Sequence record: NC_048170.1
Reading direction: 5' to 3' (one strand)
Origin: Escherichia phage vB_EcoM_Goslar
DNA length: 64,000 bases
Numbering within the stretch: position 1 is the stretch's first letter; each line of letters begins with the position of its first letter. Of this stretch, positions 1 through 64,000 are shown one piece after another. The notes beneath the pieces were generated by a model. It had not been told where the DNA came from. It saw only the letters and a program-made list of their open reading frames with translations, and searched no databases. Both the position numbers and the translations under genes were made by a program.

Positions 1-30
1 CCTTCCCTGATGGGTTGGAGGAGGGTTATG
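1..30 (+). terminator. partial conserved stem-loop (plus-sense copy, truncated by the window edge) with UUAUG
   Basis: ccttccc-tgat-ggg-ttggaggaggg then ttatg; 5' arm lies outside the window. Confidence 0.4.
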
Positions 31-39
31 CCGTCAAGC

Positions 40-56
40 AAAAAAAAAAAAAAAAA
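40..56. repeat. A17 homopolymer tract
   Basis: 17 consecutive A residues, 10 nt after the UUAUG that follows the partial hairpin. Confidence 0.9.
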
Positions 57-101
57 TGATAGTCACAGGCTCTCCAATGAAGGAGAGCCGTGACCGTCAG
101 T

Positions 102-803
102 TTAGGATGCGGATAATCTCGTGTACTTCTGGCGAATATGATTCTTACGGCGAACTTCGTCATCCTCGTCACGCCATTCGAGATAAGCAACGAATCGACG
201 TAACTGCGCTGCAGTCATCGCTGACGAGCGATCTTCTACATCTAGAACAACGTAACGAACGTCACCAACGCCATCGCAATCGACGTAACTGAATACCAAA
301 AGGCCATCGCCGTATTCAACGATGGTAACTTCGAATCGTTTATCGAACAAATAAAACAGTTCCGATTCAATGATCATCGGAATGACGCACATATCAGGAC
401 GATTGAGGATTTCCATCATCACCCGTAACGCGCGAGGAGTATGGCGAGCGAACTGGTCGTTAAAACGTTGTTTCATCGCTTGTTCCACACCATCTGTTTT
501 TGTTCCAAACCACGGACGTACTACAGATTTCGGTGGTGTAAGACGAAAGCGATATGCTTGTATAAACAACAGAATATCAGCGACGTTGGGAAATTCTTCC
601 TGGTCTTCGTATATCTTGCGGATAATATCCGGAATCGTAACCATCAAGTATTTCTTATCGCCTCCTACTTTCTCGAGATTAGCAATATGCCCTTCTACCA
701 CCGGCAGGTAAACGAAATTATACCAATGACGGTATCTTTCGGTACGTTGGTAGTTTGGGATAAAATTAAGAATACTACTCACTGCGCGTTTTAATGGGTT
801 CAT
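102..803 (-). CDS. hypothetical protein
   Basis: 233-aa ORF, ATG start at 801-803, no recognisable motif; follows the partial hairpin and A17 tract at the window start. Confidence 0.5.
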   Translation of the reverse strand: MNPLKRAVSSILNFIPNYQRTERYRHWYNFVYLPVVEGHIANLEKVGGDKKYLMVTIPDIIRKIYEDQEEFPNVADILLFIQAYRFRLTPPKSVVRPWFGTKTDGVEQAMKQRFNDQFARHTPRALRVMMEILNRPDMCVIPMIIESELFYLFDKRFEVTIVEYGDGLLVFSYVDCDGVGDVRYVVLDVEDRSSAMTAAQLRRFVAYLEWRDEDDEVRRKNHIRQKYTRLSAS

Positions 804-817
804 CGGAAGGATCCTTC

Positions 818-1231
818 TTATGTTTTAATATGCGCATCGTCAATCCCCTCGGTAATCCAGCCGATGGGAAGGACAATCGTTGTTATCCTGTTATGGGTGT
901 AGTGGTTGAGAAAATGGAAATAGTAATTTTTGTTAGACTGTTCGATCCGCAGGTCGAGATGCGCGTCTTCAGGTAACCGCAACCAAGCGCCGTACAGTTC
1001 ATTAAACTTACGCTGAATTTTACCGGGGTTCATTGGAACCCCACGACCGTGGTGGTGTAGCTGACGCAATGATTCAATCAAACACTCAGAGATACCCGTT
1101 GTCGTTCCGTTATCGCTTGTATCAATAACGATGAACTCTCGTGACCCACGACCGAGATAAAAACCGGCGACAAAAGCTGCAGCAACAAAAATTATCGTAC
1201 CGATACCAATATACCAATAGTAAGTATCCAT
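818..1231 (-). CDS. hypothetical membrane protein (single N-terminal TM helix)
   Basis: Track ORF 818..1252 starts at TTG; first ATG at 1229-1231 has SD GTGAGGT; hydrophobic stretch YWYIGIGTIIFVAAAFVAGFYLG. Confidence 0.45.
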   Translation of the reverse strand: MDTYYWYIGIGTIIFVAAAFVAGFYLGRGSREFIVIDTSDNGTTTGISECLIESLRQLHHHGRGVPMNPGKIQRKFNELYGAWLRLPEDAHLDLRIEQSNKNYYFHFLNHYTHNRITTIVLPIGWITEGIDDAHIKT

Positions 1232-1242
1232 AACGACCTCAC

Positions 1243-1770
1243 TTATACCCAATAGTCGGCAAGCGGTTTTACCTTATTAATGGGCAACTGTACTTTACCG
1301 ATGTTCTCTACATCCGCATCAGCGTAGAGAACAATTTTATCGTCGTCTCTTTCCCAACGAATAGTAAATCGGCCAGGAAGAAGATTACCCTGTTCAAGAG
1401 ACGCAGTAACCTGTTGTGTTAATACAGACAGCCAAGCAGGCATCAGTGTTGCAACATCTAAGTCATTTGACCACTCAGCGCGTTGCTCCACTGGGCGTAA
1501 CATACGTTCGACGGTGCGTTGAACTGTTGCGGTGATATAGCCTTTATCTTCGTCACTGATTGGATCAGGGCGAGACACAAAACGTTCAGCAGGCTTGTGG
1601 GTAATATATTCATGCAAATCGATGAGTGGTGTTGTCATAGTACTCGCTCCATCAGAATGTAATTGGGTAACCCGTAGGGTTGTCTGCATGCTATTCAGAA
1701 GCGCAAAAGCGCCATAAACAACAATGATGCTAAGTACGACCAAAACAGAAATCATTAATGTGTATTGCAT
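1243..1770 (-). CDS. hypothetical membrane protein (N-terminal TM helix)
   Basis: ORF 1243..1776; start moved to the second ATG (SD AGGAG 7 nt upstream); N-terminal hydrophobic segment LMISVLVVLSIIVVYGAFALL. Confidence 0.45.
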   Translation of the reverse strand: MQYTLMISVLVVLSIIVVYGAFALLNSMQTTLRVTQLHSDGASTMTTPLIDLHEYITHKPAERFVSRPDPISDEDKGYITATVQRTVERMLRPVEQRAEWSNDLDVATLMPAWLSVLTQQVTASLEQGNLLPGRFTIRWERDDDKIVLYADADVENIGKVQLPINKVKPLADYWV

Positions 1771-1871
1771 TGTCATCTCCTACTCACACGTATCTTGAAG
1801 ATTAGTTAAAATCAACAAAAGAAAAAACGATATAAAGCAAGGTCCTCTGATATCAGAGGACCTTGGATCAA

Positions 1872-2528
1872 TTAGCTTGCAGCTTCTTCATTTGTATCAG
1901 GTTTGCTTCCCCCTAACAAACCGTCAAACAGACCCGTATGTTTCAGGTAGAAGAGAGCGATAGCGCCCATCGCTGCTGCGCTCGTCGCCGTTAACGCAAC
2001 CCCAGCACGATACTGCCATTTACGGTCAGGCTTTTGATCAAGCGCCATACGACGCATGTATTCAGCCTCTGCCTCATTCCGATGAATTTCGGATTCGGCC
2101 AGACGGGCTAAGGTATCGCGGTCAAGGTTATCATAACGTACGTTCATGGTGGTTTCCTCTTGTTTGGAAGTTGATTGCTTAGTGGATTCTTGGTCAACAG
2201 TCGTTTCAGTTGGTTCAAACGGCTGGTTGTTCATTTTCTGATCTTTATTGGTCATGATAGACTCCTTCGATTTTTGAGATGAAATTGATTTAAACCATCG
2301 TGGATGGCGGTATTCGGTTTTACAGGTACAGTTAAGTTTCTCGTGCAGGAAAGCGTAAAAACGTTTTGCGCCTACACGTAAGGCTTTCAGCATTACCCAT
2401 CCACGAGCACTCAAACGGTGTAGCTGTTGCGGTATGTCTAGTTTCCTAGCCAAGCGAAAGTATCTTTCAATCACTTCGATAGGAAACCATTGTTGTTCCA
2501 CATCGGTGAGACTGAAAGTCTTATCCAT
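1872..2528 (-). CDS. hypothetical protein with C-terminal hydrophobic segment
   Basis: 218-aa ORF, ATG at 2526-2528; promoter-like motif D lies 25-50 nt upstream. Confidence 0.5.
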   Translation of the reverse strand: MDKTFSLTDVEQQWFPIEVIERYFRLARKLDIPQQLHRLSARGWVMLKALRVGAKRFYAFLHEKLNCTCKTEYRHPRWFKSISSQKSKESIMTNKDQKMNNQPFEPTETTVDQESTKQSTSKQEETTMNVRYDNLDRDTLARLAESEIHRNEAEAEYMRRMALDQKPDRKWQYRAGVALTATSAAAMGAIALFYLKHTGLFDGLLGGSKPDTNEEAAS

Positions 2529-2551
2529 GAATGAAATCTCGCTGGCTTACT

Positions 2552-2576
2552 TCACTTAAGTAATATAGCCGTGAAA
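2552..2576 (-). promoter_or_regulatory. conserved promoter-like motif, copy D
   Basis: Minus-sense TTTCACGGCTATATTACTTAAGTGA, 25-50 nt upstream of the 2528 start. Confidence 0.4.
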
Positions 2577-2678
2577 AATGTTGGATTAAGTTAAATACCG
2601 CAACCGCAGCTAATTTTATAGGCTTTTAGCCTAAACCAATCATCTTCGGAATCATCATCTTTGAAACAGGAATCTATC

Positions 2679-3500
2679 ATGGAAAAAGTATTTGTTTGTA
2701 AGTTGTTTACCAACGGCAATAGCCAACCAATGTATCTGACCGATCCAGTTCTGGGTAATCGGAACAGTACCGTATTCAAAGAAGCTTTCGAATACGCTAA
2801 AAATAAAGCCGTGAGAACGCTGACGTCTGATGACTGTATCAACGGTATCACGTGGGCAGAGTTATTCGGTGATGCTGTTAGACACTTCGTTCAGAACGCA
2901 AGAAAACAGGAAATCAGTCTCACGACTATCGTTGTGCGCGAAAACGCAGAAATTTTATCAAACGTTTTAGTTGATTTTAATGACGTTTGCGTGTTTAATC
3001 CAGAGAACACGTTTGAACAATATCTTACTGCCCTGAACAACCAGCTCGGTAAAGATATTCATCCCGAATTCGCCAAGTTAACATATCAGTTACTTTTTGA
3101 TGACATCGATCCAAATACGAAGATCAATACCAGCTCGTCACACCTGGTAAAGAAATACGGATCGGTTCTTGCTACGGCAACACCCACCACCGATGGCGGT
3201 TATGATATCGAATTGGATGGTCCATTAAAAGAACAAGAGCCTACTGGGGTTAGGGCGGTACATCACAACCTCGTCGTTAAATCTGATGGATGCGATGAAC
3301 ATTACGCTATGATAAACGATGAAAACAATTACCGTTTAAGTCAAGCGATTGGTGTTCTACGCTATACCGAACCCACTGTTGTAGACGATTATACATCGAC
3401 AACAACGCACACCACGTGTTTCATTTTCATTTATCCCAATGAAAGTGTGTACATTACTGACTGCTACGGCAACACTGTAGATAGCCTACGTCGTTACTAA
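2679..3500 (+). CDS. hypothetical protein
   Basis: Track ORF begins at TTG 2661; first ATG at 2679 has AGGA 9 nt upstream; followed by a hairpin plus T-tract terminator. Confidence 0.5.
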   Translation: MEKVFVCKLFTNGNSQPMYLTDPVLGNRNSTVFKEAFEYAKNKAVRTLTSDDCINGITWAELFGDAVRHFVQNARKQEISLTTIVVRENAEILSNVLVDFNDVCVFNPENTFEQYLTALNNQLGKDIHPEFAKLTYQLLFDDIDPNTKINTSSSHLVKKYGSVLATATPTTDGGYDIELDGPLKEQEPTGVRAVHHNLVVKSDGCDEHYAMINDENNYRLSQAIGVLRYTEPTVVDDYTSTTTHTTCFIFIYPNESVYITDCYGNTVDSLRRY

Positions 3501-3506
3501 TCGTCG

Positions 3507-3533
3507 AGCCTGTCCTTCGGGGCAGGCTTTTTA
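3507..3533 (+). terminator. rho-independent terminator (GC hairpin with TTCG loop, then TTTTT)
   Basis: agcctgtcc-ttcg-gggcaggct followed by tttttat immediately after the stop of the 2679..3500 gene. Confidence 0.6.
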
Positions 3534-3603
3534 TGCTGTTAAATATCCGGAATAAGAATTAACAAAATAGGAAAATGGTGTGAATATAACACAAAGGAGG
3601 GAG

Positions 3604-3726
3604 ATGATTATGTTACTCATTCTAATGGAGAGAGCATTGCTGGCGGGTATCTGCGCATTCTCTGTTAAACACGCTGTTGCTATCATGGCTGAAGAAAGGC
3701 GTAATACGCATAATGTATTACGCTGA
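3604..3726 (+). CDS. possible small hydrophobic peptide (40 aa), not in the ORF track
   Basis: ATG at 3604 preceded by AAGGAGG with 4-nt spacing; translation MIMLLILMERALLAGICAFSVKHAVAIMAEERRNTHNVLR; below the track's length cut-off. Confidence 0.3.
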   Translation: MIMLLILMERALLAGICAFSVKHAVAIMAEERRNTHNVLR

Positions 3727-3835
3727 AAACACTGTGTGCATTAGTGTATGACGAGAAATCGTCGAGGCCCCCGTCTTCACGAGGGCCAACACCTATGCAT
3801 GATTATCCATCGTCTGTTAAACAAAGGTTATAAAC

Positions 3836-4144
3836 ATGAGCAATTTGAACGTTGAGTTTACTTCAACAACGCCTGTCATGAATGGTGTTGGCACTGAAAC
3901 CAAAATCGTATTAGAACCCATTCCAGGGTTACGTGATCTCGGTGATTTTTATCAACTGATGCCGCGTATACGGAAGGCCTTAAACAGTATCGATCTTGAT
4001 TCTAATAAAGATTTCCAACACGATACAGAAAATACCGATCATGTGTTGCTGCCATCGGGGATCGCAAAATTCACCTACACGCAAACATTGAAAGCCTCCG
4101 ATGGTGAAATCCGTCGTTTTATCGTTGAAGTAGAAAGCGCATAA
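3836..4144 (+). CDS. hypothetical protein
   Basis: 102-aa ORF, ATG at 3836; ends at the conserved hairpin 4149-4180. Confidence 0.45.
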   Translation: MSNLNVEFTSTTPVMNGVGTETKIVLEPIPGLRDLGDFYQLMPRIRKALNSIDLDSNKDFQHDTENTDHVLLPSGIAKFTYTQTLKASDGEIRRFIVEVESA

Positions 4145-4148
4145 AAAC

Positions 4149-4180
4149 CATCCTCCCAACCCGTAAGGGAAGGGAGGATG
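4149..4180 (-). terminator. conserved intergenic stem-loop terminator
   Basis: catcctccc-aa-ccc-gtaa-ggg-aa-gggaggatg between convergent genes; minus-sense followed by UGGUUUUUAUGC. Confidence 0.55.
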
Positions 4181-4197
4181 AAATATGCCGTTAAACG

Positions 4198-4827
4198 TTA
4201 TTCAACAAACCCTGCGTTCAACAGATTGTCGTAAACACGATTAGCGACATCAACAGGAGAATGTGTGTTACTGGTGTCTATACACAACGTTTTCGCGTCG
4301 CCGAGATAGTCCATAAAATCCATGTAACGATAACGTCGTTTATTGAATGTCGCTTCATCGATGTTATCAAACATCTGATGTTTAGCGTGACGAACACGGA
4401 ACCGTCTTAAATACGTAGGATAGTCGATATCCAGATAAACATAGTAAGACGGCATGATAATCGACGGTAGGTTCGGCAACAATGCGTCAAACAACTTAAC
4501 GTTGGCATCATTAACCTGATAAACATACGTCGAAGCAATCGAACGATCGCTAAGCACAGTCTTCCCTTCGTTAAGGGCTGGATGAATCACCTTGTTGAAG
4601 AGATGATTGCGTTGCGACATCATCGCCAATAGCTCAGTTTCTGGATCGAATCTGTTCGTTGGCGTCTGATCTTCCAGGATAAGTTTACGAATGGCTTCTC
4701 CGTAGAGCGTACCACCAGGTTCGCGTACGACACAGACATTGTTTAAACGACTATGTAAAGACGAGATAACCGAACTCTTTCCTGAATAATCCAGGCCTTC
4801 AATAACGATATATTTATTACGAGACAT
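4198..4827 (-). CDS. tmk: thymidylate (dNMP) kinase-like protein
   Basis: P-loop IVIEGLDYSGKSS near the N-terminus, size about 210 aa; track start is TTG, first ATG at 4825-4827 has GGAG 9 nt upstream. Confidence 0.7.
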   Translation of the reverse strand: MSRNKYIVIEGLDYSGKSSVISSLHSRLNNVCVVREPGGTLYGEAIRKLILEDQTPTNRFDPETELLAMMSQRNHLFNKVIHPALNEGKTVLSDRSIASTYVYQVNDANVKLFDALLPNLPSIIMPSYYVYLDIDYPTYLRRFRVRHAKHQMFDNIDEATFNKRRYRYMDFMDYLGDAKTLCIDTSNTHSPVDVANRVYDNLLNAGFVE

Positions 4828-4843
4828 TCCCCGCTCCAATTAA

Positions 4844-6019
4844 CTACTTCGTTTTCGCCATTATCGGCTGCGATACTGTAATCTCGACCCGATCGACATC
4901 GGTACGTTTAACGATGATAAGGCTGCGTTCATCACCGAATGGTTCTGAGATCTTACAAGCCTCTTTAAGATTTTCGAGAATCTTGCCATGGGGTTCAAAC
5001 ACCGCAAAACCGGAACTAGCGTCGATTCTTATTAGACTTACACGCGTGCCGTTTACGGTAATAACATCTTCCGTCTTGAATTCACAACAGGAGGGTAGAC
5101 GGAACTGGCCGGGAATACCGGCTACGTATGCCTCACCACCGAACATTTCTATTAACGTCACTGGTTTGAATGTTTTCTCTGGGAAAGCATTATTAAGGAT
5201 ATCGTTTCCATTCACAAACCAGATCGTTACTTTATCTTCGGAATACGCTAGTCGGTACGGTTGGGTTGCGGACGCTTGCGCTTTATGTTGGTTAAACAAC
5301 TTTGATTTTGTCGCAATCACAGCACGACCTTGGGCGTCAAAGTACAGAACTTCATACCCAACACATCCGATAAACACGCGACGGTTATTAAGTTCCGGAA
5401 TTCTGACTACTAACGCATTACCGTCTTCCGTCGGTGTAATGCCGCGTAGGACGATCGATTCGTTATTCAATACTGAGTTGTCCACAACGATGCTTCGCAT
5501 TACCGCTGGGGTTACTGTTTTATCTGCGGTAGGTTCAGGTTGCTCAGCAATGCGGTCAAAAGGTTCGATGGATACCATGGGAACGAAGTATTCAACTATA
5601 TGCTTGTTTGCAGCACCAACGTCCATGACGGTGATCTGCAAACGCGTAGCATCCGAATTCAATGCTTGTTTCACACGTTCTGCATTAGGAGTATCACGGT
5701 CAATACGAATCAAGGCTTTTACCACACCGTCGTCTTCCAACCATCCCGTTAAAACGCGACCGACGATATCGTTCACGTCACGAATCGGGAAGCACAGTTC
5801 AGCGCCATCGAGCACCGCTTCGATTTTACTGCTAATGACGGGCACCTTACCATCGTTAAGATGCGCCAGCAGACCGGTTAATGCACCTTCACTAACCGGA
5901 TGTTTTGTCGTCGTACTGACCAACGGTACGATAAAACGATCTTCGCTGTATTTCTCTGCACCACAGATAACCGGGACTTGAGGGCATCGATCAACCAGAC
6001 CCCATTCAACGGTATTCAT
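4844..6019 (-). CDS. hypothetical protein
   Basis: Long ORF 4844..6097 (TTG start); internal ATG at 6017-6019 has the strong SD AAGAAGGA and avoids overlap with the upstream RuvC-like gene; 5' end uncertain. Confidence 0.45.
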   Translation of the reverse strand: MNTVEWGLVDRCPQVPVICGAEKYSEDRFIVPLVSTTTKHPVSEGALTGLLAHLNDGKVPVISSKIEAVLDGAELCFPIRDVNDIVGRVLTGWLEDDGVVKALIRIDRDTPNAERVKQALNSDATRLQITVMDVGAANKHIVEYFVPMVSIEPFDRIAEQPEPTADKTVTPAVMRSIVVDNSVLNNESIVLRGITPTEDGNALVVRIPELNNRRVFIGCVGYEVLYFDAQGRAVIATKSKLFNQHKAQASATQPYRLAYSEDKVTIWFVNGNDILNNAFPEKTFKPVTLIEMFGGEAYVAGIPGQFRLPSCCEFKTEDVITVNGTRVSLIRIDASSGFAVFEPHGKILENLKEACKISEPFGDERSLIIVKRTDVDRVEITVSQPIMAKTK

Positions 6020-6053
6020 AACGTTTTTTCCTTCTTGGGTTTTGTACATGTTG

Positions 6054-6668
6054 CTAACGGCGTTTTGTACCGACCTTCCCATTTCGATGGTCATCAAGAA
6101 TACGCCATTCTTCGAACAGGAGTTCGGCTGCGAAATAACCTACAGCGATGCTGTCTATCGCATGCTCATCAAGATTCGCTAACACAACACCGTTTCTGGG
6201 TGTGATGTTCATGAGGTTCAACACTTTCTGGCGAACATCGTCCTTACCAACACGGGACGTCATGATCCCAACAGCACGTTTCGCGCTTCGGTTATCAACC
6301 CCTAAGAAAGACACCGTAGGATCAAAATCGATAACCGTTGTCTGAATCGCTGAAAACAGCTCGCTGAGCGCCATCCCGCTTTGCTTGAAACGACCGATGA
6401 ACGGTGTCTCACAAGCAACCGCTTGCGGCTGGTACTCTTGCAATAACGTTGTCAGCGAACGACGGTGTTCTTGGATACGTGCGGCACGATTACCGTATCC
6501 AAGCGCAATATCGCCATCAGGATCATATCGACGTGAAGCGTGCCATGTCCCCGCATACAGCAGTTCAATATCTTCGACACGCACGTCCAAACGTAGTAAC
6601 GACGCACCGAGTGTATCGGTGCCAGGGTCGATTGCCAGAATATCGTAAGCGTATTCTGGTGGGATCAT
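6054..6668 (-). CDS. ruvC: RuvC-like Holliday junction resolvase
   Basis: N-terminal ILAIDPGTDTLG (RuvC IDPG acidic motif), ACETPF, C-terminal DEHAIDSIAVG; ATG at 6666-6668 overlaps the upstream stop as ATGA. Confidence 0.6.
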   Translation of the reverse strand: MIPPEYAYDILAIDPGTDTLGASLLRLDVRVEDIELLYAGTWHASRRYDPDGDIALGYGNRAARIQEHRRSLTTLLQEYQPQAVACETPFIGRFKQSGMALSELFSAIQTTVIDFDPTVSFLGVDNRSAKRAVGIMTSRVGKDDVRQKVLNLMNITPRNGVVLANLDEHAIDSIAVGYFAAELLFEEWRILDDHRNGKVGTKRR

Positions 6669-7477
6669 GGTGTTACAACAGCCTCTACTGACCATGGGAA
6701 GGTTTTCGCAACAACACCTTCCAGGAAGCGTTCAACTTCCGATTGCTCATACACCGAAAGCTTTTCGAACGGCGTTTGGTCTTCGGTTAAACCTACCGCA
6801 TGAATAGGACCCAGGTCTTTAACCAGGGTAACTTCGCCTTTAACGCCTTCGCGCTTAACGATGATCGCATGATCGTTAACCTTGGGATCGTACAGCACGC
6901 GCATCATGGTTACCGCGTCATCCGGTTCATAACCGAAATCGATAGCAACACGAGCATTCGTCCCTTCATCGTCCAGAAGCTTGCTTAGCGCTTTACAACG
7001 GTCTTCAATCCAATCCAACGCCACCACGGTTTCTTGGCGTAGCTGAACCTCAACCTCTTTTCCTTGTTCGTCGATACGTTTCACGGTAACAAAATCGTGC
7101 AATAAACGGTCAGGAAGGAGAGAAGCAATAAGCTCAACGTCGGGTTCAGGTTTTTCGTTTTCCAGAATGATGGTCGCTTGTGCGTCCAGATGTTCTTTAA
7201 AACGGATGTAGCGCGTTAATCGCAGAACCTCGTCTTGGGATTTTGCGTTTTCGGGAATAATCTCCGTCATGACGTTATAAATCTTTTCAGCGAACGTCGG
7301 AATTACGGTGATTGTAATTCGTGCTGGCGTACCACGCTCCTGGTACTCATCGGCTAACTTCTTCGCCATCCCGTTAAAGTAGGTCTGGAGAAACGGTTGC
7401 TGCGTTAAAAACATTTTCTCCAGATCGGAATAGCGATGCTTGCGTGCATGGCCCAGCTTCTTCATCGGCTTTTTCAT
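6665..7477 (-). CDS. hypothetical protein
   Basis: About 270-aa ORF directly downstream of the SbcC-like gene; start chosen at the second ATG (AAGGA spacing 9). Confidence 0.45.
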   Translation of the reverse strand: MKKPMKKLGHARKHRYSDLEKMFLTQQPFLQTYFNGMAKKLADEYQERGTPARITITVIPTFAEKIYNVMTEIIPENAKSQDEVLRLTRYIRFKEHLDAQATIILENEKPEPDVELIASLLPDRLLHDFVTVKRIDEQGKEVEVQLRQETVVALDWIEDRCKALSKLLDDEGTNARVAIDFGYEPDDAVTMMRVLYDPKVNDHAIIVKREGVKGEVTLVKDLGPIHAVGLTEDQTPFEKLSVYEQSEVERFLEGVVAKTFPWSVEAVVTP

Positions 7478-7498
7478 CAACATAAATCCTTATTTATC

Positions 7499-10018
7499 TT
7501 AAATAATCGTGACGTGTTCGTTATATGTTTCAGGGAGAATGATGTTCGTTTTATCAAGAACCATACACTCTGCTTTACGGAACGACGCATGGTTGATAAC
7601 ATAGTGGCTGATGAACCACACCTGACTTACACGGTGACCATCAACCAAACGACGAACAAAATCCATGGCATTAGATTGGTGTTGTGGATCAAATGTTGAT
7701 GCGAATTCATCTAACATCAACGGATAATCCGTAAACCCTTTGTAATGCATCATCGCGATGATAAACGCGATATTGATAATTTCCTTTTGCCCCTTACTCC
7801 CATAAACAATATCTTTTCGCGGTGTCGGATACTTCTCAGTTAAAAGCGGAAAACGATAGTTCAATCCTTGCGCATCGATAGCACATGGGAGTATCTGAAG
7901 TTGGTATTCCCAAATACTCGCAATGATACCATTCATGTATTCGACGAACGCGTTGATTGGACCCGCGATTGTTTCGGCAATCAGTCCGTTAGATGGACTT
8001 AACTCATCCAGAACCAGTTGTGCGTAACTGAGCTGTTCTTCCACCTCTTTTTGTGTCGTTTCCAACTGAGCCAAAAGCTGCTGGTCGGTTTTAGCTTCCT
8101 GTAGTTGTTGTTCGACATGACTTATTCGGCGAACCGTATCAGACATCGCAGCACGTAACGATTTCGTGTAGAGGTGTTGCAGATACTCTAGCCACAGTTG
8201 CGTTAACGCTTTATCGCTGTTATCAGAACGCACCTGATCTTCCATAATCGTCGTAATGGTTTCCAGCCTACCTTCCGTAGCTGTGATGGCTTGTGTTAAC
8301 CGTTCAACGGTAGTCAGCAACTCTGTCCTGTTCTTATAAAGCAATTCTCGACGTTGCTGTAACGGTTCAACATCAACCGCTTGTACACGTTCGAGCATGC
8401 CTTGAAGATGTTTACGTTCCTGTTCGGCTTGTGTGTAACGCGCAAGTTTCTCAAACGCAAGCAACCAATCGTTAATGATGCCAATGCTGCGGAATCCTAA
8501 ACCGTTTTTACGGCCTTCTTCCAGCAGATTGTCCCACATGGGTTTAATGGCGTAATAATCTTTCGTCCAACGTGTTAACTGACGATGCTGTTCCATCCAG
8601 AGCGTATAACGCTGCACCTTCTCATTAAGTTCGGCTAACGATTTCTCTTGTTCTTCAACCCAAGCACGACCCTTCTGAATACGTTGTTCAATACTCGCTT
8701 TGCTGGTCTTTTCTGTTTCACCAACATGAAAGCGATAATTGCATTTTGGACAGCTGGTCTGGGGTTGATGATTCAGGTGGTCAAGATGCGCTTCCAAATC
8801 GGCTAACGCATGTTTCGCGTTACGCAAACGCATTCTTGCCGCCTCTTCCTCCTTGATGTAAGCTTCAGCATCGTAAACATGATAGGTGTTGTCGGTATCA
8901 ATCCATTCTTGGAGTAATTCTGTTAACGGAGCCTGAACTTGCGTGAGCTGCTGTAAACAAACCGCGGCGTCCAGATTCATTGTTAAAAGCTCACCTGGAT
9001 GATCTTGCTGAAGTTGTTCGTCCAAACGTGCGAGACGGGCTTTAATCTGATCGATATCGCCTTCTCCAGACTGTTTCAACTGGTCAAGGATATTATCGAT
9101 ACCCAACAGCTCGTCAACCTGACTTTCGAGTTTCGCATTCGCATTCGCGAGTTGCTCTCTTAGTTCAGCCAGATTCCGCTGTTCTTGTTGCGATGTTCCT
9201 CCTTGGTAACGAACAACCGCATGAAGAAGCTCGCGATTAAAATGATGAGCACGTTGTGCGGATTCCAGAAGCTGTCGTTGATCAACATCACTATCGAATA
9301 ACGGCAATCCCATCATCGCTTCGAGCGCTGAGCGTTGCTGCTTTAACTCTGCTTCCAATCCCTGGTGGTCGGTTCCGGTGTATTTCGCTTCAATGCGCTG
9401 TGATGTTTCAACCAACTTATTCAGTGTATGCTCATTCACCGCTTTCAGTGAACGTACTTGTTGCTTAACAACCTGAAACAACTCAAGCGCATAATCGACG
9501 TTAACCGGACATATCTGCGTTAATCGTTCGCGACGTTTCATTGGCCCCATTTCAGTGAACTGGTAAGCTGTTTCGTAACCTAACAACAAACGAATGGTAT
9601 CGTCATTAAGTTCGAAATGTTCTTCGATCAGTTTCCACTGGGCCGGTTGTGTGCCACCACCATTCAGGTTCTCGCTATCGTTAACGTAGAACTCATGCTT
9701 AAACCCTTTTTCTAAACGACTGATAAGACGGTATTGCTTATTACGGTGTTCGCAGCGGTACTCGTAATACCCGTCTTTATCAAAATCGGCACGCTCAGGA
9801 ACGGTCGGATACAGCAAAGGCAATAGACTACTCTTACCCGAACCATTACTACCTAAAATGAGTTGTACGGGATTATCTGGCCGGATGACCAGCTCCCGAA
9901 TCATCCCGGTATCAAAACGATTGAATCCACGTAAGTGGAGATAGGTGCATCGCATGCTATGATAATCCTTCTTCGATACCTTCTGAACCCGTGGTTCAGA
10001 ATGCGAAGCTGAAGCCAT
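7499..10018 (-). CDS. SbcC/Rad50-like recombination ATPase
   Basis: Walker A LILGSNGSGKSSLL, long heptad-rich central region, CPKC zinc-hook-like motif in the middle, C-terminal LMLDEFAST Walker B/D-loop. Confidence 0.6.
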   Translation of the reverse strand: MASASHSEPRVQKVSKKDYHSMRCTYLHLRGFNRFDTGMIRELVIRPDNPVQLILGSNGSGKSSLLPLLYPTVPERADFDKDGYYEYRCEHRNKQYRLISRLEKGFKHEFYVNDSENLNGGGTQPAQWKLIEEHFELNDDTIRLLLGYETAYQFTEMGPMKRRERLTQICPVNVDYALELFQVVKQQVRSLKAVNEHTLNKLVETSQRIEAKYTGTDHQGLEAELKQQRSALEAMMGLPLFDSDVDQRQLLESAQRAHHFNRELLHAVVRYQGGTSQQEQRNLAELREQLANANAKLESQVDELLGIDNILDQLKQSGEGDIDQIKARLARLDEQLQQDHPGELLTMNLDAAVCLQQLTQVQAPLTELLQEWIDTDNTYHVYDAEAYIKEEEAARMRLRNAKHALADLEAHLDHLNHQPQTSCPKCNYRFHVGETEKTSKASIEQRIQKGRAWVEEQEKSLAELNEKVQRYTLWMEQHRQLTRWTKDYYAIKPMWDNLLEEGRKNGLGFRSIGIINDWLLAFEKLARYTQAEQERKHLQGMLERVQAVDVEPLQQRRELLYKNRTELLTTVERLTQAITATEGRLETITTIMEDQVRSDNSDKALTQLWLEYLQHLYTKSLRAAMSDTVRRISHVEQQLQEAKTDQQLLAQLETTQKEVEEQLSYAQLVLDELSPSNGLIAETIAGPINAFVEYMNGIIASIWEYQLQILPCAIDAQGLNYRFPLLTEKYPTPRKDIVYGSKGQKEIINIAFIIAMMHYKGFTDYPLMLDEFASTFDPQHQSNAMDFVRRLVDGHRVSQVWFISHYVINHASFRKAECMVLDKTNIILPETYNEHVTII

Positions 10019-10069
10019 ACTTCAGCGTTATTTTCTATATCGTTATTTAAATCAGTAGGAGATTACAGC

Positions 10070-11158
10070 ATGAGCGATCTGGCAACAGACAATCGCACAA
10101 AAGGGAGTCAGCTAGCTCCAGACAACAACGTAAGCGTTTTCCGTATCTATGCCTTGGGTACTGTTGCTGCCGACTTTTCCAATAAAAGTCTGGAGGAAGA
10201 TCCTAACCAGACGCTGGAGGTCTTTCTTGATGAGATGATGTCAGGCGCTGATGGGAAAGTTGAAGCGGCGGGAAGCGTTAAAGAAGTCAGTGCAACAGAC
10301 GCTCAAGGGAACAGTTATACGGCGAAAGCGGCAACAACAACCAGCGTACAGTGTTATTGGTTACCTTTCGGCAGTAACCGGATGACAGCACCTAACTTGA
10401 GGAAAGGTCAGCGTGTGGTGGTCTGGCGTACCGCCGATGAAGAACAACTCTACTGGCAACCCAAAGGAGGGGATAGTGAGTTGATGACCATGGAATCGGT
10501 TATCCTCACCGTCAGCGCACGTCCTAGCGCTAAGAAGGACCGTAAATCGATTTCAACGGAAGACTGCTATTACCTAATGGTTGATACCTTCCTCAAGAAA
10601 GCGGTTATCGGCACCAGCGCACAGCTTGGTGAAGTTACCCAAGTTTACATGGAACTTAATCTGGACGAGGGTTACCTACAGGTTGCGGACAGCGTCCATC
10701 AAAATCTGCTGTTACTCCATTTCGTTGAACATATGCTACGTTATCAAAACCAGGACGACAGCATCATCGACGTGACAAAAAAGAACATCACATTCCAGTG
10801 CGAGGATACGCTCAAAGCAATCGCTAAGAACGATATCCGAATGAAAGCAAAAAACATTTATACCGAATGTGAGAACTTCGAACGTACCAGCAAAACAGAA
10901 AGCGTTACGAGCCAGAATGTTTCTTTGAAGTGTGATCGTTACACGGCGCAAGTATCAGGACAGACCACGTTTAAATGTCCGAATACGGTATTCACTGGAG
11001 CTGTAAGCTTCACAGGTGAAGACGGAAACACGATGACGTTGAATGGGAACTTCATACACGTCGCAGGCTCTTGGCGTTCACCAACCGGAACAAACGTATA
11101 CACCCACGATCACGGTGGTGTAGATCGTGGTAGTGGTCGTACAGACCCGTTCCAATAA
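10070..11158 (+). CDS. possible baseplate central spike protein (gpV/gp5-like OB-fold)
   Basis: YWLPF...GQRVVVW...YWQPKGG resembles the gpV/VgrG OB-fold signature; C-terminal THDHGG could be a metal-binding HxH tip; AGGAG SD; low certainty. Confidence 0.3.
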   Translation: MSDLATDNRTKGSQLAPDNNVSVFRIYALGTVAADFSNKSLEEDPNQTLEVFLDEMMSGADGKVEAAGSVKEVSATDAQGNSYTAKAATTTSVQCYWLPFGSNRMTAPNLRKGQRVVVWRTADEEQLYWQPKGGDSELMTMESVILTVSARPSAKKDRKSISTEDCYYLMVDTFLKKAVIGTSAQLGEVTQVYMELNLDEGYLQVADSVHQNLLLLHFVEHMLRYQNQDDSIIDVTKKNITFQCEDTLKAIAKNDIRMKAKNIYTECENFERTSKTESVTSQNVSLKCDRYTAQVSGQTTFKCPNTVFTGAVSFTGEDGNTMTLNGNFIHVAGSWRSPTGTNVYTHDHGGVDRGSGRTDPFQ

Positions 11159-11185
11159 ACAGAAGAAAAAAGAAATGCTATACAA

Positions 11186-11220
11186 CCTCCTTCCCTAGCC
11201 GTCAAGGCCGGGGAAGGAGG
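11186..11220. terminator. conserved intergenic stem-loop (variant loop), between convergent genes
   Basis: cctccttccc-tagccgtcaaggccg-gggaaggagg; 10-bp outer stem, U-rich flanks on both strands. Confidence 0.5.
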
Positions 11221-11235
11221 ATTATAGTTTATTTA

Positions 11236-11625
11236 TTAACGCGTTGCATTCTGGATGATTTCTTTTCCGATCTTAACCAAAGCGGGTATCTGTACAGCGG
11301 TTGCGCCTCGATGACGAAACGCGGTCGTTAACGCAGTATCGATACTCACCGCACGTCCATGAAGACGATCGAAATAGACTTGAGTGATTGCGGTAGCGTA
11401 ATCCTTTCGCTGTTTCTTGGTTTGGCTCAACAGCGCCGCACTATGACTAACGATGAAGTAAGCGATTAAGAAGAACGCCGCTGAACGCGAACCGGGTAGA
11501 AAACCTTGTCGCTTAGGGAGCATCTCACAATCGCGAACACTATTATCGTTCGCCAGCTCTTCCATATCAACACAGCATAATTTTGCATAGGTGTGGAGAT
11601 AGTGGGTAAAAGTTGAATTTAACAT
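11236..11625 (-). CDS. hypothetical protein
   Basis: 129-aa ORF, ATG with GAGGAAAG SD; last gene of a minus-strand block of 8 small genes. Confidence 0.45.
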   Translation of the reverse strand: MLNSTFTHYLHTYAKLCCVDMEELANDNSVRDCEMLPKRQGFLPGSRSAAFFLIAYFIVSHSAALLSQTKKQRKDYATAITQVYFDRLHGRAVSIDTALTTAFRHRGATAVQIPALVKIGKEIIQNATR

Positions 11626-11730
11626 TTTCTTTCCTCGATTACAATGAGTTCAATGTATAGCTTAAACGTCACAGAACGACGTATAACAGTTTGTTTTAAT
11701 TTCTAAGGGGTTTCCTTATCTAAGATTGAA

Positions 11731-12093
11731 TTAAAGCGCTCTGAAGAGTTCTGTAGCGTTCTCGTCACGTAAACAGGCTTCGTTCAACAATTCAGCTAAC
11801 AGCTTCGACCGAACTTCAACAAATGTCCTGAGGCGATGCTCCCATTCTAAACGGATAGTGTACGTATTATCCAGGTTTTTGTAATCAACGACAGATGTAG
11901 AACAACGGGCTTCGCGTTTGTTCACAGCACTCCAAACATCACGGATAACCATCACGCCTTTCTTGGTACACGTAAACGTTAAAATAAAGCGATTATTCGC
12001 TGCTTCTTCACGGACATGACTAAATTCACTTCGTAACGATGAGACTTTGATAAGTCGGTCAATAGCTAACGATAAACCGATACGTTGTTGCAT
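11731..12093 (-). CDS. hypothetical protein
   Basis: 120-aa ORF, SD AAGAGGGG; start lies 1 nt from the stop of the upstream gene. Confidence 0.45.
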   Translation of the reverse strand: MQQRIGLSLAIDRLIKVSSLRSEFSHVREEAANNRFILTFTCTKKGVMVIRDVWSAVNKREARCSTSVVDYKNLDNTYTIRLEWEHRLRTFVEVRSKLLAELLNEACLRDENATELFRAL

Positions 12094-12094
12094 A

Positions 12095-12520
12095 TCAAAT
12101 CCCCTCTTTCAGAATCTCATTAAGACCGTCAGTAATCCAGTCGAACTTCGTCTTAATCATGGCTGGGTTCAATCCATATACTTCCCACACAAGCTGGGGT
12201 TTATGTGTTCCATCGTCCAAACAAAGCACATCGATTGAGAGTACCATACCACCCGTCAATTTCATGTTCTCGCAACTACGAAGATATGCGGATTCTAGCA
12301 ATACTTTCCCTAACGCAGTGCAAGCAAATGTTAACCGGGAAGAGTACAGGTACGATGACGTTTTACAGTAGGTTGCTGATATCGGTTGAATATGTTTGCG
12401 GAGTTTGGCGTCTTCACGTAAAAGCAATAACGTGTGATGTAACCGCGTATGCTCGGTAACCGATGAGCTATACTCACCGATGCACTCTTCGGCGACTGAT
12501 TTAGGCCATTTAATTTTCAT
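12095..12520 (-). CDS. hypothetical protein
   Basis: 141-aa ORF, SD GAGGAA 7 nt upstream of the ATG. Confidence 0.45.
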   Translation of the reverse strand: MKIKWPKSVAEECIGEYSSSVTEHTRLHHTLLLLREDAKLRKHIQPISATYCKTSSYLYSSRLTFACTALGKVLLESAYLRSCENMKLTGGMVLSIDVLCLDDGTHKPQLVWEVYGLNPAMIKTKFDWITDGLNEILKEGI

Positions 12521-12535
12521 GTTCGATTCCTCGTA

Positions 12536-12979
12536 TTAACACTGTGTTCCATTCGATAAGCGGGTGGTATCAAAACGATCCAGTTGGTGTACAATGCTAT
12601 CAGCAACACGATGCAAATAGTGTATTTTGTCCATTCGTGAAATCGCAGAAATCGTCCAGCAAGCCTCTGACGTCCAATAGGTGCCGTCTTCACTAAGGCT
12701 AACGTTATAAACTAACTTCGTCATCACATTTCTCGCCTTATGCTCAGCAGACCAGAATATGTTTTCTAACACATCCTTCCCCGTTTGTGAAAACACGAAC
12801 CCAAGCTTCACGTCGAAGTCGGATGCTTCAAGATTAACGCAGTGAAGATGATTCTCTAACGGCGCAAAAGAGGCTAAACGTTCCAGCGCATGTTGCAGTG
12901 TGGGATGATCGAGCTTTTCGAGATCATCCGCAGGTTGTTCAGGTACAATCGCGATCGATTTACAGAATTTAATTTCCAT
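12536..12979 (-). CDS. hypothetical protein
   Basis: Track ORF 12536..13057; internal ATG at 12977-12979 has SD AAGAGGA; a GC hairpin sits just upstream. Confidence 0.4.
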   Translation of the reverse strand: MEIKFCKSIAIVPEQPADDLEKLDHPTLQHALERLASFAPLENHLHCVNLEASDFDVKLGFVFSQTGKDVLENIFWSAEHKARNVMTKLVYNVSLSEDGTYWTSEACWTISAISRMDKIHYLHRVADSIVHQLDRFDTTRLSNGTQC

Positions 12980-13091
12980 GGCAGGTTCCTCTTGATAGTG
13001 GTTGATGATAGTAACGGGGACGGCGATGTCCCCTTGGTTTCTTATTGCCCCGCCCAAACCCGATGGGGTACAGGCGGGTGATGTTGATGCG

Positions 13092-13499
13092 TTATAGCGG
13101 CATCAGACGTTCTTTAAGTTGGGTTAACTTATTTGCAACGATGGTCTCAACATCGATGATCTTGTTCATGTTGTCGAGGGTATCCTGCCAGATGAAAATA
13201 TCCACGGAACCGGTTCCGACTAACGCGTTCTCAGGACGATGGTCACGGGTCACGTAGCGTGGTCCCTGCGGGCAGGTTTGTAACTCGATCCAAAGCGCAT
13301 CTAACGGACCACGGTCCGTGACACCTAAGGCGAAGAATTCACCTCGTACGACCAGAACATCATCAGCCGTCCTGACACGGGTTGATCCTTCGTACACCAA
13401 TTCCATCTTTGCTCGACAGGCTGGGTTCTCGTTCCACGCCTGGACGGCATCGGCAAGGGCTATTGACGTTGCGGTGGTGTTCGTTTGATCATGTTGCAT
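13092..13499 (-). CDS. hypothetical protein
   Basis: 135-aa ORF, SD CAGGAG. Confidence 0.45.
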   Translation of the reverse strand: MQHDQTNTTATSIALADAVQAWNENPACRAKMELVYEGSTRVRTADDVLVVRGEFFALGVTDRGPLDALWIELQTCPQGPRYVTRDHRPENALVGTGSVDIFIWQDTLDNMNKIIDVETIVANKLTQLKERLMPL

Positions 13500-13576
13500 T
13501 CTAAGCTCCTGTAACGCTCTCTAAGCGTCGTTTTAAGTTAAGGTATAGTTTCCCTTCTTTGGATTCGTTTATTGCG

Positions 13577-13852
13577 TTATACGGCTTTTCTGTGCGCGTA
13601 GAACGCCTTCGTTCCGTTGTTGATTGCTTCAACCACATCCCGGGTTAACACAACGGCGTTATCGCTTCGAGACGACGGTGCGTAATACCCTTCACCGTTC
13701 TCGGTAATCAGGCGATAACGGACTAAGCCTATGCTCGGTTCAACACGTAGCACCTTCTCAAGTTTGTATTTGATGATCTTCGTCAGGCTGACTGTGTCTG
13801 ACGCGTAGATTGCTTTATAAACCTTGTTCTTTGCTGTCGGTTTCATCAACAT
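13577..13852 (-). CDS. hypothetical protein
   Basis: 91-aa ORF, weak SD. Confidence 0.35.
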   Translation of the reverse strand: MLMKPTAKNKVYKAIYASDTVSLTKIIKYKLEKVLRVEPSIGLVRYRLITENGEGYYAPSSRSDNAVVLTRDVVEAINNGTKAFYAHRKAV

Positions 13853-13892
13853 GATTTCTGTTGTACTTTCCTTTTCGCTTGTTGGTGTTGGA

Positions 13893-14192
13893 TTAAGGTT
13901 TAGGTTCCGTTTTGTGTTGTGCGAGTAGTGTGTTGATCTGCTCCCGTTGTTCTTTTAAGCATGCGGGAAGCTGGTCTTCCCGTACCGTTCCGATTTCCAA
14001 CGTGATGTACCAGCGTTGTTCGGAAGCCTGCCATTGAAAACTGCTCTGTAGCCGTAGGATGCTAGGATCACGTACCTTGCTTGCGCTGTAGCGATCGAAC
14101 CAATCCAGGTAAGCGGCTTTCCCTTCCTCGTCGGCAACGTAACGCTGCACGCTGTTCTTCCCTTTGTTCTCGTATCCCGTTGCACGTATCAT
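13893..14192 (-). CDS. hypothetical protein
   Basis: Track ORF 13893..14246; ATG at 14190-14192 gives an ATGA overlap with the upstream stop (pattern recurs in this window). Confidence 0.4.
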   Translation of the reverse strand: MIRATGYENKGKNSVQRYVADEEGKAAYLDWFDRYSASKVRDPSILRLQSSFQWQASEQRWYITLEIGTVREDQLPACLKEQREQINTLLAQHKTEPKP

Positions 14193-14971
14193 GCGAGCGT
14201 TGCTCCTGCATCGTGTTGCGGATAGCGTAGCATGGTAGCATCCCATTGTACGATCCGGCTCCGGCTTACCCGCATCATGATGGATTCATCGTCAAGACCC
14301 GGCTGCGCAACCGGCAACCAACGTTCGTTAAGCACCTTCGCTTCAACGCGTTTCTTGCGGGGATTGTAACGCACCTCGCTAACCCAAGCGAATCCAAGCG
14401 GATGCACAACCCGCGGATAATACATGCGAAGCAATTGATGCATCCGATCTGTTACCTCCAAGCTCGCCTCCGCCATGTAAGGTTTCACCATGGTAAGCTT
14501 TTTGGTGTAATACGTTCCAACGGTATGGTTCGCCCACCCAGGAAGCGCGTGATGGAATCCTACCTGTAATTGTGTATTACCGTTCACCTTCAGCCATCCG
14601 TATTGTCCCGCTGCACGTCCCTCGTCGGTATCGATCCATGTAAGTATATCGATGAATGCATGATCGGTGATCTCGATGCGTTCCACCCGTTCATCCAACG
14701 CACCACGTACCACGAATCCGCTCGTGCTCATCCGTGCAGGATGCTGGCTGCGATGTGCGTACCAATTCTTGTTGCTGGTAAGCAGGTAAGGATACAAGTG
14801 TGCGCCACGCCAAACAACCTTTCCGTTCGTCCCGTCAACGCAGCGTACGCGCATCCCAGCCTGACCGCTGCTGTAGCATGCTACCTTCACGCATTCCGCT
14901 TGCACCGTTGTCGGTAACGCCAGGTATTCATCTTCGGTAAACATCGTATCAAAAATCAATGCTTCTTTCAT
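14189..14971 (-). CDS. hypothetical protein
   Basis: 260-aa ORF, SD AGAGGAA 9 nt upstream; first gene after the AT-rich non-coding island and promoter-like motif A. Confidence 0.5.
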   Translation of the reverse strand: MKEALIFDTMFTEDEYLALPTTVQAECVKVACYSSGQAGMRVRCVDGTNGKVVWRGAHLYPYLLTSNKNWYAHRSQHPARMSTSGFVVRGALDERVERIEITDHAFIDILTWIDTDEGRAAGQYGWLKVNGNTQLQVGFHHALPGWANHTVGTYYTKKLTMVKPYMAEASLEVTDRMHQLLRMYYPRVVHPLGFAWVSEVRYNPRKKRVEAKVLNERWLPVAQPGLDDESIMMRVSRSRIVQWDATMLRYPQHDAGATLA

Positions 14972-15052
14972 TTAAAAAGTTCCTCTGTTTCACGTTAATT
15001 AAACAACGTATTGATTTCTATTTGACAGAATACGAACAGTGTACGTATCTAT

Positions 15053-15076
15053 CATGAAGGTAATGTAGTCGTGAAA
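15053..15076 (-). promoter_or_regulatory. conserved promoter-like motif, copy A
   Basis: Minus-sense TTCACGACTACATTACCTTCATGA; one of four near-identical copies, about 80 nt upstream of the 14971 start. Confidence 0.45.
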
Positions 15077-15638
15077 GGATTTGTGTTACAGAAAGGGTTT
15101 TGTTTGTTTTAAGAAGGGATGGATTTAGAAGAGGTGTTTCAAGGAAGGTAAACGAGGATAGGTATTTTGATTTAAGTAAGCAAGTAAGATGTTATCTGTA
15201 TTTGTTAAAAGTGTATTGTCTATGTTATCTTGTTTATCTTAGGTTATGTCTTATTGTTCAATCGTTTTATCTTGGTATGTTTACGTTGTTTTTATTTATC
15301 TTAAATTAATTTAAAAGTAGATCAATAAGCTTATCTTCAAAACAATGGATAACATGTGTTTACTACCTTAACGGTAACACATGTCATCTGTGCATTACAC
15401 TACGTTACATGCTAGTTAAATCGGATAACTCAAAAAACCATTTGTGATACTCTTCTTCACGTTGTTCATCAGAGTATCTCGTCTATACTCATTGCATTCG
15501 TATACGACATAACCGTTATACGCTAACGCTACGCTTATAGCTTGATAACTCTAAGGATAAAAACATAAACTCGCTTCGCTCGTTTAGTTTTTCTTTTTCT
15601 TAGAGTTATCCTGTTGCTCGTCTCTAAAGGACTTCGCT

Positions 15639-15666
15639 CCTCCCCCGTCCCCCGAAGGGGCCGAGG
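15639..15666 (-). terminator. degenerate member of the stem-loop family (CCCC-CGAA-GGGG core)
   Basis: cctcccccgtcccccgaaggggccgagg inside the non-coding island. Confidence 0.3.
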
Positions 15667-15777
15667 TCGTGGAAATTTTACTTTCCAAATACATTTACAA
15701 CATCTGTAAACTTTTACTCCAGGTACTTAATCTTATCGTTAGAAATTATAAAAGAGAAGAATAAACACAAACATAAA

Positions 15778-15810
15778 CCTTCCTCCAACCCAACAGGGAA
15801 GGAGGAAGGG
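15778..15810 (-). terminator. conserved intergenic stem-loop terminator
   Basis: ccttcctcc-aa-ccc-aaca-ggg-aa-ggaggaagg directly after the stop of 15826..16719; minus-sense hairpin followed by UUUAUGUUUG. Confidence 0.6.
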
Positions 15811-15825
15811 AGAGCTTGATTTTAA

Positions 15826-16719
15826 TTAATCAGCAGTGTTATAACCGAATACTGCTTTACCGTAGGTGTGGGTACCGTTAGCTAATGACAGCACCAACAC
15901 ATGGTTGTACGTAGCGTTAACACCATTGTCGGTAGAACTGGTGGTAGCACCGTTATAGACAAAGGTAGCTGTTTGCAGATTGGCTTTCAGCTCGGTGATG
16001 ATCTCATCACTTACACCGGTCTGCTCTTTGATCAGCGTGGTCAGGTTACCTGCCAGGCTTTCATTGATCTTGGTTTCGTTATTGGTAATCCCCTGTAAAC
16101 CTGCAGTGTAGGTGCTGAAGTCTAACGGATAGGTTAACAGACGTGCTGACGTTTTGGTACCATCGCCTTCATCAACGTAGGTTAAGTTACCCAGGTTGGT
16201 AACCTTGATGATGTTAGCCAGATCCAGCGTAGTGTTATAAACTTTAACTTGAACAGAGCCATACCACGCCAACGAATCTTCTTTGGCTTCCAGGGTGATC
16301 GTCTGGATACCATGCTCGTTGAAGGTAACCGGATTAGATAACGTATCGGCTTTGATGTCTTTATCTTTATCCAGGAACTTCTCACCGGTCGGCGTGATCA
16401 TACCGTAGCGTTGAGCTACAAGGTCAACCACATCACCGATGGTGGTGTCAGCAGTAACGTTAACACGTACAGCGATTTTCTGGAACCACTTAGCCAGATC
16501 CAGACGATGGTAGGTAACATCGCGGTTATTGAAGTAAGGGGTACCTTCACCAGGGCTAAGCGTTAAAGTTGCGTCTGGAGCAGAATCACTTTTGGATTTA
16601 AGGACGTATTTAAGGTCGGTATATTTGAAGTTGGCACCAGTGTCAGTGTTGAGTTTGTTAATCTCATCAACGATAAGTTGCCAAGGTGTTTTTAAAGTAA
16701 GCGATACTTGAGTTGCCAT
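15826..16719 (-). CDS. virion-type protein, paralog family A (YxRxD and LAWxGSV motifs)
   Basis: Contains TYHRLDLAKWF and LAWYGSVQVKV shared with four other ORFs; optimal-codon-rich; SD GAGGT. Confidence 0.55.
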   Translation of the reverse strand: MATQVSLTLKTPWQLIVDEINKLNTDTGANFKYTDLKYVLKSKSDSAPDATLTLSPGEGTPYFNNRDVTYHRLDLAKWFQKIAVRVNVTADTTIGDVVDLVAQRYGMITPTGEKFLDKDKDIKADTLSNPVTFNEHGIQTITLEAKEDSLAWYGSVQVKVYNTTLDLANIIKVTNLGNLTYVDEGDGTKTSARLLTYPLDFSTYTAGLQGITNNETKINESLAGNLTTLIKEQTGVSDEIITELKANLQTATFVYNGATTSSTDNGVNATYNHVLVLSLANGTHTYGKAVFGYNTAD

Positions 16720-16861
16720 TTTCTACCTCTATGGTTGTTACATCACTCTCAAAAGATGTAAGTGTTTACAGAAATCAGTATATTTTATATTAATGTAAAT
16801 ATTATGGAGAACGACTCCGATTCTCCTTTTCGACCATCAAAAAATCAGAGGATACACAATC

Positions 16862-17404
16862 ATGGCCTTAGACTTTAACAAAGCAGCAAAATCCCTTCTG
16901 CTTGATCTTATCAACACCAAAGCAACCCGTTCACTGGCCGAACAAGAACTGCAGTTCGGTACTCCGGCGGCATCTTTCGAACATTCTAAGAACACCGTTA
17001 TTCAGCTGGACGCTGCGCCTGAAGCAGAAAACCTGCAGGGTACTCAGCAGTTCTACTACGATCGTCTGGCTCTGTCTGACGTTTTCGCTGATGTAACCGG
17101 CGATGTTACTTTCGAACTGCCGCACGGTACCGACAGCATTCAGGCTTCTGAACTGGTGAACAAACTGGTCACCAAATTCGGCCTGGCTTCACTGAACGGT
17201 GAAATCAAAGAAGAAACCTTCCAGCTGTCTGGAGGTACTGTTGGTCAGGTAACTCTGAATGCGATCGAGAACGGCCTGGTATATACCGGCACTCTGCAGG
17301 TTGCTCTGACCTATGCAGCAGCACCGAAAGACCAACTGGCAACCGTTCTGGCGGATAACGTAGCTGATGGCTTCGTGAAACCGACCGTTAGCGTTGTTGG
17401 CTAA
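16862..17404 (+). CDS. short paralog of family A, predicted highly expressed
   Basis: QFYYDRLALSDVF and LVYTGTLQVAL motifs; strongly optimised codons (CTG, CGT, ACC, GGT, GAA); SD GAGGA 9 nt upstream. Confidence 0.6.
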   Translation: MALDFNKAAKSLLLDLINTKATRSLAEQELQFGTPAASFEHSKNTVIQLDAAPEAENLQGTQQFYYDRLALSDVFADVTGDVTFELPHGTDSIQASELVNKLVTKFGLASLNGEIKEETFQLSGGTVGQVTLNAIENGLVYTGTLQVALTYAAAPKDQLATVLADNVADGFVKPTVSVVG

Positions 17405-17603
17405 TAAGCACATAGAGCAATAGTATGGGTTTTGTACAGCTCGGCTATTGCTCTTCTACAATTTGGTTGTAACAATCTGCGTGGTTGCACGCTTATCTTT
17501 CTCATTGAGCGCTTCGTATGAAGCGTGGTGTTGAAAGGGTTGTGGATCTCCTCAAGCGGCCAGGGACCCAGACCAACCTGAATAAACACAAACAAACCTT
17601 AAG

Positions 17604-17637
17604 CCCCTCCTCAGCCCTTATCGGGTTGGGGAGGGGT
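17604..17637 (+). terminator. conserved stem-loop terminator (plus-sense copy)
   Basis: cccctcc-tcagccc-ttat-cgggttg-gggagggg followed by cttatacgtctttatg; downstream of the 16862..17404 gene. Confidence 0.55.
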
Positions 17638-17699
17638 CTTATACGTCTTTATGCGTTTCGTTCGTTCTGGAGCGTTTTAGGGCGGTTTACGACAGGGTT

Positions 17700-18335
17700 T
17701 TATTCAACACTGAAACCATTCAAACAGATAGCTTCATAACGCTTACGTTCACGACGTTTACGCGCCTGCCAGCCGTAAATAAACTTCTCGTCTTTCTCAC
17801 GACGTTCAGCTAATTCGATGTAATAGGTGCTCTGCATATCCAGCATCGCATCGATGAGATAATCCTTACCGGTTGCGCCACGCTTAGCGATATAAGCATC
17901 AAGAGCCGCCAGTGTTTTGGGGCCCATTGCGCCATCAGCGTCGATATCTTTCCAGTAAGTTTGACGGTTGTTCATGACGTTCAGGTAACGCTGGAGGTTC
18001 TTAACCGCAACCGTTTTACCTGCATTGATACCCAGGTCAAAGAGACGGTCAGCTAAAAACACAGAACGTTTCATGACGTCATCAAGTTTCATTTTATCCC
18101 AGAAATGGGTCTTGTAGATAAAGAACGCCATTTCCGTGGTAAGGTTACGCATGTTACCGTTCCAGCCGAATTTCGTTTTCAGCGTGGTTTTGTATTGATC
18201 AGCAAGCGCTTGCGTAATGCCGTGGTTTGTACATTTTCCGCTGTCGTCTGGGTCATCAACATACCCGCCTTCAACATCGGTTTTGTCGCGAATGATGAAT
18301 TCGCAGGTAAAATCTTTTTCAGTAATCTTAGCCAT
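17700..18335 (-). CDS. endolysin, GH108-type lysozyme with peptidoglycan-binding domain
   Basis: N-terminal EFIIRDKTDVEGGYVDDPDDSGKCTNHGIT matches the GH108 catalytic region; C-terminal half consistent with a PG-binding domain; SD GAGGAG. Confidence 0.7.
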   Translation of the reverse strand: MAKITEKDFTCEFIIRDKTDVEGGYVDDPDDSGKCTNHGITQALADQYKTTLKTKFGWNGNMRNLTTEMAFFIYKTHFWDKMKLDDVMKRSVFLADRLFDLGINAGKTVAVKNLQRYLNVMNNRQTYWKDIDADGAMGPKTLAALDAYIAKRGATGKDYLIDAMLDMQSTYYIELAERREKDEKFIYGWQARKRRERKRYEAICLNGFSVE

Positions 18336-18461
18336 TAGAACTCCTCGTTGGAATAACGATTTAGAGGAACAGGAAGGGTCTAGAACGCGATAAACGATTT
18401 AATCCAGGCAAACCCCAGGTTAAACTTTTCGAAGCGTTACAACGCGTTCTAGAACGTTGAA

Positions 18462-20510
18462 TTAAATACCCTTGGTTCCTTTCACGTGATGTGCGATTTC
18501 TTCAACCATTGCACGCAGAGCACGAAGCTGTTGGTCGTGTTCGTACCAACCACCTAACAGAACCCCGCTATACACCATGGTGTCAAGACTTAACAGTCCT
18601 TTATCTGATACGTTGATCATTTCAGGGAACTGTTCTTGAACACGCTGTGCGATAACACCGATCTTCTCGACATCAGGATCGTAGTTGTGACGGAAACGGG
18701 CAAGCCCACTGCGCGCCATTTCACGTAAACGTTCACTGAGAGATTCCGGATGATCTTTCAGATAACGAATGTCGTGTTTACTACGTTCATCCGAGCGAAT
18801 GTAAGCGTTAGGAACATCGATATTGCTGTTGAAGTACAGCGCACTACCACCGCCTGCAGAGTTCCCCCAATAGAAGCGTGTGATCTCACCGCCGCCATTT
18901 TCCGTGATGATAACATGTTTACCTAAACGCGTACCACCATTACCATCAACGAAGACCAGTTTGTTTCCGCTGTAAGAACCCCAGAACAAGCGTGTATCGA
19001 TGATGTGTGTTGCAGCGAGACGGGCGTTACGTGGTGTAGAATACACGGTGTTAACATCTTGCTGCGCATGTGCATCGGAAGCGATACCATAGTTCTGTAC
19101 GTTACCCAATCCCACCTGCGCTTTCGTAACAGCGTGAGGGTTATCCCGACGGTTAGCGTGAGCGTTAACCAGATCACCCGCTAATTTCTGAATTGCCCAG
19201 TTGGTAGACTGTGGTGTCATGTAACGGTTCGTTGCAGAACCACCTTGCGCTTCAGCTTGGTTAGCGGTTGGGTAGTTCTCAACACTTCCTAACCCTACTT
19301 GTGCTTTAGACACTTGGTGTGGGTTATTCTTGTCAGCGATATGCGCATTAAGCGGAACTAACGCAAAGGTCTCAATGGACGCTTTGGTTGTGTTCGGTGC
19401 CATTAATCGGTTAGCTGCAACACCGGCACGCGCTTCTTCTTCAGAAGCCATTGGGTAGTCTTGCACATTCCCCAACCCAACCTGCGCTTTGGTTACCCTG
19501 TGTGGGTTGTTGTAATCGGCTTTATGCGCATTAAGTGGGATCAATGCGAACTGTTCAATCGATGCAGCGGTGCGTAGCGGCGTCATGAAACGGTTGTTCG
19601 CTGTTCCGGCTTTCGCCTCTTCATCCGAAGCGGTCGGGAAGTTATCAACGTTCCCAAGGTTAACCTGTGCTTTGGTGACGCTATGTGGGTTATCCCGACG
19701 GTTAGCATGCGCGTCGACCAGATCACCCGCCAGTTTAGCAATCGCCCAGCCAACCGTCTGTGCGGTCATGTAGCGGTCAGGTGCAGTACCGGCTTCTGCC
19801 TCCGCCTTGTTTGCGGTAGGATAGTTCTGTACGTTACCTAGTCCGACTTGGGCTTTTGTTACTTCGTGTGGGTTATCGGTACGGTTAGCATGCGCGTAAT
19901 GCAGATCGGTCAGATCTTTATCCGCCGCTTGCATGTCTTTGCGTAGCTGATCGATTGCCGCCCAGAGACGGTTATCGGACGCAGCATCACCGATAAGTAT
20001 TGCGGCTTTTAACGAATAGATCGCTAAGCAAAGATGTTCGGTACCGTAAATAGCACTAACGTGGTGGATGTGTGGCTCAGGCGGATAAAGTTCCGGTTTG
20101 TTCTTGATGTCATCCCAGTTGATCGGACGATCGTCAAGTTTGAGTTCTTCGATAGCCTGATATAACGCGTCAATAAGACTTACGTAAACACCACCGATGA
20201 TACGATAGTCGTTAACTAACGTCCCCTCGATATCATCGTTGATAATGGCGATGGCTGCACAGATTTCTTTACCCGCGTAAAGCGTTGCATCCTGGTACAA
20301 GAAAATGGGTTTATAATCCACGCCTCGTACCAGTGTCTTACCGGTAAGCTTTTCAGTGATGACCAGACTTTCGGTGAAGAACGGTCCGCCATCAAGGGCG
20401 TAACATTTATTCTCGGTTCGTGGAACGGTATGCTCTTCACCAACGATGTGGTTGCTGGCGAGTGTACCGGTCCAGTCCTCGGGGTACTTCAGGGTAATTG
20501 GTGTCGACAT
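18462..20510 (-). CDS. tail fibre protein with repeat array and C-terminal peptidase-S74 chaperone domain
   Basis: At least six repeats of NPHxVTKAQVGLGNVxNY (about 40-aa period); C-terminal ~110 aa contain S-D-E-R-S-K fitting the S-D-x-x-x-K self-cleavage site of S74 domains. Confidence 0.7.
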   Translation of the reverse strand: MSTPITLKYPEDWTGTLASNHIVGEEHTVPRTENKCYALDGGPFFTESLVITEKLTGKTLVRGVDYKPIFLYQDATLYAGKEICAAIAIINDDIEGTLVNDYRIIGGVYVSLIDALYQAIEELKLDDRPINWDDIKNKPELYPPEPHIHHVSAIYGTEHLCLAIYSLKAAILIGDAASDNRLWAAIDQLRKDMQAADKDLTDLHYAHANRTDNPHEVTKAQVGLGNVQNYPTANKAEAEAGTAPDRYMTAQTVGWAIAKLAGDLVDAHANRRDNPHSVTKAQVNLGNVDNFPTASDEEAKAGTANNRFMTPLRTAASIEQFALIPLNAHKADYNNPHRVTKAQVGLGNVQDYPMASEEEARAGVAANRLMAPNTTKASIETFALVPLNAHIADKNNPHQVSKAQVGLGSVENYPTANQAEAQGGSATNRYMTPQSTNWAIQKLAGDLVNAHANRRDNPHAVTKAQVGLGNVQNYGIASDAHAQQDVNTVYSTPRNARLAATHIIDTRLFWGSYSGNKLVFVDGNGGTRLGKHVIITENGGGEITRFYWGNSAGGGSALYFNSNIDVPNAYIRSDERSKHDIRYLKDHPESLSERLREMARSGLARFRHNYDPDVEKIGVIAQRVQEQFPEMINVSDKGLLSLDTMVYSGVLLGGWYEHDQQLRALRAMVEEIAHHVKGTKGI
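18465..18800 (-). other. predicted S74 self-cleaving chaperone domain (C-terminus of the fibre)
   Basis: YIRS|DERSKHDIRYL with Ser and Lys spaced as in the endosialidase/T5 pb1-type chaperone domain. Confidence 0.55.
19040..19880 (-). repeat. in-frame coding repeat array (about 120-nt units) in the fibre gene
   Basis: Six to seven consecutive copies of the NPHxVTKAQVGLGNV unit with flanking Ala/Gly-rich linkers. Confidence 0.6.
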
Positions 20511-20523
20511 AACCTGGAGGTCC

Positions 20524-23127
20524 TTATAACGTGACTGTACCTAATTTGGTTGTCTTATTGAGATTAATGACAGAGATCTGGGTATCGCTGGTCGTAATCG
20601 TTCCGATATTAACGCGCTGTCCTTTATCATCTTCTTGCTTGTAGATGGTTAACTCCAGCTCTAACTGATTACCATTAGGAACAACGGAAACGTACCATGT
20701 TTTATTACCTGGTGAACTATTATAGTCTTTTAGGTTATAATGGCCTTTAGGTAAGGTCATGACCTTACCGGCAAACAAGCAAGTGATGTCTTCGTTGATG
20801 TAGATATCGTAACCGGAAGCAGCAACGACCGTAGAAACCATGTAACGGTTTTTAACAGCGAGAGCTTTATATTCCGCAACGGAATTACCGACAGCGTTAA
20901 AGACCTGCCCGCCATTACCCATCACCGTAGAGACTGCGGTATCAACATAACCGATTCCCCACACCGGATGCACGTTCCAGCGATAGCCGCTTGTCTGTAG
21001 GTAAGCATACATACCTTCAAATGCGATGGTTGTCCAGTTCCCATCGTTTTGTCGTCCAGCTCGGAACTGATAGGTGTTCTGGTTCCCTGCAGACTGACGG
21101 GAGTACGGAACATGTCCCGCAACAAGCCATCCATCACTAACCTTCTTGTAAGCTAATACACCCCAGGCAGCATCCTGACTACCGATATTTGTTGAATCGG
21201 GTTCTTCGACATAACCCAGCAATTTGGTTACGCCCGTCACCGTAATAGCGCCTTTACGCGCGGATACGGTAACCTCTGCAGCGATTCGTCCATGTACGCG
21301 TGTGCTGGTATTACAGCCAGCAACAAACAGGATACAGGGTGCGTTTGTACCATCTGGAGGCACTGCTAACGCATGTCGCCACTGACTTACCCCTGATAAC
21401 TTAGATCCTGTATATGCGTTCCACACAAGCTGACCGCCTGCCTGCAGATTCGCTGCGGTTATGCTGATGGCTTCACCGGATGGTGCAAGTTTGGTTGCAT
21501 CGTAACCGATTTTGCTTGTTAGGACCGCATCGGTTAAATAAGACCCGCTAACCACCGTATTGTCATCGCTTAAATGCACGGTTAGGAAAGGTAACGACAT
21601 TTGACCCGTTCTAACCACCACGTTGTTGGAAGGCGGAAAACCGTAAACATTAATACCCTCGCCCTGATAATGGTAATTGAGGTTCCAGTCATAGGTCACT
21701 AGACGAGCCTCAAAATTACCCTGTCCGCCAGCCGTACGCGAGTTAACAAAAACCTTGTTCTTAGAAAAGAAACCCAGGTAACCATGGGACGCGAGTGCAC
21801 CAACGACGCGATCCCCGACGCTTTTCCAGTTTGAATCGTACTGTCTTCCACCGGTCGGGCCGAGTTTGGCGAGTTCGTCGAACACGTTTCCAGAGAAACC
21901 ATTGATGGTGTACGATCTCGCTTGGGGGGCGGATAAGTTGTCGTTTTGGATAAGGGCTACCTGACCACGTTCGTTGATTTCGATATTCCCGGTACCGTTA
22001 CCCGAACCCCATTGCCAGAAACCATCGTTATATGCACTTGTCCCCTCCGTTGTGTTGGAAGGTCCTATCCAGTCAATACCGCTGCTGGTTGACGTGTAAG
22101 TCGATTGTCCAGCGCCTGGGTTCATGCTGTAACTGTTGTTGGCGGTTTCGAAATCCAGATAAAACTGATGCAGCCCATTTTTATTCTTGTTATTGCGGTT
22201 GTTCGTCCACCACGCCGAAGCAATCAGAATGCGTGCTTTAGTGCCTTTGGTTGCTGCAAGCAGACGAATCTGGGCACGCCAGACGATTTGACCGATCCCG
22301 TCAGAAGGGAAATCGTTCGCAGTTATGCGGTTGCAGACAATCATCTCGGCGCTGTTGCTTATTGCCGTTCCTTCTATCGTTCTACCGCTAATATTCGTAA
22401 GCTGTGTAGCTGCTACGCTGCCACCGCTGGGACCGATGGAAGATTTAGTTACGGTATAAACATTTAAGTAGAGTTTATAACTGTTAGTGCCAGCAATAGC
22501 GATGTAGATTTTACCGTTAATTTCCCAACAGCAGACATTCGGTGACGTATCAACAAAGTTGGCAAGACTACCATCGAGATACATGGCGACGTGTTTGGAT
22601 GCATCAAACGTTCCGTCTGTCAATGCGATAAACATTTTAGGGCTGCTACCGTCTTCAAAAGCAGCTTGACCTAACATGATACCGTTCTGGTGACAGTATA
22701 TCGCCGTAGGAATACGGTCGAGCGTCGCGGGTTCATAACGACGACTGGTTGGGATAACTTCGGTGATTTGCCCGTTTTGATCTGTTTTACAGATAACGTA
22801 GTAAACCCCTTTCTTTACGCTGTTTGTTGCTGAACGCAATAACACGATGGTACCGTCCGATTCACGACATACGCCGTAACGACGGTATCTGTCGTTTAGG
22901 GAGATAGCACCATCAGCGGAGCCTTCAATTGCCAGAGGAAAATAACTTTGGTCCCCAACCTGTTCGATATCGGTTACGCCAATATCGATGTATTTTTCCA
23001 TCTCGGCGTTGAACTCAGCGGTACTGTAGGCCCCAAGATCACTCGCTTTTAGTCCCGTTGGGTTGTCGCGACTGGCGATACGCGTAGTAACGCTACTCAC
23101 CAGTTCGCTGAACTTTTTCATTGCCAT
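20524..23127 (-). CDS. tail fibre or tail spike protein (receptor-binding candidate)
   Basis: 867-aa ORF inside the fibre module, Gly/Ser/Thr/Asn-rich beta-type composition; SD GAGGTG. Confidence 0.45.
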   Translation of the reverse strand: MAMKKFSELVSSVTTRIASRDNPTGLKASDLGAYSTAEFNAEMEKYIDIGVTDIEQVGDQSYFPLAIEGSADGAISLNDRYRRYGVCRESDGTIVLLRSATNSVKKGVYYVICKTDQNGQITEVIPTSRRYEPATLDRIPTAIYCHQNGIMLGQAAFEDGSSPKMFIALTDGTFDASKHVAMYLDGSLANFVDTSPNVCCWEINGKIYIAIAGTNSYKLYLNVYTVTKSSIGPSGGSVAATQLTNISGRTIEGTAISNSAEMIVCNRITANDFPSDGIGQIVWRAQIRLLAATKGTKARILIASAWWTNNRNNKNKNGLHQFYLDFETANNSYSMNPGAGQSTYTSTSSGIDWIGPSNTTEGTSAYNDGFWQWGSGNGTGNIEINERGQVALIQNDNLSAPQARSYTINGFSGNVFDELAKLGPTGGRQYDSNWKSVGDRVVGALASHGYLGFFSKNKVFVNSRTAGGQGNFEARLVTYDWNLNYHYQGEGINVYGFPPSNNVVVRTGQMSLPFLTVHLSDDNTVVSGSYLTDAVLTSKIGYDATKLAPSGEAISITAANLQAGGQLVWNAYTGSKLSGVSQWRHALAVPPDGTNAPCILFVAGCNTSTRVHGRIAAEVTVSARKGAITVTGVTKLLGYVEEPDSTNIGSQDAAWGVLAYKKVSDGWLVAGHVPYSRQSAGNQNTYQFRAGRQNDGNWTTIAFEGMYAYLQTSGYRWNVHPVWGIGYVDTAVSTVMGNGGQVFNAVGNSVAEYKALAVKNRYMVSTVVAASGYDIYINEDITCLFAGKVMTLPKGHYNLKDYNSSPGNKTWYVSVVPNGNQLELELTIYKQEDDKGQRVNIGTITTSDTQISVINLNKTTKLGTVTL

Positions 23128-23139
23128 TATTCACCTCGA

Positions 23140-23625
23140 TTAAATAGGCGAGTCGGGTAGCTGACCATCATCGATCTCGATGGTGGCCACCTTACGTGTT
23201 GCAGCAAGATGTGATGTACCCTGGATTTTGTTCCAGGTGCCGATACGCATGGCGTTTTTGTAGCTACTATCGCTATCGTTCAGCGTGTAAACAAAACCGC
23301 TATCGGTTACGGCAAGATAGATCCAGCCCACAGACTCACTGATACCAGACACATCCAAAGTCGTTGCTGGTACTGTCCCTACCACCGTGTTGTATTCCGC
23401 TGTACCTTGACCAATGCTGATCCGCCCGTTGCTGTAACTGGCTGCCGGAAGCGTTTTATTTCGACTGAAGAAAAGAAACGGAAGGTAACGCTGGGTAACA
23501 AGCGGTGCAAGTTTAGGAGCCACTTCGGTCTTAACGTAGACATCTGTTTGTTCTGGCGTTACCTCGTGAGGGTTCTTTTGGGTAAGATACGTCCCCCATT
23601 CAGAAAGCAGTGTTGATAGCTTCAT
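23140..23625 (-). CDS. small fibre-associated protein (single fibre-repeat unit)
   Basis: N-terminus LTQKNPHEVTPEQTDVYVK resembles one unit of the fibre repeat. Confidence 0.45.
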   Translation of the reverse strand: MKLSTLLSEWGTYLTQKNPHEVTPEQTDVYVKTEVAPKLAPLVTQRYLPFLFFSRNKTLPAASYSNGRISIGQGTAEYNTVVGTVPATTLDVSGISESVGWIYLAVTDSGFVYTLNDSDSSYKNAMRIGTWNKIQGTSHLAATRKVATIEIDDGQLPDSPI

Positions 23626-23629
23626 GCGG

Positions 23630-24139
23630 TTACCCCATGTAACGTTTTTGGCCGAGGATGAAGACTTTGTTGAATACCACCGAAGTGATTCCTGTTGCGT
23701 TACAGCTCACCTGCCCGACGCGAATTGCTGTTGACGTATCGACCCCAGCACTACTCTGCCAGATCCAATCGATCGATCCGTCTTTCTGACGAATGAAAAG
23801 ATAACCGGTTTTGTTCGCCCAGTCGGAAGTAAGTTTTTTGATGTCTAGCGTTCCTTTCGCCAGAATATAGTCGGTACCGGCGATCATGACGGGTATTTCA
23901 GGATACGAGATTACCGTACCGCTGGCAGTAACGTTGCTGATGCGTTCGCTACGAATATCGGTACAGTCACCGAAATACGCTACGGGGAGTATCCCCTTAG
24001 GGAGCTTTTTGCCGATTCTCGTATCGATCGTGTTTTTATCGGGTGCGCCGATTTGTGCTGCGGTGACTTGGTTAGGGTTATCCTTCCTTGTGTACCAAGT
24101 CGTCATGCGAGCACCTAATTCACTCATTTTTGTGCCCAT
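23630..24139 (-). CDS. small fibre-associated protein (single fibre-repeat unit)
   Basis: N-terminus RKDNPNQVTAAQIGAPDKN; track start is GTG, ATG at 24137-24139 has SD TAGGA. Confidence 0.45.
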   Translation of the reverse strand: MGTKMSELGARMTTWYTRKDNPNQVTAAQIGAPDKNTIDTRIGKKLPKGILPVAYFGDCTDIRSERISNVTASGTVISYPEIPVMIAGTDYILAKGTLDIKKLTSDWANKTGYLFIRQKDGSIDWIWQSSAGVDTSTAIRVGQVSCNATGITSVVFNKVFILGQKRYMG

Positions 24140-24196
24140 TTTCACGTCCTATCGAAAAATAAAAAGAAGGAAAGGTGGGTAGAACCCACCCATCCG

Positions 24197-26350
24197 TTAT
24201 AACGTTTCGAAGTCGGTTGCTTTGATAACCGCGTTGAAGTTGGCAAGGAATTCCTTAAGCAGTGCTTGGAAGACATCACGAAACGCTGTGTTCGTCTGCA
24301 AGCTGGTTAAATAATCGTTCTTAAGGTAATCGCTCAGCTTACCGATCTTCTGCATCTTCTCGCCGTCTTGGTTCTCTCCAGGTTCTTGGCTGTTGATGTT
24401 AACCCATTTGATCCCTTCGAGATCGCCATCGGCAAGGAAGTTGGCGGGTGTCTCATCGTCGTTCAGGATTTTAATCGTATCACTGGATTCAATGCCACCG
24501 TAAGCTTCCAGAAGCTGGTTGACTGTTAGCTTATTGGTGTTGATTGAACCATTGACACCATCGATACCGATGCCTGCACCTGTGATGGATGTCGCCGAAA
24601 GATCGATCGGTCCGGTTAACTTACCACCGTTGATCGGTAACGCACCAACTTGCTCAGCGGTGTGTGTATGGTCAGCTAACGCCGCAAACGCCACGATAGA
24701 CTTATATGTCGAATACGGCGTCATATACGCTGATTGGTTGGTGTTGTCAGCCGCTTCAGTATCGGTAGCGATATTAAAGTTCTGCACGTTGCTGAGACCG
24801 ACCTGCACCTTCGTTACTTCATGCGGGTTGTTCTTATTGACAACGTGTGCTGCAAAACCATCACCAGCTAAAGCAGTGATTGCCGCTTTTGTCGCAGCCG
24901 GTGTCATATAGCGGTTGGTTGCTTCACCCGTTTGCGCCTCTTCGTCGGAAGCAACAGGATAGTTCTCAACGCTTCCCAAACCGACCTGAGATTTTGTTAC
25001 TTGGTGTGGGTTTTCGGTATTCGCAATATGACTACTGAACCCTTGACCCGCCAGTTGCTCGATTGCGTAACGAACAAGTATTGGTGTCATGTACTTGTTG
25101 TTAACTTGACCATCGATAGCTTCTTGGGTGGTGGCAACCCCGAAGTTTTGCACGCTCCCCAACCCAACTTGCGCTTTCGTAACAGCGTGGGGGTTATTGG
25201 TGTTACCGATGTGATCGGTAACCGTTGGGGTGATTAATCCTGCGATAGCGGCTGCCGTGGTCGCAGGGGTCATGTATTTATCGTTAGCAACACCCGCAGC
25301 AGCTTCTACGTTAGATGCTACACCGTAGTTCAATACATTTCCTAACCCAACCTGCGCCTTGGTTACCCCGTGGGGGTTGTTCTTGTCTCCGGTATGGGTT
25401 GTCAACGTAGCGTTAACGTTATCGATACGCGTGCTTAAGCTATCAGTGATTGCTTTGATTGCGGCTCGTACACCCGCTGGTGTTGTGTACAGATCTGTGG
25501 CCGTACCGGTAATGGTTGTATTACTATCGGCTACACCGTAGTTCTCAACGTTTCCGAGTCCCACCTGGGCTTTCGTTACCTTGTGTGGGTTGTTGTAGTT
25601 GCTGATGTGCGCAGCAGCACTATCACCACTCAGGTTAGCGATCATCTTACGCGTCATCGCCAACGTCATGTACAGATTTTCACCGATGGTTTCCAGATCG
25701 CTCTCGGTCGCCGTTGTGAAGTTCTGAACATTTCCTAACCCAACCTGCGCCTTGGTTACCCCGTGGGGGTTATCGCGACGATTCTCGTGCTGCAGCAATG
25801 CAGTCATTGCTTTATTGAACCCTTCTTCAAGCGGTTCTTTCAATGATTCGATTGCAGCCACCACATCGTCCCACGTCATTGTGTCGGTTTCGACATTATG
25901 TTGGTGGTTGATTGGCGGGAATACGGAAGGAACGTCAGCAACCTTTTCCCAGAACGTAACGCGAGGGTCGTAAAGGTTGTTGGCTAAAACGTTAAGAATT
26001 TGTTGTTGATCAAGTGTAAACTCACCCCCCAGTGAATAGTAGTTCAGTTGCAACTGTCCACTGAATGCGGTGTCCAACAGCATGATGGAACCGTATAATT
26101 CCAGGCCGGTCAGCGCAGCCATGGCACGGAAGGGGTGAGTGCATAAAAAGTCAACGCCTTCTTCCAGATACGCGTTTGTTTCAGGGTTGTAGATCTTTAA
26201 CCCATTGCGAAAATATGGCGCGTATTTAGGAACGAGAAAGTTAAATCCGGTCCCCGTGGAAGGACGGACAGTGACGAGTTCTTCTGGAACCCATGCGCCA
26301 TCCAAATTCCCCTGCGGGTTATACGGAAGGCGTTTAATTTCATCTGTCAT
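24197..26350 (-). CDS. tail fibre protein with repeat array
   Basis: At least eight repeats of NPHxVTKAQVGLGNVxN between residues ~190 and 540; C-terminal domain differs from the S74-containing fibre. Confidence 0.65.
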   Translation of the reverse strand: MTDEIKRLPYNPQGNLDGAWVPEELVTVRPSTGTGFNFLVPKYAPYFRNGLKIYNPETNAYLEEGVDFLCTHPFRAMAALTGLELYGSIMLLDTAFSGQLQLNYYSLGGEFTLDQQQILNVLANNLYDPRVTFWEKVADVPSVFPPINHQHNVETDTMTWDDVVAAIESLKEPLEEGFNKAMTALLQHENRRDNPHGVTKAQVGLGNVQNFTTATESDLETIGENLYMTLAMTRKMIANLSGDSAAAHISNYNNPHKVTKAQVGLGNVENYGVADSNTTITGTATDLYTTPAGVRAAIKAITDSLSTRIDNVNATLTTHTGDKNNPHGVTKAQVGLGNVLNYGVASNVEAAAGVANDKYMTPATTAAAIAGLITPTVTDHIGNTNNPHAVTKAQVGLGSVQNFGVATTQEAIDGQVNNKYMTPILVRYAIEQLAGQGFSSHIANTENPHQVTKSQVGLGSVENYPVASDEEAQTGEATNRYMTPAATKAAITALAGDGFAAHVVNKNNPHEVTKVQVGLSNVQNFNIATDTEAADNTNQSAYMTPYSTYKSIVAFAALADHTHTAEQVGALPINGGKLTGPIDLSATSITGAGIGIDGVNGSINTNKLTVNQLLEAYGGIESSDTIKILNDDETPANFLADGDLEGIKWVNINSQEPGENQDGEKMQKIGKLSDYLKNDYLTSLQTNTAFRDVFQALLKEFLANFNAVIKATDFETL
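24730..25780 (-). repeat. in-frame coding repeat array in the second fibre gene
   Basis: Same repeat family as 19040..19880. Confidence 0.6.
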
Positions 26351-26381
26351 GATGCGCCCTTTACAAGTTGTTAGTAAGTAT

Positions 26382-26400
26382 GGGATACCCTGGGGTATCC
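26382..26400. promoter_or_regulatory. palindromic operator-like site in a divergent intergenic region
   Basis: GGATACC-ctgg-GGTATCC between the divergent starts at 26350 and 26455. Confidence 0.3.
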
Positions 26401-26454
26401 TGTGTTAACAGCGGTAAAATATTACTGTAACTATAAAATAAGGGGGCCTCTCCC

Positions 26455-27735
26455 ATGTATACATTGGTAAAAACTTACGGGTTACCCGTAGGTTCTGGCA
26501 CGGCCTGGACAGCGCTTGAGGCGGGTGAAAGTGTCCTGAGTACGTTGTTCTCAACGTATCAAAAACTCAAGATCCAGGTCCACGAAAGCTATGCTGACCA
26601 GCAACAAGTTATTGATCTGTACACATTTCAATCCGAGCTTCAAAACAGCAGCGATACGCTCAATGCGTGGTTGAAAGCGAAATCGGATGCGCATACCAAC
26701 CTTCGAGGACAGCCTGGCGAGCTGTCGATTAAAACCCACAAGCTTTATTGTCACGACGCTATTACTGTAGGCTTTCTCCCTAAAGTCGGTAATAGTGGCT
26801 ATCATCCGAGCAACGCGATCCCTGAGTCGGAACGCACTGATATCCTGTTGACGAAAGCGAATACGAATTACGAAAATATCGGCAAACACTGCTTGTTCAC
26901 CGTAGGCGGTTATGTTCATCCTCACGTCTACGGTAAAGACGTCGGTGTCTATATCCAGGGTGGGTTCAAGACGGCACAGCGCAGCCAAGAAAACGATATC
27001 GGCATGATTGATTTTAGCCGTATCGGGAGTTTGGAAATCCATGCTATCACAGAAGAGATGATTGCTGATTCCACGAAGCTCTTGCCGTATAAGGACGAGA
27101 TGTACTTGCGGTTACCGCGCAAGGTCGCCGAAGATGAAACCGTCGCGCTGGTGTTCGGGGGATATTTACATCTTCTTGACGATTGTTACACGATCGTTAG
27201 CGACACGACAGCGAAAATAAACTGCATTAACATGTTTCTCTATGAACGGTACTTCCGTTCCCGTAAATACCTTGATCTAACATCTCTTGGTATTCTGTTG
27301 AACGAAGAAGACCCACAGTCCGACATTGTTGCCAATCGTTTATTGTCCGATAAAGCATTAAAAGCGTGGGTGACGCATCCTTGCAGTTTCTGGGTGTATA
27401 TCAAAGCAACATCAATTCAGGTTACGCAAGAACCTTTACCACGAAGCGGTGTACCGGGACAGTATTTCTTAGGTAAGAAACCGGAAGGATTGATTCGGGC
27501 CGATCTCGGTGAGTTACCCGCTTACGTGCAGACCTATGAAAAACCGTTATGGGTACTTCACTCGCGCTGGGGACTTCGTAAGAACATGTTGTTTGAAAAT
27601 ACGTTGTACAAACATACGCGCGTTAAGCGACTTAACGATACGCCTTATCTTCACCAGGTCTGGTTGGAAACGCATGCGACGTTGCAGACAGTACACAAGC
27701 TCGAATTGATCGATTCCAGTCAGAAAAACAAATAA
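26455..27735 (+). CDS. hypothetical protein (divergent from the fibre gene)
   Basis: 426-aa ORF, ATG with AAGGGGG SD; upstream TATAAAATA-containing AT-rich stretch. Confidence 0.5.
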   Translation: MYTLVKTYGLPVGSGTAWTALEAGESVLSTLFSTYQKLKIQVHESYADQQQVIDLYTFQSELQNSSDTLNAWLKAKSDAHTNLRGQPGELSIKTHKLYCHDAITVGFLPKVGNSGYHPSNAIPESERTDILLTKANTNYENIGKHCLFTVGGYVHPHVYGKDVGVYIQGGFKTAQRSQENDIGMIDFSRIGSLEIHAITEEMIADSTKLLPYKDEMYLRLPRKVAEDETVALVFGGYLHLLDDCYTIVSDTTAKINCINMFLYERYFRSRKYLDLTSLGILLNEEDPQSDIVANRLLSDKALKAWVTHPCSFWVYIKATSIQVTQEPLPRSGVPGQYFLGKKPEGLIRADLGELPAYVQTYEKPLWVLHSRWGLRKNMLFENTLYKHTRVKRLNDTPYLHQVWLETHATLQTVHKLELIDSSQKNK

Positions 27736-27745
27736 CCAAACATAA

Positions 27746-27777
27746 CCCTCCTCCAACCCGTAAGGGAAGGAGGAGGG
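27746..27777 (-). terminator. conserved intergenic stem-loop terminator
   Basis: ccctcctcc-aa-ccc-gtaa-ggg-aa-ggaggaggg; minus-sense hairpin followed by UUAUGUUUGG; sits between convergent genes. Confidence 0.6.
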
Positions 27778-27786
27778 AATATGCTG

Positions 27787-28692
27787 TTATGCTACATATA
27801 ACGTCAGATAACCGTCGATGAGCGTATTCATCACACTGAGCTGAAGTACGACAGCTTTACTAACATCTGTACGTACACCGAACGGTAGTGTTTTGAATTG
27901 CTCTGGATCGGCTATTACTTGCGCATTCTGCAAGTTGAGCGGTCCAGGCATTGCTGATAATACCCAGCGATCGTTGACCATAAGGCCGTCGATCTCTTCA
28001 GAGAGACCCAATTGCAGTGCGTTCATTTCTGCGATTAGTGCCTCCGATTGCGTATCGCCTGAGGTTAGCGTATACCCATCGGTAAGCGATGCCAGAACAC
28101 CAGCAGATACGAACCAGTTGTACGAAACAATAGCGCCTGGGAGTTTACTGCTATCTCGATCGATGATATAATTCAACCCAGCCAACATATTGTTGCGAAC
28201 GAGGTTGTTGAGGTCGTTATGTCCTGAGGTTAACTCAACAAGTAACTGACCAACCCATACTTGGTTACCGGGTTTAGGTGTTATCACAACCTGTATCGGT
28301 GACTTGGATTTATCCAGATCCGCGTCGACAATCTCGGTTTTGTTGAGAAGGATACCGTACGTCGATGCTAAGACAGGTAGGATCTCAGAGACCTTGGTTA
28401 GTGCATCTAAGGTTTCGATCTCGATAGGCCAGCGGTGCTGTCCGCCAGACCAAGTACCTAGTTTACCAAGATCGATGCGGTTATAATAGATGTCGACAGA
28501 GTTCACCAGCCCTGAACCCGGTTGGGGATGCACGGTTAACTTGCTGTTACGCTTGTACCCGGTGCTTTCAGAAGCCTCACCGATAACCAGTTTATCCAGC
28601 GTTACGCCTCGAGCATCGAAATCGCTATGCTTTCGAATCAGCCGAAAGAGGATTTCTTTCGATTCTAACCCTAGGATTTCACTGTACTCCAT
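27787..28692 (-). CDS. virion-type protein, paralog family A
   Basis: IYYNRIDLGKLGTW motif and overall similarity to 29609 and 30471 ORFs; SD AAGGGG. Confidence 0.5.
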   Translation of the reverse strand: MEYSEILGLESKEILFRLIRKHSDFDARGVTLDKLVIGEASESTGYKRNSKLTVHPQPGSGLVNSVDIYYNRIDLGKLGTWSGGQHRWPIEIETLDALTKVSEILPVLASTYGILLNKTEIVDADLDKSKSPIQVVITPKPGNQVWVGQLLVELTSGHNDLNNLVRNNMLAGLNYIIDRDSSKLPGAIVSYNWFVSAGVLASLTDGYTLTSGDTQSEALIAEMNALQLGLSEEIDGLMVNDRWVLSAMPGPLNLQNAQVIADPEQFKTLPFGVRTDVSKAVVLQLSVMNTLIDGYLTLYVA

Positions 28693-28707
28693 TTAACACC
28701 CCTTAGG

Positions 28708-29592
28708 TTACGGTAGGATTTCTGCGCCCGTCGGGCCTGCCTTACGAGCTTCCAACGCACCAAGGTCGTATTTCAGTGTCAGCGTATCGTTGGTAGTATA
28801 AAGGTTGTGGTAAGTCGAAATCAGATCGGTAACCTGCGCGCCGACGATTTCGTTCATGTCGAAGGCCGAACCTTGACCATCATCAGCACGAACGATTTTA
28901 TCGCCAGCAGAGACCATCCCGATTTCAGAAATAACCGCGTACTCTTCACCACCTTCGGTGAGTTTAGCCACATTGAGATATTCGTTAATATCCCACGGCG
29001 TCCAAACCAAAGAGACTTTACAGCTGTAGTCGTAGTACTCTCCGGTCGCTACCAGAATTCCGGTTGTTGGGATATCCGGTCGGGTGGGGTTGAGGTTCTT
29101 GTCGGTTGGGTGCCATTCGATGGTCTGAGCGACGCCGTCGACGTATTTGGTATAACGCATGGAGCGGACAACGTTATCGAAATCGATGCGACGACCGTAA
29201 TAACAGATATACTTTTTACCGCTTTCCAGTGTCTCAATACGACGTAACCCAAATTTAGCGCGTTCGTCTGTGGTCAAATCGTTACCAACTTCACGCATCA
29301 CGAACGGCTTGATTTTCCACGGTGAAAGATCGCTTGCTTCGTGAGCGATCGGCATCGAGGAAGGGATACCGTTAGCGTTGCGGATGAATTCATGACCTTG
29401 GTTGCCGATACAGAAGTAACGTACAGCAGGATTACCCTCGGGGTAAACCTTTGATTGAATCTGAAGCTTTTCATTCAAGGTGCTGTGTTCTTCCCATGCA
29501 TGAGGAAGACCGAGCGTAAGGTTAGTTTGTACTTGACCGCCGATAATCGTACGGACGATACGATCGGTAGCACGGATTTGTGTAGAAGCCAT
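28708..29592 (-). CDS. hypothetical structural-type protein
   Basis: 294-aa ORF embedded between family A paralogs; SD AGGAAAAG. Confidence 0.45.
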   Translation of the reverse strand: MASTQIRATDRIVRTIIGGQVQTNLTLGLPHAWEEHSTLNEKLQIQSKVYPEGNPAVRYFCIGNQGHEFIRNANGIPSSMPIAHEASDLSPWKIKPFVMREVGNDLTTDERAKFGLRRIETLESGKKYICYYGRRIDFDNVVRSMRYTKYVDGVAQTIEWHPTDKNLNPTRPDIPTTGILVATGEYYDYSCKVSLVWTPWDINEYLNVAKLTEGGEEYAVISEIGMVSAGDKIVRADDGQGSAFDMNEIVGAQVTDLISTYHNLYTTNDTLTLKYDLGALEARKAGPTGAEILP

Positions 29593-29608
29593 GTCTTTTC
29601 CTATTTAA

Positions 29609-30460
29609 TCAGTTATATTGCATCAACAGGATACCGCCGTAGTTCGTGCAGTAATCTTGGCTAAGCGTAACGATAACAGCGTTAGCGAACGCAGGGTTAA
29701 CAGGATAACCCTGTGCGATAAGTTCTGTTGTTTTACCGGTTGCAAGCACGGTGGCTCCGTAAAGGTTGTTTTCGTCTTCACGGCCGTTATAAACCCATGG
29801 GGTTGGCGCAACGTTGTTGAATAAGCTAACCAATGCGCTTAAGTTGCCACCAACTTTTAACCCGGCGAGATCGGAACGGATAGCTGTACAGTCTATAGCG
29901 TAACTGTAGACCAATGCCTGGATACGATTTGCGGTGTAGTACGGGAAATTGAGACCGGTCATCACCGTGGACTTCATCATCCCCGCAATATCGCGTGCGC
30001 TATCGAGGAGGTAGAACGTGACACTTCCCGTCCAAGCCAATCCGGTTGTTTTCAACTCTACGGTGTGAGGGAACGGATATTCATCACCTCGTACAATCGG
30101 AGAATCGACGCAGCTATCCTGATCGATAACGATTCCGTACGTTGATTGAATCAGAGGGATAAGATCGTGCGTTGTTCTAACCCCGGCATCGATAGCAAGC
30201 TTCGGTTCCATTCCCAAGAAGAAGTCTTGAATAGGGATACGATCGTACCATACGTAGCTGCTTTCACGGTATTGTGCCGGTGTTACTGTTGCCGAAGGGG
30301 ATACCTTAGCGCGAGTGTTTCGGCTATACGCGTGGTTTCCGTTTTCAGCAACATCCGTGATATCAAGTGCATCGAAGTTAAAGTCGAAGTCAGGATTGGC
30401 TGCCTGAATAAGTTCAGCGACCAGTACTTTAGGACTTTTGTTTAACAATTTCTGACTCAT
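29609..30460 (-). CDS. virion-type protein, paralog family A
   Basis: YVWYDRIPIQDFFLG, LAWTGSVTFYLLDS, C-terminal DYCTNYGGILLMQYN; SD AAGGAA. Confidence 0.5.
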   Translation of the reverse strand: MSQKLLNKSPKVLVAELIQAANPDFDFNFDALDITDVAENGNHAYSRNTRAKVSPSATVTPAQYRESSYVWYDRIPIQDFFLGMEPKLAIDAGVRTTHDLIPLIQSTYGIVIDQDSCVDSPIVRGDEYPFPHTVELKTTGLAWTGSVTFYLLDSARDIAGMMKSTVMTGLNFPYYTANRIQALVYSYAIDCTAIRSDLAGLKVGGNLSALVSLFNNVAPTPWVYNGREDENNLYGATVLATGKTTELIAQGYPVNPAFANAVIVTLSQDYCTNYGGILLMQYN

Positions 30461-30470
30461 TGTTTATTCC

Positions 30471-31406
30471 TTAGCCTTGTTCTTCTGGAGAACGACCCTG
30501 GAGGCTTGCGGTATGTCCGTCGACGTTGTAATAGAAAATCAATGGACCGCCGACGGCAGTACAGTAGTTTTCATCCAGACCGATCTCGATACCGTATTGG
30601 TAACCCGCTCGTGCTGGAATACGTCCGCCTAACTCGCCGTTGAAAGCCACTTTAGCGTTATACAGGTTATACGGTGCTGCGTTGTCGTCTAATACCCAAC
30701 GATCGGCGGTCATTTCAGCCAGAAGATCGGCGACCACCACATCGCTAATGACGGTACCTGTTACCAGCGAAGCTAGCAACTCACCGTAATCAGAAGTATC
30801 GCGACTGTAACTGTAGATCTCACCGCTAGCGCGTACGCCCTGTCCGAAGAACTTAAGACCATCAAGCTCTTTGATCGCGATAATATCATCAAGATTCGGT
30901 ACACGCGATTTCATCAAGATACGAACACTTCCCGTCCAAGCCAGGCAGCTAGATACGACACGGAGCAATTGTCCGTTAACGGTATCCCAGTTAAGTTCGT
31001 CGTTGACAATTTCTTCCGCGGTAAGGCCAAGACCGAAACGTTCTTTGATGATAGGCCAGATATCACGCATCTTGGTGGCGTCTGGCGCATCGATAAGAAT
31101 AGGCGCTACGTTACGCAGATACGCACCGATATTGATACGATCGTAATACAGCGTCGTCGAACCTTCATAATCGTCTAACTCGGTAAGCTTAGCGGTTGCT
31201 GTCGCCGTAATCTGGGTGTCGCGCTCGTAGGCGCTTTGGTTGGTGGTTGGTGTTCCTAAAACCAATAATTCAGGGGTTAGAACATGCTCTCCGTTCTGAG
31301 GTGGGTTATCGTGGTTGATAAGACCATACACGAGATCGGATGAGGGTAAAGAGACGTCGACCGGGTAAAGTTCGGTGTCGTCAATAGTTGTTACCGTATC
31401 ACTCAC
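30471..31406 (-). CDS. virion-type protein, paralog family A
   Basis: TLYYDRINIGAYL, LAWTGSVRILMKS, C-terminal ENYCTAVGGPLIFYYN; track start is GTG without SD, second GTG at 31404-31406 has GGAGG 6 nt upstream. Confidence 0.5.
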   Translation of the reverse strand: MSDTVTTIDDTELYPVDVSLPSSDLVYGLINHDNPPQNGEHVLTPELLVLGTPTTNQSAYERDTQITATATAKLTELDDYEGSTTLYYDRINIGAYLRNVAPILIDAPDATKMRDIWPIIKERFGLGLTAEEIVNDELNWDTVNGQLLRVVSSCLAWTGSVRILMKSRVPNLDDIIAIKELDGLKFFGQGVRASGEIYSYSRDTSDYGELLASLVTGTVISDVVVADLLAEMTADRWVLDDNAAPYNLYNAKVAFNGELGGRIPARAGYQYGIEIGLDENYCTAVGGPLIFYYNVDGHTASLQGRSPEEQG

Positions 31407-31465
31407 GGTGACCTCCACGCCAGGAATTAATTAAAAAAGACTTTACGATTTGCAGCGCTATCACG

Positions 31466-33877
31466 TTAAGCGTCCTCGATAGGCAAAGGTTTAACAATCA
31501 AACGATTGAGCGGATTCGATAGACGCATACTGATAGGCTTATACGCAACATGATTCGTCTCACTTAGAGCCACTGATCTGAAACGACCGTTCAACTGTTT
31601 GTAAATCGGCTCTATCCAGAGACCTTGAAGATCGCGTTTACGGAAACGTTGTTCGAACGGTTTGATCGGGGTTACGGTCAACCCACGCAACGACTCTGAT
31701 GGCAGACGTTCACGAAGGTCGCGCGGTGCCCGACCTGGGAACGGCGCAAGCCACAACCCGTCAAGCGGATTTTTACGGAAACGTAACGAGATAGGATCAC
31801 TGATGACTTGTGCCCAATATTGCGTACTGAATCGAACGGTTTGGGTGTTCTCGTAACCACTACAATCACACCAGGTTGGTTTCGGAGGCGCTTCCAAACT
31901 TTCAACCGCTGATTCACGCCAGTTCGTCATCGGGTTGTTATCATGCACGAATTTGATAACTTCCGTAGCCTGGTTATCCGTATCATGAACGTTTGCCTGT
32001 GCCCAGTCTTCCCACAGTTCTTCACTACCACTTACTAAACTCGAACCAAGACGGACGGCAATTTTGTTTAGTGGTTTGATTGGATCACTGTTGATTGTCT
32101 GGATAAAATGGATGGTGTAACTGCTCAATGTCTTAAGCAGCTGCAGCATTCCGTATTGAATATCCTTAAGACTGGTGACATCTTCCAAATCTTGACCGGT
32201 GGCCTTTGTGAAGATATCGAGAGCCAGAATTCCCGCCTCTTCTTGACTGATTGCGTCAAGCTCCCAATCCATCGCTAAGAACCATTCCTTGTAAAGCTGC
32301 CCAATACCGAAGTCGACACCAACATCCATGTAAAAGTTTTCAACGATGGCTTCAGCCATACCTCGAGCTTGATAATGCTCTTGGAGCTGGTACATGAACT
32401 GATGACGACGCCAGCCCTGGTAGATCTCGGTAACGGCGGTCAGAAACTCTTCAGTACTGACGACAGCACGCAGCGTCACTTGTTTATCCAAACACCACCA
32501 GATCAGTTTATCGGGAATGATAGCAGGATCGGTAATGCTACGGAGATGGTCGAATGTCGGTAGCGTTAACACCCTGACATGGTTAGCATGGATCTTAGGT
32601 ACTTCAATCAGCGTCATGCCCATCGAATAGTTCAGCAAATACAAGAACAGCTTGTATGCATCTTTCATCGACATCGTCATGGTATCACCCGTCACCGGGT
32701 TGGTTGTCGTTAACCGTGACTGATACATGCCTATTGCGCTAAGATGAATCCATTCATTCAGCAGGAAATCATACTTAGGATACAATTCACTGTCTGTAAG
32801 GTCTTCGGCTTCACTTTCCAACACCTTGGTCGTTAAGGTATTGTTGTCGTGCATCGACATCTTCTCTATCGTGCGGTTAAGCTCGGTATAATACTCCGCT
32901 TCGTTATCCCGCGCTAAAGGGAACTGTTGCTGCATCACGGTGGTGACCTTACGTCTTACCGTGCCATTACCGACGATCTCTTGAAGGTTAAGCGGTTTAC
33001 GCTCCATGTAAACTGCGGGTTTTAACGTTTGGGGTATCTCGGAAGCGTCTTGTTTGATCGAGAACGCACCGATTGGAATCCCACGATCGGTTAATACCTT
33101 TTGAATGAGCTTATCGTAGTTTTCCGTCCTACCCATGTTTCGTTCAACGTAAGCGATGTTACGATAGAACCAGAGCATTTGGGATTCGGTCATGTATCGC
33201 TTGAATCGATCGAGACCTTGATGGCTTGCCAGATAACTCCAGATATGGAAGCTATGGGCATAATGGGTATGACAGTTTTCCCAACGAATACCTTTTATCA
33301 TCTCAGGTATTTGTGTGAATAGAATGGCGTATAGCGCAGGCCAATGAAGCATATCGACGCTCTCATATGCCGGATGTTCCCAGCGTCTGAAGTAATCGTC
33401 GATTTCTTGCTGTAAACGTGGAATAAGATTGGCCTCGCGTGACTCAACCTCTTGTGTATCGTACCAGAGAATCTCGTGATTGCGGGCTGCAATTGCTTTC
33501 TCGATATCGATGGGGTTAAGGATACCCAAGATCAACATACGTTGTTCCGGGTACCGCGCAATTAAACGATTGAAATAATCTCCACCATACGCGTATTCCC
33601 TTGCCGTCATGCGATGCCGTAACATGTTTTCCTTGGTGAACTCGATCTCTTCGAGCGTATCCAGGGAATTTACGGTCATCATTGTCTGACAAGGATGATA
33701 CTCGCCAGCGAGATTCATGTAGTATAACCACGTGCGTGGGTCGTCCCCGACGGCCATCTGGTAGACTTCGGAAACCTTGAGGTTTAACCGTTCTGCCGTG
33801 ATGTCGCTTTTAATAATCAGGGTGTCCGTTAGACGCTGCACGCTTTCCGAATAAAGCTGATAGTCAGTGTTGGACAC
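31466..33877 (-). CDS. large hypothetical protein with C-terminal triple repeat
   Basis: Track ORF starts at TTG 33946; GTG at 33875-33877 has GGAGGA 7 nt upstream; C-terminus has three copies of RFRK(N/R)xLxGLW(L/I)xP. Confidence 0.45.
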   Translation of the reverse strand: MSNTDYQLYSESVQRLTDTLIIKSDITAERLNLKVSEVYQMAVGDDPRTWLYYMNLAGEYHPCQTMMTVNSLDTLEEIEFTKENMLRHRMTAREYAYGGDYFNRLIARYPEQRMLILGILNPIDIEKAIAARNHEILWYDTQEVESREANLIPRLQQEIDDYFRRWEHPAYESVDMLHWPALYAILFTQIPEMIKGIRWENCHTHYAHSFHIWSYLASHQGLDRFKRYMTESQMLWFYRNIAYVERNMGRTENYDKLIQKVLTDRGIPIGAFSIKQDASEIPQTLKPAVYMERKPLNLQEIVGNGTVRRKVTTVMQQQFPLARDNEAEYYTELNRTIEKMSMHDNNTLTTKVLESEAEDLTDSELYPKYDFLLNEWIHLSAIGMYQSRLTTTNPVTGDTMTMSMKDAYKLFLYLLNYSMGMTLIEVPKIHANHVRVLTLPTFDHLRSITDPAIIPDKLIWWCLDKQVTLRAVVSTEEFLTAVTEIYQGWRRHQFMYQLQEHYQARGMAEAIVENFYMDVGVDFGIGQLYKEWFLAMDWELDAISQEEAGILALDIFTKATGQDLEDVTSLKDIQYGMLQLLKTLSSYTIHFIQTINSDPIKPLNKIAVRLGSSLVSGSEELWEDWAQANVHDTDNQATEVIKFVHDNNPMTNWRESAVESLEAPPKPTWCDCSGYENTQTVRFSTQYWAQVISDPISLRFRKNPLDGLWLAPFPGRAPRDLRERLPSESLRGLTVTPIKPFEQRFRKRDLQGLWIEPIYKQLNGRFRSVALSETNHVAYKPISMRLSNPLNRLIVKPLPIEDA

Positions 33878-33904
33878 GATCGGTCCTCCAAGGAGCCAGT
33901 GTAA

Positions 33905-36814
33905 ATGAACGATATAAATAAAGGGCGCGTCGCCCTCGAACGTCAAATGAGCAATAATGACGTTGCGAAGGCACTCATGAACAAATTTGTCGCTCCTGCT
34001 CCGCAGTCACGTCTTTATAACACACGTGATGCGGAAGGAGCGAACGGTCGTTTCGGGTTAGTTGTTCCCGACCAAATGACGATGAACACGGTTACGCGTG
34101 CGACCGCGACAAACATCGAGGATAATAAAAACATCCTCGAGTTGTTCCCTGAACTTAAACGCGTGATGCAGATCTATGTTGCCGCGTTGACGAACCCTAA
34201 CGATCTTAAGACGGTCGAGATGTTTATCGACAGCGAAGATTTCCCCGGCAGAGTCGCAGAAATCGTTCAGCCGATGATCGATACCATCGACACGCATTTT
34301 AAGAATATCTATAAAATAAAGACGCTTATCCCTCGTATCATCGAAGACGTCTTCTTTATCAAGGGCAGTTATAACTTCGTTGTTCTGCCAGAAAGCACGC
34401 TCGACCGCGCCATTAATGGTAACGGTCAACTGAAACTTGAAGAATACGGTTTTAAAGACAACCATTTTGCAAGCTGGGGACTTTTAGGTAACGACAGTCG
34501 CAAACGCCACGAAAATCAATTACCTGCGACGGTTTCGATGGAAGATTATTTCTCAGGCGTTAATGAAACCATACCGTACGATCCTGTTGTTCGCATAGAC
34601 AGCATTAAATTTACCAATACCCTGCTTCGTGATAAGGACGGTAAATTCATTGAAGCGAAGATCGATATTCCGGATATGGTTACGGTTGTCGATAACCCGG
34701 ATATCCTCCGCATGCCTATTCTGCATCAACGTCGAGCAGCGACAGCAGTGCAGCGTGCGTTACGTGCAAACACGTTAGGAGGTAGTGGTTTGGTAACGCT
34801 GTCAGGTGATCCGACCCTAACCGCTAACCGACGTGAGCTGACGCAAGAGCAGGTTAACGAGATCTGGAATAAACTCAACATCCAGCGTCACACCAAGGTA
34901 TCTCCCGTTTACGCGTTGGCAACCCCAGATACACTCGATCGTCAAAGCGTCGGTCATCCTGGTGTGATGCACGTACCACCTGAGGCATTAGAACCTGTAC
35001 ATGCGCCGGGTGATCCGGAGAACCATATCGGATATTTGGTTCAGTTGGATGAGTTTGGTTATCCGGTGCGTTTGGTTGAAGATGCTGCGTATTACAAGCA
35101 GTTGGAAGGTCGGTTGTCGAAGATCACTGCAGATATCGCGGGCACGTCAAGCAACGGCATGGCGAGCGAGATGATTGGTGCAGCCAAGAACATGATCCAA
35201 GGTACGTCATGTAATCAGGTAGACATGTCGGCCTTCGTATCGTCGTACGAATCGCTGATGCAACGTTACATTGTCGAACGTATCGTTAACGGTTATCTTG
35301 GCAGTGCGGTGGAGATCGGTGCGACATCATCGTTTTATCTGTCGATGCTTGCCCGTAGCCTCGCTCACAAGCAGACCCGTGTTTTGTTTATTCCTCGAGA
35401 GATGGTGACTTACATCGCCTATGAATACAACAAATACGGTATCGGTCGTTCGCTGCTTGAAAGTACGAAGATGATCTCGTCGCAACGAGCCATGCTCATG
35501 GTTCAAGAACTGATGGCAAAAATCAAAAGTTCGTTGAACTATACGACGCTAAGCGTAATGCTTGAAGACACCGACAGAAACCCGGTCGATACCGTCGAAC
35601 AAGCACTGCATAGTTTCGCTCGTGTCTACCAGTCTGGTTTCCCGTTGGGTGAAACTAACCCGATGGATATCATCAACGCGTATGAACGAAGCTCGATTCG
35701 ATTGAAGGTTGAGGGGAATAACCCACGCTTCCCGAAATTGAATACAGACGTCAGTGTTGAGCAGCGTAACTATCAGTCTCCTGATAATGAGCTGATGGAT
35801 CGTTACCGTCGTGACCATTTCATGGGCTTGGGTGTGTCTCCGGAGATTATCGATACTTCCTACCAATCTGAATTCGCAGCTTCTGTGATTACAGCTAACG
35901 CGATGCAAGAGAAACAGTTCACGGTTTGTCGTGAGGTGATCACGAATGGATTATCGGACCACATCAAGAAATATACGGCATACAGTCCCGTGTTGTTGAC
36001 GTCGTTACGAAACACGGTTCGTGCGAACATGTCTAAGCTTTCCCAGGCACAATTGAAGCAGCTTTTTGGTAGCGATTTCGAAAACGGTGTTATCCGTAAC
36101 GTTAACGCCTATCAGGAGATTGACGACCAATCAGCAACAATGGATCTGGATTACACTAAACCAGAAGTCCAGGAAGTTATTGCCGATGCTTATGTGTCCA
36201 TGTTCTTAAACAGCCTGCGTGTGCGTTTACCGGATAGCAATGCTCGTCGCCTTGAAGATCAGGTACGTGAATATAATCAGTACAAGGAAGCGATTACTGC
36301 GCAACTTGATGATTATTTAACGCCTGATTACGTCATGGGTCTGGGTGGGGTTGATGAAACAACGCTGCAGATGATCCGCGCATGCATTATTGGTACCGCG
36401 ATGCGTACGTGGGCAAAAGAGAACAACTTCAATCAGGAGCTGGCTGATCTCTTCAGTCTTGACGATAAGAAGAATGCCGTGCAAGATTGGAAACGTATGT
36501 CCATGGAACATATTGAAGTCATGGGTAAATGCATGGGTGATTTTGCATTGTATATTCAGAATCTGACGAAGAAGATTGAAGAGAAGATGGGAGCTCAAGC
36601 ACAGGACGGTAGCGTTTCATCTGATGGTTCGTGGTCATCCGATTCAAGTAGCGATACCGGTTCTTCTGATGACTTCGGTGGCGGTGACGATTTCGGAGAT
36701 ACCGATTTCGATACCGAAACGATGGAGGAAACCTCAACAGAAGAAACAACCACATCTGAGGAAACGACTACCGACACAACGTCAGAAGACGACACTTCAG
36801 GTGGCGTTGTCTAA
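33905..36814 (+). CDS. large hypothetical virion-type protein with acidic S/T/D/E-rich C-terminal tail (portal is one guess)
   Basis: 969-aa ORF, ATG with AAGGAG SD; C-terminal ~70 aa low-complexity acidic (SSDSSSDTGSSDDFGGGDDFGDTDFDTE...). Confidence 0.45.
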   Translation: MNDINKGRVALERQMSNNDVAKALMNKFVAPAPQSRLYNTRDAEGANGRFGLVVPDQMTMNTVTRATATNIEDNKNILELFPELKRVMQIYVAALTNPNDLKTVEMFIDSEDFPGRVAEIVQPMIDTIDTHFKNIYKIKTLIPRIIEDVFFIKGSYNFVVLPESTLDRAINGNGQLKLEEYGFKDNHFASWGLLGNDSRKRHENQLPATVSMEDYFSGVNETIPYDPVVRIDSIKFTNTLLRDKDGKFIEAKIDIPDMVTVVDNPDILRMPILHQRRAATAVQRALRANTLGGSGLVTLSGDPTLTANRRELTQEQVNEIWNKLNIQRHTKVSPVYALATPDTLDRQSVGHPGVMHVPPEALEPVHAPGDPENHIGYLVQLDEFGYPVRLVEDAAYYKQLEGRLSKITADIAGTSSNGMASEMIGAAKNMIQGTSCNQVDMSAFVSSYESLMQRYIVERIVNGYLGSAVEIGATSSFYLSMLARSLAHKQTRVLFIPREMVTYIAYEYNKYGIGRSLLESTKMISSQRAMLMVQELMAKIKSSLNYTTLSVMLEDTDRNPVDTVEQALHSFARVYQSGFPLGETNPMDIINAYERSSIRLKVEGNNPRFPKLNTDVSVEQRNYQSPDNELMDRYRRDHFMGLGVSPEIIDTSYQSEFAASVITANAMQEKQFTVCREVITNGLSDHIKKYTAYSPVLLTSLRNTVRANMSKLSQAQLKQLFGSDFENGVIRNVNAYQEIDDQSATMDLDYTKPEVQEVIADAYVSMFLNSLRVRLPDSNARRLEDQVREYNQYKEAITAQLDDYLTPDYVMGLGGVDETTLQMIRACIIGTAMRTWAKENNFNQELADLFSLDDKKNAVQDWKRMSMEHIEVMGKCMGDFALYIQNLTKKIEEKMGAQAQDGSVSSDGSWSSDSSSDTGSSDDFGGGDDFGDTDFDTETMEETSTEETTTSEETTTDTTSEDDTSGGVV

Positions 36815-36845
36815 ACGGATATAAAAAAAAATAACACATAGTTAA

Positions 36846-36880
36846 CCTTCTCCCCAACCCGATGAGGGAAGGGGAGAAGG
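36846..36880 (-). terminator. conserved intergenic stem-loop terminator (variant loop GATGA)
   Basis: ccttctcccc-aa-ccc-gatga-ggg-aa-ggggagaagg between convergent genes; stem changes are compensatory. Confidence 0.55.
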
Positions 36881-36897
36881 GCTATGCGCTATTTAAT

Positions 36898-37173
36898 TTA
36901 TTTCGAGGTTAACCACGATTCAATTGTGGTGAGTTTGCTTCTCAGTACGCGCCAACTAGGGTGTGGTGGGATCACAGCGCCATTGTCGATTACGGTTAGC
37001 TGAACCTGGTACTTCTGTTGCATACGTGCTACCGTGTCGCTTATCGAGAGGAAAAGCTGGTAACGTTCATATGCCGTCAGTTCACTGTCCTGTTGAACTG
37101 CGTTGGCTGCTAACGTAATTTCGCGTAAGTCCTTTGCATCCACAGAGACGGTAATGAGTTTATATTGACTCAT
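36898..37173 (-). CDS. hypothetical small protein
   Basis: 91-aa ORF, SD AAGGAAA. Confidence 0.45.
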   Translation of the reverse strand: MSQYKLITVSVDAKDLREITLAANAVQQDSELTAYERYQLFLSISDTVARMQQKYQVQLTVIDNGAVIPPHPSWRVLRSKLTTIESWLTSK

Positions 37174-37234
37174 ACGGTTTCCTTATCAACTGGGGTATTG
37201 CAAATACAATACCCGTCGTCGGACGATAAGTTAA

Positions 37235-39793
37235 TTACTGCTCTTCACGTTCCAGCAGATACTCGGAAGCGGTAATACCGTTTACCGTACGTACTGCTTT
37301 CAGACGAGTATCATCACTCAGAATCACGGTAACAGATTGCAGACCTTTTACTTTGGTTTCGAAGGTCTTGAACACCTGATCCAGCATACGAGCAATGCTT
37401 GGGTTGGTTGCAGCCGATGCGTGGGTGTAACCGCTTTGGTTCAGCTTCAGAATCTTGGCGTTGGTCGGTACGCGAACAACAACATGCGGACGCATCGCGA
37501 ATACGCTGTGATTGAACCAGTAAGCGTCGTTACTATCTTCGTCGGTAACGATGTCTGGATTAACACGCATATCCTCGACAGCCGCATCCGCCAAACGACG
37601 TTCGATTTCATCGGCGTCCAGAGAGCCATCTTTCTCCAGTTCTGCACGATACTCACTCATGGCAACCAGATGACGTTCACGATTCGCTGCGGATTTTTCG
37701 TGAGCGGCTTTCAGGTAGTCATGCATGTTGTACAGTTCTGCCATGGAAAGACGAATGTTCCACTGACCTTCGCCATCGCGATTGCAGTAGAGACACTTCA
37801 GCATGTTGACCCAGGTATAGTAGCAATTGGCGAATTCATCTTCAATGAACTTCTGGTCCATTTTAAGATCGTGAATCAGCCAACCGGACAGTTCTCCGAT
37901 ATCATCAACGAAGCTAGAGATGGTGGTTTCAGAGAAGTTCTTCGGTACGATACGTTTGATCAGCTTATTGACGTCTTTGGTCATGCTATCGTTCAGGAAA
38001 TGCCAGATACGCAGAGGAATGACATCTCGATACTGTTGCATGATCTGACGATAAGCTTTGATATCGTCGCTACGACCTTTATCAATAGACAACGCATCCA
38101 GGAATTCATGGATTGCATCCAGCTCTTTGTCGGTATAGGTTCCCAGATAGGAATTGACGGTGGCCAGGAATGCTAATGCGTCGTTTTGGTTGACGTCGGT
38201 GTTGGTCTGCTGAATGATCGCCACTGCAGCTTTAGTTTCAGCATCCTCAACGCTTGACGCTGCGATCGCGTCGGTGACGGTAAACAGTTTCATTTCGCGC
38301 TGCTCACCGACAACGATTGGCTCACGCTGAACCGGCTTGTTAAGACTAACGCGAACAACTTCTGCTTGCGCGATACGATCCAGTTTTGCCATTTCCTGCT
38401 CTGCCATACGACGAGCGGTTGGATCTGATTCAAGTTCGATGTATTCCACTTCTTCCTCCGTGAGGGATGTAATGTCAACAATGGTTTCATGAAGAATTCC
38501 GTTTTCGTCGATACGTGCTCGACGAGCGAAGTGCCTGAAGTCATACAACGTCGGCCAACGACTATTAGGTGCAAAGTCTTTGGCTTTCAGACGCATCTGC
38601 ATAAATTCTTCATGTTGAACAACACGACCGTAACGCTTAGCATCTTCGGTCGCATCAATTGGATTAACGGTCTTTGTTGCCGTAGCGGAACGAGCCGTAC
38701 GAACCGGTTCCGGTTTCACCTGCGCCGGTTCAGGTTGAACGGGTTTCTGCTGTCCAGCCTTAACATGCCATTCTGGCTCTTCGTACTGTTCAGCAAATTG
38801 CTCAGCCGCTGCAAAGATATCGTTGATACCACCAATATCTCCTTCAGGATTTGTCGAGTAAATCCGTGGTTGCGGTGCCTCGTAACGCGGCGCTGTAGCA
38901 GCAGGTGCCTCATCAACGATAGGATCATCATCACCGACATCATACAAACGGTTGAACGCACAATCCTTCGAATCAATGTACGATGGTGTTTGTGGTTGGA
39001 CAACCGTAGGCCGAGGTTGTGTGCCGTATCCTGGTGTTGTTGGAGCCATACCACGCATAACTGCTGGGTTAGGTTGGTATTGTGGTTGTGGGTAGGTTCC
39101 ACCATACATGGCGTACGCAGGCTGTTGTGGTTGACCATACCCGTTGCTAACCATCGCACTTGCTTGCGGCCCACGATAAGTCATCCCCATCTGCATCACC
39201 TGCTGCTTCAAACCACGTGACTTCTGCGCGATTTGCGCTAGGCTTCCGCTTTTATTCAGCTGCGTGTACTTATTCGCGGCTTCCGGGTTAATGCGTGATA
39301 ATTCAATCGCGCGATAATATTCCGGGTACTGATTCGGTTCAAAGAGCCACGTTACAAGATGATACAGCGCAACTGTACTCACGGCAGCAGAGACGATCTG
39401 GTCGTCGGACGCGTTCTGTGGCATCGGGTTGATGTAAGAGAACACGTTCCAACAACAGTCTTCAACAAGCGATTCCATCATCATATCGTTATTGGTATAA
39501 CGTGCGACGAACTCGGTTTGTATTTTGTCTTGCTGAGCGAAGTCTTTCAGGACATTAAAGATGGCTTGACGGATTTTGACGATCGTCGCTTCTTGGGTGA
39601 TGAAGTTATAGTTCTGCTGATATGAGGGTTGTTGGTATTGTGGTGGTTGATAGGCGTTATTCGGGTATGCGCCGTACGGCGATTGCTGATACTGTTGCTG
39701 ACGAACCTGTTCAGCCGCATAATTAATCGTGCTCGTATAAGGGTTTTCGCTATAGCCCATTTGTTGATACATGTTGTTACTGCCATTATACAT
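37235..39793 (-). CDS. large hypothetical protein with Q/Y/P/G-rich low-complexity segments
   Basis: 852-aa ORF, SD AAAGGA; N-terminal YQQSPYGAYPNNAYQPPQYQQPSYQQNY and internal GYGQPQQPAYAMYGGTYPQPQYQPNP. Confidence 0.5.
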   Translation of the reverse strand: MYNGSNNMYQQMGYSENPYTSTINYAAEQVRQQQYQQSPYGAYPNNAYQPPQYQQPSYQQNYNFITQEATIVKIRQAIFNVLKDFAQQDKIQTEFVARYTNNDMMMESLVEDCCWNVFSYINPMPQNASDDQIVSAAVSTVALYHLVTWLFEPNQYPEYYRAIELSRINPEAANKYTQLNKSGSLAQIAQKSRGLKQQVMQMGMTYRGPQASAMVSNGYGQPQQPAYAMYGGTYPQPQYQPNPAVMRGMAPTTPGYGTQPRPTVVQPQTPSYIDSKDCAFNRLYDVGDDDPIVDEAPAATAPRYEAPQPRIYSTNPEGDIGGINDIFAAAEQFAEQYEEPEWHVKAGQQKPVQPEPAQVKPEPVRTARSATATKTVNPIDATEDAKRYGRVVQHEEFMQMRLKAKDFAPNSRWPTLYDFRHFARRARIDENGILHETIVDITSLTEEEVEYIELESDPTARRMAEQEMAKLDRIAQAEVVRVSLNKPVQREPIVVGEQREMKLFTVTDAIAASSVEDAETKAAVAIIQQTNTDVNQNDALAFLATVNSYLGTYTDKELDAIHEFLDALSIDKGRSDDIKAYRQIMQQYRDVIPLRIWHFLNDSMTKDVNKLIKRIVPKNFSETTISSFVDDIGELSGWLIHDLKMDQKFIEDEFANCYYTWVNMLKCLYCNRDGEGQWNIRLSMAELYNMHDYLKAAHEKSAANRERHLVAMSEYRAELEKDGSLDADEIERRLADAAVEDMRVNPDIVTDEDSNDAYWFNHSVFAMRPHVVVRVPTNAKILKLNQSGYTHASAATNPSIARMLDQVFKTFETKVKGLQSVTVILSDDTRLKAVRTVNGITASEYLLEREEQ

Positions 39794-39827
39794 TTCTTAC
39801 GATCCTTTTTATTTATTCGGTTATGTG

Positions 39828-41624
39828 TCAATCGATTATGTCGCGATCGTTAATTTCTACAATTTCTTCATCGAATCGACCGACGTCTTTCTTCAAGCCT
39901 GCATTGGTTGCTGCAACGTCATTTGCAATTTGTGGGGTAATGATTAACCGACCGCGCTCATCGATAGGTGCGTACATACTGAACTTCTGACGTCCGGTTG
40001 GTTCGGAGTGTGGAAGATTCAGATAGCTTGCACAGAACGGGATGGAACCACTAACCAAACGACTCTCGTCAGCCAATGCAGCACCGCCTGCGTTTTGGCT
40101 CTGGAGAACAACATGCGTGCTCACTTTGAACAGCATGCAATCACCAGGTGACTGAATCGATGTTGCCACTTTCTCACGTTTATCACGATTGCTCTGGATA
40201 TTGAGAATCGCTTCCGTTGCAACTTGATTTCGCAACGCCTTCTGTACATCGCGATTGGTCATCTCTTTACGGTTGTTCTGTCGTTTACCACGTTCTGTGG
40301 TTTTAAGATGGAACCCCAGTTTAAAGATGCTCTTACGCACATCCTCCATGACATATTCCAACACCATCAATTCCTTACCGAACATCGTCGTGGTATCAAC
40401 ACGACTCATTTCGATAGTGACATTGTCAATCAGATACGCCATAAATTCGTAGAAGTCGTCGCAAGGAATATTTTCCTGTTTGAACTTCTTCTGTTGAATC
40501 TCGTCAACGTAAAGATCGAGACTGTCGATGTGGTGGTTTACATCACGCAACAAACGCGCATCCGCATTGTTGTTATTAAAGATAATCAAACCGAGTAATG
40601 TACGCCAATGGTCTGGCGCATTCGCGAACTCCTCAACCGGATAGTCTTCCGGAAAACGATCGTAATAACGGTCGATGAGATACAAGAATGCACCGACAAG
40701 GCCAAGAACAATACGTTCCGTGCCTCCACGTCTTACAGCAATTTGAATATCAGGATGTTTGTAACGTACAGCGCTAGCGCTACGGCTTTTACCGCTTTTG
40801 CTGATACTAAAGCCTTTAGGAATAACCCCCATGGTGCGATAGATTACCCATTGGTCACGCGGAAAATCACGTTCAGCAAGGTTCCGTCCGGTTACGGCTT
40901 CGACACCTGCAAAACGTCGGAAACACTCACCCACCCCGTACTTCGCAAAGAGATAGTGACCCAGTGTGGTTACGCTGGTGTGGTTGATGTTGTCACCGTT
41001 CACTTTACTTTGTTTAGTAAGATGATAGATTTGCGACCAGGGTAATGACAGGTAATGACGATAATCGATACCGGTCGGTGTATCATTGCTCAGGAACTGA
41101 TACGGTGTACGTTTAACCGTGATTTTGTCACGCGGAAGCATGATGAACGCCATGTCTTTCGTGTAACTGATTACGGGGTCAGCGAGTACCGCACTGAGAA
41201 TGAAGTTCGCACCACGTAGACGCATTTTACCACCCTGACCTACCGCGGGCAATAGGAGAGGATGTCGGATAATGCAGTAGTCCTTTCCTGGTTCACGACG
41301 GTCACCTGATTCCATCGCGCCGTACCAGCGGAATTCCAGCATCACCATAAACACATCGGAAGGCGCAAGGTCGAAGGTCAGCTTACCGCTATCCTTCCCT
41401 TTGGTTTTCTTTCCTCCGCTTAAGTAGTGGAACTGTTCGCGGGCCATACAACGACGCAGGCCATGATACACCAGATCCTTAGGTAAACTATCTTTGCTGT
41501 TCCGCCAAAGACGATCAACATAGGACTCAACATCTTGCATCTTATCGACGACGATGTTGCGTGCTATCTTCTCGTTCATCTTCGGTGCAAGCTCAGCGAC
41601 AGCTTTGCAGAATCTAGGATCCAT
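39828..41624 (-). CDS. hypothetical protein
   Basis: About 598-aa ORF; track start is GTG, adjacent ATG at 41622-41624 has SD AAAGGAG. Confidence 0.5.
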   Translation of the reverse strand: MDPRFCKAVAELAPKMNEKIARNIVVDKMQDVESYVDRLWRNSKDSLPKDLVYHGLRRCMAREQFHYLSGGKKTKGKDSGKLTFDLAPSDVFMVMLEFRWYGAMESGDRREPGKDYCIIRHPLLLPAVGQGGKMRLRGANFILSAVLADPVISYTKDMAFIMLPRDKITVKRTPYQFLSNDTPTGIDYRHYLSLPWSQIYHLTKQSKVNGDNINHTSVTTLGHYLFAKYGVGECFRRFAGVEAVTGRNLAERDFPRDQWVIYRTMGVIPKGFSISKSGKSRSASAVRYKHPDIQIAVRRGGTERIVLGLVGAFLYLIDRYYDRFPEDYPVEEFANAPDHWRTLLGLIIFNNNNADARLLRDVNHHIDSLDLYVDEIQQKKFKQENIPCDDFYEFMAYLIDNVTIEMSRVDTTTMFGKELMVLEYVMEDVRKSIFKLGFHLKTTERGKRQNNRKEMTNRDVQKALRNQVATEAILNIQSNRDKREKVATSIQSPGDCMLFKVSTHVVLQSQNAGGAALADESRLVSGSIPFCASYLNLPHSEPTGRQKFSMYAPIDERGRLIITPQIANDVAATNAGLKKDVGRFDEEIVEINDRDIID

Positions 41625-41663
41625 CACACACTCCTTTCAGAAAGTTGCTTAAGCAGATTAAAG

Positions 41664-43100
41664 TTACTTTTTCGATGACGCCTTCTCAAGAATCTTGAAA
41701 AAGGTCATACCTATACCGACAACAGCCGCGGTTATACTCGCAGCGGCTTTCCAAACATCGACGTTACGTTGACGTCGCGCTTCTTCCGCTTCACGTTGTC
41801 TTTTTGCCTCTTCATCACGTCGACGTATCTCAGCCGCAAACTCGTCATGCTTACGTTTGGCTTCTTCGTCTCGACGACGAAGTTCAGCGACGAATTCTTC
41901 ATGTTTGCGTTTAGCCTCGTCGTCACGACGTTTTAAATCAGCTTGATAATCTTCGTGTATTTGTCTACGTAGATCATCTTGACGTTTCATTTCGGCTTGG
42001 TGTTGTTCCATCCTACGTTTTTGTTCGTCTTTAAGCTGATCGAGTTCGGCTTTATGTTGTTCATCACGCAGCTTTGCGTCGGCGCGATGCGCCTCATGCA
42101 TCTGTGCGATAACTGCCTTGTGTTCATCCGCCATACGTCGCATTTCAGCCATCACCCCTTTAAGGGTTTCTTCTGATGCCTTACGTTCGTAGCTACGTTG
42201 GTCGAAATCATTTTTGTAGGCTTCTTTTTGGATGGGGTCGCGCCAATGCAATGCCGATTCACGCGTCGGAAAAACATTGTACTTCCACATCTCTTTTTCC
42301 AAATCTTCGACCGGTACGAAGACGGAGTCATTATTCCCGAAGGTAACCAACATACCTGGCGCGCCTGCTCCATTCGTTGGTTTTATTTCGAACGCTTTCC
42401 CCAACACGTTAACCCATAAGCTATACGGATTATGAAAGTCGGGCGGCGTCCAATGGATAGTGAGTTGCGTTCCGAGAATCCGGAAACCCTCTGTTTTTCC
42501 CGTCAAGCTCCGCGCGCACGTTGCGATGTAGGGGTGATCAATCCCTTTCGTAACGTGGTCTGCGCTTTTGTATTCTCCTTTAACTTTTACGATTGCCACG
42601 TTGATTTGCGCGACATAAGCGGGTTGATTAAAGTTCAACGTGTTGAGGTCAATTTGACATATTTCATCCAGCGTATCGTACCAGTCTTGCTGGTCTAATA
42701 GACGCGGCATTTTCTCTGTGTTAACAATACGACGGATATGCGGTTTCCTTATCGCGTAACCTGTGCCGTTTTTAACACGGAGTATATCCCGACGTCTACC
42801 CGCGTAGACGAAGTTTCTGAATGCACCATTCGCATTAGATACGTCATGGCTGTCAACTATTACAGGACTACGAAATTTTGAACGTCGTACGATCCTGAAT
42901 GTATTGCCGTCCTCAACCCTACCAGGAATGTACTGGAACATATTGTCGGAGGTGATAACCAACACGGTATGGCCAGATTCATTAATACATGCCCATCCTA
43001 ATTCCAGGTCATATAACGGTTCAGCATAACCGTCAATGCGATATGCGTGCGTACCATCCCACGGTTCGAACGCAGTATCACATATTGGCATGGAGGGCAT
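41664..43100 (-). CDS. hypothetical tail-anchored membrane protein with tandem coiled-coil repeats
   Basis: ATG at 43098-43100 (SD GGAGG); three tandem 18-aa repeats RRDEEAKRKH(E/D)EF(V/A)AE(L/I), then C-terminal TM helix ASITAAVVGIGMTFF. Confidence 0.5.
   Translation of the reverse strand: MPSMPICDTAFEPWDGTHAYRIDGYAEPLYDLELGWACINESGHTVLVITSDNMFQYIPGRVEDGNTFRIVRRSKFRSPVIVDSHDVSNANGAFRNFVYAGRRRDILRVKNGTGYAIRKPHIRRIVNTEKMPRLLDQQDWYDTLDEICQIDLNTLNFNQPAYVAQINVAIVKVKGEYKSADHVTKGIDHPYIATCARSLTGKTEGFRILGTQLTIHWTPPDFHNPYSLWVNVLGKAFEIKPTNGAGAPGMLVTFGNNDSVFVPVEDLEKEMWKYNVFPTRESALHWRDPIQKEAYKNDFDQRSYERKASEETLKGVMAEMRRMADEHKAVIAQMHEAHRADAKLRDEQHKAELDQLKDEQKRRMEQHQAEMKRQDDLRRQIHEDYQADLKRRDDEAKRKHEEFVAELRRRDEEAKRKHDEFAAEIRRRDEEAKRQREAEEARRQRNVDVWKAAASITAAVVGIGMTFFKILEKASSKK
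41765..41945 (-). repeat. tandem 54-nt in-frame repeats (3 units)
   Basis: Repeated ttcttcgtctcgacgacgaagttcagcgacgaattc-type units encoding the RRDEEAKRKHxEF repeats. Confidence 0.5.
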
Positions 43101-43250
43101 CGTCAACCTCCATCAGATTGAAAACTATCACGCATAATACATTTCCCTTTTTCTTGTTCTTATCAAGCCGACAGCCGACGGTTTCAGCATCGTTCCTAGC
43201 GCGAGAACGACCTTACGTGTTGTCTATGCCTTATTCATCGCAGGCGTCTG

Positions 43251-43274
43251 TCACCTAGGTAATGTAAGCGTCAA
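43251..43274 (-). promoter_or_regulatory. conserved promoter-like motif, copy C
   Basis: Minus-sense TTGACGCTTACATTACCTAGGTGA, about 35 nt downstream (minus sense) of hairpin 43310-43339 and ~150 nt upstream of the 43100 start. Confidence 0.45.
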
Positions 43275-43309
43275 ATTTTTTCTATTCGCAACGATAAACG
43301 GCATAGAAA

Positions 43310-43339
43310 CCTCCCCCAACCCTTACGGGCTGAGGGAGG
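43310..43339 (-). terminator. conserved intergenic stem-loop terminator (variant)
   Basis: cctccc-ccaa-ccc-ttac-ggg-ctga-gggagg; minus-sense followed by UUUCUAUGCCG; downstream of the candidate capsid gene. Confidence 0.5.
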
Positions 43340-43438
43340 CTGACTTATGTATCACGGTGCCGGATGAATGTCCGGTGCAATGAAACCATCTGCAACGTTG
43401 TCATCAAGAATATCATCCAACGAAGCAGCTACGGTAGT

Positions 43439-45661
43439 TCAGTTAGTCTGAACCGGCAGCTTGATGTTTTCAGTGTAGACCTTACGCAGGTTCACAACGT
43501 TAATCAGACCCAGCAGCGGGCAGTTGTTAACGAAGCGGCAGCGCGGCTGAACCATGGTTTCTTTAGAAACCTGACCGTTACGGGTAACCTGAGCAACAGA
43601 TACCAGTTCCGGTACATACAGGAACATACCGAAGGTCAGCGGATCCGGAGAACCCTGGATACCACGAGACAGGGTCACGAAGATCTTATCGCGCAGCATG
43701 ACGTTCGGGTTATCTACAACCACGAAGTTGAAGCTTACACCAACGGTACGGAAATCGCCATCGGTCTGCAGGAACTGCGGGATGTAGTTGTCAGTTGCTA
43801 CTACGCAACGCGGTTTCTCATCAGCGTTGGAAGACAGCAGCTGCAGAGCTGGCTGATAACCAGACTCGGAGTACATGCGGTATGCCATCTCACGAATCAC
43901 GTTCATGATCGCAGCAGACACTTCAGCACGACGTTCTGCAGTGGTGGTACCCTGAACAGATTTCTCCAGGTCCAGATTGATTTCTTCGAACCACGGACGG
44001 ATCAGGTAACGACCGAAACCTTCGATCTGGATGTCACCGAACTGACGGAAGCGAGAGGTCGCAACCGCTTTCAGTGCGTCTTTGTAGCTGAACAGTTTCT
44101 CAACCATCAGGTTGTCGAAACGTGCGTTAGCAGCTTGGATCAGAACGTCCAGGTCAGCAGCGTTTTCTTCCCAATCCAGCGGACGAGGAATGGAGAACGG
44201 AGCCAGCAGGCCGATTGCGTAACGTTCTTGCTTCATGTTGAAGTCAAGGTGCTTACCGCGCTCACGACGGTTGCTGTTGTTACGACGGATACGCAGTTCG
44301 TAACCAACCAGTTTGAAGCTCAGGTCTTCAGCCAGTTGTTTGAACTCTTCGCTCTTACGCGGTTGTTCGATGTTGTCCTGATCAACCAGGCGATACAGTT
44401 CAGCGTTAGCGCCGTTAACACGCAGACCCGCTTTCTCTACGTTGGAAGAACCGTAAACTTCGATCGCCAGCTGAGCAGCGGATTTCGCATCGATGATGTC
44501 CTGCAGCGCTTCGGCTTTCGCACCTTTAACGTCTTTGGTGTTCTCATCAACGAAGATGGAGTGGGTGTCGAACGCCAGGGTCATTTTGCGGAAGTCGCCT
44601 TCCAGGGATTTCTGGAAACCGTTGGTGATCAGACCAGATACGTCGAACGGTACGTAAGAGGTTTTGCTGTGCTTGGTAGATTTGATTTCCACCAGGATTT
44701 TGGTCAGCGTGATCTGAGCATCCAGCGCGTCGGTGTTGTCGCTGTAACCGTTAGCCAGAATGCTGTCGTCTTCAGCGATACCGATCATGTCGATCAGTTT
44801 ATCAACAGCCAGGTAAGACGTTTTATAAGTTACGCCTTTAATTTCGATGTCGCGCGGAGCAACGATAGCTTTGTCAACGAAGTACTGCGCGTTAGCATCG
44901 TCAGCACGATAGATCGGATGCAGATCGGTCACGTCGTTGGACAGAACGTCGTTATACATGAACGCATCCAGCAGCGGACGACGTACCCAATCAGCCGGAG
45001 TACCGTCAGCGTTACGACGCAGGTGGTTGAACACCAGCGGACGACGGAAAGATACGTCGTAACCGATCTGGTTCGGAGCCAGAACGATGGTGTTGTACAG
45101 TTCGTTACCCATGCGGCTCAGACGAGAAGCCTTCACGTTGAACACGACGGAGTACGGCATCATGTCACGCAGTTCTTTCTGGTCGTAGGACAGCTGAACC
45201 AGTTCTTCAGATTCGCAACCGCAGGAATCAGCAGCCATCATGACGAAGTTAGAGCTGTCAACTTCACGACCTGACGGAGTGGTGCTGATGTTCATGGAAC
45301 GTGCTTGTTTAGCATATTCTACCGGGTTGCCATGAGCCAGCATGATCAGTGCTGCTGCACGAGCCTGCTGTGCGTTCATGGTGAACAGCTGTTCTTCAAT
45401 ACGCTGCTTCTCTTCCGGAGTGGTGGTTTCGAAGCCCAGCAAGGTCAGAACCGGTTCTTCGGCTTTACGGATGTCGCTGCTGAAGCTCTTAACATCCATT
45501 TCGTTAACCAGTTTGTCCATGGATTTGAAATCAACCTTAGAAGCAGATTCCATAGACAGGAAGGTGTTCTCCAGACCTTTGTCTGCTGGTTTGCTACCAT
45601 TAGCGGTCAGGAACTGGCGAGTGGCCGCGACCTGTTGGCTAAGAAGGGTTTTATCATTCAT
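43439..45661 (-). CDS. putative major capsid protein (jumbo-phage-like size); tail sheath not excluded
   Basis: 740 aa; strongest optimal-codon bias in the window; SD AAGGA 9 nt upstream; own promoter-like and terminator elements; N-terminal ~160 aa contain S/A/G-x-E motifs (SME, GFE) of the kind cleaved by prohead proteases. Confidence 0.35.
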   Translation of the reverse strand: MNDKTLLSQQVAATRQFLTANGSKPADKGLENTFLSMESASKVDFKSMDKLVNEMDVKSFSSDIRKAEEPVLTLLGFETTTPEEKQRIEEQLFTMNAQQARAAALIMLAHGNPVEYAKQARSMNISTTPSGREVDSSNFVMMAADSCGCESEELVQLSYDQKELRDMMPYSVVFNVKASRLSRMGNELYNTIVLAPNQIGYDVSFRRPLVFNHLRRNADGTPADWVRRPLLDAFMYNDVLSNDVTDLHPIYRADDANAQYFVDKAIVAPRDIEIKGVTYKTSYLAVDKLIDMIGIAEDDSILANGYSDNTDALDAQITLTKILVEIKSTKHSKTSYVPFDVSGLITNGFQKSLEGDFRKMTLAFDTHSIFVDENTKDVKGAKAEALQDIIDAKSAAQLAIEVYGSSNVEKAGLRVNGANAELYRLVDQDNIEQPRKSEEFKQLAEDLSFKLVGYELRIRRNNSNRRERGKHLDFNMKQERYAIGLLAPFSIPRPLDWEENAADLDVLIQAANARFDNLMVEKLFSYKDALKAVATSRFRQFGDIQIEGFGRYLIRPWFEEINLDLEKSVQGTTTAERRAEVSAAIMNVIREMAYRMYSESGYQPALQLLSSNADEKPRCVVATDNYIPQFLQTDGDFRTVGVSFNFVVVDNPNVMLRDKIFVTLSRGIQGSPDPLTFGMFLYVPELVSVAQVTRNGQVSKETMVQPRCRFVNNCPLLGLINVVNLRKVYTENIKLPVQTN

Positions 45662-45810
45662 TGAAAGTATCCTTTACAGAATTAACTTATATAAGTCGGT
45701 CGATAGACCATAGCGTACACGCGTGCATGCGCCACTATAGTATCAGTAAACACTTACCGTTATTGAGGTCGTGATACAACACTAAAAATGCCGCATAACT
45801 TTTCCCTACG

Positions 45811-46431
45811 TCATAAACGACGCAGGCGATAATGGATGGAACGATTGGTGCAATATGAACGGAACAGCGGCAATTGCGCAACTTCCGCAAGACTCATATT
45901 AATTCGCAGGTGTTCAATAACGGCGCTGTAGTTATCAGCAATACGATCGCTCAATAACTCTTCTGCCAATAAAGGAAGACAATCGACAACAATCGCGATC
46001 ACATCCTCATTAACATAACGCACCCGAACACTCAACGGACGTTTGTCTGGGCTGTAAGTTGGATCCGCCAAACGACGTTCAATATCACGCGGATAGCTCG
46101 TCAGTAAATGGTAATAACCATTGTCATAACGATTGATGTACTCGCACAGCACATCAACATTCTTCTCTGGCGGCAAACCTGTTTCGTCATAGTGATACGC
46201 AAACATACCACCAAGCAGGTTGTTAAGATGAACTGCAGGGTTCGCTTGTTCGTGTTCTTTCGTGATGAAGAAAGGCACGTTTTGAGCCGCGAAATAAAAA
46301 CCTACATCATTGGGCGATAGTATGCCGAAAAGACTTTTAGGATCTAATAACACCTGTAAGTCATCACGCGCATTTCGAATGATCGCGTGTTCTACCCAAT
46401 TCGGAACGACGAGATATCGGAGTTCCTTCAT
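45811..46431 (-). CDS. hypothetical protein
   Basis: 206-aa ORF, SD AAGAGG. Confidence 0.45.
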   Translation of the reverse strand: MKELRYLVVPNWVEHAIIRNARDDLQVLLDPKSLFGILSPNDVGFYFAAQNVPFFITKEHEQANPAVHLNNLLGGMFAYHYDETGLPPEKNVDVLCEYINRYDNGYYHLLTSYPRDIERRLADPTYSPDKRPLSVRVRYVNEDVIAIVVDCLPLLAEELLSDRIADNYSAVIEHLRINMSLAEVAQLPLFRSYCTNRSIHYRLRRL

Positions 46432-46470
46432 TATGATTACCTCTTTGCAAGTATCGAAAGGATTGAGTCG

Positions 46471-48081
46471 ATGGACCCAAAACAGATAGCCATTAAGATT
46501 ATTACGTTACTGTTTCGTAATGCACAATTGAACCATCCCGATCCCAGTACGATCGAACATGTTAAATCCGTCTTAGATAAAGTCGAACCCCCGAAAAACC
46601 ATCTCGCTACAGACGTAGATAGAGAGGTTTTCAGCAACCTGATGAACACCATTCATTGGATGCTGGAACAACCGTTATCGGAACCTTTCGATAAACAACA
46701 GTTGTTACAAAGGATACGTTTAGATTGCCTTGAACAAAGCAATCTTTACGAGATTCTTGCCGACGGACTGTACGATATCGAAGACGACGCTCATATCAGT
46801 AAGGTCTGTTCGCTCTATTACAATGAATTACGTAATCTGATTACCCGTCGTCGTGTTTTCGAAACCTTTAAAAACACGTACATGGATATCAGTAACGGGC
46901 GACTTGGGGATAAAGAATTTTTCGATGCGATGGCGAATTTGAAATTATCGCTAGACAGTATCGAAATGGATACCGAAAATCCCGAAGAGATGTCGTGTAT
47001 GATTGACGGCTTTATCGCTGACAGCGAAGACGATATCGAGAAAGTTGAACGTATGTTCGTCAAAGCGATGGAACGTAACAGTCCTGAAGGTGGATTTGTA
47101 ACCGGCTGGCAAGGCTTTAATAAAATGTTGGGGTCGGTCGGTGTTTTACGTCGCGGTACCTTAGGACTGATTGGTGCAATGCAGCACCGAAACAAGTCAG
47201 GTGTGTTGTTAAAACTGTTCACGCATCTGGCACTGTACAATAAACCCCATTTCTTTTTTCCGGAGCGAGCAAAGAAAGCACTACTGATTCACTTGTCAAC
47301 AGAAAACGAAGTAGAAGAAAACACGCTTCAGATATACAAGAACATGCGAGAACAGGAAACAGGCGAATATGTCGATATTCGTAAGATTGACCCTCGCGAG
47401 GCATCACGTTATGTGTTGAAGGTGTTCAACGATGCGGGTTTCTCTGTTTGTATGCGTCGTGTTGATGGGATGAGTTATAAACAACTCGCTAATCTCATCG
47501 ACCATTTCGAACGCATGGGTTATGAAGTCATGGCGTTGTTCATTGACTATCTGAAAATGTTCTCATCGGAAGGGTTGGATAGAAATGGACCGACCGGCGC
47601 ATGGTTACAAGAACTCTTCAACAAAGTACGTAACCTCTGCAGCGTTAAACGTATTTTAGGTATGACCGTACACCAGCTGTCATCCGACGCGAAGATGCGC
47701 GCACGTGACGGTAACGATGAAGAGTTCGTTGACCAAGTCGCGGGTTTAAGTTACTGGGATGGTTGTAAAGGGATTGACCGTGAGATTGACCTCGAAGTGA
47801 TTGTTGATATCGTTAAGGAACCGGGTAAACGTCAAAGCTGGCAAGTCTTTGCGTTAGGGAAAGACCGTCAACCGGATAACGGTTCAACGAAACCTGAAGA
47901 CAAACATTTCGCGATGCCATTCCAAACCATCGGGATGCTTCCTGATGATTACGGTAAGAAAGCAGTATATTGCCGCAAGGTTGGCGGACAACCTGTCTCC
48001 GAGGGAGGTAAAGGTCCGTGGAACAAGTTCGATGAAAACGCAGCACCGAGTAATGAATTACAATTTGATTTAGAATTTTAA
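46471..48081 (+). CDS. DnaB-like helicase-family ATPase (divergent Walker A)
   Basis: Start moved to ATG 46471 (SD AAAGGA); motifs in DnaB order: LIGAMQHRNKSG (H1-like, atypical), FIDYLKMF (H2/Walker B), VHQLSSD (H3-like), VKEPGKRQS (H4-like); only plus-strand gene in this block. Confidence 0.4.
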   Translation: MDPKQIAIKIITLLFRNAQLNHPDPSTIEHVKSVLDKVEPPKNHLATDVDREVFSNLMNTIHWMLEQPLSEPFDKQQLLQRIRLDCLEQSNLYEILADGLYDIEDDAHISKVCSLYYNELRNLITRRRVFETFKNTYMDISNGRLGDKEFFDAMANLKLSLDSIEMDTENPEEMSCMIDGFIADSEDDIEKVERMFVKAMERNSPEGGFVTGWQGFNKMLGSVGVLRRGTLGLIGAMQHRNKSGVLLKLFTHLALYNKPHFFFPERAKKALLIHLSTENEVEENTLQIYKNMREQETGEYVDIRKIDPREASRYVLKVFNDAGFSVCMRRVDGMSYKQLANLIDHFERMGYEVMALFIDYLKMFSSEGLDRNGPTGAWLQELFNKVRNLCSVKRILGMTVHQLSSDAKMRARDGNDEEFVDQVAGLSYWDGCKGIDREIDLEVIVDIVKEPGKRQSWQVFALGKDRQPDNGSTKPEDKHFAMPFQTIGMLPDDYGKKAVYCRKVGGQPVSEGGKGPWNKFDENAAPSNELQFDLEF

Positions 48082-48106
48082 ACGCAAAAAAAAAGATTGT
48101 GCGGTT

Positions 48107-48138
48107 CCCTCCTCCAACCCGTAAGGGAAGGAGGAGGG
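48107..48138 (-). terminator. conserved intergenic stem-loop terminator
   Basis: ccctcctcc-aa-ccc-gtaa-ggg-aa-ggaggaggg; on the minus strand followed within ~10 nt by a U9 tract; between convergent genes. Confidence 0.6.
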
Positions 48139-48154
48139 GTTATGACCGCTTTGA

Positions 48155-48481
48155 TTAACTTATTGTCATGAATTCATTAGGTGAAAATTTCCAGCCGTTC
48201 TCAGTGAGAAGCGTGTTGAGTTTCGCTGCAACGATAAGCCATGCATGCATGGCCGTTACATCGTATTGGCGATTCACTCGACGTTGGTTTTCGATATTGA
48301 TTTGCTCCTGTTCAGTGATGTTTGGATAAAGTGCGATAGCGCTAGGTTTACCCAGCGCGCTAGTCATCACCGCAGTACATTCACTGATAATGTTGTTTAA
48401 GTGGTAGTTATACACCGTTCCACGCATGACGCGATGACGGCATTCGATAATAGCGTCGTAAATGATTTCTCGAGTAATCAT
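48155..48481 (-). CDS. hypothetical protein
   Basis: 108-aa ORF. Confidence 0.45.
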   Translation of the reverse strand: MITREIIYDAIIECRHRVMRGTVYNYHLNNIISECTAVMTSALGKPSAIALYPNITEQEQINIENQRRVNRQYDVTAMHAWLIVAAKLNTLLTENGWKFSPNEFMTIS

Positions 48482-48487
48482 GATAAT

Positions 48488-48889
48488 TTAAAACATACGG
48501 TCGTTTTTAGCACGGGCGTCCATTACCAGATCGTAGATGCCTGCGGTTCGTAAGCACTCTTCGTAGTAACGATGCGCGCCTTCATCAGCCATCCACGATA
48601 ACCCTCGGCTATCCGCAACGATAACCAGTTTGTTATTGTTGAACGCACACACCACACGGTAGGTCGCGTTGTTATTCGGATCGCGAGTGATAAGTTCGTA
48701 AACGCCGTTAACAGGTTTACTGAATTCACCGTTTAACGGGATGAGTTCGGTAGTACCTTCAGCAAACGTTACGTTGATCGGTGATGGGTCTTTAGCGATA
48801 ACAGTATATTCCACATTGTGTTCTTTACTGGTCATGATACCGAAGTAAGAACTCACAGGGGAACGCGGTACACTAAGAATATTAAACAT
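48488..48889 (-). CDS. hypothetical protein
   Basis: 133-aa ORF, SD AAGAGGA. Confidence 0.45.
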   Translation of the reverse strand: MFNILSVPRSPVSSYFGIMTSKEHNVEYTVIAKDPSPINVTFAEGTTELIPLNGEFSKPVNGVYELITRDPNNNATYRVVCAFNNNKLVIVADSRGLSWMADEGAHRYYEECLRTAGIYDLVMDARAKNDRMF

Positions 48890-48943
48890 GGATGTTGTCC
48901 TCTTAATTGGATTTAGATTGTTGGGTATGGATTGGGAAATGAA

Positions 48944-49513
48944 TTAGACGATGAGTGACCAGGTGGTAAGCACCCCGCTTGCGAATTCGAGCTTAAGACG
49001 TTTACCGATAAGTTGTTGTTGGATCATCTTCTCGGTGATGCGTCGATCTTGCTGAACCGCTTTATCAAACGCTTCTTTTGCTTCAGCTTGGTAGAAGTTC
49101 GTTTCTTCGTTGTCGTCGATCTCTTCGAGAGTATCGTCGTCGATGTCGGCAAGTTTCACTCGACCGTTTTCATCAGGTTGTTCTGCAGGTTCATTGTCAT
49201 ACGGCGTGTCTTTTGTTGGTGCGACACGATGTTGCAACTCGACCTGTGTTAACATGATCTCCATCTCACCATCGATAGGAATGATTTCATCGGCGCTGCC
49301 GTTTTCGGTTAGCTCTCGACTTTCCAGTAATGTCGTGGTAACAGAGAACACCTCTTCAACAGGAACCTCGTCATCGTCGATGGTGTTAACCGTGTTGCTG
49401 GTAACTTCGGCAACGACCATCAAATCAAATGCGTGAGGGTCACCTGGCATTTTGATTCCTGGAAGTTTGTTGAGGTACCAAGGATCAAGAATCATGATTT
49501 CTGGATTAAACAT
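48944..49513 (-). CDS. hypothetical acidic protein
   Basis: 189-aa ORF, Asp/Glu-rich; SD AAAGG. Confidence 0.45.
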   Translation of the reverse strand: MFNPEIMILDPWYLNKLPGIKMPGDPHAFDLMVVAEVTSNTVNTIDDDEVPVEEVFSVTTTLLESRELTENGSADEIIPIDGEMEIMLTQVELQHRVAPTKDTPYDNEPAEQPDENGRVKLADIDDDTLEEIDDNEETNFYQAEAKEAFDKAVQQDRRITEKMIQQQLIGKRLKLEFASGVLTTWSLIV

Positions 49514-49716
49514 CGTATTTTTACCTTTCTATGTTAGGTGGATTGCGGATAGAAGAATCAATGCATAGATTGATCGTTCTATGTTAGAAATTATTGCCGA
49601 ACTGGTTATGGTTATAACGCGTGTTTTCGTATTCTGACGGGTCGCGTATTAATAAGGTCATGACTGTATCCTCGATTATTAAGAGAAATTTACAACGATA
49701 ACAGTAACCGCTGTTA

Positions 49717-49740
49717 TCATCTAGGTAATGTAGTCGCGAA
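49717..49740 (-). promoter_or_regulatory. conserved promoter-like motif, copy B
   Basis: Minus-sense TTCGCGACTACATTACCTAGATGA, about 35 nt downstream (minus sense) of hairpin 49776-49807. Confidence 0.45.
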
Positions 49741-49775
49741 ATAAACTGGAGTAATGCGAAATAAGACAGCATAAG

Positions 49776-49807
49776 CCCTCTCCCAACCCGTAAGGGAAGG
49801 GAGAGGG
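49776..49807 (-). terminator. conserved intergenic stem-loop terminator
   Basis: ccctctccc-aa-ccc-gtaa-ggg-aa-gggagaggg; compensatory stem changes relative to other copies; followed by CUUAUGCUG. Confidence 0.6.
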
Positions 49808-49811
49808 AATA

Positions 49812-51179
49812 TTAAACGGTTGGACGAACGGTGTTGTCTTTTTCTGGTGCAAGCCATAACGTGACCGTACCATGGCATGTCCACTGTGGTTCACGTACAG
49901 AAGAACCTGCCATCGTAACAGCACAATCGGTACGCATGATAACCCCGTATGCTTCGCAGAGATTGTTATCCTGCATCCACACAACTTTAGCAGGCATGCC
50001 GGGATACAACAAATCCATGTTTGCGTATTCCCACACCAACTGCATTGTTCTACCGCGTAATCCAGCAGTATTGCTTAATTCACGCCATCGGTTATCGGTT
50101 ACGCGTCCCATCCCTTTCGCCACCTTCACGTTATCGCCACGTTCTTCAGTTACGTACTCGCTAACGTTTACAGTACGACTGATTATTGTATCGCCCCCTT
50201 TTGATAACGTCATTCCCTGGCTCATCTGACTTGCCGAAACAAAACGCCCACCCGCATTACCTAACAACGAAGCCGCGTTATTGATGTCGCTTACCGACGC
50301 CCCTCTCGTACATGCAATTTCCACGTATTTGTCACGATTGATCCAGGTCTTGTCCATGCCCGGAAACATATCGGCAGGATAGTTGTAAAAGATAGCCGTG
50401 CGCCGACCATCAGAAAAACGGGTTTCGTCATAGAGAGGATAAATATACAGATACGGAGATTGATAATAACAACCGACGTCCGCTGAATAAATACCGACCT
50501 GGTTCTGGATTTTGTCTACGAGATCCATTGCGTTGGTACCGTGCGGAAGAATAAGCAACTTGAACAGGTTGTCGTTATTCGGTGCAACAATATCCACACC
50601 CTGCATTTTGAATCCGGTGTCAGCTTCAACCGCAGAAAGTATCTTGCTGAATTCGAGCCGTAACACATCCAGCACTTTCGACCCGGTATAGTTCTCACCG
50701 GTTTCTGATTGCATGAAGCTTTCAAGAACAGGATCGAACAGTTGAAATTGAAGGTCGACCATTTGTTCGTAGTCTTTCTTCGAAGAATCGGTTGCGGTAC
50801 GTTCGTCGGTAGCAGACATACGACTGTCTACGGTTGTTAAACAAACCGCCCGGTAGACATAAGCCTGTGTGGCATCGTCTACGGTTTGGCGTTGTCCACG
50901 CATCAGGCTGTACGCCTGCACGATGATGCGCATTTTAAGTTGTTGTTGGTACGGTAGAATGTATTTTCCGTAACTGCCGGGCGGGAACTTTACAGAGATA
51001 TAAAGTTCATCTCCTGCGTTACGTTCATAGTCTCGATACGTGTGGACTTGAGTCACTAAAGGAACAGACACCGTCATTGACGGCGTGATTAATTCCGCGG
51101 TGACTTTATACGCAACAGCAACTGCTTCCTGCGCAAATGTACCGATATACCGTCCTAACGGCGTCTGTTTGTAATCCAT
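49812..51179 (-). CDS. hypothetical structural-type protein
   Basis: 455-aa ORF at the end of a long co-directional block. Confidence 0.5.
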   Translation of the reverse strand: MDYKQTPLGRYIGTFAQEAVAVAYKVTAELITPSMTVSVPLVTQVHTYRDYERNAGDELYISVKFPPGSYGKYILPYQQQLKMRIIVQAYSLMRGQRQTVDDATQAYVYRAVCLTTVDSRMSATDERTATDSSKKDYEQMVDLQFQLFDPVLESFMQSETGENYTGSKVLDVLRLEFSKILSAVEADTGFKMQGVDIVAPNNDNLFKLLILPHGTNAMDLVDKIQNQVGIYSADVGCYYQSPYLYIYPLYDETRFSDGRRTAIFYNYPADMFPGMDKTWINRDKYVEIACTRGASVSDINNAASLLGNAGGRFVSASQMSQGMTLSKGGDTIISRTVNVSEYVTEERGDNVKVAKGMGRVTDNRWRELSNTAGLRGRTMQLVWEYANMDLLYPGMPAKVVWMQDNNLCEAYGVIMRTDCAVTMAGSSVREPQWTCHGTVTLWLAPEKDNTVRPTV

Positions 51180-51181
51180 GT

Positions 51182-51787
51182 TTAACGACCCCGTTGCTGT
51201 TGTTGAATGATGAATTCTTCGATCTTCGTACCACGGAATTCGCTGTGACGAACTGCTTGCAGTTGCTCTTCAACGGTTGGGCCTGCATTGAGACCACCAC
51301 GACGTGCGCGGTTGATGCCGATTTTACGGCGCTGGCCGATTTCACGCAAACGTGAAGATAATCCGCTCATTTCGGTTGGGTCTTTAATACGACCGCGTGC
51401 AACGTTCCACAGACCGCCCATGAACTCTTCGAGAATACGGCTGGCTTCGAGAGACGGTACGCGCGCGTTGGGATCGTTTTCAAGATTGTATTTAACGTAT
51501 TCCGTGTGTTCCAGAAGAAGCATGAACATCTTCATGGCGTTCACGTCGGGATTTGCAATACGCATAGGAACACCACGAGAATGTTTTTCAGCGGCCTGCG
51601 GTACGGTAAGCTGTGCGGGCACCTCTTCGTTCATGGCCATATCGTCGATTTCTGCAACCCCTGAAGAGTAGACGCCGCTGACCTCATTGGTGTAGTTATC
51701 CACCATGAATTTACGGGGAATCCAGAATTCGAATTTACGTTCAAATAGACGTTTGGTTGGGGTATCTTTAACGTGTTGTAGACTCAT
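51182..51787 (-). CDS. hypothetical protein
   Basis: 201-aa ORF; ATGA start/stop overlap with the upstream gene. Confidence 0.5.
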   Translation of the reverse strand: MSLQHVKDTPTKRLFERKFEFWIPRKFMVDNYTNEVSGVYSSGVAEIDDMAMNEEVPAQLTVPQAAEKHSRGVPMRIANPDVNAMKMFMLLLEHTEYVKYNLENDPNARVPSLEASRILEEFMGGLWNVARGRIKDPTEMSGLSSRLREIGQRRKIGINRARRGGLNAGPTVEEQLQAVRHSEFRGTKIEEFIIQQQQRGR

Positions 51788-53100
51788 GGTTCAATAGCTC
51801 CTGCTCGTAACAGCATAATAACGAACGGTGTGAAATAATAACGATCTAGCGGAGAAAGCAACGGTATTGCGTCGACCATCTGTTTCAGTGCTGGATGACT
51901 GATTGCTTTCTCGTCGACCATATCACGTACCATACTCTCAATGATCGTCATTGGGGCTTGGTTGCGATAGAAAGCCTCTGTGAAAACATAGTACGGATCG
52001 TCCGCTACCGATGGAAACAACGGAACGCCGTCATACTCCATCGATGTAAGGTTGGTCACCAACGGATTTGTCGGTGGTGTGTTTTCAGGTACAGCCAACT
52101 CTTTACCGACGTCTTCACCGAGCGACGTGGTCGCAGGCCACATACAGAACCGCGCACCACTAAAACGAATCCCGCCTGCAGCCGGGTATTGATAGAAACG
52201 CTTTGTTGACAACAGTGTGAATTTCACCGTCAACCGCGCCTCGTCTTCCCGACGTCCATCCATGACCCATTCAAAGACAGAAATCGCATTCGCTTCCTGG
52301 TTATCGTCTACGTTAAGGCGTCCAAAGTTCCATGATGGCTTTCCTTCAAGCGACGACCATAATTTCGTAAACGCGTTAACGCACCAGGGATCGTAGGTTG
52401 CAGCATCTTGACCAGGAACAAGCAGTGTGTTGAGTTCACGGCTGTAGAATTCATGGTAATACGCGTGACAAAGCCCCAGCGCACGACGGAGATAATCATA
52501 CTTACGATTGTATTTCTCCGTTGCCATTACGGGATGTTTTCCGTGCTTTAACTGGTCTTGGTCGTACAGTGTATCCTCAACGATTTTCGCTTCCAGTTCG
52601 ATAAGCTGTTTTTCGTCAAGAATACGTTGGAAGGAAATATCACATTCGTAAGCCGGTGCTAAGCTGATGTTCTTCGGCGTGATTCGGGTGATTGTGTACA
52701 CCGCGATACGATGATCGAGACCGGAGATTAACAGCATGTTACCTAAAAGAGGAACCGATACCGCCGGAAGTATACACGTACCCTCTGATTGAAAACGCGC
52801 AGTACCGTTGTCGTACGATGGCGTCAATGACGACATTAACTTGATAGGGTAATGTCTGATGCGACGGTACTGCTGTTCAGCGATGTCACGGTTAGCTTGA
52901 AAACTGCTTTGTTCATCATCGCGACCGAGAATCTGTTCGTAATAATCGCATTCTACGGAATAACCGGATGCGTAATTCACTAACCCGATTTGACTATTGT
53001 ATTGCTCATCCACCACCGCAGAACGATAAACATCGTCGCGAGCCTTCGCGGGTTGTTGGGGGTTGATGTTGGGTTTCGCGGGCTTCTTAGCGAGCGCCAT
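51784..53100 (-). CDS. hypothetical protein
   Basis: 438-aa ORF, SD TAGGAG. Confidence 0.5.
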   Translation of the reverse strand: MALAKKPAKPNINPQQPAKARDDVYRSAVVDEQYNSQIGLVNYASGYSVECDYYEQILGRDDEQSSFQANRDIAEQQYRRIRHYPIKLMSSLTPSYDNGTARFQSEGTCILPAVSVPLLGNMLLISGLDHRIAVYTITRITPKNISLAPAYECDISFQRILDEKQLIELEAKIVEDTLYDQDQLKHGKHPVMATEKYNRKYDYLRRALGLCHAYYHEFYSRELNTLLVPGQDAATYDPWCVNAFTKLWSSLEGKPSWNFGRLNVDDNQEANAISVFEWVMDGRREDEARLTVKFTLLSTKRFYQYPAAGGIRFSGARFCMWPATTSLGEDVGKELAVPENTPPTNPLVTNLTSMEYDGVPLFPSVADDPYYVFTEAFYRNQAPMTIIESMVRDMVDEKAISHPALKQMVDAIPLLSPLDRYYFTPFVIMLLRAGAIEP

Positions 53101-54652
53101 AGCGTTTTACTCCTACGATGGTACCGACAAGAATTCTCGGTACGAATAAACTACGATGTTTGAACCATGAAGCTGTTGTTGGGATACGTTTGATGGCTTC
53201 GATAAGCCCGATTAGCGTATAGCACCCCCGACTGTTCTTCTTAGGCCAGTACTTTTTATCTAGACCTAATACTGCAAACAGTTCATCCACCAGATTGGGA
53301 TAACAACACAACGCTTCAAGTGTTTCAACCTGTAACTGACTTAAATCTAACAGTATCGCTAGACGAACGTGGTAATCACTCCGTAAGTCTAACGGATCTT
53401 TCGCTTCAAGATCGCCAACGTCGGTTAATGTCCACGCGTCTCTTGCGTAGCGGTATTTGCCCTTCCAAACCTCAAGGAAAAAAGGAGACTGGTAATGACA
53501 TTTTGACCATTCCGGGTACTCGCGGAACCATCGAACAAGATCGGGATGGAATTCACCTTCTTCGGCTAACGAGTCCAACGTCACCAATAGGTTAGGTTGT
53601 TCGGGATCGATAGCAAGCAGCGCGGTGAAAAGCGTGCTTGATGGAAGCTCGGTTTCCACGCTCGATGGAGGCAACCATTCATCCAAATCGGGATACCGAT
53701 ACGCTTGAATCGACGCACCCTGCTCGGGCAAGAACGAATCACGAAGAATGTCCTGATACTGCACCACCATACCACCACGACGCGCACGGGATTTATCGCG
53801 CACCGAGAGGCTCGGTTTGTATAGGTACTCTTCGGGGAGTATCTGTTGGTGTACTTGAACCGGATACCGTGCTACGATGTGTGTTGGTGTGTCGTACGTG
53901 TAACGGTAAGAGAAGGTTGCGTTGTATGAAGAACTGTTCTCATTCTTCTCGGGTTTCGGAGCGTCGGTGAAATCAAATTGACCAGAGATCTCTTCTTGCA
54001 TTTCCCTGATAACCAATTTAACGCTCTTACCGTCACCTGCAACCGTCGTCATGGTGGTTGCACGGTTGTCGAACCCGTCTCTAAGATACTCACTGAATTT
54101 ATCCCCATAACCCGCGACAGCCTCTCGGTGGGTGTGGATAACTTTTAACAACATGAGAAACTGTGTAGGGATCGCATAGCTGTATTCGGCACTGAGAAAC
54201 GCGGCAACATGCTGACTTGTGAGCAAGCGTTTCATGTCGTACCACCAACGTTCGGCGGTGACCTGATCCTCGAACCGTTTGGTGATCTGCATGGTCGCAA
54301 CCATCGTACTGTAAACAGGTACTAGCGATACGCCAAGGTTACGGTCTTCAAATACTGGAAGACTGTTTCGTTTGTAAACGGTATCGTACATGGACGCCTG
54401 TTCTTCAGGGACAATGTTAAGCTCAATTTGGATGAACCCGTCAGCAGGCCCTTTTACATCCTGATCAACAACTTGCGGCGGTTGCTCGTTCGCAGCGCTC
54501 ATTTTAGCGTGAAGCGCTTCCCCTCGAAAAAGAATGTTCTCCCGATTATAATCCCACCCGCAAAGCTCGCTGATCTGCCGTAACACCGCGATTGCAACCG
54601 GACGTGTTACCGTCGCGTATACGTCATTGATTTTTCGATCAAGTTTAGGCAT
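53087..54652 (-). CDS. hypothetical protein
   Basis: Track ORF starts at GTG 54679; ATG at 54650-54652 preferred (SD GAGGA). Confidence 0.45.
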   Translation of the reverse strand: MPKLDRKINDVYATVTRPVAIAVLRQISELCGWDYNRENILFRGEALHAKMSAANEQPPQVVDQDVKGPADGFIQIELNIVPEEQASMYDTVYKRNSLPVFEDRNLGVSLVPVYSTMVATMQITKRFEDQVTAERWWYDMKRLLTSQHVAAFLSAEYSYAIPTQFLMLLKVIHTHREAVAGYGDKFSEYLRDGFDNRATTMTTVAGDGKSVKLVIREMQEEISGQFDFTDAPKPEKNENSSSYNATFSYRYTYDTPTHIVARYPVQVHQQILPEEYLYKPSLSVRDKSRARRGGMVVQYQDILRDSFLPEQGASIQAYRYPDLDEWLPPSSVETELPSSTLFTALLAIDPEQPNLLVTLDSLAEEGEFHPDLVRWFREYPEWSKCHYQSPFFLEVWKGKYRYARDAWTLTDVGDLEAKDPLDLRSDYHVRLAILLDLSQLQVETLEALCCYPNLVDELFAVLGLDKKYWPKKNSRGCYTLIGLIEAIKRIPTTASWFKHRSLFVPRILVGTIVGVKRYGAR

Positions 54653-55028
54653 CGATGTCGTCCTCGCTAATTTCCTCACCTCCTTGTTGTCGATATCCGG
54701 TATAATGAATCAGACTGCTCTGTAGAAGCTCTTTAACGAGCCCTAGACGCGTTTTATCTGTTTCATTGGACGTTTCCATTAATGTTTCTATTTCGTTGTT
54801 TAAAACAGCGTATAGCGCTTCTAACGGCAATCCTTGGATGATTGGTTTGTTGGTACCTTCCGGTAGTGCCGCAACAGGAATCTGCACGACGGTTTCATGT
54901 GAGGTATGTGGGTTGATACGGCAAATATACATACCGGGTACTGAATGTCGCGGGCACGCCGCTACCAAGCATGTCTGTTGCTGCGCACCGTTAAGTGCGA
55001 GTGAAAGAAATTTTGCTTCACGTGTCAT
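54645..55028 (-). CDS. hypothetical protein
   Basis: 127-aa ORF. Confidence 0.45.
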   Translation of the reverse strand: MTREAKFLSLALNGAQQQTCLVAACPRHSVPGMYICRINPHTSHETVVQIPVAALPEGTNKPIIQGLPLEALYAVLNNEIETLMETSNETDKTRLGLVKELLQSSLIHYTGYRQQGGEEISEDDIDA

Positions 55029-55079
55029 CGCAGATTCCTGTTTGAAAGATAAGATATCACATGATGGTCGACAGCATAA

Positions 55080-55101
55080 AGCCCACCCCGAAGGGCGGGC
55101 T
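55080..55101 (-). terminator. variant hairpin terminator with the same downstream UUAUG
   Basis: agccc-acccc-gaag-ggcgggct, minus-sense followed by UUUAUGCUG; directly after the stop of the 1125-aa gene. Confidence 0.5.
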
Positions 55102-55116
55102 GTTTATGCGTACGGA

Positions 55117-58100
55117 TTACTTGTAGGCACCGCAATGTGCTTTGATGAGGAAAAGCACCGCTTGCATCGGTTTATTGAACTGTTGCCATAACGTCAATGC
55201 AGGATGGAACAACCAATCTTCCAGGCCAAGAACAATACCGTAGTTAACGACATTATTAACATCGTTCTCAACGTTGAGTTCGCTGTCCAGGAATTTATCG
55301 ATTGAACGCAGGGTCTGCATGGCGTTGTCAGCAATAAGCCAAGCTTCATGTGCTTCACGAGCCGCACGCAGCACTGCCTCCAGTTCGCTGATAGTAGCTA
55401 CCGGTAATTCCTCACTGGTGAGGTCGTCAGAAACCGTAAACTGGCGATTGATACCGGTGTAGATCCACTGCATCAGTTTCGCTGCTTCCTCGTTCGGGTT
55501 GTTGCGCGTTGTCGCATAAGTCGCGCTCACCTTCACGATGTGCGTTTCACCAAGATACGCTTTGGACCCAACACCTTTACGATCGCTGTCTTTCCACGGT
55601 TGTACGGTAGCGACCATGAGCTTATCCCATTTCTGAATAGGAATACGCTTCAGACCAACAACCGATCCGGCGGATGTTTCGGACTGGTTGCTCTTCCGCA
55701 CTTCGCTGAGCTCACGATCGATAGCAACGATTAATTCACGCGTCATGTTACCGAGCATTTTGATTTCACCCAACGCAGCGATGAGCTTCTTCACATCGGT
55801 AACAGGTTCACCACCGATGGTAAGATGACGGATGAAACGTTTCAGAATAATCCGTTCCGCTGCTGGATTACCGCGACGCGCTTTGGCCAGCGCTTGCTGT
55901 GTTTCGGCGAACAGCTTATCCCATGGAGCCGTAGCGGCGGTATAGTAACGGTGGTTGGTTTCAATCCAGTTACCGATACGGTTGACCGCGCTCTTAACGG
56001 TATCCATGAATCCTTCCATCGCAATTTCGGTAGCTTCCACGTTACCCTGGAAGTTATCAGGACCGATCTCGCGTGCCGCTACCAGAATACCTTCCACCGC
56101 ACTCACCGCATGACGACCGATAGCCAGATTTCGCTGCGCTTCTTCAGCACGCTCAACGAATTCCACTACCGCAGGATCGTCGACGATTTCCGCCTCGGCA
56201 ACAGCACGCGTACCCGCATCACCTTCCAGCGTTTCGATGGTGACAACCGGATCGTTTTCACCGGCAACATCCTGGTACTCTTCCTGTTTGAGATCGCCGT
56301 TATCAGCCGCTGCGACAGCGGTGAGTATACGGACGGTAACATCACCGAGTTCTTTTGCAGTGAATCCGTAGACGGTGCATGCTGTTGTCGCAAAGTTCAT
56401 CAGTGTGCGTGTGCGTTTAACGATGTAGCCAACATCATAATCGCTACCGCTCTTATCGATGTCACGGATTAACCGTTCAGCTGTCTCCTGAAGTTGTGTA
56501 GCTGCTTTCAGAAGGTCTTCGTCAAACAGTTTCGTTGACGCATCGATCAGCATATCAACGCTAACGTTAGACGGTACAGCATCATCCTGCTGTTTCATGG
56601 CGCTAAGTTCGTCACGGAACTTACGAATACCGTCTAAAGCGGCGTCAGCGGTATGTCCGAACGCAGCCACGCCTGACATTGTTGTTGCCGTCAGCATGTC
56701 TGAATCTGCGTTTGGACTTTCGCCTTCTTTAAGATTCTTCAACTGGTCGAAGAACTTACGAGATGCTTCAGCGATACGTTTACTGTCTTTGACCGCGTTT
56801 ACGATCTTATCGACAGATTTAGCGTCGTTCGCGAGCAGAGTATCCAGTTTATTCCACTCAACGTCAACCTTCTTGGTATCGCTTGGTGGTGGAAGCAGTT
56901 TCATCACTGGCGTTGTACGTTGTTCTTTGGTGAGCTTATCGGCCTTCTCATCGATTTTCTTTTTACTAACACCGAAGAGTTTTCTTAGGCGTGCCACGAT
57001 TGCTTTTAAGAACTTCGCGACCGCTTCGTAAACCGATTTCAGAATCTGTTTAAAGCGACCTGGCTGCTTTTCCCCGTCTTCCAGATTGAGATCGCTATTC
57101 AGTGCGACATCAAGCTGTTTGTACGATTCCATGATGTATTCGTCTTTGATTTCAGGACGAATCTCGAAGCTTTCCATCGGACCTTCAGCCGGACGGAATT
57201 CCATTTTCAGTTCGCCTTGCAGGGTAGGGTCGATAATAGCGATAGCTTCACCCTGACCATCAGCGTTAAAGCGTTCAGCGTAACGAGTACGGCGAACAAT
57301 AACACTCTTATCCCCATCAAGACGACGTACCACCATGGTGCCAGGAATGTACGGTTGTTCTGTTTCAATGACGGTTACATCTGCTTCACCTTCGCCGAGA
57401 ATAACCGATGCGCGCTGTTCAACAACAGGAACATCTAATACGCCACGGGCTTCCAGCTCTTGACGAATTTCGAACGACTCTTGTTTCAGATCTTCATCTT
57501 CTTCGTTTTCGTCGTCTTCATCATCGTCACCTTTGGTGTTTTCATTACCCTCGGTGGTTGTGGTGTTTGTAGCAGCAGCGTCGGCGTCTGTGTTGGTAGG
57601 TTCTTCGGACGCAGGTTCGGTGGTGCCGTCCTCGGCAGGCGTTTCGTCAGCGTTATCGACGTCAACATCACCTTGCAGCTCCGTTTCTTGAGCAACTGCT
57701 TCGGCTTTCTGCTCGCCGGTATTACCATCATTAGCGTCGACAACAGGTTGTTCGTCAGCGACGGTATCTTCAACCTTTTCTACTTTCTCCACGACACGTT
57801 TAATCACGGTGACTTTGATGGGTTCTTCCGTTGTTTTGGTTTCTGGCGTCACCTCGGCTGCCGCAGCCGCTGTTTCAGCAACAGGTTCTGCTTTTTCCGG
57901 TTCGACGACATTACCTTTAACACCTTCGGTGGTTTCTGCAGGTTGCGCTGCCTGTTCGATTTGCGCCGGATTGGTTGGATCGATGGCGTTAGCCGCATCC
58001 TGAATCTTGTTCTTCAGGTTGTCGCGGTCAGCGTTAACGGTCGGGTCGTTGGTCACTTTCGGTGCCGGTGTTTCGGTCGGCGCGTTTGCCGGATACGGGT

Positions 58101-58494
58101 TCTTCGGCTCCTCGCCAGGTGCGGTCGGTACCGCGATCAGAACGAACGGCTGAACGTCGTTACCGTCTTCCATGGTTACGCCGCCGTTGCTTGGCGTGAA
58201 ACGGATTCGCAAACTACCATCGATAGGACGGGTCACAATAACAGCACGTACGACATCCTCGCCGTTTTCATCTGTGCTACGAATCACGCGAACAGCGTCA
58301 TCAACGGTAGCCCCTTCCTCGAGCGTATCTGATTCGATCGTCGCTTCGATGCTGTCTGGCCGTGCCGCTGTAGGTAATGCGATCACTTGCTCTTCTTTAT
58401 CAGTAGAAAGCGTTGCTTTGACTTCGATAGGTGTATCGCCGCTTTCCAGGTTAAGATGCGACTTACGCATCAGATCAGCTAACGATTTTTTCAT
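55117..58494 (-). CDS. large hypothetical virion-type protein with acidic low-complexity region
   Basis: 1125 aa; central Thr/Glu/Asp/Ala-rich disordered segment including DDDEDDENEEDEDL; internally duplicated ~80-aa unit (ESFEIR motifs). Confidence 0.5.
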   Translation of the reverse strand: MKKSLADLMRKSHLNLESGDTPIEVKATLSTDKEEQVIALPTAARPDSIEATIESDTLEEGATVDDAVRVIRSTDENGEDVVRAVIVTRPIDGSLRIRFTPSNGGVTMEDGNDVQPFVLIAVPTAPGEEPKNPYPANAPTETPAPKVTNDPTVNADRDNLKNKIQDAANAIDPTNPAQIEQAAQPAETTEGVKGNVVEPEKAEPVAETAAAAAEVTPETKTTEEPIKVTVIKRVVEKVEKVEDTVADEQPVVDANDGNTGEQKAEAVAQETELQGDVDVDNADETPAEDGTTEPASEEPTNTDADAAATNTTTTEGNENTKGDDDEDDENEEDEDLKQESFEIRQELEARGVLDVPVVEQRASVILGEGEADVTVIETEQPYIPGTMVVRRLDGDKSVIVRRTRYAERFNADGQGEAIAIIDPTLQGELKMEFRPAEGPMESFEIRPEIKDEYIMESYKQLDVALNSDLNLEDGEKQPGRFKQILKSVYEAVAKFLKAIVARLRKLFGVSKKKIDEKADKLTKEQRTTPVMKLLPPPSDTKKVDVEWNKLDTLLANDAKSVDKIVNAVKDSKRIAEASRKFFDQLKNLKEGESPNADSDMLTATTMSGVAAFGHTADAALDGIRKFRDELSAMKQQDDAVPSNVSVDMLIDASTKLFDEDLLKAATQLQETAERLIRDIDKSGSDYDVGYIVKRTRTLMNFATTACTVYGFTAKELGDVTVRILTAVAAADNGDLKQEEYQDVAGENDPVVTIETLEGDAGTRAVAEAEIVDDPAVVEFVERAEEAQRNLAIGRHAVSAVEGILVAAREIGPDNFQGNVEATEIAMEGFMDTVKSAVNRIGNWIETNHRYYTAATAPWDKLFAETQQALAKARRGNPAAERIILKRFIRHLTIGGEPVTDVKKLIAALGEIKMLGNMTRELIVAIDRELSEVRKSNQSETSAGSVVGLKRIPIQKWDKLMVATVQPWKDSDRKGVGSKAYLGETHIVKVSATYATTRNNPNEEAAKLMQWIYTGINRQFTVSDDLTSEELPVATISELEAVLRAAREAHEAWLIADNAMQTLRSIDKFLDSELNVENDVNNVVNYGIVLGLEDWLFHPALTLWQQFNKPMQAVLFLIKAHCGAYK

Positions 58495-58509
58495 AAAGCG
58501 TTATTCCTC

Positions 58510-59616
58510 TTAAAAGTAATATTTCAGCGCCTCGCGAGAGACATCAAGCATAGCCGCTGTTGAATTCGTAAAGAACTCGGCATAGCCCACAAGCGGCACC
58601 TTGATCCACGCGGTATACGCTGTAAGGTATCGAGAAAGGGCTACCATAGCATCATCAGAAGCAGTAGTAACTGACAACTGACCTTGTTGACGATAAACGT
58701 CGTTAAGTTTTGCTTGTAGATTCCCTGCGATTTCGAGTAACTCGTTGGCGTACTTTTTACGATGGTAACTAACCAGCAAATCAACACCCGTATTTACAGA
58801 CTCGAGTAGAAGACCAACTTGTTCTAATGTTGGCATTGTAACCACCATATCCCGTTCAACGGATGGGACATCCTGGACTTCAAACCGTGCGGATTGAATG
58901 GCGAGGGACTGTTGAATTGATCCAGAACCTGAAGCGGTAACTTGATCGAGTCGTAGCATACGGTTGCCCAGTAACGTCACGTTGACGAGTTTCGATTCGT
59001 TCAGCGTACTGTAGACTTTATGCAATAACGTATACGCATCACGGTTAATCACATCGATTAATGCGGTATCCGTCTGTTTTAAGATAATGTCGAGTGCTCT
59101 ATCTAACGTATTAGCGAACTGCTTAAAATCATCACGGAACGACGAAGACAAGAGATATTCAGCGATCGCTAAATTCTGTTTGTATAACGTATTCCCGGTT
59201 GTGAAATCGAACCCAAAACTGTTCCCATACCGTAGGTGCGGAGCCAACGTCGACGAAGCTTCGAAGCTTTGCGCGATAGGTTTACGACCAACGGCTTTTG
59301 TGTAGTGACGGCGGATGTTGCTGAGTTCGAGCTGTAGTGCGCGACTACGATCGATAAACCGTGCGATAAACGCGGTAATGTTCCGCAACGTTGTCCAGAT
59401 TGCATCGATGATAGCTTTGATGATCTTCATCGCAAGTTGATCGTACGATTCCATTGTGAGGAGATCAGCACTTTCCGTGGTATAACTGGTTGATAGCATA
59501 CCACCCGCTTGCTGATAAATAAGCTGGTGAATTTGTCGTTGCGTTGCTGTCTCTGGCACAGGTAATGTTTTTAACAAGCTTAACGCTTGAATCTGTCCAT
59601 CATTGGTCTGCAGCAT
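58510..59616 (-). CDS. paralog family B protein (tandem array member)
   Basis: Track ORF 58510..59667; ATG at 59614-59616 has SD TGAGGAA; shares the helical core LTMESYDQLAMKIIKAIIDAIW with the three downstream ORFs. Confidence 0.45.
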   Translation of the reverse strand: MLQTNDGQIQALSLLKTLPVPETATQRQIHQLIYQQAGGMLSTSYTTESADLLTMESYDQLAMKIIKAIIDAIWTTLRNITAFIARFIDRSRALQLELSNIRRHYTKAVGRKPIAQSFEASSTLAPHLRYGNSFGFDFTTGNTLYKQNLAIAEYLLSSSFRDDFKQFANTLDRALDIILKQTDTALIDVINRDAYTLLHKVYSTLNESKLVNVTLLGNRMLRLDQVTASGSGSIQQSLAIQSARFEVQDVPSVERDMVVTMPTLEQVGLLLESVNTGVDLLVSYHRKKYANELLEIAGNLQAKLNDVYRQQGQLSVTTASDDAMVALSRYLTAYTAWIKVPLVGYAEFFTNSTAAMLDVSREALKYYF

Positions 59617-60901
59617 TGCTGGTTTCCTCAAGTTCGAGATGCGCGTCAAGATAATCATTAAGACCATCGATGACGTCGCAGACAGTTAACAGGAATCGGG
59701 CAAAAGCAACCGCCTGGAAGCCGACGACGTTACGCGCGATACCCACGCGTTGAACGATAGCGGATGCTGCGGTATCGTTATTGCCCATCTGTTGTAGCAA
59801 ACGTTCATACGGTTGAATCCATTCGTCCTGGTCGGCAAGGCTTGCTTCAAGACAACGTTTAAATTCCAACTGTCGTAGCGTAGACCATAACGTACTTAAT
59901 GCGTTGATGATCGCGTTGGTTCCGTCGATAACATCGTTTAACGGTAAGAAACGGAATCCGTCTTTTGCTGATTGGAAAGGTGCGGCTTCCCACACAACGC
60001 TGAACTGCGTTCCTGTTGCGTCTTCGATGTTGTGTAATTTAAGATAGGAAGCACCAACAGGAACGTCAACGACCAGATCGTCTGTTCCGGTAGGTGTTAA
60101 CGGCTTCTCGCATAACGCCTCGTTGATGGCCTCGAGAATATTCTCCCAACAGGCTTCGTTTTCCGCAGCGATACCTTCTTTGTTATCCGCTGATGGTGCT
60201 TTTAGTAGCTGCATTAATAACGGATCAAGTTGACGGTGCCATGCTGCGAGGATTCCTGTGTTCGTTACGATGTTTTCTGCGGTTTGTCGTAAATCAGCAA
60301 TACTGCTTACCGCACCGCCTTTCGGATGGAGATATCGCCAGTTGTAGGGAAAGTTCTCCCAGAATGCGTTATCTTCATCGACGTCGTATTCGGAAATAGT
60401 TTTCAACGCAGCCGCTTTCTTTAATAACGGCTTCACCTGACGAACGAATCGACGATAACAGCGATTGCAGATATCGATCGCATAGCGGTATAATTCGTTC
60501 ATGTAAAGCCATAATGCACGGGTTGCTTCTTTTGCTGTCTTGTCAAAACTTTCCATGTTCAGACTCATCCCGCTGGAAGTTTCCTCTTCCAGACCCTCGA
60601 TGATGTGGTTTGGATCCATCCCCATCCCGGCTGCTGCGGTCGATGCGATATGTTTGATGGTGTTGATATCGCGTTCCTCGACTTCAGCCATGTTTGGGAC
60701 AATATCCAGCCTGAGTTTATTTAATGTTTGAAGGTGTTGTTCACCTTCTTTCATCGCCGTGTTTGTTTCGTCGATTGAGTGAAACTGATTCTCAATATTA
60801 CTGGCATCGAGAATGTTGCCAGCGATACCGAACGATTCTACAGGTTCATCATCAATCCCTTGAAACAACGATGTCATGGGTTGTTGTAACACGTTTTCCA
60901 T
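59600..60901 (-). CDS. paralog family B protein
   Basis: Conserved IKHIASTAAAGMGMD and ALWLYMNELY blocks; SD TAGGAG. Confidence 0.5.
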   Translation of the reverse strand: MENVLQQPMTSLFQGIDDEPVESFGIAGNILDASNIENQFHSIDETNTAMKEGEQHLQTLNKLRLDIVPNMAEVEERDINTIKHIASTAAAGMGMDPNHIIEGLEEETSSGMSLNMESFDKTAKEATRALWLYMNELYRYAIDICNRCYRRFVRQVKPLLKKAAALKTISEYDVDEDNAFWENFPYNWRYLHPKGGAVSSIADLRQTAENIVTNTGILAAWHRQLDPLLMQLLKAPSADNKEGIAAENEACWENILEAINEALCEKPLTPTGTDDLVVDVPVGASYLKLHNIEDATGTQFSVVWEAAPFQSAKDGFRFLPLNDVIDGTNAIINALSTLWSTLRQLEFKRCLEASLADQDEWIQPYERLLQQMGNNDTAASAIVQRVGIARNVVGFQAVAFARFLLTVCDVIDGLNDYLDAHLELEETSNAADQ

Positions 60902-61008
60902 TTGGGACTCCTACGTAGGAAAATCTTGGCGGGTGATCATGTCCGCCATTTACCTTCTGAACCGTTGATTCAGAAGTCAAAAGATAACCGGATACCAACG
61001 CCATAAAA

Positions 61009-61041
61009 CCTTCCTCCAACCCGTAAGGGAAGGAGGAAGGG
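61009..61041 (-). terminator. conserved intergenic stem-loop terminator
   Basis: ccttcctcc-aa-ccc-gtaa-ggg-aa-ggaggaagg; minus-sense followed by UUUUAUGGCG. Confidence 0.6.
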
Positions 61042-61050
61042 ATATAGTGG

Positions 61051-62340
61051 TTATGCTTTTTCGGTTACAGCATCGAAGTATTTCGCTGCAGCAAATACGG
61101 CATCCGCATATTGACGGTTAGCAACACGGAGGATCTTAGCTGCTAATACCGCACTCAAGAGCGCCATTTCAGAAATGGCGCTTATATAAGGGCGAACGGT
61201 TTCACGATCTGCTTCCGGTAGATTGTCGAGCATACCGTCCCATTTGGTTTTAATTTTCATACCGTTCAGTTTAGCGGTACGTTCGACAGTACTCGTTAAA
61301 CTTTCCGTCTGGTTAAAATACGCAGGGTCAACAATACGAAACGCGTTAAGATACGAAGTCAGTGCGGCTTTCAATTCGTCGTCGTTATTGAAAATGTTCG
61401 CGTTTTCGATACTACCAGTCGCGGTTTCTTCCACTTCGATCTGAATATTCTTCACGAGCGCGCAGGCCTTAATGGTATCTTTCTCAGCCATAAGAGCGTC
61501 AAGACCTTTAACAACATATCGTTTCCCACCGCTTTCTGGTATTTTGAGTCCTTTTAACGCGGGCTTGATGGCGTAAATATAGTCGTCCAGAATATCGGCA
61601 AGTGTCGTCAAATCGGTTAGTTTATTAACTTTCTTGTTAATGTCGTCGGTTTGGAGTAGTAAAAAAGAGGATGCTTGTGTGGATGCCGCTAACTGCTCAA
61701 TATGTTTACGGACCTCCAACGCGTTAACTGTTTTTGCGTTAGGGAACATGCTAATCATATTCCCGGTCGGTTTATTTAGTTGTTTGATGTGACGCTCGCC
61801 TTTATTTACAGCGGTTGCAACATCGGTAATTTTTTTATACGCTACCGCAAGGTTTTTGAAAAGCAGCTGAATCAGTTTACATAACTGTTCAGCCATGTTC
61901 GCAATGATTACCCAAACTGCGTATAGCGCTTGTGCTGCGCGTTCTTTAAAGCCTTCCAGTACGATAGCCTGCCCTTCCACCAAACGATCGTCAGCTTGGA
62001 ACATGTCTTCATCAGACATCCCCAGGTTAGCTGCTGACGTCGAAGCAATCTGGCGGATAAGGGCGATGTCGCTCGCACGTGCTTCAGGGATCGTAGGTGC
62101 GATCATGTACGCGGTATCTTCCAGCGTTGCTGAGGTACGCACCGCAATTTCAGCCAGTTCGCTGGATTCGTCGATCGTCTCGTCGGTGCGTCGAATCACC
62201 AACTCAACTTCGTCCTCTTCAATTTCTGCGTTAGGATCGTTCTGCTCCGCTGGAATTGCCGCAAGAAGATCTTCGGCGCTGAGCAGTGCGAGTTCGAATG
62301 CGTTTTTATTGACGTTATCAAAAAGAGAAATGCGGGCCAT
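61051..62340 (-). CDS. paralog family B protein
   Basis: IRQIASTSAANLGM and LVEGQAIVLEGFKERAAQALYAVWVII blocks; acidic N-terminus; SD AAGGAA. Confidence 0.5.
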   Translation of the reverse strand: MARISLFDNVNKNAFELALLSAEDLLAAIPAEQNDPNAEIEEDEVELVIRRTDETIDESSELAEIAVRTSATLEDTAYMIAPTIPEARASDIALIRQIASTSAANLGMSDEDMFQADDRLVEGQAIVLEGFKERAAQALYAVWVIIANMAEQLCKLIQLLFKNLAVAYKKITDVATAVNKGERHIKQLNKPTGNMISMFPNAKTVNALEVRKHIEQLAASTQASSFLLLQTDDINKKVNKLTDLTTLADILDDYIYAIKPALKGLKIPESGGKRYVVKGLDALMAEKDTIKACALVKNIQIEVEETATGSIENANIFNNDDELKAALTSYLNAFRIVDPAYFNQTESLTSTVERTAKLNGMKIKTKWDGMLDNLPEADRETVRPYISAISEMALLSAVLAAKILRVANRQYADAVFAAAKYFDAVTEKA

Positions 62341-62349
62341 GTTAGTTCC

Positions 62350-63666
62350 TTAACCTTTGGTATAAGCGTTAACGAGAGTGTTGATAAATGAAGTCAGTGC
62401 GCGAAGATACTGGTAAGCGAATTGGTTTTCAATACGGTTCTCTTTACCGCAAAGCAGAATCGCACGCTTAACGAGTTTAGGATAGATCTCGACATACGGT
62501 TGGTAGCTTGCATCAAAATTCTGCTCGTTGAAGCGTTTCATGGTGATTTCCTGGATACGCTCCATGGTGCGAATTTTATTGCGAGAGAATATCTCAGAGA
62601 AAGCACGTCCGCGTTTTGTTACCATCAACAAATCTTTCGCGAACGTCAGTTGTCGAACGCTACGTAATTCGTCAGGTGTTGGCAGGACATACGTTTCTGG
62701 ATCGTTATCCCATTCAACATCTTCAACGATAATATCCAAGTCGAGGTAACGTTTAACAGCATCGATGATGTTGTCTTTTGACGCATCGAATTCTTTCAAG
62801 AAGACTGCGCCGTTGATGTAGCGGATGCGTTTCCCAGAAACTGTTGGGGTGATAACATCAGCACCTTCCACGGAACCGCGATTTTCCAGTGTCGATTTGA
62901 CAGCGTGCAAGAAAGACAGATAATCAACAGGAAGTTTTTCAACCTTATCTAAATGGAAGTCGATGATGTTTAATCCTAACCCATCAATAACTGAATAGCC
63001 GTCCGATTTAAGGAACATCTGATTGAAGGTATCGATGTTGCTTTTCAGCGTGTCTACGCCACCAACGCTGTTACGGTTAGGGAAAAGTGTCCGCCACTCC
63101 GCTTTAAACGCAACCTCTTTATTTTCCTCGTATTTGCCTTTAGGCATTTGTTCGAGGTCTGCAACGGCTTTCTGAAAATTGCGCGTCTCGTCGTAAACAA
63201 GACGGGTAAGCTTCTCGAAGGCTGCTGCCAAGGTCAGGGCAATATCAACAATGATATCCCAGATCTTTTTCATGGCTTTTACAACGGTGTCCTTAAACCC
63301 CTCAACAACCAAAGCTTCTCCAACCTCAACACGATCGGTTGGCGTCAGCAATGCTTCGGAGGGTAGACCCAGAGCAATCGACGCGGATTCTTGAACGTTA
63401 CGAACCAACGCAACATCACTGTAGTTAGCCGATTCGATAGTCGGAGCAACATCAAAACTGATTTCCCGTAATGCAGCAACAGCAGGGAAAGCACGATCAA
63501 GCGCATCTTCATGTTCGTCGATTGCCGCCAAACGTAATTCGACGCCATCGGCATCGATGACTTCAGCGGCAGGCTCCACAGCAAGCGCCTCAGCAACAAT
63601 AGGATCTTTTTCAAACGCCTCAAGGCTGATATCGCCTTGGGTCGCAAATAGCGGTATGTGTACCAT
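62350..63666 (-). CDS. paralog family B protein
   Basis: VRNVQESASIALGL and VEVGEALVVEGFKDTVVKAMKKIWDII blocks; track start is TTG, ATG at 63664-63666 has GGAG spacing 9. Confidence 0.5.
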   Translation of the reverse strand: MVHIPLFATQGDISLEAFEKDPIVAEALAVEPAAEVIDADGVELRLAAIDEHEDALDRAFPAVAALREISFDVAPTIESANYSDVALVRNVQESASIALGLPSEALLTPTDRVEVGEALVVEGFKDTVVKAMKKIWDIIVDIALTLAAAFEKLTRLVYDETRNFQKAVADLEQMPKGKYEENKEVAFKAEWRTLFPNRNSVGGVDTLKSNIDTFNQMFLKSDGYSVIDGLGLNIIDFHLDKVEKLPVDYLSFLHAVKSTLENRGSVEGADVITPTVSGKRIRYINGAVFLKEFDASKDNIIDAVKRYLDLDIIVEDVEWDNDPETYVLPTPDELRSVRQLTFAKDLLMVTKRGRAFSEIFSRNKIRTMERIQEITMKRFNEQNFDASYQPYVEIYPKLVKRAILLCGKENRIENQFAYQYLRALTSFINTLVNAYTKG

Positions 63667-63714
63667 GTGTTGTCTCCAGTAATGATTCAAAAGATAAACC
63701 TGAGCGGCATAGAA

Positions 63715-63746
63715 CCCTCTCCCAACCCGTGAGGGAAGGGAGAGGG
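63715..63746 (-). terminator. conserved intergenic stem-loop terminator (GTGA loop)
   Basis: ccctctccc-aa-ccc-gtga-ggg-aa-gggagaggg; minus-sense followed by UUCUAUGCCG. Confidence 0.6.
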
Positions 63747-63768
63747 AATATGTCAGTTTATTAACTGA

Positions 63769-63999
63769 TTACTGCTGTGCTGCGTCAGCCGGTTTCTCAG
63801 CCGCCTGGCCGCCGTACTCTTTCAGCATTTTAGCAACGCCATCCAGGACAGCGTTACCTGCCTGAACACCGTATTTCATCAGACCGGTCTGCGGGTTCAC
63901 GTAGCAGGAACGTGCGTCTTTCAGTGCAGACAGTACAGCTTGAACACGCTGTTTTTCCTGAGCGGAAACTTCGCCTTTCTTAGACAGATCGGCTTCCAT
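63769..63999 (-). CDS. small protein, predicted highly expressed; 5' end may lie beyond the window
   Basis: 76-aa ORF with strongly optimised codons; ATG at 63997-63999 touches the window edge. Confidence 0.4.
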   Translation of the reverse strand: MEADLSKKGEVSAQEKQRVQAVLSALKDARSCYVNPQTGLMKYGVQAGNAVLDGVAKMLKEYGGQAAEKPADAAQQ

Positions 64000-64000
64000 A

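Follow-up and report, generated by a model that had tools for sequence, protein, structure and literature searches.

The window analysed here, a 64-kb stretch of DNA, carries a capsid gene, a DnaB-like helicase gene and, on the minus strand at 39828-41624, a homologue of phiKZ gp123, a beta-like subunit of the non-virion RNA polymerase (nvRNAP; BLASTP versus phiKZ gp123, E = 5e-57). The capsid protein matches jumbo phages only, the helicase-capsid-gp123 synteny is common to the window and jumbo phages, and the source genome is recognizable as that of a phiKZ-like jumbo phage. The pocket of gp123 binds non-template TATG (PMC12809450). At the pocket residues defined in that study, the homologue is identical at 7 of 14 positions versus 27% identity overall, and it presumably acts in trans to read the TATG signals of this phage.

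The same window contains a family of stem-loops, 11 of whose 12 copies are two-tier: a 9- to 10-bp outer stem is separated by a 2x2 AA/AA internal loop from a CCC/GGG inner stem, which a tetraloop closes. A pattern search detected the two-tier architecture at 11 loci, compared to about one match per shuffled window with both strands counted. A covariance model, the check suggested alongside the original prediction, was trained on the hairpin part alone of 8 copies and scanned across the 64-kb window with filters off. All 8 training copies were recovered, as were three held-out copies with 5-nt loops (36846, E = 5e-7; 17604, E = 3e-4; 11186, E = 2e-3) and a copy cut by the window edge (match at 1-18, E = 0.0076); no other match with E < 1 was detected in the 64 kb. 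The stem-loop family is real and comprises 11 full copies and one at the window edge. The original prediction listed 14 copies, whose sequences were indeed present at the coordinates given; 12 are members, and those at 15639-15666 and 55080-55101 fall outside the family by the covariance model. All 12 members are intergenic, as had been proposed, and none lies in coding sequence, with an intergenic share of the window of only 7.9%.

Each of the window's six convergent gene junctions holds a copy. The hairpin at 4149-4180 (model score 53.4 bits; folding energies −26.5 kcal/mol in one sense and −29 kcal/mol in the other) lies between CATA at 4140-4143 and TATG at 4184-4187 and carries the tail ATATGCCGTT. 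The top covariance-model match (60.2 bits), at 27746-27777, lies between CATA at 27741-27744 and TATG at 27780-27783 and carries the tail ATATGCTGTT. At 36846-36880, a hairpin with a 10-bp outer stem and the loop GATGA is flanked by CATAG (36837-36841) and a CTATG ending at 36886. The element that follows the DnaB-like helicase gene (48086-48144; hairpin 48107-48138) has the plus-side tail GTTATGACCG, with TATG at 48141-48144, and nine T residues on its minus side (A9 at 48086-48094 on the plus strand); this is the sole side of the sole copy with the U9 run that the original prediction had recorded. Two divergent copies occupy the other convergent junctions. The hairpin at 17604-17636 has the plus-side tail CTTATACGTCTTTATG (TATG at 17650-17653), and its orthologue in a close relative (contig B) forms a perfect 14-bp stem. 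In the other (11177-11227; hairpin 11186-11220; E = 0.0024), the inner stem is GCC/GGC and the loop is 5 nt long; TATAG replaces TATG at both flanks (GCTATAcaa ... atTATAG), and in the predicted folds (−32.3 and −30.3 kcal/mol) CUAUA pairs with UAUAG as a lower stem.

The remaining copies lie 4 to 99 nt past the stop codons of minus-strand genes. The edge-cut copy (1-25, with just the hairpin's 3′ half present; TTATG at 26-30 as its plus-side tail) is 3′ of the gene at 102-803 and has a complete orthologue in a relative (L004, 5373-5409). The copy at 15772-15809 (hairpin 15778-15809, loop AACA) follows the gene at 15826-16719, with the minus-strand (sense) tail TTTATG, that is, CATA at 15772-15775 on the plus strand, and no TATG in its plus-side flank. 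The hairpin at 43310-43339, in a tandem minus-strand context, lies 99 nt past the capsid gene stop, a position orthologous to that of post-capsid-gene terminators in five other jumbo phages; it has the sense tail TTTCTATGCCGTT (CATA at 43302-43305 on the plus strand) and an antisense TATG at 43346-43349. Only 4 nt past the stop of the gene at 49812-51179, the copy at 49770-49807 (hairpin 49776-49807) has the sense tail CTTATGCTGTC (CATA at 49770-49773 on the plus strand) and a plus-side flank without TATG. The copy at 61002-61055 (hairpin 61009-61040), after the gene at 61051-62340, has the sense tail TTTTATGGCG (CATA at 61002-61005 on the plus strand); its plus side reads TATA here versus TATG in both relatives, and an additional TATG lies at 61052-61055. 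Finally, the copy at 63708-63752 (hairpin 63715-63746, loop GTGA), after the gene at 63769-63999, has the sense tail TTCTATGCCGCT (CATA at 63708-63711 on the plus strand) and a plus-side TATG at 63749-63752, in place of which contig B has TACG.

Across 15 distinct copies from the window and its relatives, 97.8% of cells were paired, compared to 81.4% in shuffles; this level was reached in none of 500 shuffles, and slid controls gave 51 to 69%. Double-sided changes occurred at 9 of 12 pairs, which upholds the compensatory changes of the original prediction. They are not by themselves proof of selection on RNA structure, as it had argued, because DNA-level template switching demonstrably happens at these palindromes, as seen in centre inversions. 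Between relatives that are 96 to 98% identical, the centres of three copies (4149 and 48107 in contig A; 63715 in contig B) are replaced by the exact reverse complement with stems and flanks unchanged; at 4149 the flanks in contig A are identical although the centre is inverted. Small inversions of hairpin loops between inverted repeats are known from chloroplast non-coding DNA and from quasi-palindrome template switching. The present cases resemble them in that a centre is swapped for its reverse complement in near-identical genomes, but they differ in their location in likely phage terminators and in that the 2x2 mismatch inverts together with the loop.

The hairpins fold at −26 to −33 kcal/mol (z-scores −4.5 to −7.4) in either sense, and the near-palindromic element has a stem that runs from pyrimidine to purine when read on either strand. 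Orientation had been proposed to track transcription (12 copies versus 2); this does not hold, given that stem symmetry, the six copies at convergent junctions and the inverted centres in relatives. In tandem minus-strand settings, the strand that shows the AA/GNRA face is mostly the antisense one. The 2x2 internal loop is conserved and the inner core CCAACCCGTAAGGGAAGG nearly invariant, features that a need for stability does not simply explain.

The top-enriched 4-mer beside the hairpins is TATG (18 of 32 flanks versus 0.67 expected). It faces outward, with CATA upstream on the same strand, in 10 of 14 plus-side and 9 of 13 minus-side flanks; in these 19 of 27 flanks TATG starts at most 13 nt from the hairpin, compared to a background of 2.4 to 3.6%, with a typical spacing from the stem of 1 to 6 nt and a tail consensus of about YTATGCYGT(T). 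Thus, the original prediction was right to place TATG near the stem, but the motif is not fixed downstream only. On the antisense side, TATG occurs at 4 of 8 tandem flanks in the window, where a one-way terminator does not need it.

The identical tail also follows hairpins outside the family. After the plus-strand gene at 2679-3500, a single-tier plus-strand hairpin, GCCTGTCC-TTCG-GGGCAGGC (3508-3540; hairpin 3508-3528), has the tail TTTTTATGCTGTT / ttttTATGCTGTT directly downstream, and hairpin and tail are kept in both relatives. The former candidate at 55075-55108 (hairpin 55080-55101; family model E = 7.7) is likewise single-tier: in the minus sense it reads AGCCCGCCC-UUCG-GGGUGGGCU with the sense tail TTTATGCTGTC, has CATA/TATG at either side, folds at −25.3 kcal/mol and, apart from 3 mismatches, fits the published phiKZ terminator consensus. 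We assign it on sequence to the classical phiKZ-type terminator form. The supposedly degenerate copy at 15639-15666 is a GC-rich hairpin that the covariance model did not report even at E ≤ 10, and its flanks lack a TATG tail.

In phiKZ, a terminator motif (BCCYCCCCHWWDGGGRRGGBYTTATKYYGT) was derived from 61 sites at transcript 3′ ends by ONT-cappable-seq, with 6 bidirectional terminators between convergent genes (Putzeys et al. 2024, PMC10914365). The family shares with these terminators a GC-rich stem-loop whose 5′ arm is pyrimidine and whose 3′ arm is purine, a TTATG-YY-GT tail immediately after the stem, and siting past stop codons and between convergent genes; real phiKZ sites also show the CATA-hairpin-TTATGYYGT arrangement with its upstream symmetry. 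In contrast, the phiKZ form is a single 7- to 8-bp stem with a tail core of TTAT rather than TATG (18 of 32 flanks here), and it was mapped by transcripts, whereas the present family is defined by sequence comparison. In phage 201phi2-1, motif A (n = 59) resembles the phiKZ motif, 15 sites are bidirectional and a two-reporter terminator trap confirmed the function of 8 terminators in vivo; the combined A/B motif is described as an elongated hairpin (PMC11512511). In a cross-genome scan, TATG lay behind 26 of the 46 hairpins of phiKZ and 14 of the 23 of LucasX. The CATA-hairpin-TATGCYG module recurred, built around hairpins of unrelated sequence, in phiKZ and in jumbo phages of Xanthomonas, Ralstonia, Salmonella and Erwinia. 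Past the capsid gene stop, six divergent phages have unrelated hairpins, all followed by TATGC[C/T] (TATGTT in phiKZ). Sense sides carried TATG in 30 of 40 convergent and 23 of 38 tandem cases (YYGT score about 3.0 to 3.1) and antisense sides in tandem contexts in 16 of 38 (score 2.3), with a distance from the stem of 1 to 6 nt.

By this analogy, the family probably consists of phiKZ-type factor-independent transcription terminators that serve the multisubunit RNA polymerases encoded by the phage itself; this supports the first choice of the original prediction, hairpin and tail matching the mapped phiKZ motif. The best reading is a two-tier lineage variant of phiKZ-type intrinsic terminators, often bidirectional, that would punctuate the operons of this jumbo phage. 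Nascent RNA would form a highly stable hairpin, with pyrimidines on its 5′ arm and purines on its 3′ arm, elaborated in this lineage into two tiers (9-bp outer stem, 2x2 AA or UU internal loop, CCC/GGG and tetraloop), and a Y-TATG-C-Y-G-T tail starting 1 to 6 nt past the stem would take the place of a plain U-run. On the RNA, upstream CAUA could pair with downstream UAUG as a third tier, an analogue of A-tract/U-tract pairing that may help strip the transcript from the template. Because the stem is a pyrimidine/purine palindrome with outward tails on both sides, one DNA element could stop polymerases from either direction, which would explain a copy at every convergent junction. Canonical bidirectional intrinsic terminators (A-tract, hairpin, U-tract) are similarly symmetric and two-way, with an upstream element able to pair with the tail, but end in a U-run instead of a specific TATGCYGT. 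We infer by analogy both that transcripts of this phage end at the hairpins and how the tail acts.

Alternatively, as the original prediction had also allowed, the nvRNAP could initiate late transcription at the hairpin-adjacent TATG, with its G as +1, and restart the next gene right after termination, while the hairpin insulates the units. The original prediction was right that TATG-containing promoters have been described for such a polymerase: the necessary core of phiKZ late promoters is TATG with G at +1 (PMC4666361), identical to the tail core, and it is the tetranucleotide bound by the gp123 pocket whose homologue the window encodes. All six tandem minus-strand sites, in a late or structural region, have a sense-side TATG toward the next gene. 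We nevertheless consider this reading doubtful. It is weakened because the best tails sit on both sides at convergent junctions and, as promoters, would there drive antisense transcription into gene 3′ ends; tails at these six junctions are as frequent and well formed as elsewhere or more so (30 of 40); a promoter role at these junctions is unlikely. Coupling to the stem at 1 to 6 nt is a requirement of a terminator tail, not of a promoter, and G-less TTTTATTTT-type tails exist in phiKZ. Known phiKZ late promoters have no conserved upstream sequence and P119L has no hairpin, whereas the present tails are hairpin-coupled and half of them face gene 3′ ends; were most late starts preceded by so highly conserved a hairpin, motif searches of the −50 to +1 regions should have detected it. 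About 50 to 60 nt ahead of the start of the capsid gene, both the window and pEa_SNUABM_54 have hairpin-free TATG candidates, as phiKZ does ahead of gp119 (P119L).

It is less probable still that the polymerase reads through and the RNA is processed, by cutting in the A/U-rich TATG region or by 3′-to-5′ trimming, with the hairpin protecting the mRNA 3′ end. The hairpins are very stable in either sense and, with their A/U-rich tails, resemble RNase E-type sites, in which a stem-loop precedes an A/U-rich single strand. Long-read 3′-end mapping by itself does not separate termination from 3′ trimming to a protective hairpin, a limit of method that applies to the phiKZ 3′ ends (PMC10914365). However, eight 201phi2-1 terminators terminate in vivo (PMC11512511), and the specific 8- to 9-nt tail is conserved in Pseudomonas, Xanthomonas, Ralstonia, Salmonella and Erwinia phages, a pattern that coevolution with the conserved phage polymerase explains better than coevolution with the varied nucleases of the hosts. 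Least credible, and very improbable, is a DNA-level palindrome (REP/MITE-like or protein binding) spread by duplication, its gene-end position being secondary: stems are identical within three pairs of copies, a contig A paralogue (L005) is 87.5% identical to the 49776 copy over about 100 nt, flanks included, in one relative an indel the size of a gene directly adjoins a copy, and the centre inversions imply DNA-level hairpin dynamics, but no orthologous comparison with relatives revealed presence/absence polymorphism, no copy lies in coding sequence while all six convergent junctions are occupied, the tail is kept beside unrelated hairpins in distant phages, and the ORFs scanned in the window included no transposase.

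Taken together, these results favour phiKZ-type terminators, a type already described in phiKZ, so that the finding is real but largely ordinary. Its intriguing point is that the terminator tail and the promoter of a phage RNA polymerase would use the same TATG.

The stem-loops are present in the sequence as the original prediction had described them. A search for the two-tier pattern (a 9-10-bp outer stem, a 2x2 internal loop, a CCC/GGG inner stem, and a short loop) found 11 loci in the window, against about one match per shuffled window. A covariance model was built from the eight copies with 4-nt loops, using the hairpin only and keeping the flanks aside as an independent test. Run with filters off, the model recovered its own eight copies, the held-out copies with 5-nt loops at 36846, 17604, and 11186 (single numbers are window starts), and the half copy at the window edge, which is entire in a relative; no further match below E=1 was found in the window, coding sequence included. 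The family in the window therefore numbers 12 copies instead of the 14 initially counted: 15639 is missed by the model, and 55080 is a single-tier hairpin outside the family. To call the family genome-wide was fair, since its 18-nt core occurs exactly 9 and 6 times in two related IMG/VR contigs, spread throughout each. All 12 copies are GC-rich stem-loops whose 5' arm is rich in pyrimidines and 3' arm in purines, and every copy folds stably in both senses (-26 to -33 kcal/mol; z-scores, -4.5 to -7.4). Across 15 distinct copies, 97.8% of cells are paired, compared with 81% in shuffles (0 of 500 reach the observed value) and 51 to 69% with a slid partner. The hairpin family is real and statistically overwhelming.

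Two-sided changes occur at 9 of the 12 pairs, nearly always from C-G to U-A, so the arms remain pyrimidine and purine. Stems read from pyrimidine to purine on both strands, and the strand difference is confined to the hairpin centre: AA/AA and a GNRA-like loop mark one strand, TT/TT and a TNAC loop its complement. The proposal that orientation tracks transcription did not hold: at tandem minus-strand sites, the UU/UUAC face is the one usually found in the transcribed sense, and the centres invert. Relative to the two IMG/VR relatives, here contigs A and B, the central 14 nt are an exact reverse complement at 4149 and 48107 (contig A) and at 63715 (contig B), with stems unchanged and flanks identical or nearly so in genomes that are 96 to 98% identical (relative sequences L004, L013, and L015). 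The 6-nt loop of an unrelated hairpin at 68-89 is flipped likewise (AATGAA/TTCATT). These inversions show that both faces (AA/GNRA and UU/UNAC) are tolerated and interchangeable, and that template switching at the DNA level, or recombination between arms, occurs often. Given such switching between arms, part of the pattern read as compensatory could be mutational rather than selected in RNA; pairing is indeed held by two-sided changes, but selection on RNA may not be their sole cause. Because the 2x2 mismatch persists through the centre flips and nine or more copies retain it, it seems to be wanted. At 17604-17637, the internal loop is AG/TT and one further mismatch is present, while the contig B orthologue (L007, 586-622) forms a perfect 14-bp stem with AG-CT; one arm looks partly converted toward the family consensus. 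As a separate local feature, an A17 run on the plus strand at 39-55 directly follows hairpin 68-89 in the minus sense, where it reads T17; contig A has one base fewer in the run. Together, the two make up a canonical hairpin-plus-U-run terminator for the gene at 102-803, which lies only about 40 nt ahead of family copy 1-25.

The window (64 kb, 47% G+C) gave no match when 12 kb of it were searched for near-identity among deposited phages, none in a tblastn search with its 1125-aa open reading frame (ORF), no Rfam family at gathering thresholds, and no tRNA. Large ORFs of the window encode a major head protein of 740 aa, several structural proteins of the virion, a DnaB-like helicase, an SbcC-like nuclease, and a "polymerase" assigned to PHROG 2943. 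The head protein matches jumbo phages only (Pseudomonas, Erwinia, Xanthomonas, Ralstonia, Salmonella, and others), at no more than 34% identity. The 598-aa "polymerase" (39828-41624, minus strand) is a homologue of gp123, the phiKZ nvRNAP subunit that binds TATG (E = 5e-57), and retains 7 of the 14 named gp123 pocket residues against 27% identity overall. Genes are ordered helicase, small structural gene, capsid, gp122-like, gp123-like, and gp124-like, as in phiKZ and three other jumbo phages, and the helicase-capsid-gp123 synteny is common to the window, phiKZ, LucasX, pEa_SNUABM_54, and RsoM3USA; for SA002 the comparison reaches to just past the capsid gene, where the record stops. The evidence on the polymerase consists of the gp123 homologue and this synteny, both of which point to phiKZ-type multisubunit phage RNA polymerases as the transcribers of the genome. 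Two IMG/VR contigs (183 kb and 238 kb) are 84 to 98% identical to parts of the window. From the head-protein matches, the gp123 homologue, and the shared gene order, the window is part of a novel, distant phiKZ-like (chimallivirus-type) phage.

Minus-strand genes predominate in the gene map and are broken by six plus-strand genes or blocks. A family copy lies at each of the six plus-to-minus convergent junctions (4149, 11186, 17604, 27746, 36846, and 48107), and the other six copies (the edge copy at 1-25, 15778, 43310, 49776, 61009, and 63715) lie 4 to 99 nt past minus-strand stop codons, with 43310 following the capsid gene. All copies are intergenic and none is in coding sequence, although intergenic sequence makes up 7.9% of the window. 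Copies thus lie where transcription units end, and those between convergent genes are bidirectional sites. One copy, 15778, lies with a GC hairpin (15639-15666) and an AT-rich part in an 854-nt stretch lacking a credible ORF (14972-15825), where three hairpin-free TATGs, 26 and 31 nt apart, stand on the plus strand at about 15220-15280 (TATGTTATCTTG, TATGTCTTATTG, and TATGTTTACGTTG), directed opposite to the minus-strand genes around them. A promoter cluster, a non-coding RNA locus, and an origin-like region are possible identities for the stretch. The hairpin at 49776-49807 lies 4 nt after the gene at 49812-51179; in contig A, an extra 243-aa minus-strand ORF (L013, 12823-13554) stands between the orthologue of this gene and the hairpin, a gene-sized indel abutting the terminator.

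YTATG had been predicted downstream of the hairpin, and it is present there, but not there alone: many copies read CATA-hairpin-TATG, with TATG pointing outward on each strand. TATG starts within 13 nt of the hairpin on 10 of 14 plus-side flanks (background, 2.4%) and on 9 of 13 minus-side flanks (background, 3.6%), and within 12 nt on 15 of 20 sense-side flanks, those downstream in the direction of transcription. It is the top enriched 4-mer beside window hairpins (18 of 32 flanks against 0.67 expected, a 27-fold enrichment). Nineteen such tails aligned on TATG give the consensus [T/C/A]-TATG-C-Y-G-T-T (YTATGCYGTT), which is shared with hairpins outside the family at 3508-3528 (ttttTATGCTGTT), 55080 (tTTATGCTGTC), and 3766-3788. 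The uninterrupted U-run of a canonical bacterial terminator does not follow these hairpins; tails read UUAUG, CUAUG, or AAUAUG, and the sole U9 run starts at a distance of 12 nt from the 48107 stem. In every orthologue comparison the sense-side TATG is constant. The antisense-side TATG is variable: at 61009 it is TATA in the window and TATG in both relatives, and at 63715 it reads TACG in contig B.

This combination of stem, tail, and placement matches a published terminator module, and the reading of the family as terminators of a phiKZ-like phage is thereby well supported. ONT-cappable-seq of phiKZ transcript 3' ends yielded 61 predicted intrinsic terminators with the motif BCCYCCCCHWWDGGGRRGGBYTTATKYYGT (PMC10914365). 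A resembling motif (n = 59) was reported for 201phi2-1; in that phage, the combination of two motifs gives elongated hairpins, 15 sites are bidirectional, and a reporter trap validated eight of the terminators (PMC11512511). The window family has the same pyrimidine/purine stem and the same TTATG-YY-GT tail, with TTATKYYGT directly 3' of the stem. In contrast, the single-tier form CCYCCCC-HWWD-GGGRRGG is not encountered among its members, and because the 11 full copies are two-tier, the family is a variant of the phiKZ-type terminator and not a plain member. The sole window match to the 30-nt phiKZ consensus at four or fewer mismatches is 55080, with three.

Terminators in phiKZ were located by fuzzy match to the published consensus, a strict regular expression having given 2 sites. 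The CATA/TATG symmetry is absent from the published motif but present at real phiKZ sites, for example past the capsid gene (aCATAgGCCCTCCCTTCGGGGAGGGCTTTATGTTGT) and at the bidirectional site CATAatGCCC...GGGCTTATGACGT. Over 150 kb of phiKZ, TATG lies within 9 nt of 26 of 46 strong hairpins and is two-sided in 15 of them; over 42 kb of Xanthomonas phage LucasX, it lies beside 14 of 23, and further examples of hairpin plus TATG occur in Ralstonia, Salmonella, and Erwinia jumbo phages. At the site just after the capsid gene in six divergent phages, the hairpin sequences are unrelated, and each hairpin is followed by a 2- to 10-nt spacer (mostly T-rich) and then TATGC[C/T] (TATGTT in phiKZ), with upstream CATA in four of the six. 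The hairpin therefore drifts between lineages while the tail is held. Some phiKZ terminators (at 3735, 7334, 8928, and 32922 of phiKZ sequence L001) carry G-less tails (TTTTATTTTC and TTTTTATTTTGT), seemingly concentrated near non-structural genes, with TTATG at terminators of structural genes; this split could reflect the two phage polymerases. In another phage contig, unrelated by BLAST (IMGVR_UViG_3300020577_003345, 1956-1991), the inner core CCCCC-AA-CCC-GTAA-GGG-AA-GGGGG lies between convergent genes and is followed by a canonical T-rich tail (CTTTTCTTTATTCT), not TATG.

Since TATG, with its G as +1, is also the necessary but not sufficient core of phiKZ late promoters (PMC4666361), and the gp123 pocket binds TATG in the non-template strand (PMC12809450), we asked whether the hairpin-adjacent TATGs are promoters or terminator tails. 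At the six tandem minus-strand sites, tails face a downstream late gene; at convergent-junction copies, both sides instead face gene 3' ends. We pooled the window, phiKZ, and LucasX, with gene context taken from a crude ORF call. Sense sides carried TATG at 30 of 40 flanks at convergent junctions and 23 of 38 in tandem contexts; for antisense sides in the latter, the figure was 16 of 38. Over these three classes, the YYGT extension scored 3.0, 3.1, and 2.3 of 4, respectively (random, 1.5), and stem-to-TATG spacing was 1 to 6 nt, with a mode of 2. The tail signal is therefore best where the polymerase arrives and is tightly coupled to the stem, yet it is still strongly enriched on the "unused" side. 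The phage probably also uses TATG promoters, as judged from the retained gp123 pocket residues and from a hairpin-free pair upstream of the capsid gene (agtTATGCGGC and cgcTATGGTCT, within 45662-45810, minus sense) that are candidate late promoters. The second of these is about 52 nt from the capsid start codon, a position comparable to phiKZ P119L and the Erwinia phage pEa_SNUABM_54 TATG; such hairpin-free TATGs precede the start of the capsid gene by about 50 to 60 nt in both the window and pEa_SNUABM_54, and that of gp119 in phiKZ (P119L). Divergent intergenic regions showed no consistent pattern of hairpin-free TATG promoters. Four observations favour a primary role as terminator tails for the hairpin-adjacent TATGs: (i) they are most regular at convergent junctions, where TATG promoters would fire into gene 3' ends; (ii) their spacing from the stem is fixed; (iii) known late promoters lack conserved upstream sequence, and P119L lacks a hairpin; and (iv) tails of the TTTTATTTT type, which lack the G, occur in phiKZ as well. 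A secondary restart function may operate at tandem sites.

The hairpin of the window family is stable, its tail is conserved, and the whole is built symmetrically. In the mechanism we propose for termination, the RNA hairpin would form behind a polymerase slowed by the tail sequence and by a weak hybrid that contains UUAU, and the upstream CAUA could zip onto UAUG as a third tier. Most minimum-energy folds contain this CAUA-UAUG tier, and copy 11186 has CUAUA/UAUAG, a joint change of both flanks. Third-tier pairing fails as the whole explanation of CATA/TATG, given that the tetranucleotide is invariant rather than covarying and YYGT is not complementary between sides. Two compatible ideas could account for the sequence specificity of the tail. 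Multisubunit polymerases share a general pause consensus, G-10 Y-1 G+1, which the G-rich 3' arm and the YG of CYGT could mimic. A pause could also arise if, during elongation, the non-template strand were gripped by the polymerase's TATG pocket; at phiKZ promoters, the beta-lobe pocket of gp123 binds non-template T-3 A-2 T-1 G+1 (PMC12809450). A stronger version, in which terminator tail and promoter core would be one signal read by the same polymerase pocket, we regard as rather unlikely. Under it, once the hairpin has been transcribed, the elongating nvRNAP would meet TATG in its bubble and be held there, with TATG taking over the pausing role of a U-tract. This would put the RNA 3' end at UAU, 4 to 9 nt beyond the stem, which is the geometry for intrinsic termination, and the polymerase, once released, could restart at the same G. 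If true, this would explain why a sequence-specific tail is conserved across Chimalliviridae while hairpins are not, why it lies 1 to 6 nt from the stem, and why TATG alone is a "necessary but not sufficient" promoter.

Two readings other than a transcription signal fared worse. A REP- or MITE-like mobile element is unlikely, given that there are no empty orthologous sites and no coding-sequence copy, and that the tail is common to unrelated hairpins in distant phages; each orthologous site compared is occupied in the relatives, with no presence/absence polymorphism of family copies, and no transposase family was found among the 20 large ORFs scanned. A paralogue of the 49776 copy exists in contig A (L005, 3381-3483, versus window 49714-49816; about 100 nt including both flanks, 87.5% identity), so at least some copies spread or homogenise together with their flanks. 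The tail ATG lies 5 to 9 nt past a Shine-Dalgarno-like purine arm, but as a start codon it would open ORFs of 4 to 62 codons, a random length, and conserved positions after it lack a codon pattern.

Terminators of this kind are already known from phiKZ and 201phi2-1; the two-tier hairpin is a new variant in this lineage. Taken together, sequence comparisons further show that (i) the TATG-containing tail is the invariant part of the module across the whole phage family; (ii) the module is symmetric; and (iii) its centre flips freely. The family provides a ready-made operon map for this jumbo phage. Hairpin plus TATGCYGT is a rule that can be carried from one phiKZ-like phage to another when terminators are annotated; middle and late signals in these phages are otherwise described as difficult to predict. 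The centre inversions constitute a clean natural experiment on the interchangeability of the hairpin faces. Hairpin sequence varies between lineages and the tail is fixed, its core being that of the nvRNAP promoter; this identity makes two questions testable, namely, how sigma-embedded polymerases terminate and what else defines their promoters.

Follow-up and report, generated by a model that had tools for sequence, protein, structure and literature searches.

Genes and features at the start of the window

The stretch analysed here, referred to as the window, comprises 64,000 nucleotides of Escherichia phage vB_EcoM_Goslar (NC_048170.1). With a first gene whose product is 100% identical to Goslar_00001, it appears to be the opening 64 kb of that record. 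Its gene content includes a phiKZ-type major head protein, a DnaB-like helicase and virion proteins. The best identity of the head protein in the phage collection is only about 33%, and the protein of the first gene, gp001, has no match in that collection. The first 3 kb of the window gave no match in the phage, plasmid and complete E. coli genome collections, and there are no tRNAs in the 64 kb.

Positions 40 to 56 are exactly 17 consecutive A residues, with a C at 39 and a T at 57. This is the sole homopolymer longer than nine in the window; the next-longest runs are A9 at 36823-36831, A9 at 48086-48094 and one T7. From the base composition, 3e-6 runs of at least 17 A residues are expected per 64 kb window, and the run is therefore real and not a chance event. 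The original prediction placed it in an intergenic region, which the letters and the gene layout bear out, gp001 being the nearest and only real gene nearby. Two open reading frames across the tract (26..190 on the minus strand and 56..292 on the plus strand) were rejected as spurious; the tract lengths of relatives differ by non-multiples of three.

On the minus strand, gp001 is preceded by three co-directional genes (window 2528->102). Relatives show what lies on the other side, before the start of the window: a plus-strand DUF7194 gene of 208 aa that converges on gp001, with 110-137 nt from stop to stop. In the orientation of the window, the gap between the two genes consists of the DUF7194 stop codon, 6 nt, hairpin 1, TTATGCCGTCAAGC, A(n), hairpin 2, 2 nt and the gp001 stop codon. 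The features within the window are:

1..25, plus strand: 3' two-thirds of hairpin 1, truncated by the window start; member of a family of predicted terminator palindromes, oriented so as to terminate the converging DUF7194 gene.
26..39, plus strand: TTATGCCGTCAAGC, 3' box of the predicted plus-strand terminator; its tail TTATGCCGT fits TTATKYYGT.
40..56, minus strand: A17 on the plus strand, T17 on the minus strand and U17 in RNA; putative U-tract of the gp001 intrinsic terminator, 9-26 in relatives.
57..99, minus strand: hairpin 2, stem-loop of the gp001 transcript; 17 pairs, dG -28.2 kcal/mol, z -7.3.
102..803, minus strand: gp001, 233 aa, no known family, 100% identical to Goslar_00001 (YP_009820686.1); its transcript would stop at the features above.

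A partial hairpin (1-25) followed by UUAUG (26-30) had also been described in front of the run. Both are real; hairpin 1 looks partial because the window begins inside it, and the relatives give the full palindrome. An Rfam search with the window and with the full intergenic region of one relative returned no family, and a literature search on Goslar and homopolymers found nothing relevant.

Hairpin 2 and the T-run downstream of gp001

Hairpin 2 begins 2 nt past the gp001 stop codon, in sense orientation. Its RNA reads UGA.GGUCACGGCUCUCC / UUCAUU / GGAGAGCC.GUGACU.UCA and folds into a stem of 17 pairs with two single-nucleotide interruptions. When the minus-strand RNA was folded against shuffled sequences, none of 200 shuffles folded as well. 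The U17 starts at the nucleotide right after the last pair, and the UAUCA that seems to be a spacer between stem and run is paired in the fold. A simple terminator scan of the window did not flag this site, because the stem has bulges, and folding was used instead.

The same fold is found in five relatives, with dG from -24 to -29 kcal/mol. In four of the five the U-tract directly abuts the stem, and in the fifth (L046) the first of ten U residues is part of the outer helix. Covariation was analysed in ten distinct sequences, a number at which the support is moderate, and 98.8% of the cells are paired compared with 38-49% in slid controls. Three of the 17 pairs are changed on both sides, including the closing pair beside the U-tract, which changes from U-A to C-G. 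There are also G-U pairs at columns 14-48, 20-41, 21-40 and 23-38, and these are legal only in the minus-strand RNA, as they would be C-A on the opposite strand. Selection therefore acts on the gp001-sense transcript.

The site combines a stable GC-rich stem after a stop codon, a U-tract adjacent to the base of the stem, compensatory substitutions and a sense position past the gene end, in the 3' UTR, as in a canonical intrinsic (Rho-independent) terminator. It differs from the canonical form in the length of the U-run, which is 17 in Goslar and 9-26 in relatives versus the usual 7-9, and in the long stem of 17 pairs. We consider it likely that the A17 is the U-tract of a canonical intrinsic terminator of gp001, seen from the opposite strand. 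The gp001 T-run terminator is then a known kind of element in a known phage. The original prediction had noticed neither this role of the run nor the identity of the UUAUG, which is the TTAT box discussed below.

We suggest that an RNA polymerase would read past the gp001 stop codon and then through the 17-bp GC-rich hairpin, and that the weak rU:dA hybrid across the T-run would release the transcript. Judging from the sequence and the fold, transcripts should end at the T-run, and the terminator would end the minus-strand transcript of gp001 and the three co-directional genes upstream (2528->102). The polymerase reading this terminator is probably one of the non-canonical, phage-encoded enzymes that nucleus-forming jumbo phages use for transcription, and such an enzyme may or may not respond to a plain hairpin with a U-tract. 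This counts against the assignment, as does the fact that most terminators in the window have a TTAT box and no long U-run. A U-tract of 7-9 is enough for a bacterial RNA polymerase, and the extra length is therefore not explained by function.

The predicted opposing terminator and its palindrome family

The full form of hairpin 1 in relatives is CCCTCCTCC-WW-CCC / loop / GGG-WW-GGAGGAGGG, of which the 5' arm (...CATATTCCCTCCT) is absent from the start of the window. In phiKZ, ONT-cappable-seq has revealed a conserved intrinsic terminator consisting of a CCYCC/GGRGG hairpin and TTAT, with the consensus BCCYCCCCHWWDGGGRRGGBYTTATKYYGT, as well as pairs of termination sites in opposite orientation where genes converge (Putzeys et al. 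2024, PMC10914365). The motif recurs in 201phi2-1 (PMC11512511). Hairpin 1 resembles the motif of these two phages: it has the CCYCC.../...GGRGG arms followed by TTATGCCGT, it lies after a stop codon, and about 12 copies are present in the window. The TTATGCCGT at 26-34 is an exact fit to the phiKZ tail TTATKYYGT, and a pattern adapted to Goslar fits 12-34 without a mismatch. The stems in Goslar, at 14 bp and with a W-W internal loop of 2x2, are longer than in the phiKZ motif, and for this reason the literal 30-nt phiKZ consensus fails to align to hairpin 1 even when 3 mismatches are allowed; its sole match is 55071-55100 on the minus strand. We conclude that hairpin 1 with UUAUG is a predicted phiKZ-type terminator of the converging plus-strand gene.

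The other copies in the window are near-identical palindromes of 30-35 nt with the form CCYTCYYCC-WW-CCC / 4-5 nt loop / GGG-WW-GGRRGRRGG, for example at 4149, 15778, 17604, 27746, 36846, 43310, 48107, 49776, 61009 and 63715. Most of them lie just past gene ends, followed by (T/C/A)TATG-YYGT, and CATA(W)...(W)TATG flanks the majority. In several, which lie between converging genes, there is a TTAT box at either end. This palindrome family is the Goslar counterpart of the conserved phiKZ terminator.

Two other roles for the UUAUG were considered. It was rejected as a start codon or promoter element, since it is the conserved tail and the stem extension (CATAA/TTATG) of the palindrome family. 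Translation from the UUAUG at 26-30 would give a small lysine-rich peptide (MPSSKKKKKN...) encoded across the A-run, and the GGAGGAGGG just upstream of the ATG speaks for this reading. However, this GGAGGAGGG is the 3' arm of the terminator hairpin, the TTATG is a conserved box after a dozen palindromes, and the run length differs by non-multiples of three, so no frame is kept. Such a peptide is almost certainly not made.

The box at 26-39, TTATGCCGTCAAGC (GCTTGACGGCATAA on the other strand), is nearly invariant, with occasional single-base changes, in relatives down to 57% identity of the adjacent protein. Where the adjacent protein of a relative has dropped to 57-68% identity, the non-coding box is still better conserved than the flanking gene. 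GCCGTCAAGGC is also found in the loop of the palindrome at 11186-11220.

The A17/T17 is no part of the phiKZ motif and belongs to the other, plain terminator. That the A-run could be part of the plus-strand terminator was rejected, as the other family members are T-rich, never A-rich, after the TTAT box. The gap would then hold two terminators, that of gp001 and a second, opposite one of the phiKZ type, made of hairpin 1 and the TTATGCCGT box. The A/T run would be the only unpaired stretch between these back-to-back terminators. As in phiKZ, a convergent gene pair carries two opposite termination signals, and the locus documents such an arrangement in an E. coli nucleus-forming phage, with one of the two terminators predicted to be of the phiKZ type. 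Its value is mostly practical. Goslar has become a model system, and the locus should help with the annotation of its transcription units.

Other convergent gaps in the window, such as those at 4149 and 27746, have a palindrome flanked by two TTAT boxes and lack a long run, which makes a long U-run optional in Goslar. The layout of the two A9 runs, at 36823 and 48086, is the same as that of the A17 and supports its reading as a U-tract: each lies in a gap between converging genes, is a T-run when read on the minus strand and comes after a hairpin there. Folding lengthens the stems toward these runs, reaching the run at 36823 and ending about 7 nt short of it at 48086. On the plus strand, A9 48086-48094 lies just past the stop codon of the helicase and A9 36823-36831 past that of a 969-aa virion protein, and both runs are 12-14 nt before terminator palindromes.

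In five relatives (L004, L028, L029, L031 and L061) the 32-nt palindrome found at 4149-4180 of the window (CATCCTCCCAACCCGTAAGGGAAGGGAGGATG) is nested in the loop of hairpin 1. It occurs in either orientation and has a few base changes in L029. Evidently, terminator palindromes can be copied to new places.

Variation in tract length and assembly breaks

Tract length was compared in about 39 Goslar-like contigs that span the site, obtained by protein-guided look-ups and one metagenome scan; some of them may not be independent. They come from gut and sewage metagenomes and from isolate assemblies of E. coli, Shigella and Salmonella. About 23 of the 29 hits of the metagenome scan were unrelated chance matches. 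A scan of viral contigs with the exact pattern across the tract gave no match, and the relatives were found by the protein-guided scan.

The T-run is present in all of these contigs, and its longest uninterrupted length ranges from 9 to 26. The lengths by group are:

P0003 group (gp001 96% identical to the window), 11 contigs with identical protein and flanks: 12, 13, 13, 14, 15, 16, 16, 16, 17, 19 and 26.
P0011 group (gp001 90%): 11-14, mostly 12.
P0022 group (gp001 79%), interrupted form TTTA-Tn: 19-20.
Relatives with gp001 at 64-68%, interrupted form TTTC-Tn: 9-16.
L046 (gp001 57%): 10.

The P0011 group averages about 12 and the P0003 group about 16. Runs of 6 nt in the same loci show no variation. 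Variability rises with run length, and the lengths are partly clade-specific. Among ten genomes whose helicase is identical, the run at 48086 ranges from A8 to A13; for the run at 36823 a single relative (L076) was compared, and it has A9.

The original prediction called the tract slippage-prone and possibly hypervariable. Both descriptions hold up well against the range among the contigs and against the spread of 12 to 26 between identical flanks. It had also proposed comparing tract length among relatives, and the lengths found are not uniform. As in other slippage-prone tracts, such as the contingency loci of Haemophilus and Neisseria and the poly-A/T tracts of organelles and phages, the length differs in near-identical genomes while short runs are stable. 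The pattern fits real slippage with some technical noise. We infer that slippage in vivo, rather than sequencing error, is behind most of the length differences, and part of the variation may come from sequencing or assembly error. Most simply, the length and its variation would result from replication slippage, with the run kept at or above about 9-10 T and no cost to extra length. Above a minimum run length, the variation looks neutral.

Alternatively, the length could be under selection. The tract would then act as a contingency dial that tunes read-through between the converging operons, with effects on antisense RNA and polymerase collisions, or the spacing or strength of a nearby promoter. 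The spread of lengths between identical flanks and the different clade means agree with this idea, as does a TTGACG hexamer past the T-run on the minus strand. However, there is no plausible -10 element 16-18 nt past this hexamer, and a second terminator, hairpin 1, lies immediately downstream, so that read-through would be blocked anyway in either direction. All observed lengths are at least the 7-9 U residues sufficient for a bacterial RNA polymerase, which makes a change in efficiency unlikely. The A9 at 48086 varies likewise, suggesting a generic mutational property. The length polymorphism among close relatives is of the kind seen at contingency loci. Unlike those of Haemophilus and Neisseria, however, the Goslar run is neither coding nor between promoter hexamers: it lies beyond both stop codons, with no promoter hexamer pair spanning it, so it offers no on/off switch. 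A selected dial is, in our judgement, unlikely. We give a similarly small chance to the idea that Goslar-like phages keep very long, fast-mutating U-tracts where genes converge because their RNA polymerases, in contrast to that of the host, need about ten or more U residues at a plain hairpin without a TTAT box. In that case the tract would be a rapidly adjustable heritable dial instead of a neutral by-product of slippage, and its length would control how much read-through, and hence antisense RNA, arises from converging genes in the phage nucleus.

The nature of the site accounts for the fact that the Goslar reference opens here and that many Goslar-like assemblies open or break at the same spot. 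Within the gap of about 130 nt, at least 11 further contigs come to an end: three in the T-run (L026, L027 and L030), six in or at the edge of hairpin 1 (L029, a 244-kb scaffold, L032, L033, L034, L045 and L046) and two in hairpin 2 (L003 and L049). Hairpin 1 also contains the first base of the window, which is the base at which L033 ends. In several NCBI contigs of about 236-238 kb, the gp001 gene carries the locus tag ..._000001. The assembly uncertainty that had been suspected from the length of the A-run is thus supported, as is the variability; the original prediction holds but was incomplete.

Such a concentration of ends could also point to a feature of the DNA itself, such as a physical end of the genome, a pac site, an origin of replication, an unwinding element or an A-tract bound by a protein. 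The start of the Goslar record, the first genes of the 236-238 kb contigs and the contigs that end in the gap would all agree with it. However, BAL-31 mapping has shown Goslar DNA to be circularly permuted (PMC6563267), and base 1 of the record is therefore arbitrary. The contig ends do not share one position and are spread across the T-run and the two palindromes, as they should be if assemblers break at homopolymers and at inverted repeats with flipped loops, and other assemblies read straight across the gap. Converging genes would be an unusual layout for an origin, and the covariation of hairpin 2 is of the RNA type, tolerating G-U. A DNA-level feature is therefore very unlikely.

In both hairpins, sequences that are otherwise identical can carry the loop in either of two mirror-image orientations (L002, L005-L014, L020, L025, L032 and L049). 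The loop of hairpin 2 (window 62-96) is TTCATT or AATGAA, and the tip of hairpin 1 (window 1-25) is CCAACCC-GTAA-GGGAAGG or CCTTCCC-TTAC-GGGTTGG. These flips are as expected for recurrent small inversions at palindromes, which template switching predicts, and they are likely a further cause of contig breaks, via de Bruijn graphs.

The run could finally be mainly a sequencing or assembly artefact, with a true tract that is short or absent. Long homopolymers are error-prone on Illumina and PacBio RSII, both named in the Goslar paper, and three contigs stop within the run. Against this, at least nine T residues stand at the same place in about 39 contigs (not necessarily all independent) from differing samples, assemblers and databases, and diverged lineages carry interrupted forms, TTTA-Tn and TTTC-Tn, that are inherited within clades. 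An artefact of this kind is highly improbable. The exact number is another matter. The Goslar paper gives PacBio RSII or MiSeq sequencing with SPAdes assembly, and neither method fixes a 17-mer run to the base; 17 is therefore approximate, and the value in the Goslar record may be off by one or more. The count should not be trusted to the base nor used as a variant.

Several of the Goslar-like contigs come from NCBI draft assemblies labelled E. coli, Shigella flexneri and Salmonella enterica (including L016, L018, L036, L041 and L042). Several of the contigs in draft assemblies are near-complete at 203-241 kb, and others are shorter fragments. This suggests that Goslar-like phages are carried along with, or contaminate, clinical isolates.

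Follow-up and report, generated by a model that had tools for sequence, protein, structure and literature searches.

Putative early promoters for a virion-carried RNA polymerase in a deep-branching phiKZ-like jumbo phage

Four copies of a conserved minus-strand motif in a 64-kb stretch of phage DNA (the window, meaning the whole stretch that was analyzed) are very probably early promoters of a phiKZ-like jumbo phage, read by the RNA polymerase (RNAP) carried in the virion (vRNAP). We infer by homology with early promoters of related phages that the vRNAP recognizes them, where exactly transcription starts, and that it is early. A vRNAP early promoter is a known kind of signal, not a new kind of system.

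RESULTS

A discrete motif at four intergenic sites

A search of the window returned exactly four copies of TTT(C/G)(A/G)CG-NN-TA(C/T)ATTAC-(C/T)T-NN-RTGA (P1 to P4; Table 1), all on the minus strand. The first-pass annotation had described four minus-sense copies with a common core, and all of them are present, with no further copies in position weight matrix (PWM) scans of the window. Its coordinates agree with ours at three sites; the second 24-mer occupies 15052-15075, not 15053-15076. The repeated span is 25 to 33 bases, and the motif runs farther upstream than the 24-mer described earlier, to a CA at about -30.

When the four sites themselves were used to build a PWM, they scored 37 to 44 bits, compared with ≤8 bits for the rest of the window and 16 bits for the best shuffle. 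With a PWM trained on 21 distinct copies from related phages, the window sites scored 40 to 50 bits, the next-best match 0.2, and the shuffle maximum 18. The generic pattern TTT-N6-TAYATTAC-N5-TG, with ≤1 mismatch allowed, gave five matches in the window versus 0.21 ± 0.52 expected; four were exact, and the fifth (3012-3035, plus strand) carries one mismatch and lies within an ORF.

Within the core TA(C/T)ATTAC, a single Y position varies, and everything else is invariant in the 4 window copies and 21 related-contig copies. The third core position (-12) is C in 3/4 window copies, giving TACATTAC. At the sequence level, a T-G at the expected distance past the core is invariant in 21/21 related copies, and A at +2 is invariant in the window-type motif. 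The CA block at about -30/-29 contributes 1.2 to 1.5 bits, and TTT occupies -23 to -21. The contexts of the four predicted starts are CATGA, GATGA, GGTGA, and AGTGA. Helices of ≥5 bp begin exactly at the predicted +1 G at 5 of 13 independent loci versus 12.7% of controls (P of ~0.02), a weak signal.

All four copies are intergenic, in a window of which noncoding DNA makes up ~6.6%. Each is co-oriented with the next gene, 25 to 152 nt away, which bears out the earlier statement that each copy lies upstream of a minus-strand gene or block. The genes after the motif are ORFans or the operon of a gp123 homolog and are never structural genes, and PWM scans of the window found no copy near structural genes or operons. 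The reported absence of the motif from the paralog array at 58.5 to 63.7 kb held in two PWM scans.

Table 1. Positions of the predicted promoters, terminators, and early units in the window
Feature	Position	Strand	Description
P1	2552..2584	-	Predicted early promoter; identical in two related IMG/VR contigs
P1, exact 25-mer from TTT	2552-2576	-	TTTCACGGCTATATTACTTAAGTGA
P1, blocks		-	-30, CCA; -20, TTTCACG (2570-2576); -10 core, TATATTAC (2560-2567)
P1, predicted +1	2553	-	G; next ATG 2528; 25-nt leader
P2	15052..15084	-	Predicted early promoter; core TACATTAC (15060-15067)
P2, exact 25-mer from TTT	15052-15076	-	TTTCACGACTACATTACCTTCATGA
P2, predicted +1	15053	-	G; ATG 14971; 82-nt leader, hairpin from +1
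P3	43251..43283	-	Predicted early promoter; core TACATTAC (43259-43266)
P3, exact 25-mer from TTT	43251-43275	-	TTTGACGCTTACATTACCTAGGTGA
P3, predicted +1	43252	-	G; ATG 43100 with GGAGG ribosome-binding site; 152-nt leader
P4	49717..49749	-	Predicted early promoter; core TACATTAC (49725-49732)
P4, exact 25-mer from TTT	49717-49741	-	TTTCGCGACTACATTACCTAGATGA
P4, predicted +1	49718	-	G; leader opens with hairpin GATAACAG...CTGTTATC
P4, first ORF		-	25-aa remnant, ATG 49661; ORFans next
Terminator before P3	43298..43340	-	Putative phiKZ-type intrinsic terminator, 3′ of major capsid gene; stem-loop 43309-43340 plus tail TTTCTATGCCGT
Terminator before P4	49766..49807	-	Putative phiKZ-type intrinsic terminator, 3′ of gp101 homolog; stem-loop 49776-49807 plus tail CTTATGCTGT
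P1 unit	102..2528	-	Predicted early; four ORFans (218, 177, 144, 233 aa)
P2 operon	11236..14971	-	Predicted early; eight small ORFs (91-260 aa)
P3 operon	36898..43100	-	Predicted early; synteny with phiKZ gp120-124; 478-aa ORF (41664-43100), gp123 homolog (39828-41627), 852-aa ORF (37235-39793), 91-aa ORF
P4 unit	48155..49661	-	Predicted early; 25-aa ORF plus three ORFans (189, 133, 108 aa)

The source phage belongs to the phiKZ-like lineage

Judged from its sequence, the source is a phiKZ-like jumbo phage (nucleus forming and chimallin encoding) that is very distant from phiKZ. Its capsid protein matches PF25620 PhiKZ_MCP (E = 5e-218), the 39828-41627 ORF has a match in PHIKZ123, from the nvRNAP structure (PDB 7OGP chain E; E = 5.8e-41), and the gene order of the window parallels phiKZ gp98-101, gp118-124, and gp128-129. 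The major capsid protein (MCP) is ~25% identical to that of phiKZ, its best match in the INPHARED GenBank phage collection (August 2025) is ≤34%, and GC content is 47% versus 37% in phiKZ.

Contigs 93 to 98% identical to the window carry homologs of the vRNAP protein gp80, the nvRNAP protein gp55, and chimallin gp54. The window itself has no vRNAP gene, the gp80 homolog being seen only in these near-identical contigs. Homologs of vRNAP and nvRNAP subunits are both present, and the genome of this lineage is predicted to encode subunits of the two enzymes.

The motif is in register with the early promoters of phiKZ and AR9

For phiKZ, 28 to 32 AT-rich early promoters that the virion RNAP uses have been published (Ceyssens 2014, as relayed in PMC8244752, PMC10914365, and PMC7598289). 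Our search of the phiKZ genome gave ~25 plus-strand copies of TTTaAa-NNN-TATATTAC-N5-T-G, a number that fits the published one. The phiKZ consensus TTT-N6-TATATTAC-N5-T-G+1 and the window pattern TTT-N6-TAYATTAC-N5-T-G have the same register, sharing the -10 core, the T at -1, the G at +1 six nucleotides past the core, and the TTT at -23 to -21, and -10, -20, and -30 blocks are conserved in both. Conservation at these three positions is also described for the early promoters of phiKZ and 201phi2-1 (PMC11512511; -20 and -30 also in PMC8244752).

Two features differ. The -20 block of the window copies, (C/G)(A/G)CG(N)(C/T), contains CG, whereas that of phiKZ is A rich (AAACAG or AAGATC). At -12, C is tolerated in the window (3/4 copies) and never seen in the 25 phiKZ sites, a set that was chosen by an exact match to TATATTAC. 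With a PWM from phiKZ alone, only P1 ranks highly (15.6 bits; shuffle maximum, 20.5), an effect of the C that the other three sites have at -12.

Two of the sites also correspond to phiKZ promoters by position. In phiKZ, gp120 (the MCP gene) is followed by a CCCTCCC/GGGAGGG terminator whose tail is TTTATG, by TATATTAC at 120657, and then by gp121-123; the window repeats that gp120-gp123 order at 43.1 to 45.7 kb, and P3 thereby corresponds in position to the phiKZ promoter that separates gp120 from gp121, as its ortholog. P4 has its positional counterpart in the promoter past phiKZ gp101-102, where TATATTAC at 106875 precedes small genes converging on a helicase.

Erwinia phage pEa_SNUABM_54 has TTT-N6-TATATTAT-N6-G past its MCP terminator. 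The AR9 early promoter is AAATATATATTAT-(6N)-G+1, a start 6 nt past the element is common to phiKZ and phiR1-37, and the AR9 vRNAP is reported not to tolerate some single substitutions (PMC5312081). The AR9/PBS1 promoters, with core TATATTAT in AR9, resemble the window copies in their TATATTA(T/C) core, which a 6-nt spacer separates from a starting G; an injected multisubunit vRNAP reads them, and they lie upstream of early operons, as is proposed for the window motif. AR9, unlike the window phage, has a uracil-containing genome and a fully AT-rich upstream extension, is without a phage nucleus, and lacks the CG-containing -20 block in its early promoters. The early promoters of 201phi2-1 are alike in having an AT-rich motif ~10 bp before the start, upstream of genes for hypothetical proteins, and its terminator motif is common to phiKZ; they differ in that the sites were mapped experimentally (ONT-cappable-seq; PMC11512511), six were detected, and the sequence details at -20 and -30 are other.

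Promoters of the T7/SP6 type resemble the motif in being ~23 nt long, highly conserved, phage specific, few per genome, and unlike sigma70 promoters, probably the likeness behind the first-pass interpretation. They differ in serving a single-subunit RNAP and in running continuously from -17 to +6, whereas the window motif is split into blocks and the RNAPs of its lineage are of the split beta/beta′-like multisubunit kind. We rejected this type, since a scan of the nine largest window ORFs (682 to 1,125 aa) gave no T7-like domain of a single-subunit RNAP.

Terminators precede P3 and P4

Hairpins of one family in the window match the phiKZ-type terminator, whose consensus is ...GGGRRGGBYTTATKYYGT (PMC10914365) and which the tail TTTCTATGCCGT fits. 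The stem-loops before P3 and P4 have predicted energies of -30.5 and -25.7 kcal/mol, and the promoters begin 32 and 34 nt later, close to the ~35 nt given for two copies in the first-pass annotation. Its broader description of the motif as lying just after terminator hairpins applies to P3 and P4; P1 sits in a divergent intergenic region, P2 is ~700 nt past a family hairpin, and the direct terminator-then-promoter order is found at P3 and P4 only among the four sites. That order is the usual one in phiKZ, where a strong hairpin lies ≤95 nt upstream at 18 of 25 comparable sites. In both phages, the promoter is commonly ~25 to 35 nt past a hairpin terminator of the form CCCTCC...GGAGGG, whose tail is of the TTATG type.

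The motif is retained in related phages

At least eight copies of the 25-nt pattern occur in a near-identical contig of 237 kb, and the pattern is present in six more distant jumbo phage contigs (118 to 229 kb), four of which encode a homolog of gp123 or gp149 within the part examined. All copies checked in related contigs are intergenic, with a co-oriented ORF start 15 to 125 nt downstream. Across strains, the motif is retained while its flanks and cargo diverge. The C at -12 is constant at P3 and P4 in 3/3 strains, and the P2 core is TATATTAC in both related strains, a T/C polymorphism; these patterns suggest that C at -12 is tolerated in this lineage.

Predicted early units

The eight small ORFs of the P2 operon have no Pfam or PHROG match. 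The P3 operon, which has a phrog_2943 match, ends at a family hairpin (36846-36880). The P4 unit converges on a DnaB-like helicase gene (46387-48081, plus strand), much as small genes converge on helicase gp118 in phiKZ. A strong hairpin (1838-1865) follows the first gene of the P1 unit.

In phiKZ and AR9, nvRNAP genes are early (PMC7598289). Some nvRNAP genes of 201phi2-1 have no early promoter nearby (PMC11512511), so the class of the genes downstream is a suggestive argument for early timing, not a strict one. With this argument, the register match to phiKZ and AR9, and the positional orthologs, the distinct temporal class proposed in the first-pass annotation can be narrowed to a putative early class.

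DISCUSSION

We propose that a multisubunit vRNAP, homologous to phiKZ gp80/gp149/gp178/gp180, would be packaged in the virion and ejected with the DNA. It would recognize an asymmetric promoter of ~33 bp in which three blocks are conserved (CA near -30, TTT(C/G)(A/G)CG at -23 to -17, and TA(C/T)ATTAC at -14 to -7) and would start at the invariant G 6 nt past the core (T-1 G+1 A+2). Its transcripts would cover early units of small ORFans, presumably for host takeover or antidefense, and the operon with an nvRNAP subunit, and the nvRNAP would later express the structural genes. Late structural operons end at the hairpin terminators before P3 and P4, which may keep their transcription apart from that of the early units.

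If so, the motif is a simple sequence handle that marks early genes in this deep-branching phage and its relatives, of use in the annotation of jumbo phages from metagenomes and in studies of promoter recognition by virion RNAP. The marked genes, all called ORFans here, are candidates for host takeover or antidefense. Even very distant chimalliviruses keep the -10 core, start spacing, and terminator-then-promoter layout, whereas their -20 block differs.

The strongest competitor, which we consider improbable, assigns the motifs to middle or late transcription by the nvRNAP, the enzyme that includes the gp123 homolog. The phage encodes that enzyme, the sites sit in a largely structural region of the genome, and some nvRNAP genes of 201phi2-1 have middle or late promoters (PMC11512511). 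Known nvRNAP promoters, however, are short and undetectable by sequence analysis: phiKZ late promoters consist only of T-3 A T G+1 (PMC7598289), with no upstream conservation, and a weak element, AT rich or TACT, marks its middle promoters at about -22 (PMC8244752). TATG is missing from the predicted start of all four sites. They are conserved instead over ~30 nt upstream, and the motif keeps the register of the phiKZ early element. The motif is also missing from all structural operons in the window, and it precedes an nvRNAP subunit gene, which is needed before nvRNAP exists.

It is very unlikely that host RNAP reads the motif, either with sigma70 or with its core redirected by a phage sigma factor or appropriator. 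P3 contains TTGACG, the surroundings of -10 are AT rich, and rifampicin abolishes replication of the RNAP-encoding jumbo phages RSL2 and RSF1 (PMC7598289). Yet no -10 hexamer lies at 16- to 18-bp spacing in the four sites, and a sigma70-type scan recovered or overlapped none of them, in agreement with the poor sigma70 fit noted earlier. Sigma70-like sites are depleted relative to shuffles (20 versus 32.9 ± 6.1; 13 versus 25.5 ± 5.0). TTGACG, previously read as a sigma70-type hexamer, occurs in one of four copies, the others having TTCACG or TTCGCG, and belongs to the -20 block TTT(C/G)(A/G)CG rather than to a -35 element. The homologous phiKZ promoters are independent of host RNAP (PMC7598289), and no sigma-like protein was found among the scanned window ORFs. 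Of the two enzymes first suggested, a phage-encoded or a phage-modified polymerase, the evidence thus points to the former, probably the multisubunit virion RNAP, and not to a modified host RNAP.

Equally slim is the chance that the motif serves a protein other than a polymerase (a repressor at an operator, or a replication or packaging factor) or marks a recombination or mobile-element junction. Strain-level indels do adjoin the terminator-motif cassettes at P4 and P2, but recombination between repeated promoter and terminator sequences would be expected to leave such indels at conserved intergenic signals. The motif is asymmetric and nonpalindromic, strictly co-oriented, and always 15 to 152 nt from a start codon, and both its sequence and its location make it a homolog of the phiKZ TATATTAC sites, a motif with experimentally mapped start sites 6 nt downstream (PMC5312081).

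Under the early-promoter reading, a rather speculative view of the motif's history is that the core stayed fixed as TATATTAC from phiKZ to this lineage, that the -20 block switched from A rich to TTT(C/G)(A/G)CG, and that the terminator-promoter cassettes may be recombination junctions for exchange of early-gene cargo between strains. If the -20 switch tracks one vRNAP subunit across clades, comparison of promoters with polymerases could reveal the promoter-specificity determinant of the sigma-less vRNAP. The junctions are raised because indels directly flank P4 and P2: a 2.2-kb difference lies just past P4, a 650-nt insertion lies just before the P4 terminator, and in a relative, P2 carries an insertion of 43 nt with a duplicated 13-nt stretch from the 3′ part of the promoter on its flanks.

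A discrete intergenic motif lies ahead of four minus-strand units

The four minus-strand copies of the motif (P1 to P4, predicted early promoters) align to the consensus TTT(C/G)(A/G)CG-N-(C/T)-TA(C/T)ATTAC-(C/T)T-NN-(A/G)TGA. All four sequences named in the first-pass annotation were present on the minus strand as described, except that the coordinates given for the second are one base out. The motif is a discrete element. A position weight matrix (PWM) built from the four copies scored its own sites at 37 to 44 bits, the rest of the 64 kb at ≤8 bits, and shuffled sequence at a maximum of 16 bits; with a second PWM, trained on 21 distinct copies found in related phages, the window sites scored 40 to 50 bits and the next best match 0.2. 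The generic pattern TTT-N6-TAYATTAC-N5-TG, with one mismatch allowed, was matched 5 times in the window compared to 0.21 ± 0.52 expected; four matches were the exact copies, and the fifth, with one mismatch, was within an ORF. The exact 14-mer CGACTACATTACCT was too short to inform, giving single matches in >80 apparently unrelated IMG/VR contigs among the matches listed.

Mapping of the motif relative to genes, as the first-pass annotation had proposed, showed that all four copies in the window are intergenic (non-coding sequence makes up only ~6.6% of the window) and point the same way as the next gene. Taking the G of RTGA as the start, the P1 to P4 leaders would be 25, 82, 152, and 57 nt long. 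Helices of ≥5 bp beginning exactly at the predicted +1 G were found at 5 of 13 independent loci, compared to 12.7% of controls (P ~0.02); in the P4 leader hairpin, GATAACAG...CTGTTATC, the first paired base is this G. These helices are one weak, independent hint in support of the predicted start, and the hairpin may stabilize the 5′ end.

Coordinates of the motif copies and other features (positions are in the window unless preceded by a locus label, L)
Feature	Position	Strand
Motif copy P1	2552-2576	minus
Motif copy P2	15052-15076	minus
Motif copy P3	43251-43275	minus
Motif copy P4	49717-49741	minus
Leader hairpin at predicted +1	49695-49718	
Leader hairpin at predicted +1	15024-15053	
Leader hairpins at predicted +1	L133, L139, L140, L134	
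Indel at terminator-promoter cassette	49616-49657	
Indel at terminator-promoter cassette	49812/49813	
Indel at terminator-promoter cassette	L114 10423-12664	
Indel at terminator-promoter cassette	L122 5184-5836	
Indel at terminator-promoter cassette	L134 ~3050-3100	
Remnant ORF, 25 aa	49584-49661	
Terminator-family hairpin	4148-4181	minus
Terminator-family hairpin	15778-15809	minus
Terminator-family hairpin	27746-27777	minus
Terminator-family hairpin	36846-36880	minus
Terminator-family hairpin (past capsid gene)	43309-43340	minus
Terminator-family hairpin	49776-49807	minus
Terminator-family hairpin	55080-55101	minus
Terminator-family hairpin	63715-63746	minus
Terminator-family hairpin	3506-3529	plus
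Terminator-family hairpin	~17600-17641	plus
Terminator-family hairpin	~61009-61040	plus
Major capsid protein ORF	43439-45661	minus
gp123 homolog ORF	39828-41627	minus
Paralog array	58510-63690	minus
Tail-fiber-like ORF	18462-20510	minus
Tail-fiber-like ORF	24197-26350	minus
Motif ahead of gp149 homolog	L128 7345-8487	
Non-coding stretch	15077-15825	minus sense
Invariant part of stretch, especially	15410-15775	
AAGATAA cluster	15225-15337	minus

The source is a deep-branching phiKZ-like phage

The window encodes a PhiKZ-type major capsid protein (MCP; PF25620, E = 5e-218), whose best match among known phages is 33 to 34% identical, and a homolog of PHIKZ123, one of the subunits of the structurally solved non-virion RNA polymerase (nvRNAP) of phiKZ (match to 7OGP chain E, E = 5.8e-41). 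Local tblastn showed synteny with phiKZ across gp98 to gp101, the helicase gp118, the MCP gp120, gp123, gp128-129, and other structural genes. Two IMG/VR contigs, 3300011560_000001 (237.5 kb) and 3300045988_173921 (183 kb), are 93 to 98% identical to the window, and both encode homologs of the virion RNA polymerase (vRNAP) gp80, the nvRNAP gp55, and the chimallin gp54. Because of the capsid protein, the gp123 homolog, the synteny, and these three genes of the relatives, we place the source as an uncultivated, deep-branching member of the phiKZ-like phages that has two multisubunit RNA polymerases. Megablast with 12 kb of window sequence found no match among GenBank phages and thus no annotated close relative in that collection, and the capsid protein had no exact entry in the assembly index. 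Searches for tRNAs and Rfam families in the window were negative.

The motif is retained while its surroundings change

The sequence TTTNNCGNNTAYATTACYTNNRTGA occurs in at least 8 copies in the 237-kb relative, in 6 copies in the 183-kb relative, and in six more distant jumbo-phage contigs (118 to 229 kb); in four of these six, the stretch fetched includes gp123 or gp149 homologs. All copies in these jumbo-phage contigs are intergenic, with a co-oriented ORF start 15 to 125 nt downstream. Three further matches, in unrelated contigs, look like chance (two are within ORFs). In the more distant 118-kb contig IMGVR_UViG_3300034683_000041, the order is terminator, motif, 102-aa ORF, and gp149 homolog; gp149 is a virion-RNAP subunit, whose gene would not be expected to have an early-type promoter in front of it.

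Three near-identical strains kept the motif, with changed surroundings. At P2, both relatives have the core TATATTAC and the window has TACATTAC, and C/T at −12 therefore appears to be tolerated. Directly past P4, where the window has a remnant ORF, one relative carries 2.2 kb more; both have ~650 extra nt just before the P4 terminator; and at P2 one has a 43-nt insertion flanked by duplicated TTACCTTCATGAT, a 13-nt direct repeat of the promoter 3′ end. That indels neighbor the motif could suit an operator or recombination site, but its strict asymmetry, orientation, and start-codon spacing favor a promoter. We reject the operator or recombination reading; the indels are better taken as a consequence of repeated conserved signals.

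The motif matches the register of phiKZ early promoters

Jumbo phages that encode RNA polymerases all have a conserved AT-rich motif centered near −10, upstream of early operons, which is recognized by the virion RNAP that the phages inject (PMC7598289). AR9 early promoters have the form AAATATATATTAT-(6N)-G+1, and a start 6 nt past the element is common to AR9, phiKZ, and phiR1-37 (PMC5312081); those of phiKZ and 201phi2-1 are conserved at −10, −20, and −30 (PMC11512511). In the whole phiKZ genome we found ~25 plus-strand copies of TTTaAa-NNN-TATATTAC-N5-T-G, in agreement with the 28 to 32 published early promoters. The window motif matches this register, with TTT at −23 to −21, the core TA(C/T)ATTAC at −14 to −7, T at −1, G at +1, and CA at ~−30. 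Unlike phiKZ, the window phage has a CG-containing −20 block and an apparently tolerated C at −12 as lineage-specific variations. A phiKZ-only PWM, with sites chosen by exact TATATTAC, ranked just site 1 highly (15.6 bits; shuffles reached 20.5), an outcome of the heavy penalty that it puts on C at −12. Since this PWM is not a clean independent test, the comparison relies on register, on positional orthology, and on how often the generic pattern occurs.

Two sites occupy the same positions as phiKZ early-type sites

The phiKZ spacer that separates gp120 (MCP) from gp121 contains GGCCCTCCCTTCGGGGAGGGCTTTATG...AAAAAAGTTTAAGATCTATATTACAGTAATGA, in the order terminator, promoter, gp121-122-123. 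The window matches this order with MCP, a hairpin with the tail TCTATGCCGT, P3, a 478-aa ORF, and the gp123 homolog. Erwinia phage pEa_SNUABM_54 likewise has TTT-N6-TATATTAT-N6-G past the MCP terminator. The phiKZ TATATTAC site at 106875 is directly past gp101-102 and before small genes converging on the helicase gene; P4 is directly past the gp101 homolog and before small ORFans converging on a DnaB-like helicase. From their sequence context, P3 and P4 are positional orthologs of the predicted phiKZ early-type sites at 120657 and 106875, respectively.

The recurrent hairpins reported in the first-pass annotation, of the GC-rich CCCTCC...GGAGGG type followed by (T)TATG(C/T), match the intrinsic terminator motif conserved in phiKZ and 201phi2-1; the phiKZ form is BCCYCCCC...GGGRRGGBYTTATKYYGT (PMC10914365). 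A strong hairpin lies ≤95 nt upstream of 18 of the 25 phiKZ early-type sites, and terminator-then-promoter is therefore the norm in this group. Terminator pairs at 27.7, 36.8, and 55.1 kb seem to work in both directions, and a standard T-run terminator scan missed most of the hairpin family.

Downstream genes fit early expression

The P1, P2, and P4 units consist of ORFans without a Pfam or PHROG match, and the P3 unit is an nvRNAP-subunit operon. For 18 motif-downstream proteins, Pfam and PHROGs identified the gp123 homolog and otherwise gave only one weak PHROG match (function unknown) and two sub-threshold Pfam matches; PDB sequence searches with the two large neighbors of the gp123 homolog gave no match. 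Structural genes (capsid, virion proteins, tail fibers) readily matched PHROG families, and the motif is upstream of none of them. Such a distribution is what early promoters should show; phiKZ and AR9 both express their nvRNAP genes early (PMC7598289).

The paralog array comprises four tandem paralogous ORFs of 385 to 446 aa and, as previously noted, has no early-promoter copy in or around it. Searches against PHROGs turned up nothing notable for these ORFs, and tblastn did not match them to phiKZ; the array lies where synteny would place the internal head protein paralogs gp93-96 of phiKZ. Two other large paralogs are tail-fiber-like (phrog_2163/13857, several matched stretches each), one with a Peptidase_S74 intramolecular chaperone domain at its end.

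The virion RNA polymerase is the most likely reader

Register, positional orthology, gene classes, and conservation support the initial reading of the motif as a phage-polymerase promoter. By homology, which supplies polymerase, timing, and start, the motifs are very probably early promoters of a new phiKZ-like lineage, most likely read by the vRNAP. Late or middle promoters of the nvRNAP, the phage's other polymerase, are rejected: their defining TATG is absent from the sites, and they lack long conserved upstream elements. We also reject sigma70 promoters, as a sigma70-type scan picked up none of the four sites. Sigma70-like matches were depleted relative to shuffled sequence (20 versus 32.9 ± 6.1 in 1-20000; 13 versus 25.5 ± 5.0 in 40000-59999), consistent with avoidance of host-RNAP promoters by a phage independent of host RNAP. 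T7-like promoters are rejected, as a search of the large window ORFs found no single-subunit RNAP domain.

A partly conserved non-coding stretch precedes P2

Between a family terminator and P2 lie ~700 nt without a credible ORF. Three strains that differ by 2 to 7% in coding DNA share the first ~370 nt with 100% identity, and this part folds well on either strand (z = −3.5 and −3.3). The stretch had no Rfam match and no BLAST match among known phages, and it is a candidate structured ncRNA or cis-element. It also holds five AAGATAA copies in one orientation within 113 nt, plus the variants AAGACATAA and CAGATAAC; the whole window has 21 copies compared to 9.0 ± 3.2 expected. This iteron-like cluster, in which repeat number differs among strains via indels, may mark an origin or serve as a protein-binding array.

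Follow-up and report, generated by a model that had tools for sequence, protein, structure and literature searches.

The small open reading frame between gp5 and gp7 of Goslar, a nucleus-forming phiKZ-like jumbo phage of E. coli, is quite probably a genuine gene, gp6, that starts at ATG 3610, encodes a 38-residue peptide predicted to form one helix and is followed by a conserved structured non-coding element. The coding sequence (3610 to 3726, plus strand) lies near the start of the window, that is, the whole 64-kb stretch of DNA analysed here, and ends in a TGA stop codon at 3724-3726. An exact-protein look-up matched its 38-aa product (MLLILMERALLAGICAFSVKHAVAIMAEERRNTHNVLR) at 100% identity to QBO63799.1 / YP_009820691.1, "hypothetical protein Goslar_00006", and also to UniRef100_A0A482GK72; the same product has been called on 433 public contigs. 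The ORF is the sixth gene counted from the start of the window, in agreement with the locus tag, and the adjoining 102-aa protein is likewise identical to a Goslar protein. The peptide had been described as unannotated in the original prediction, which is wrong for the public record, as the 38-aa product was already deposited as YP_009820691.1. Since gp6 is already in public records as a hypothetical protein, it is an ordinary small phage gene. The public record gives it no function, and the Goslar literature that we searched does not mention it.

Start codon and evidence for coding

The AAGGAGG box at 3594-3600 (plus strand) is the longest correctly spaced Shine-Dalgarno sequence in the window, in which real genes have Shine-Dalgarno matches of 4-6 nt and spacers of 6-10 nt. 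It precedes ATG 3610 by 9 nt and ATG 3604 by only 3 nt. The original prediction had placed the start at ATG 3604 behind a near-perfect ribosome-binding site; the box, the ATG and the 40-aa translation were all exact, but the 3-nt spacer points to ATG 3610 as the likely start. The 40-aa version adds two in-frame codons, ATG ATT (3604 to 3609), the second of which varies freely among relatives as I, T or N. RefSeq and most gene callers choose the 38-aa form, although some JGI/IMG calls take the 40-aa form. Because of the 9-nt rather than 3-nt spacer, the variable second codon and the usage of RefSeq and the gene callers, we take 3610-3726 as the likely coding sequence, and the codons at 3604-3609 are probably 5′ UTR and not coding. 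Host ribosomes would then initiate at ATG 3610 by way of the AAGGAGG 9 nt upstream. Across 19 related sequences the GGAG/GAGG core of the box is always kept and the start codon is ATG throughout, except for GTG in one. Chance is excluded as the source of this arrangement: a 6-nt Shine-Dalgarno match, a spacing of 4-10 nt, an ATG and an ORF of at least 38 codons occurred together in 37 of 20,000 dinucleotide-preserving shuffles of the region 3501-3835 (0.19%, a chance of about 0.002). The same configuration (Shine-Dalgarno match, ATG and at least 38 codons) is found five times elsewhere in the window, every time in the frame of a real gene.

The pattern of substitution also argues for coding. 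Eleven relatives were collected without reference to the peptide, by way of neighbouring genes or a DNA pattern outside the ORF, and in these the gp6 frame has 14 synonymous and 5 non-synonymous changes, where neutrality predicts 33% synonymous (P = 0.0004; omega ~0.18). By codon position the changes number 4, 2 and 13, so that 13 of the 19 fall at third positions; two first-position changes in leucine codons (CTA to TTA and CTG to TTG) are synonymous as well, a feature of this frame alone. The five replacements, H to R, A to T (twice), M to I and R to K, are without exception conservative. When the same test was applied to the other five frames, four failed, and the antisense frame that shares third positions with gp6 gave a weaker result than the sense frame (12 synonymous to 7 non-synonymous, P = 0.003). 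All 19 related sequences retain an uninterrupted ORF. Its codon usage scores +0.114 per codon, the best of the six frames and within the range of real genes; set against real 39-codon windows the score stands at the 8th percentile, and against spurious ORFs at the 94.5th, which gives a likelihood ratio of about 2.3. RNA folding over the body of the ORF (3610-3697) is unremarkable (z = +0.88), as expected for ordinary coding sequence. Therefore, from 14 synonymous changes against 5 conservative replacements, comparison of the relatives indicates that gp6 is a protein-coding gene under purifying selection. The synonymous excess, the geometry of the start, the codon usage and the intact frame in every relative together support the proposal of a genuine translated small gene.

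The selection test is limited to 19 substitutions because the relatives form one shallow clade of 92-96% nucleotide identity. Distant relatives were sought with the peptide, with gp7 and with DNA patterns in viral, metagenome and genome collections, and only this same clade was recovered. BLASTN of the locus against a phage collection returned no match, that copy apparently not containing Goslar, and one candidate relative (L024) was rejected as a chance 21-mer match in an Anaerolineales MAG. Earlier counts of 1 synonymous to 12 non-synonymous changes, and later of 14 to 16, had suggested relaxed or absent constraint. We rejected them as an artefact of ascertainment because distinct protein variants had served to retrieve loci L005-L012, and this inflated the non-synonymous class. 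Rare database variants of gp6 carry radical changes (L to P, C to R, R to C and R to G), and some of these may be real, which would indicate loose constraint. At third positions gp6 varies less (0.33) than its neighbours do (0.53-0.64), which places part of the conservation at the nucleotide level.

The gp6 peptide and the membrane

The original prediction described the peptide as having a hydrophobic N-terminal half and a basic C-terminus, and this is descriptively right (GRAVY 0.61, net charge +2). AlphaFold2 predicts a single alpha-helix over residues 2-37 with a mean pLDDT of 84. As modelled, the 38-residue product would fold into one continuous helix, the N-terminal two-thirds of which would be hydrophobic, with a polar and basic C-terminal tail (EERRNTHNVLR). 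The hydrophobic part is interrupted by E7/R8 and K20/H21, and two scales give opposite answers for a membrane-spanning helix: the best 19-residue window is unfavourable on the Hessa scale (+2.26 kcal/mol), whereas the Kyte-Doolittle mean of residues 1-19, calculated by hand, is favourable (~1.97). The hydrophobic moment is low (0.1-0.24), and the helix is not amphipathic.

A likeness to small membrane-active phage peptides had also been proposed, and this we could not uphold. The peptide has no clean transmembrane segment, no amphipathic moment, no homologue of known function and no lysis genes as neighbours; the genes around it encode proteins without assigned function, a thymidylate kinase, a RuvC-like protein and an SbcC-like protein. 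Neither PHROG nor Pfam gave a match, and a full HMMER scan of 1.84 billion representatives found no homologue outside the phage clade. Without a clean transmembrane domain, a lysis cassette among the neighbours or a PHROG or Pfam match, gp6 does not qualify as a holin or lysis peptide. Because the charged pairs break the hydrophobic stretch, a membrane-active role is unproven. We infer that gp6 acts either as a small helix that binds or regulates another protein or as a peptide that sits on a membrane, and membrane association as such seems to us possible but doubtful.

On its own the peptide matters little, being one of many annotated small hypothetical proteins in jumbo phage genomes. What is new here is the evidence for selection on gp6, the corrected start codon, and two tryptic peptides, ALLAGICAFSVK and HAVAIMAEER, that can serve as targets for mass spectrometry. 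A helical protein of 38 residues is also a cheap target for knock-down or localisation work.

Flanking terminators and the structured element downstream of gp6

The gene upstream of gp6, gp5 (2661-3500, plus strand), ends in a canonical intrinsic terminator at 3506 to 3541 on the same strand, in which a GC-rich stem of 10 bp, closed by a UUCG loop (3506-3529), is followed by TTTTTATGCTGT. A terminator scan picked up the same element as GAGCCTGTCC-TTCG-GGGCAGGCTT followed by TTTATGCTGT, and a G3506A variant converts a G-U pair of its stem to A-U. The conserved intrinsic terminator of phiKZ is a hairpin followed by YTTATKYYGT (Putzeys et al. 2024, PMC10914365). The gp5 terminator and many other sites in the window share this design, with a GC-rich hairpin followed by (T)TTATGC(C/T)GT, and a hairpin followed by TATGC(C/T)G recurs at no fewer than eight other intergenic sites of the window. 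The TATG at 3532-3535 was considered as a phiKZ-type late promoter for gp6 and rejected as part of the terminator motif, because the hairpin with TTATGCYGT flanks convergent terminators on both sides and matches the published motif (PMC10914365). A recurrent promoter-like motif, RGTAATRTAGYCGYGAAA, has 6 matches in the window against 0.46 expected; it is absent upstream of both gp6 and gp7, and no promoter was identified upstream of gp6. The gene, which shares its strand with gp5 and gp7 and follows the gp5 terminator, would be transcribed either by read-through of that terminator or from a promoter within 3542-3593.

Two structured elements follow on the 3′ side. Hairpin 1 (3698 to 3724, plus strand), seen in the folds, has an 11-bp stem (GGCGUAAUACG / UGUAUUACGCU) and a 5-nt loop, and spans the last 9 codons of gp6 together with the first base of the stop codon. 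All 8 third-codon positions in its stem are invariant, whereas 12 of 30 vary in the rest of the ORF, and the sole synonymous change within the hairpin, at 3711, falls in the loop. Both substitutions in the stem keep the pairing (G3698A, from G-U to A-U, and C3700T, from C-G to U-G). Beyond it lies a structured non-coding domain (3736 to 3800, assigned to neither strand) in which a closing stem, pairing 3736-3741 with 3795-3800 and 3744-3747 with 3789-3792, encloses hairpins P3 (3750-3763, GACGA-GAAA-UCGUC) and P4 (3766-3787, GGCCCCCGT-CTTC-ACGAGGGCC). P4 has 8 Watson-Crick pairs and one C-A mismatch. The original prediction had set the ORF between a terminator and a second hairpin, and both are confirmed, as the gp5 hairpin and as P4.

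The core of this domain is nearly invariant. Among the 11 sequences, one change was found in the 62 nt of 3737-3798, compared with 0.53-0.66 steps per site at neighbouring neutral sites; a wider set added one variant, C3771T (L011), which repairs the C-A mismatch of P4. Hairpin 1 and the junction domain together have folding z scores of -5.68 on the plus strand and -5.71 on the minus strand, and the 311-nt region folds with z = -3.3 on either strand. The intergenic region as a whole is more conserved than other intergenic regions. RNAalifold on 10 sequences detected no compensatory double changes, and one-sided compatible changes occurred at about the transition expectation; the covariation signal is absent because divergence is too low. 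A search of Rfam 15 over 3300-4300 gave three chance-level matches (E >= 3.8, far below gathering), none of them over 3690-3800, so that the domain has no family match at E <= 10. ARAGORN found no tRNA or tmRNA, and no meaningful repeat of any stretch of 3501-3840 turned up when the rest of the window was searched by k-mers. A predicted long-range pairing between the gp6 start region and 3800-3811 was set aside; we do not rely on it because the partner falls where the locus varies most (3801-3815, 0.66 steps per site).

The domain runs into a TATGC at 3794 to 3798 (plus strand), 6 nt past P4 and 39 nt before the start of gp7, which is invariant in all relatives, unlike positions 3799-3800. By analogy with phiKZ, this TATGC could serve as a late promoter or start site (TATG, with G as +1) or else form the tail of a weak terminator. 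Among the proteins of the phage is an RNA polymerase beta-like subunit of phiKZ type, and in phiKZ late promoters TATG alone is insufficient (PMC4666361). P4 differs from a phiKZ-type terminator in that it has no U-tract, is separated from TATGC by a 6-nt spacer (AACACC) and sits in a larger junction; it is at best a degenerate relative of that motif.

The next gene, gp7 (3836 to 4144, plus strand), encodes the 102-aa protein noted above, which has no assigned function and is uncharacterized in Goslar; its first 33 codons after the start have 24 synonymous changes and 1 non-synonymous change, a pattern strongly typical of coding sequence. In relatives, the gain or loss of 1 nt at 3822 opens or closes a spurious 116-aa extension of gp7 from ATG 3794. 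A bidirectional nested-hairpin terminator (4149 to 4180) separates the plus-strand island of gp5, gp6 and gp7 from the convergent tmk. It belongs to a recurrent CCTCC..CCC-GTAA-GGG..GGAGG family and has TATGC on both flanks.

The conserved folded element is more unusual than the peptide itself. The element is conserved far beyond neighbouring coding sequence and is thus a candidate cis-regulatory RNA. The gp6 mRNA would end in, or run on through, a stable conserved RNA comprising hairpin 1 and then the two-hairpin junction at 3736-3800. This structure may act at the RNA level, as an element for 3′-end formation, processing or attenuation, and thereby govern how much of the transcription or translation carries on into gp7.

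Alternative readings and implications

An unlikely alternative is that gp6 is a translated regulatory upstream ORF acting in cis on gp7 through 3698-3800, by leader-peptide-type attenuation or translational coupling. We hold out no better prospect for the step that it would need, in which ribosomes crossing hairpin 1 and stopping at its 3′ edge would remodel 3698-3800 and so alter the termination, processing or translation of gp7. The arrangement of the locus is suggestive: hairpin 1 ends exactly at the gp6 stop with a stem frozen even at synonymous sites, and the near-invariant domain fills the gap between gp6 and gp7 up to the invariant TATGC. Small RNAs derived from 5′ UTRs and premature-termination elements are documented in 201phi2-1 and phiKZ (PMC11512511). 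They resemble the element here in being conserved structured non-coding segments directly upstream of a protein gene in a phiKZ-like phage, and differ in that the present one also borders on a small ORF that is translated. Folding predictions sequester the start region of gp6 only when the transcript extends past 3800. However, that long-range pairing draws on 3801-3815, within the variable stretch already described, and shows no covariation. The gp6 sequence contains no regulatory codon runs, and selection along the whole peptide, with conservative replacements only, is something that a pure ribosome sensor does not need. Regulation of this kind is compatible with gp6 being a genuine gene and does not exclude it.

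More broadly, gp6 and the almost invariant, roughly 100 nt of 3698-3800 might constitute one regulatory module for which nucleus-forming phages offer no described counterpart so far, an idea to which we assign a low probability and which could take either of two forms. The structured RNA may control the small helical peptide, as a 3′-overlapping antisense RNA or as an attenuator of gp7 coupled to translation; or it may represent a new class of structured RNA in Goslar-like chimalliviruses, for example a signal for mRNA processing, stability or export.

It is quite improbable that 3535-3800 is instead a structured leader or small RNA and the ORF an untranslated by-product of gene callers. The unusual conservation of the intergenic region, the third positions that vary less than those of neighbouring genes, the folding of the 311-nt region on both strands, the very short peptide without homologues and the first-pass count of 1 to 12 would all fit such an RNA. 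However, that count was the ascertainment artefact described above, and RNA structure cannot yield the unbiased ratio of 14 to 5 with its third-position periodicity. The unremarkable folding of the ORF body, the low chance probability of the start geometry and the absence of an Rfam family match also weigh against it, and we retain gp6 as a coding gene.

Type I toxins and related small hydrophobic helical peptides (Hok, TisB, BsrG, Ldr/Ibs) are 19-55 aa long, and in BsrG/SR4 and TxpA/RatA the toxin mRNA is met by a 3′-overlapping antisense RNA. With its 38 residues, single predicted helix, hydrophobic body, charged terminus and stable 3′ mRNA structure, gp6 resembles such peptides; it could be imagined as a toxic helix held in check by a minus-strand antisense RNA from 3698-3800 overlapping the 3′ end of its mRNA. 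Folding is no weaker on the minus strand (-44.4 kcal/mol, z = -5.71) than on the plus strand, P4 becomes a perfect 9-bp stem there in place of the C-A mismatch, and the terminator scan marks minus-strand hairpin 1, with CUUUCUUC after it, as terminator-like. On the other hand, a minus-strand promoter would have to lie in 3800-3835, where the locus varies most, that strand has neither TATG nor the recurrent promoter motif, and the stem of hairpin 1 reaches 11 bp on the plus strand but 9 bp on the minus strand. Unlike type I toxins, gp6 has a hydrophobic segment interrupted by charges at E7/R8 and K20/H21 (Hessa about +2.3 kcal/mol), belongs to a lytic jumbo phage and has no sequence similarity to them. 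We know of no precedent for such a module in a strictly lytic jumbo phage and consider it very unlikely. That the real gene is an antisense 51-aa ORF (3686 to 3531, minus strand), which shares third positions with gp6 and shows a synonymous excess of 12 to 7 in the overlap, is effectively refuted, as this ORF has no Shine-Dalgarno sequence (its ATG is preceded by CCTTTCTTCAGCC), a negative codon-usage score and no codon periodicity outside the overlap (7:7:5 over 3534-3609), would turn the two synonymous leucine changes of gp6 into non-synonymous ones, and would run head-on into the gp5 terminator.

For the biology of this phage group, in which promoters, terminators and mRNA handling are poorly understood, the conserved non-coding element downstream of gp6 is the more useful lead.

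The gp6 reading frame and its start codon

The small open reading frame (ORF) gp6 lies on the plus strand between two genes of the same orientation, gp5 (2661-3500) and gp7 (3836-4144, 102 aa). The intrinsic terminator of gp5, a 10-bp hairpin with a UUCG loop (3506-3529) followed by TTTTTATGCTGT, precedes a Shine-Dalgarno (SD) box, AAGGAGG, at 3594-3600, two ATG codons of one frame (at 3604 and at 3610) and the TGA stop codon of that frame at 3724-3726. Downstream of gp6 are a small hairpin with a GAAA loop (P3, 3750-3763) and the hairpin GGCCCCCGT-CTTC-ACGAGGGCC (P4, 3766-3787), and gp7 is followed by a bidirectional terminator facing a convergent thymidylate kinase gene. The original prediction described an unannotated 40-aa peptide with a near-perfect ribosome-binding site. 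Its 40-aa translation matches the sequence exactly, and the SD box and ATG 3604 are both present; however, the spacer to 3604 is only 3 nt, compared to 9 nt for ATG 3610. SD cores of 4-6 nt at a spacing of 6-10 nt are typical of real genes in the window, and with these the 9-nt spacer agrees and the 3-nt spacer does not. In addition, codon 2 of the 40-aa form varies freely among relatives (I to T or N), and the sole change seen at 3610 is ATG to GTG, still a start codon. On these sequence comparisons, and given that RefSeq and most gene callers use the 38-aa form, we favor ATG 3610, giving a 38-aa product, over ATG 3604. The 40-aa form appears in some JGI/IMG annotations.

The window contains 21 copies of the hexamer AGGAGG, mostly within stems of a recurrent terminator family, and the box on its own therefore carries little weight. 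When the 335-nt intergenic region was shuffled 20,000 times with its dinucleotides preserved, the full configuration (a 6-nt SD, 4-10 nt spacing, ATG and an ORF of 38 codons or more) appeared in only 37 shuffles, and all five further instances across the whole window lie in real gene frames.

Contrary to the original prediction, public records already list the ORF, as a hypothetical protein without assigned function. A DNA search of the phage BLAST collection gave no match. By exact-sequence look-up, the 38-aa product from ATG 3610 is identical to 'hypothetical protein Goslar_00006' of Escherichia phage vB_EcoM_Goslar (QBO63799.1 / YP_009820691.1) and is present on 433 contigs. Counted from the window start, the ORF is gene six, in agreement with that locus tag, and the adjoining 102-aa gp7 protein is likewise identical to a Goslar protein. 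A search of the accessible literature turned up no paper on gp6, which is an ordinary, previously annotated small phage gene.

The start of gp7 is affected by a 1-nt indel at 3822, which decides whether the upstream ATG at 3794 is in frame with the gene. Comparison of window positions 3794-3838 with the homologous positions in the related loci L001, L002, L011, L012 and L013 indicated that public gp7 calls switch between 102-aa and 116-aa versions because of this indel. Since the 116-aa extension is not conserved, 3836 is likely the true start. The gp7 protein (P0027 and its cluster members) is also deposited under Salmonella enterica assembly accessions, indicating that Goslar-like phage genomes occur in Salmonella isolate assemblies, through infection or carry-over.

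Selection on gp6 and properties of its product

We collected 18 related locus copies from IMG/VR, ENA, NCBI and Logan assemblies, which form a single shallow clade of 92-96% nucleotide identity. Initial counts of synonymous to non-synonymous changes (1:12, then 14:16) seemed to indicate no protein constraint, a reading rejected for biased sampling: eight loci had been fetched via distinct protein variants of the peptide, which inflated amino-acid changes. An unbiased set was therefore used, comprising the window and 10 loci found only via neighboring genes or via a DNA pattern of 21 nt located beyond the ORF. Here, 14 of the 19 substitutions in gp6 are synonymous and 5 non-synonymous, against a neutral expectation of 33% synonymous (P = 0.0004, omega ~0.18). 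Third codon positions take 13 of the 19, two additional substitutions are rare synonymous first-position Leu changes, and all five replacements are conservative (H to R, A to T twice, M to I, R to K). The ORF, a start codon and the GGAG core are intact in all relatives. Codon usage of gp6 is the best of the six frames and exceeds that of 94.5% of spurious ORFs, but reaches only the 8th percentile of real-gene windows. We conclude that the peptide is encoded and under selection. The constraint is looser than on its neighbors, for which the corresponding counts are 24:1 (gp7) and 10:1 (end of gp5).

The codon-periodic substitution pattern contradicts a purely non-coding reading of the region, which we regard as improbable. 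Four of the five alternative reading frames fail the synonymous-excess test, and the antisense frame that shares third positions with gp6 gives 12:7. An antisense gene at 3686..3531 (minus strand) is effectively refuted, as this ORF lacks an SD, has a negative codon-usage score and shows no codon periodicity outside the overlap (7:7:5).

The product (MLLILM-ER-ALLAGICAFSV-KH-AVAIMA-EERRNTHNVLR) is predicted by AlphaFold2 to form one continuous helix over residues 2-37 (mean pLDDT 84). It is hydrophobic overall (GRAVY 0.61), with two charged pairs breaking the stretch and a polar, net-positive tail. The Kyte-Doolittle mean of residues 1-19 (~1.97, by hand) is favorable to membrane insertion; the Hessa-scale sum of the best 19-residue window (+2.3 kcal/mol) is unfavorable, and the hydrophobic moment is low (0.1-0.24). 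No match was found in PHROG or Pfam, a full HMMER scan against 1.84 billion representative proteins yielded relatives from its own cluster only, and the neighboring genes are not lysis genes. The membrane-active character originally proposed is thus best kept as a tentative candidate role, membrane association being rather doubtful, and it is at least as likely that the peptide acts as a small helical regulator or binding partner. Likeness to small helical toxin-like peptides is limited to size and shape. A type-I-toxin-like module with an antisense RNA is very unlikely, since the minus strand has no conserved promoter region.

Elsewhere among relatives otherwise 94-96% identical, the 417-aa gene at 4844-6097 (minus strand) is hypervariable, especially at ~4950-5700; its variable sites number as many as 61 per 300 nt, vs. 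~20 elsewhere. The product has no PHROG match and varies in length between 393 and 417 aa, and the gene may represent a diversification hotspot, e.g. one related to host range or counter-defense.

Transcription signals around gp6

The hairpin with TTTATGCTGT immediately 5' of gp6 matches the conserved phiKZ intrinsic terminator motif, a hairpin plus YTTATKYYGT (PMC10914365), and the same architecture is found between genes at no fewer than eight further places in the window, among them both sides of convergent terminators. For these reasons we withdrew the TATG at 3532-3535 as a late promoter of gp6 of the phiKZ type (TATG, with G as +1; PMC4666361). In the ENA scaffold L009 (165,947 nt), no gene is called at the place of gp5 (2634-3000, homologous to window ~3100-3500); the 3' end of the gp5 region differs in sequence while the terminator and everything downstream are conserved, which suggests that gp5 has been replaced or has decayed there.

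Members of the recurrent, near-identical terminator family are nested hairpins of the form CCTCC..CCC-GTAA-GGG..GGAGG, or close to it, with (T)TATGC(C/T)G after the hairpin and in many cases on either side of it; they lie at approximately 4149-4180, 11190-11225, 15770-15810, 27740-27775, 36850-36885, 43300-43341, 48095-48135, 49775-49810, 55080-55101, 61000-61045 and 63715-63750. Among the products of the window are an RNA polymerase beta-like subunit of the phiKZ type, a major head protein that is phiKZ-like, and related virion proteins, ~25-35% identical to counterparts in Erwinia, Salmonella, Klebsiella and Pseudomonas jumbo phages; although protein identity to phiKZ-like phages is only at this level, the terminator family matches the published phiKZ motif.

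A promoter-like motif, RGTAATRTAGYCGYGAAA on the plus strand (TTTCRCGRCTAYATTACY in gene orientation), serves minus-strand genes at 2559-2576, 15059-15076, 43258-43275 and 49724-49741, with 6 matches vs. 0.46 expected (up to 3 mismatches). Its ATTACC core is similar to the phiKZ middle-promoter element AAanTTACc, and it probably represents one of the temporal promoter classes of Goslar. One copy lies in an AT-rich stretch of 854 nt (14972-15825) without an ORF in the gene set, which terminates in a hairpin of the terminator family and may hold small genes or non-coding RNAs.

Because the promoter-like motif is absent upstream of gp6 and gp7, we can only infer how gp6 is transcribed: read-through of the gp5 terminator or an unrecognized promoter in the fairly conserved 3542-3593 could account for it. 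An invariant TATGC at 3794-3798, 6 nt 3' of P4 and 39 nt 5' of the gp7 start, may serve gp7 as a late promoter or else be the tail of a weak terminator of gp6.

A conserved structured element at 3698-3800

The body of gp6 has gene-like substitution behavior; the last 27 nt of the ORF and the adjoining non-coding stretch behave very differently. Neutral benchmarks in the unbiased set, taken from gp5 and gp7 third positions and from the 3801-3835 spacer, gave 0.53-0.66 substitutions per site, compared to only 2 changes in hairpin 1 (3698-3724) and a single change among the 11 sequences in the 62-nt non-coding core (3737-3798). First and second codon positions in the neighboring genes are far less conserved than this core, which is nearly invariant in all relatives, and the edges between the element and its hypervariable flanks (0.55-0.66 steps per site) are sharp.

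Hairpin 1 has an 11-bp stem that ends on the first base of the gp6 stop codon. None of the 8 third-codon positions in this stem is variable, vs. 12 of 30 in the remaining ORF; the one synonymous change falls in the loop, and both stem substitutions preserve pairing (G-U to A-U, C-G to U-G). In the domain at 3736-3800, a closing stem surrounds P3 and P4 as a two-hairpin junction. Folding z-scores of the structured region are -5.68 (plus strand) and -5.71 (minus strand), against +0.88 for the ORF body. The plus strand gives the longer hairpin 1 and the minus strand the only perfect P4; the one P4 variant, C3771T in L011, mends a C-A mismatch of the stem. Divergence is too low for compensatory double substitutions, none of which occurs among the relatives, and no Rfam family matches the element.

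We consider it probable, with good confidence, that gp6 is translated into a helical protein of 38 residues on which purifying selection acts, and that an RNA structure under strong selection would bound or regulate its mRNA. An unlikely alternative, compatible with this reading, is that gp6 is a cis-regulatory upstream ORF, its translation being coupled to gp7 expression through the structure. What is new for gp6 is evidence of selection, a corrected start codon and a clearer context; the nearly invariant structured non-coding element beside it is the part that deserves follow-up.
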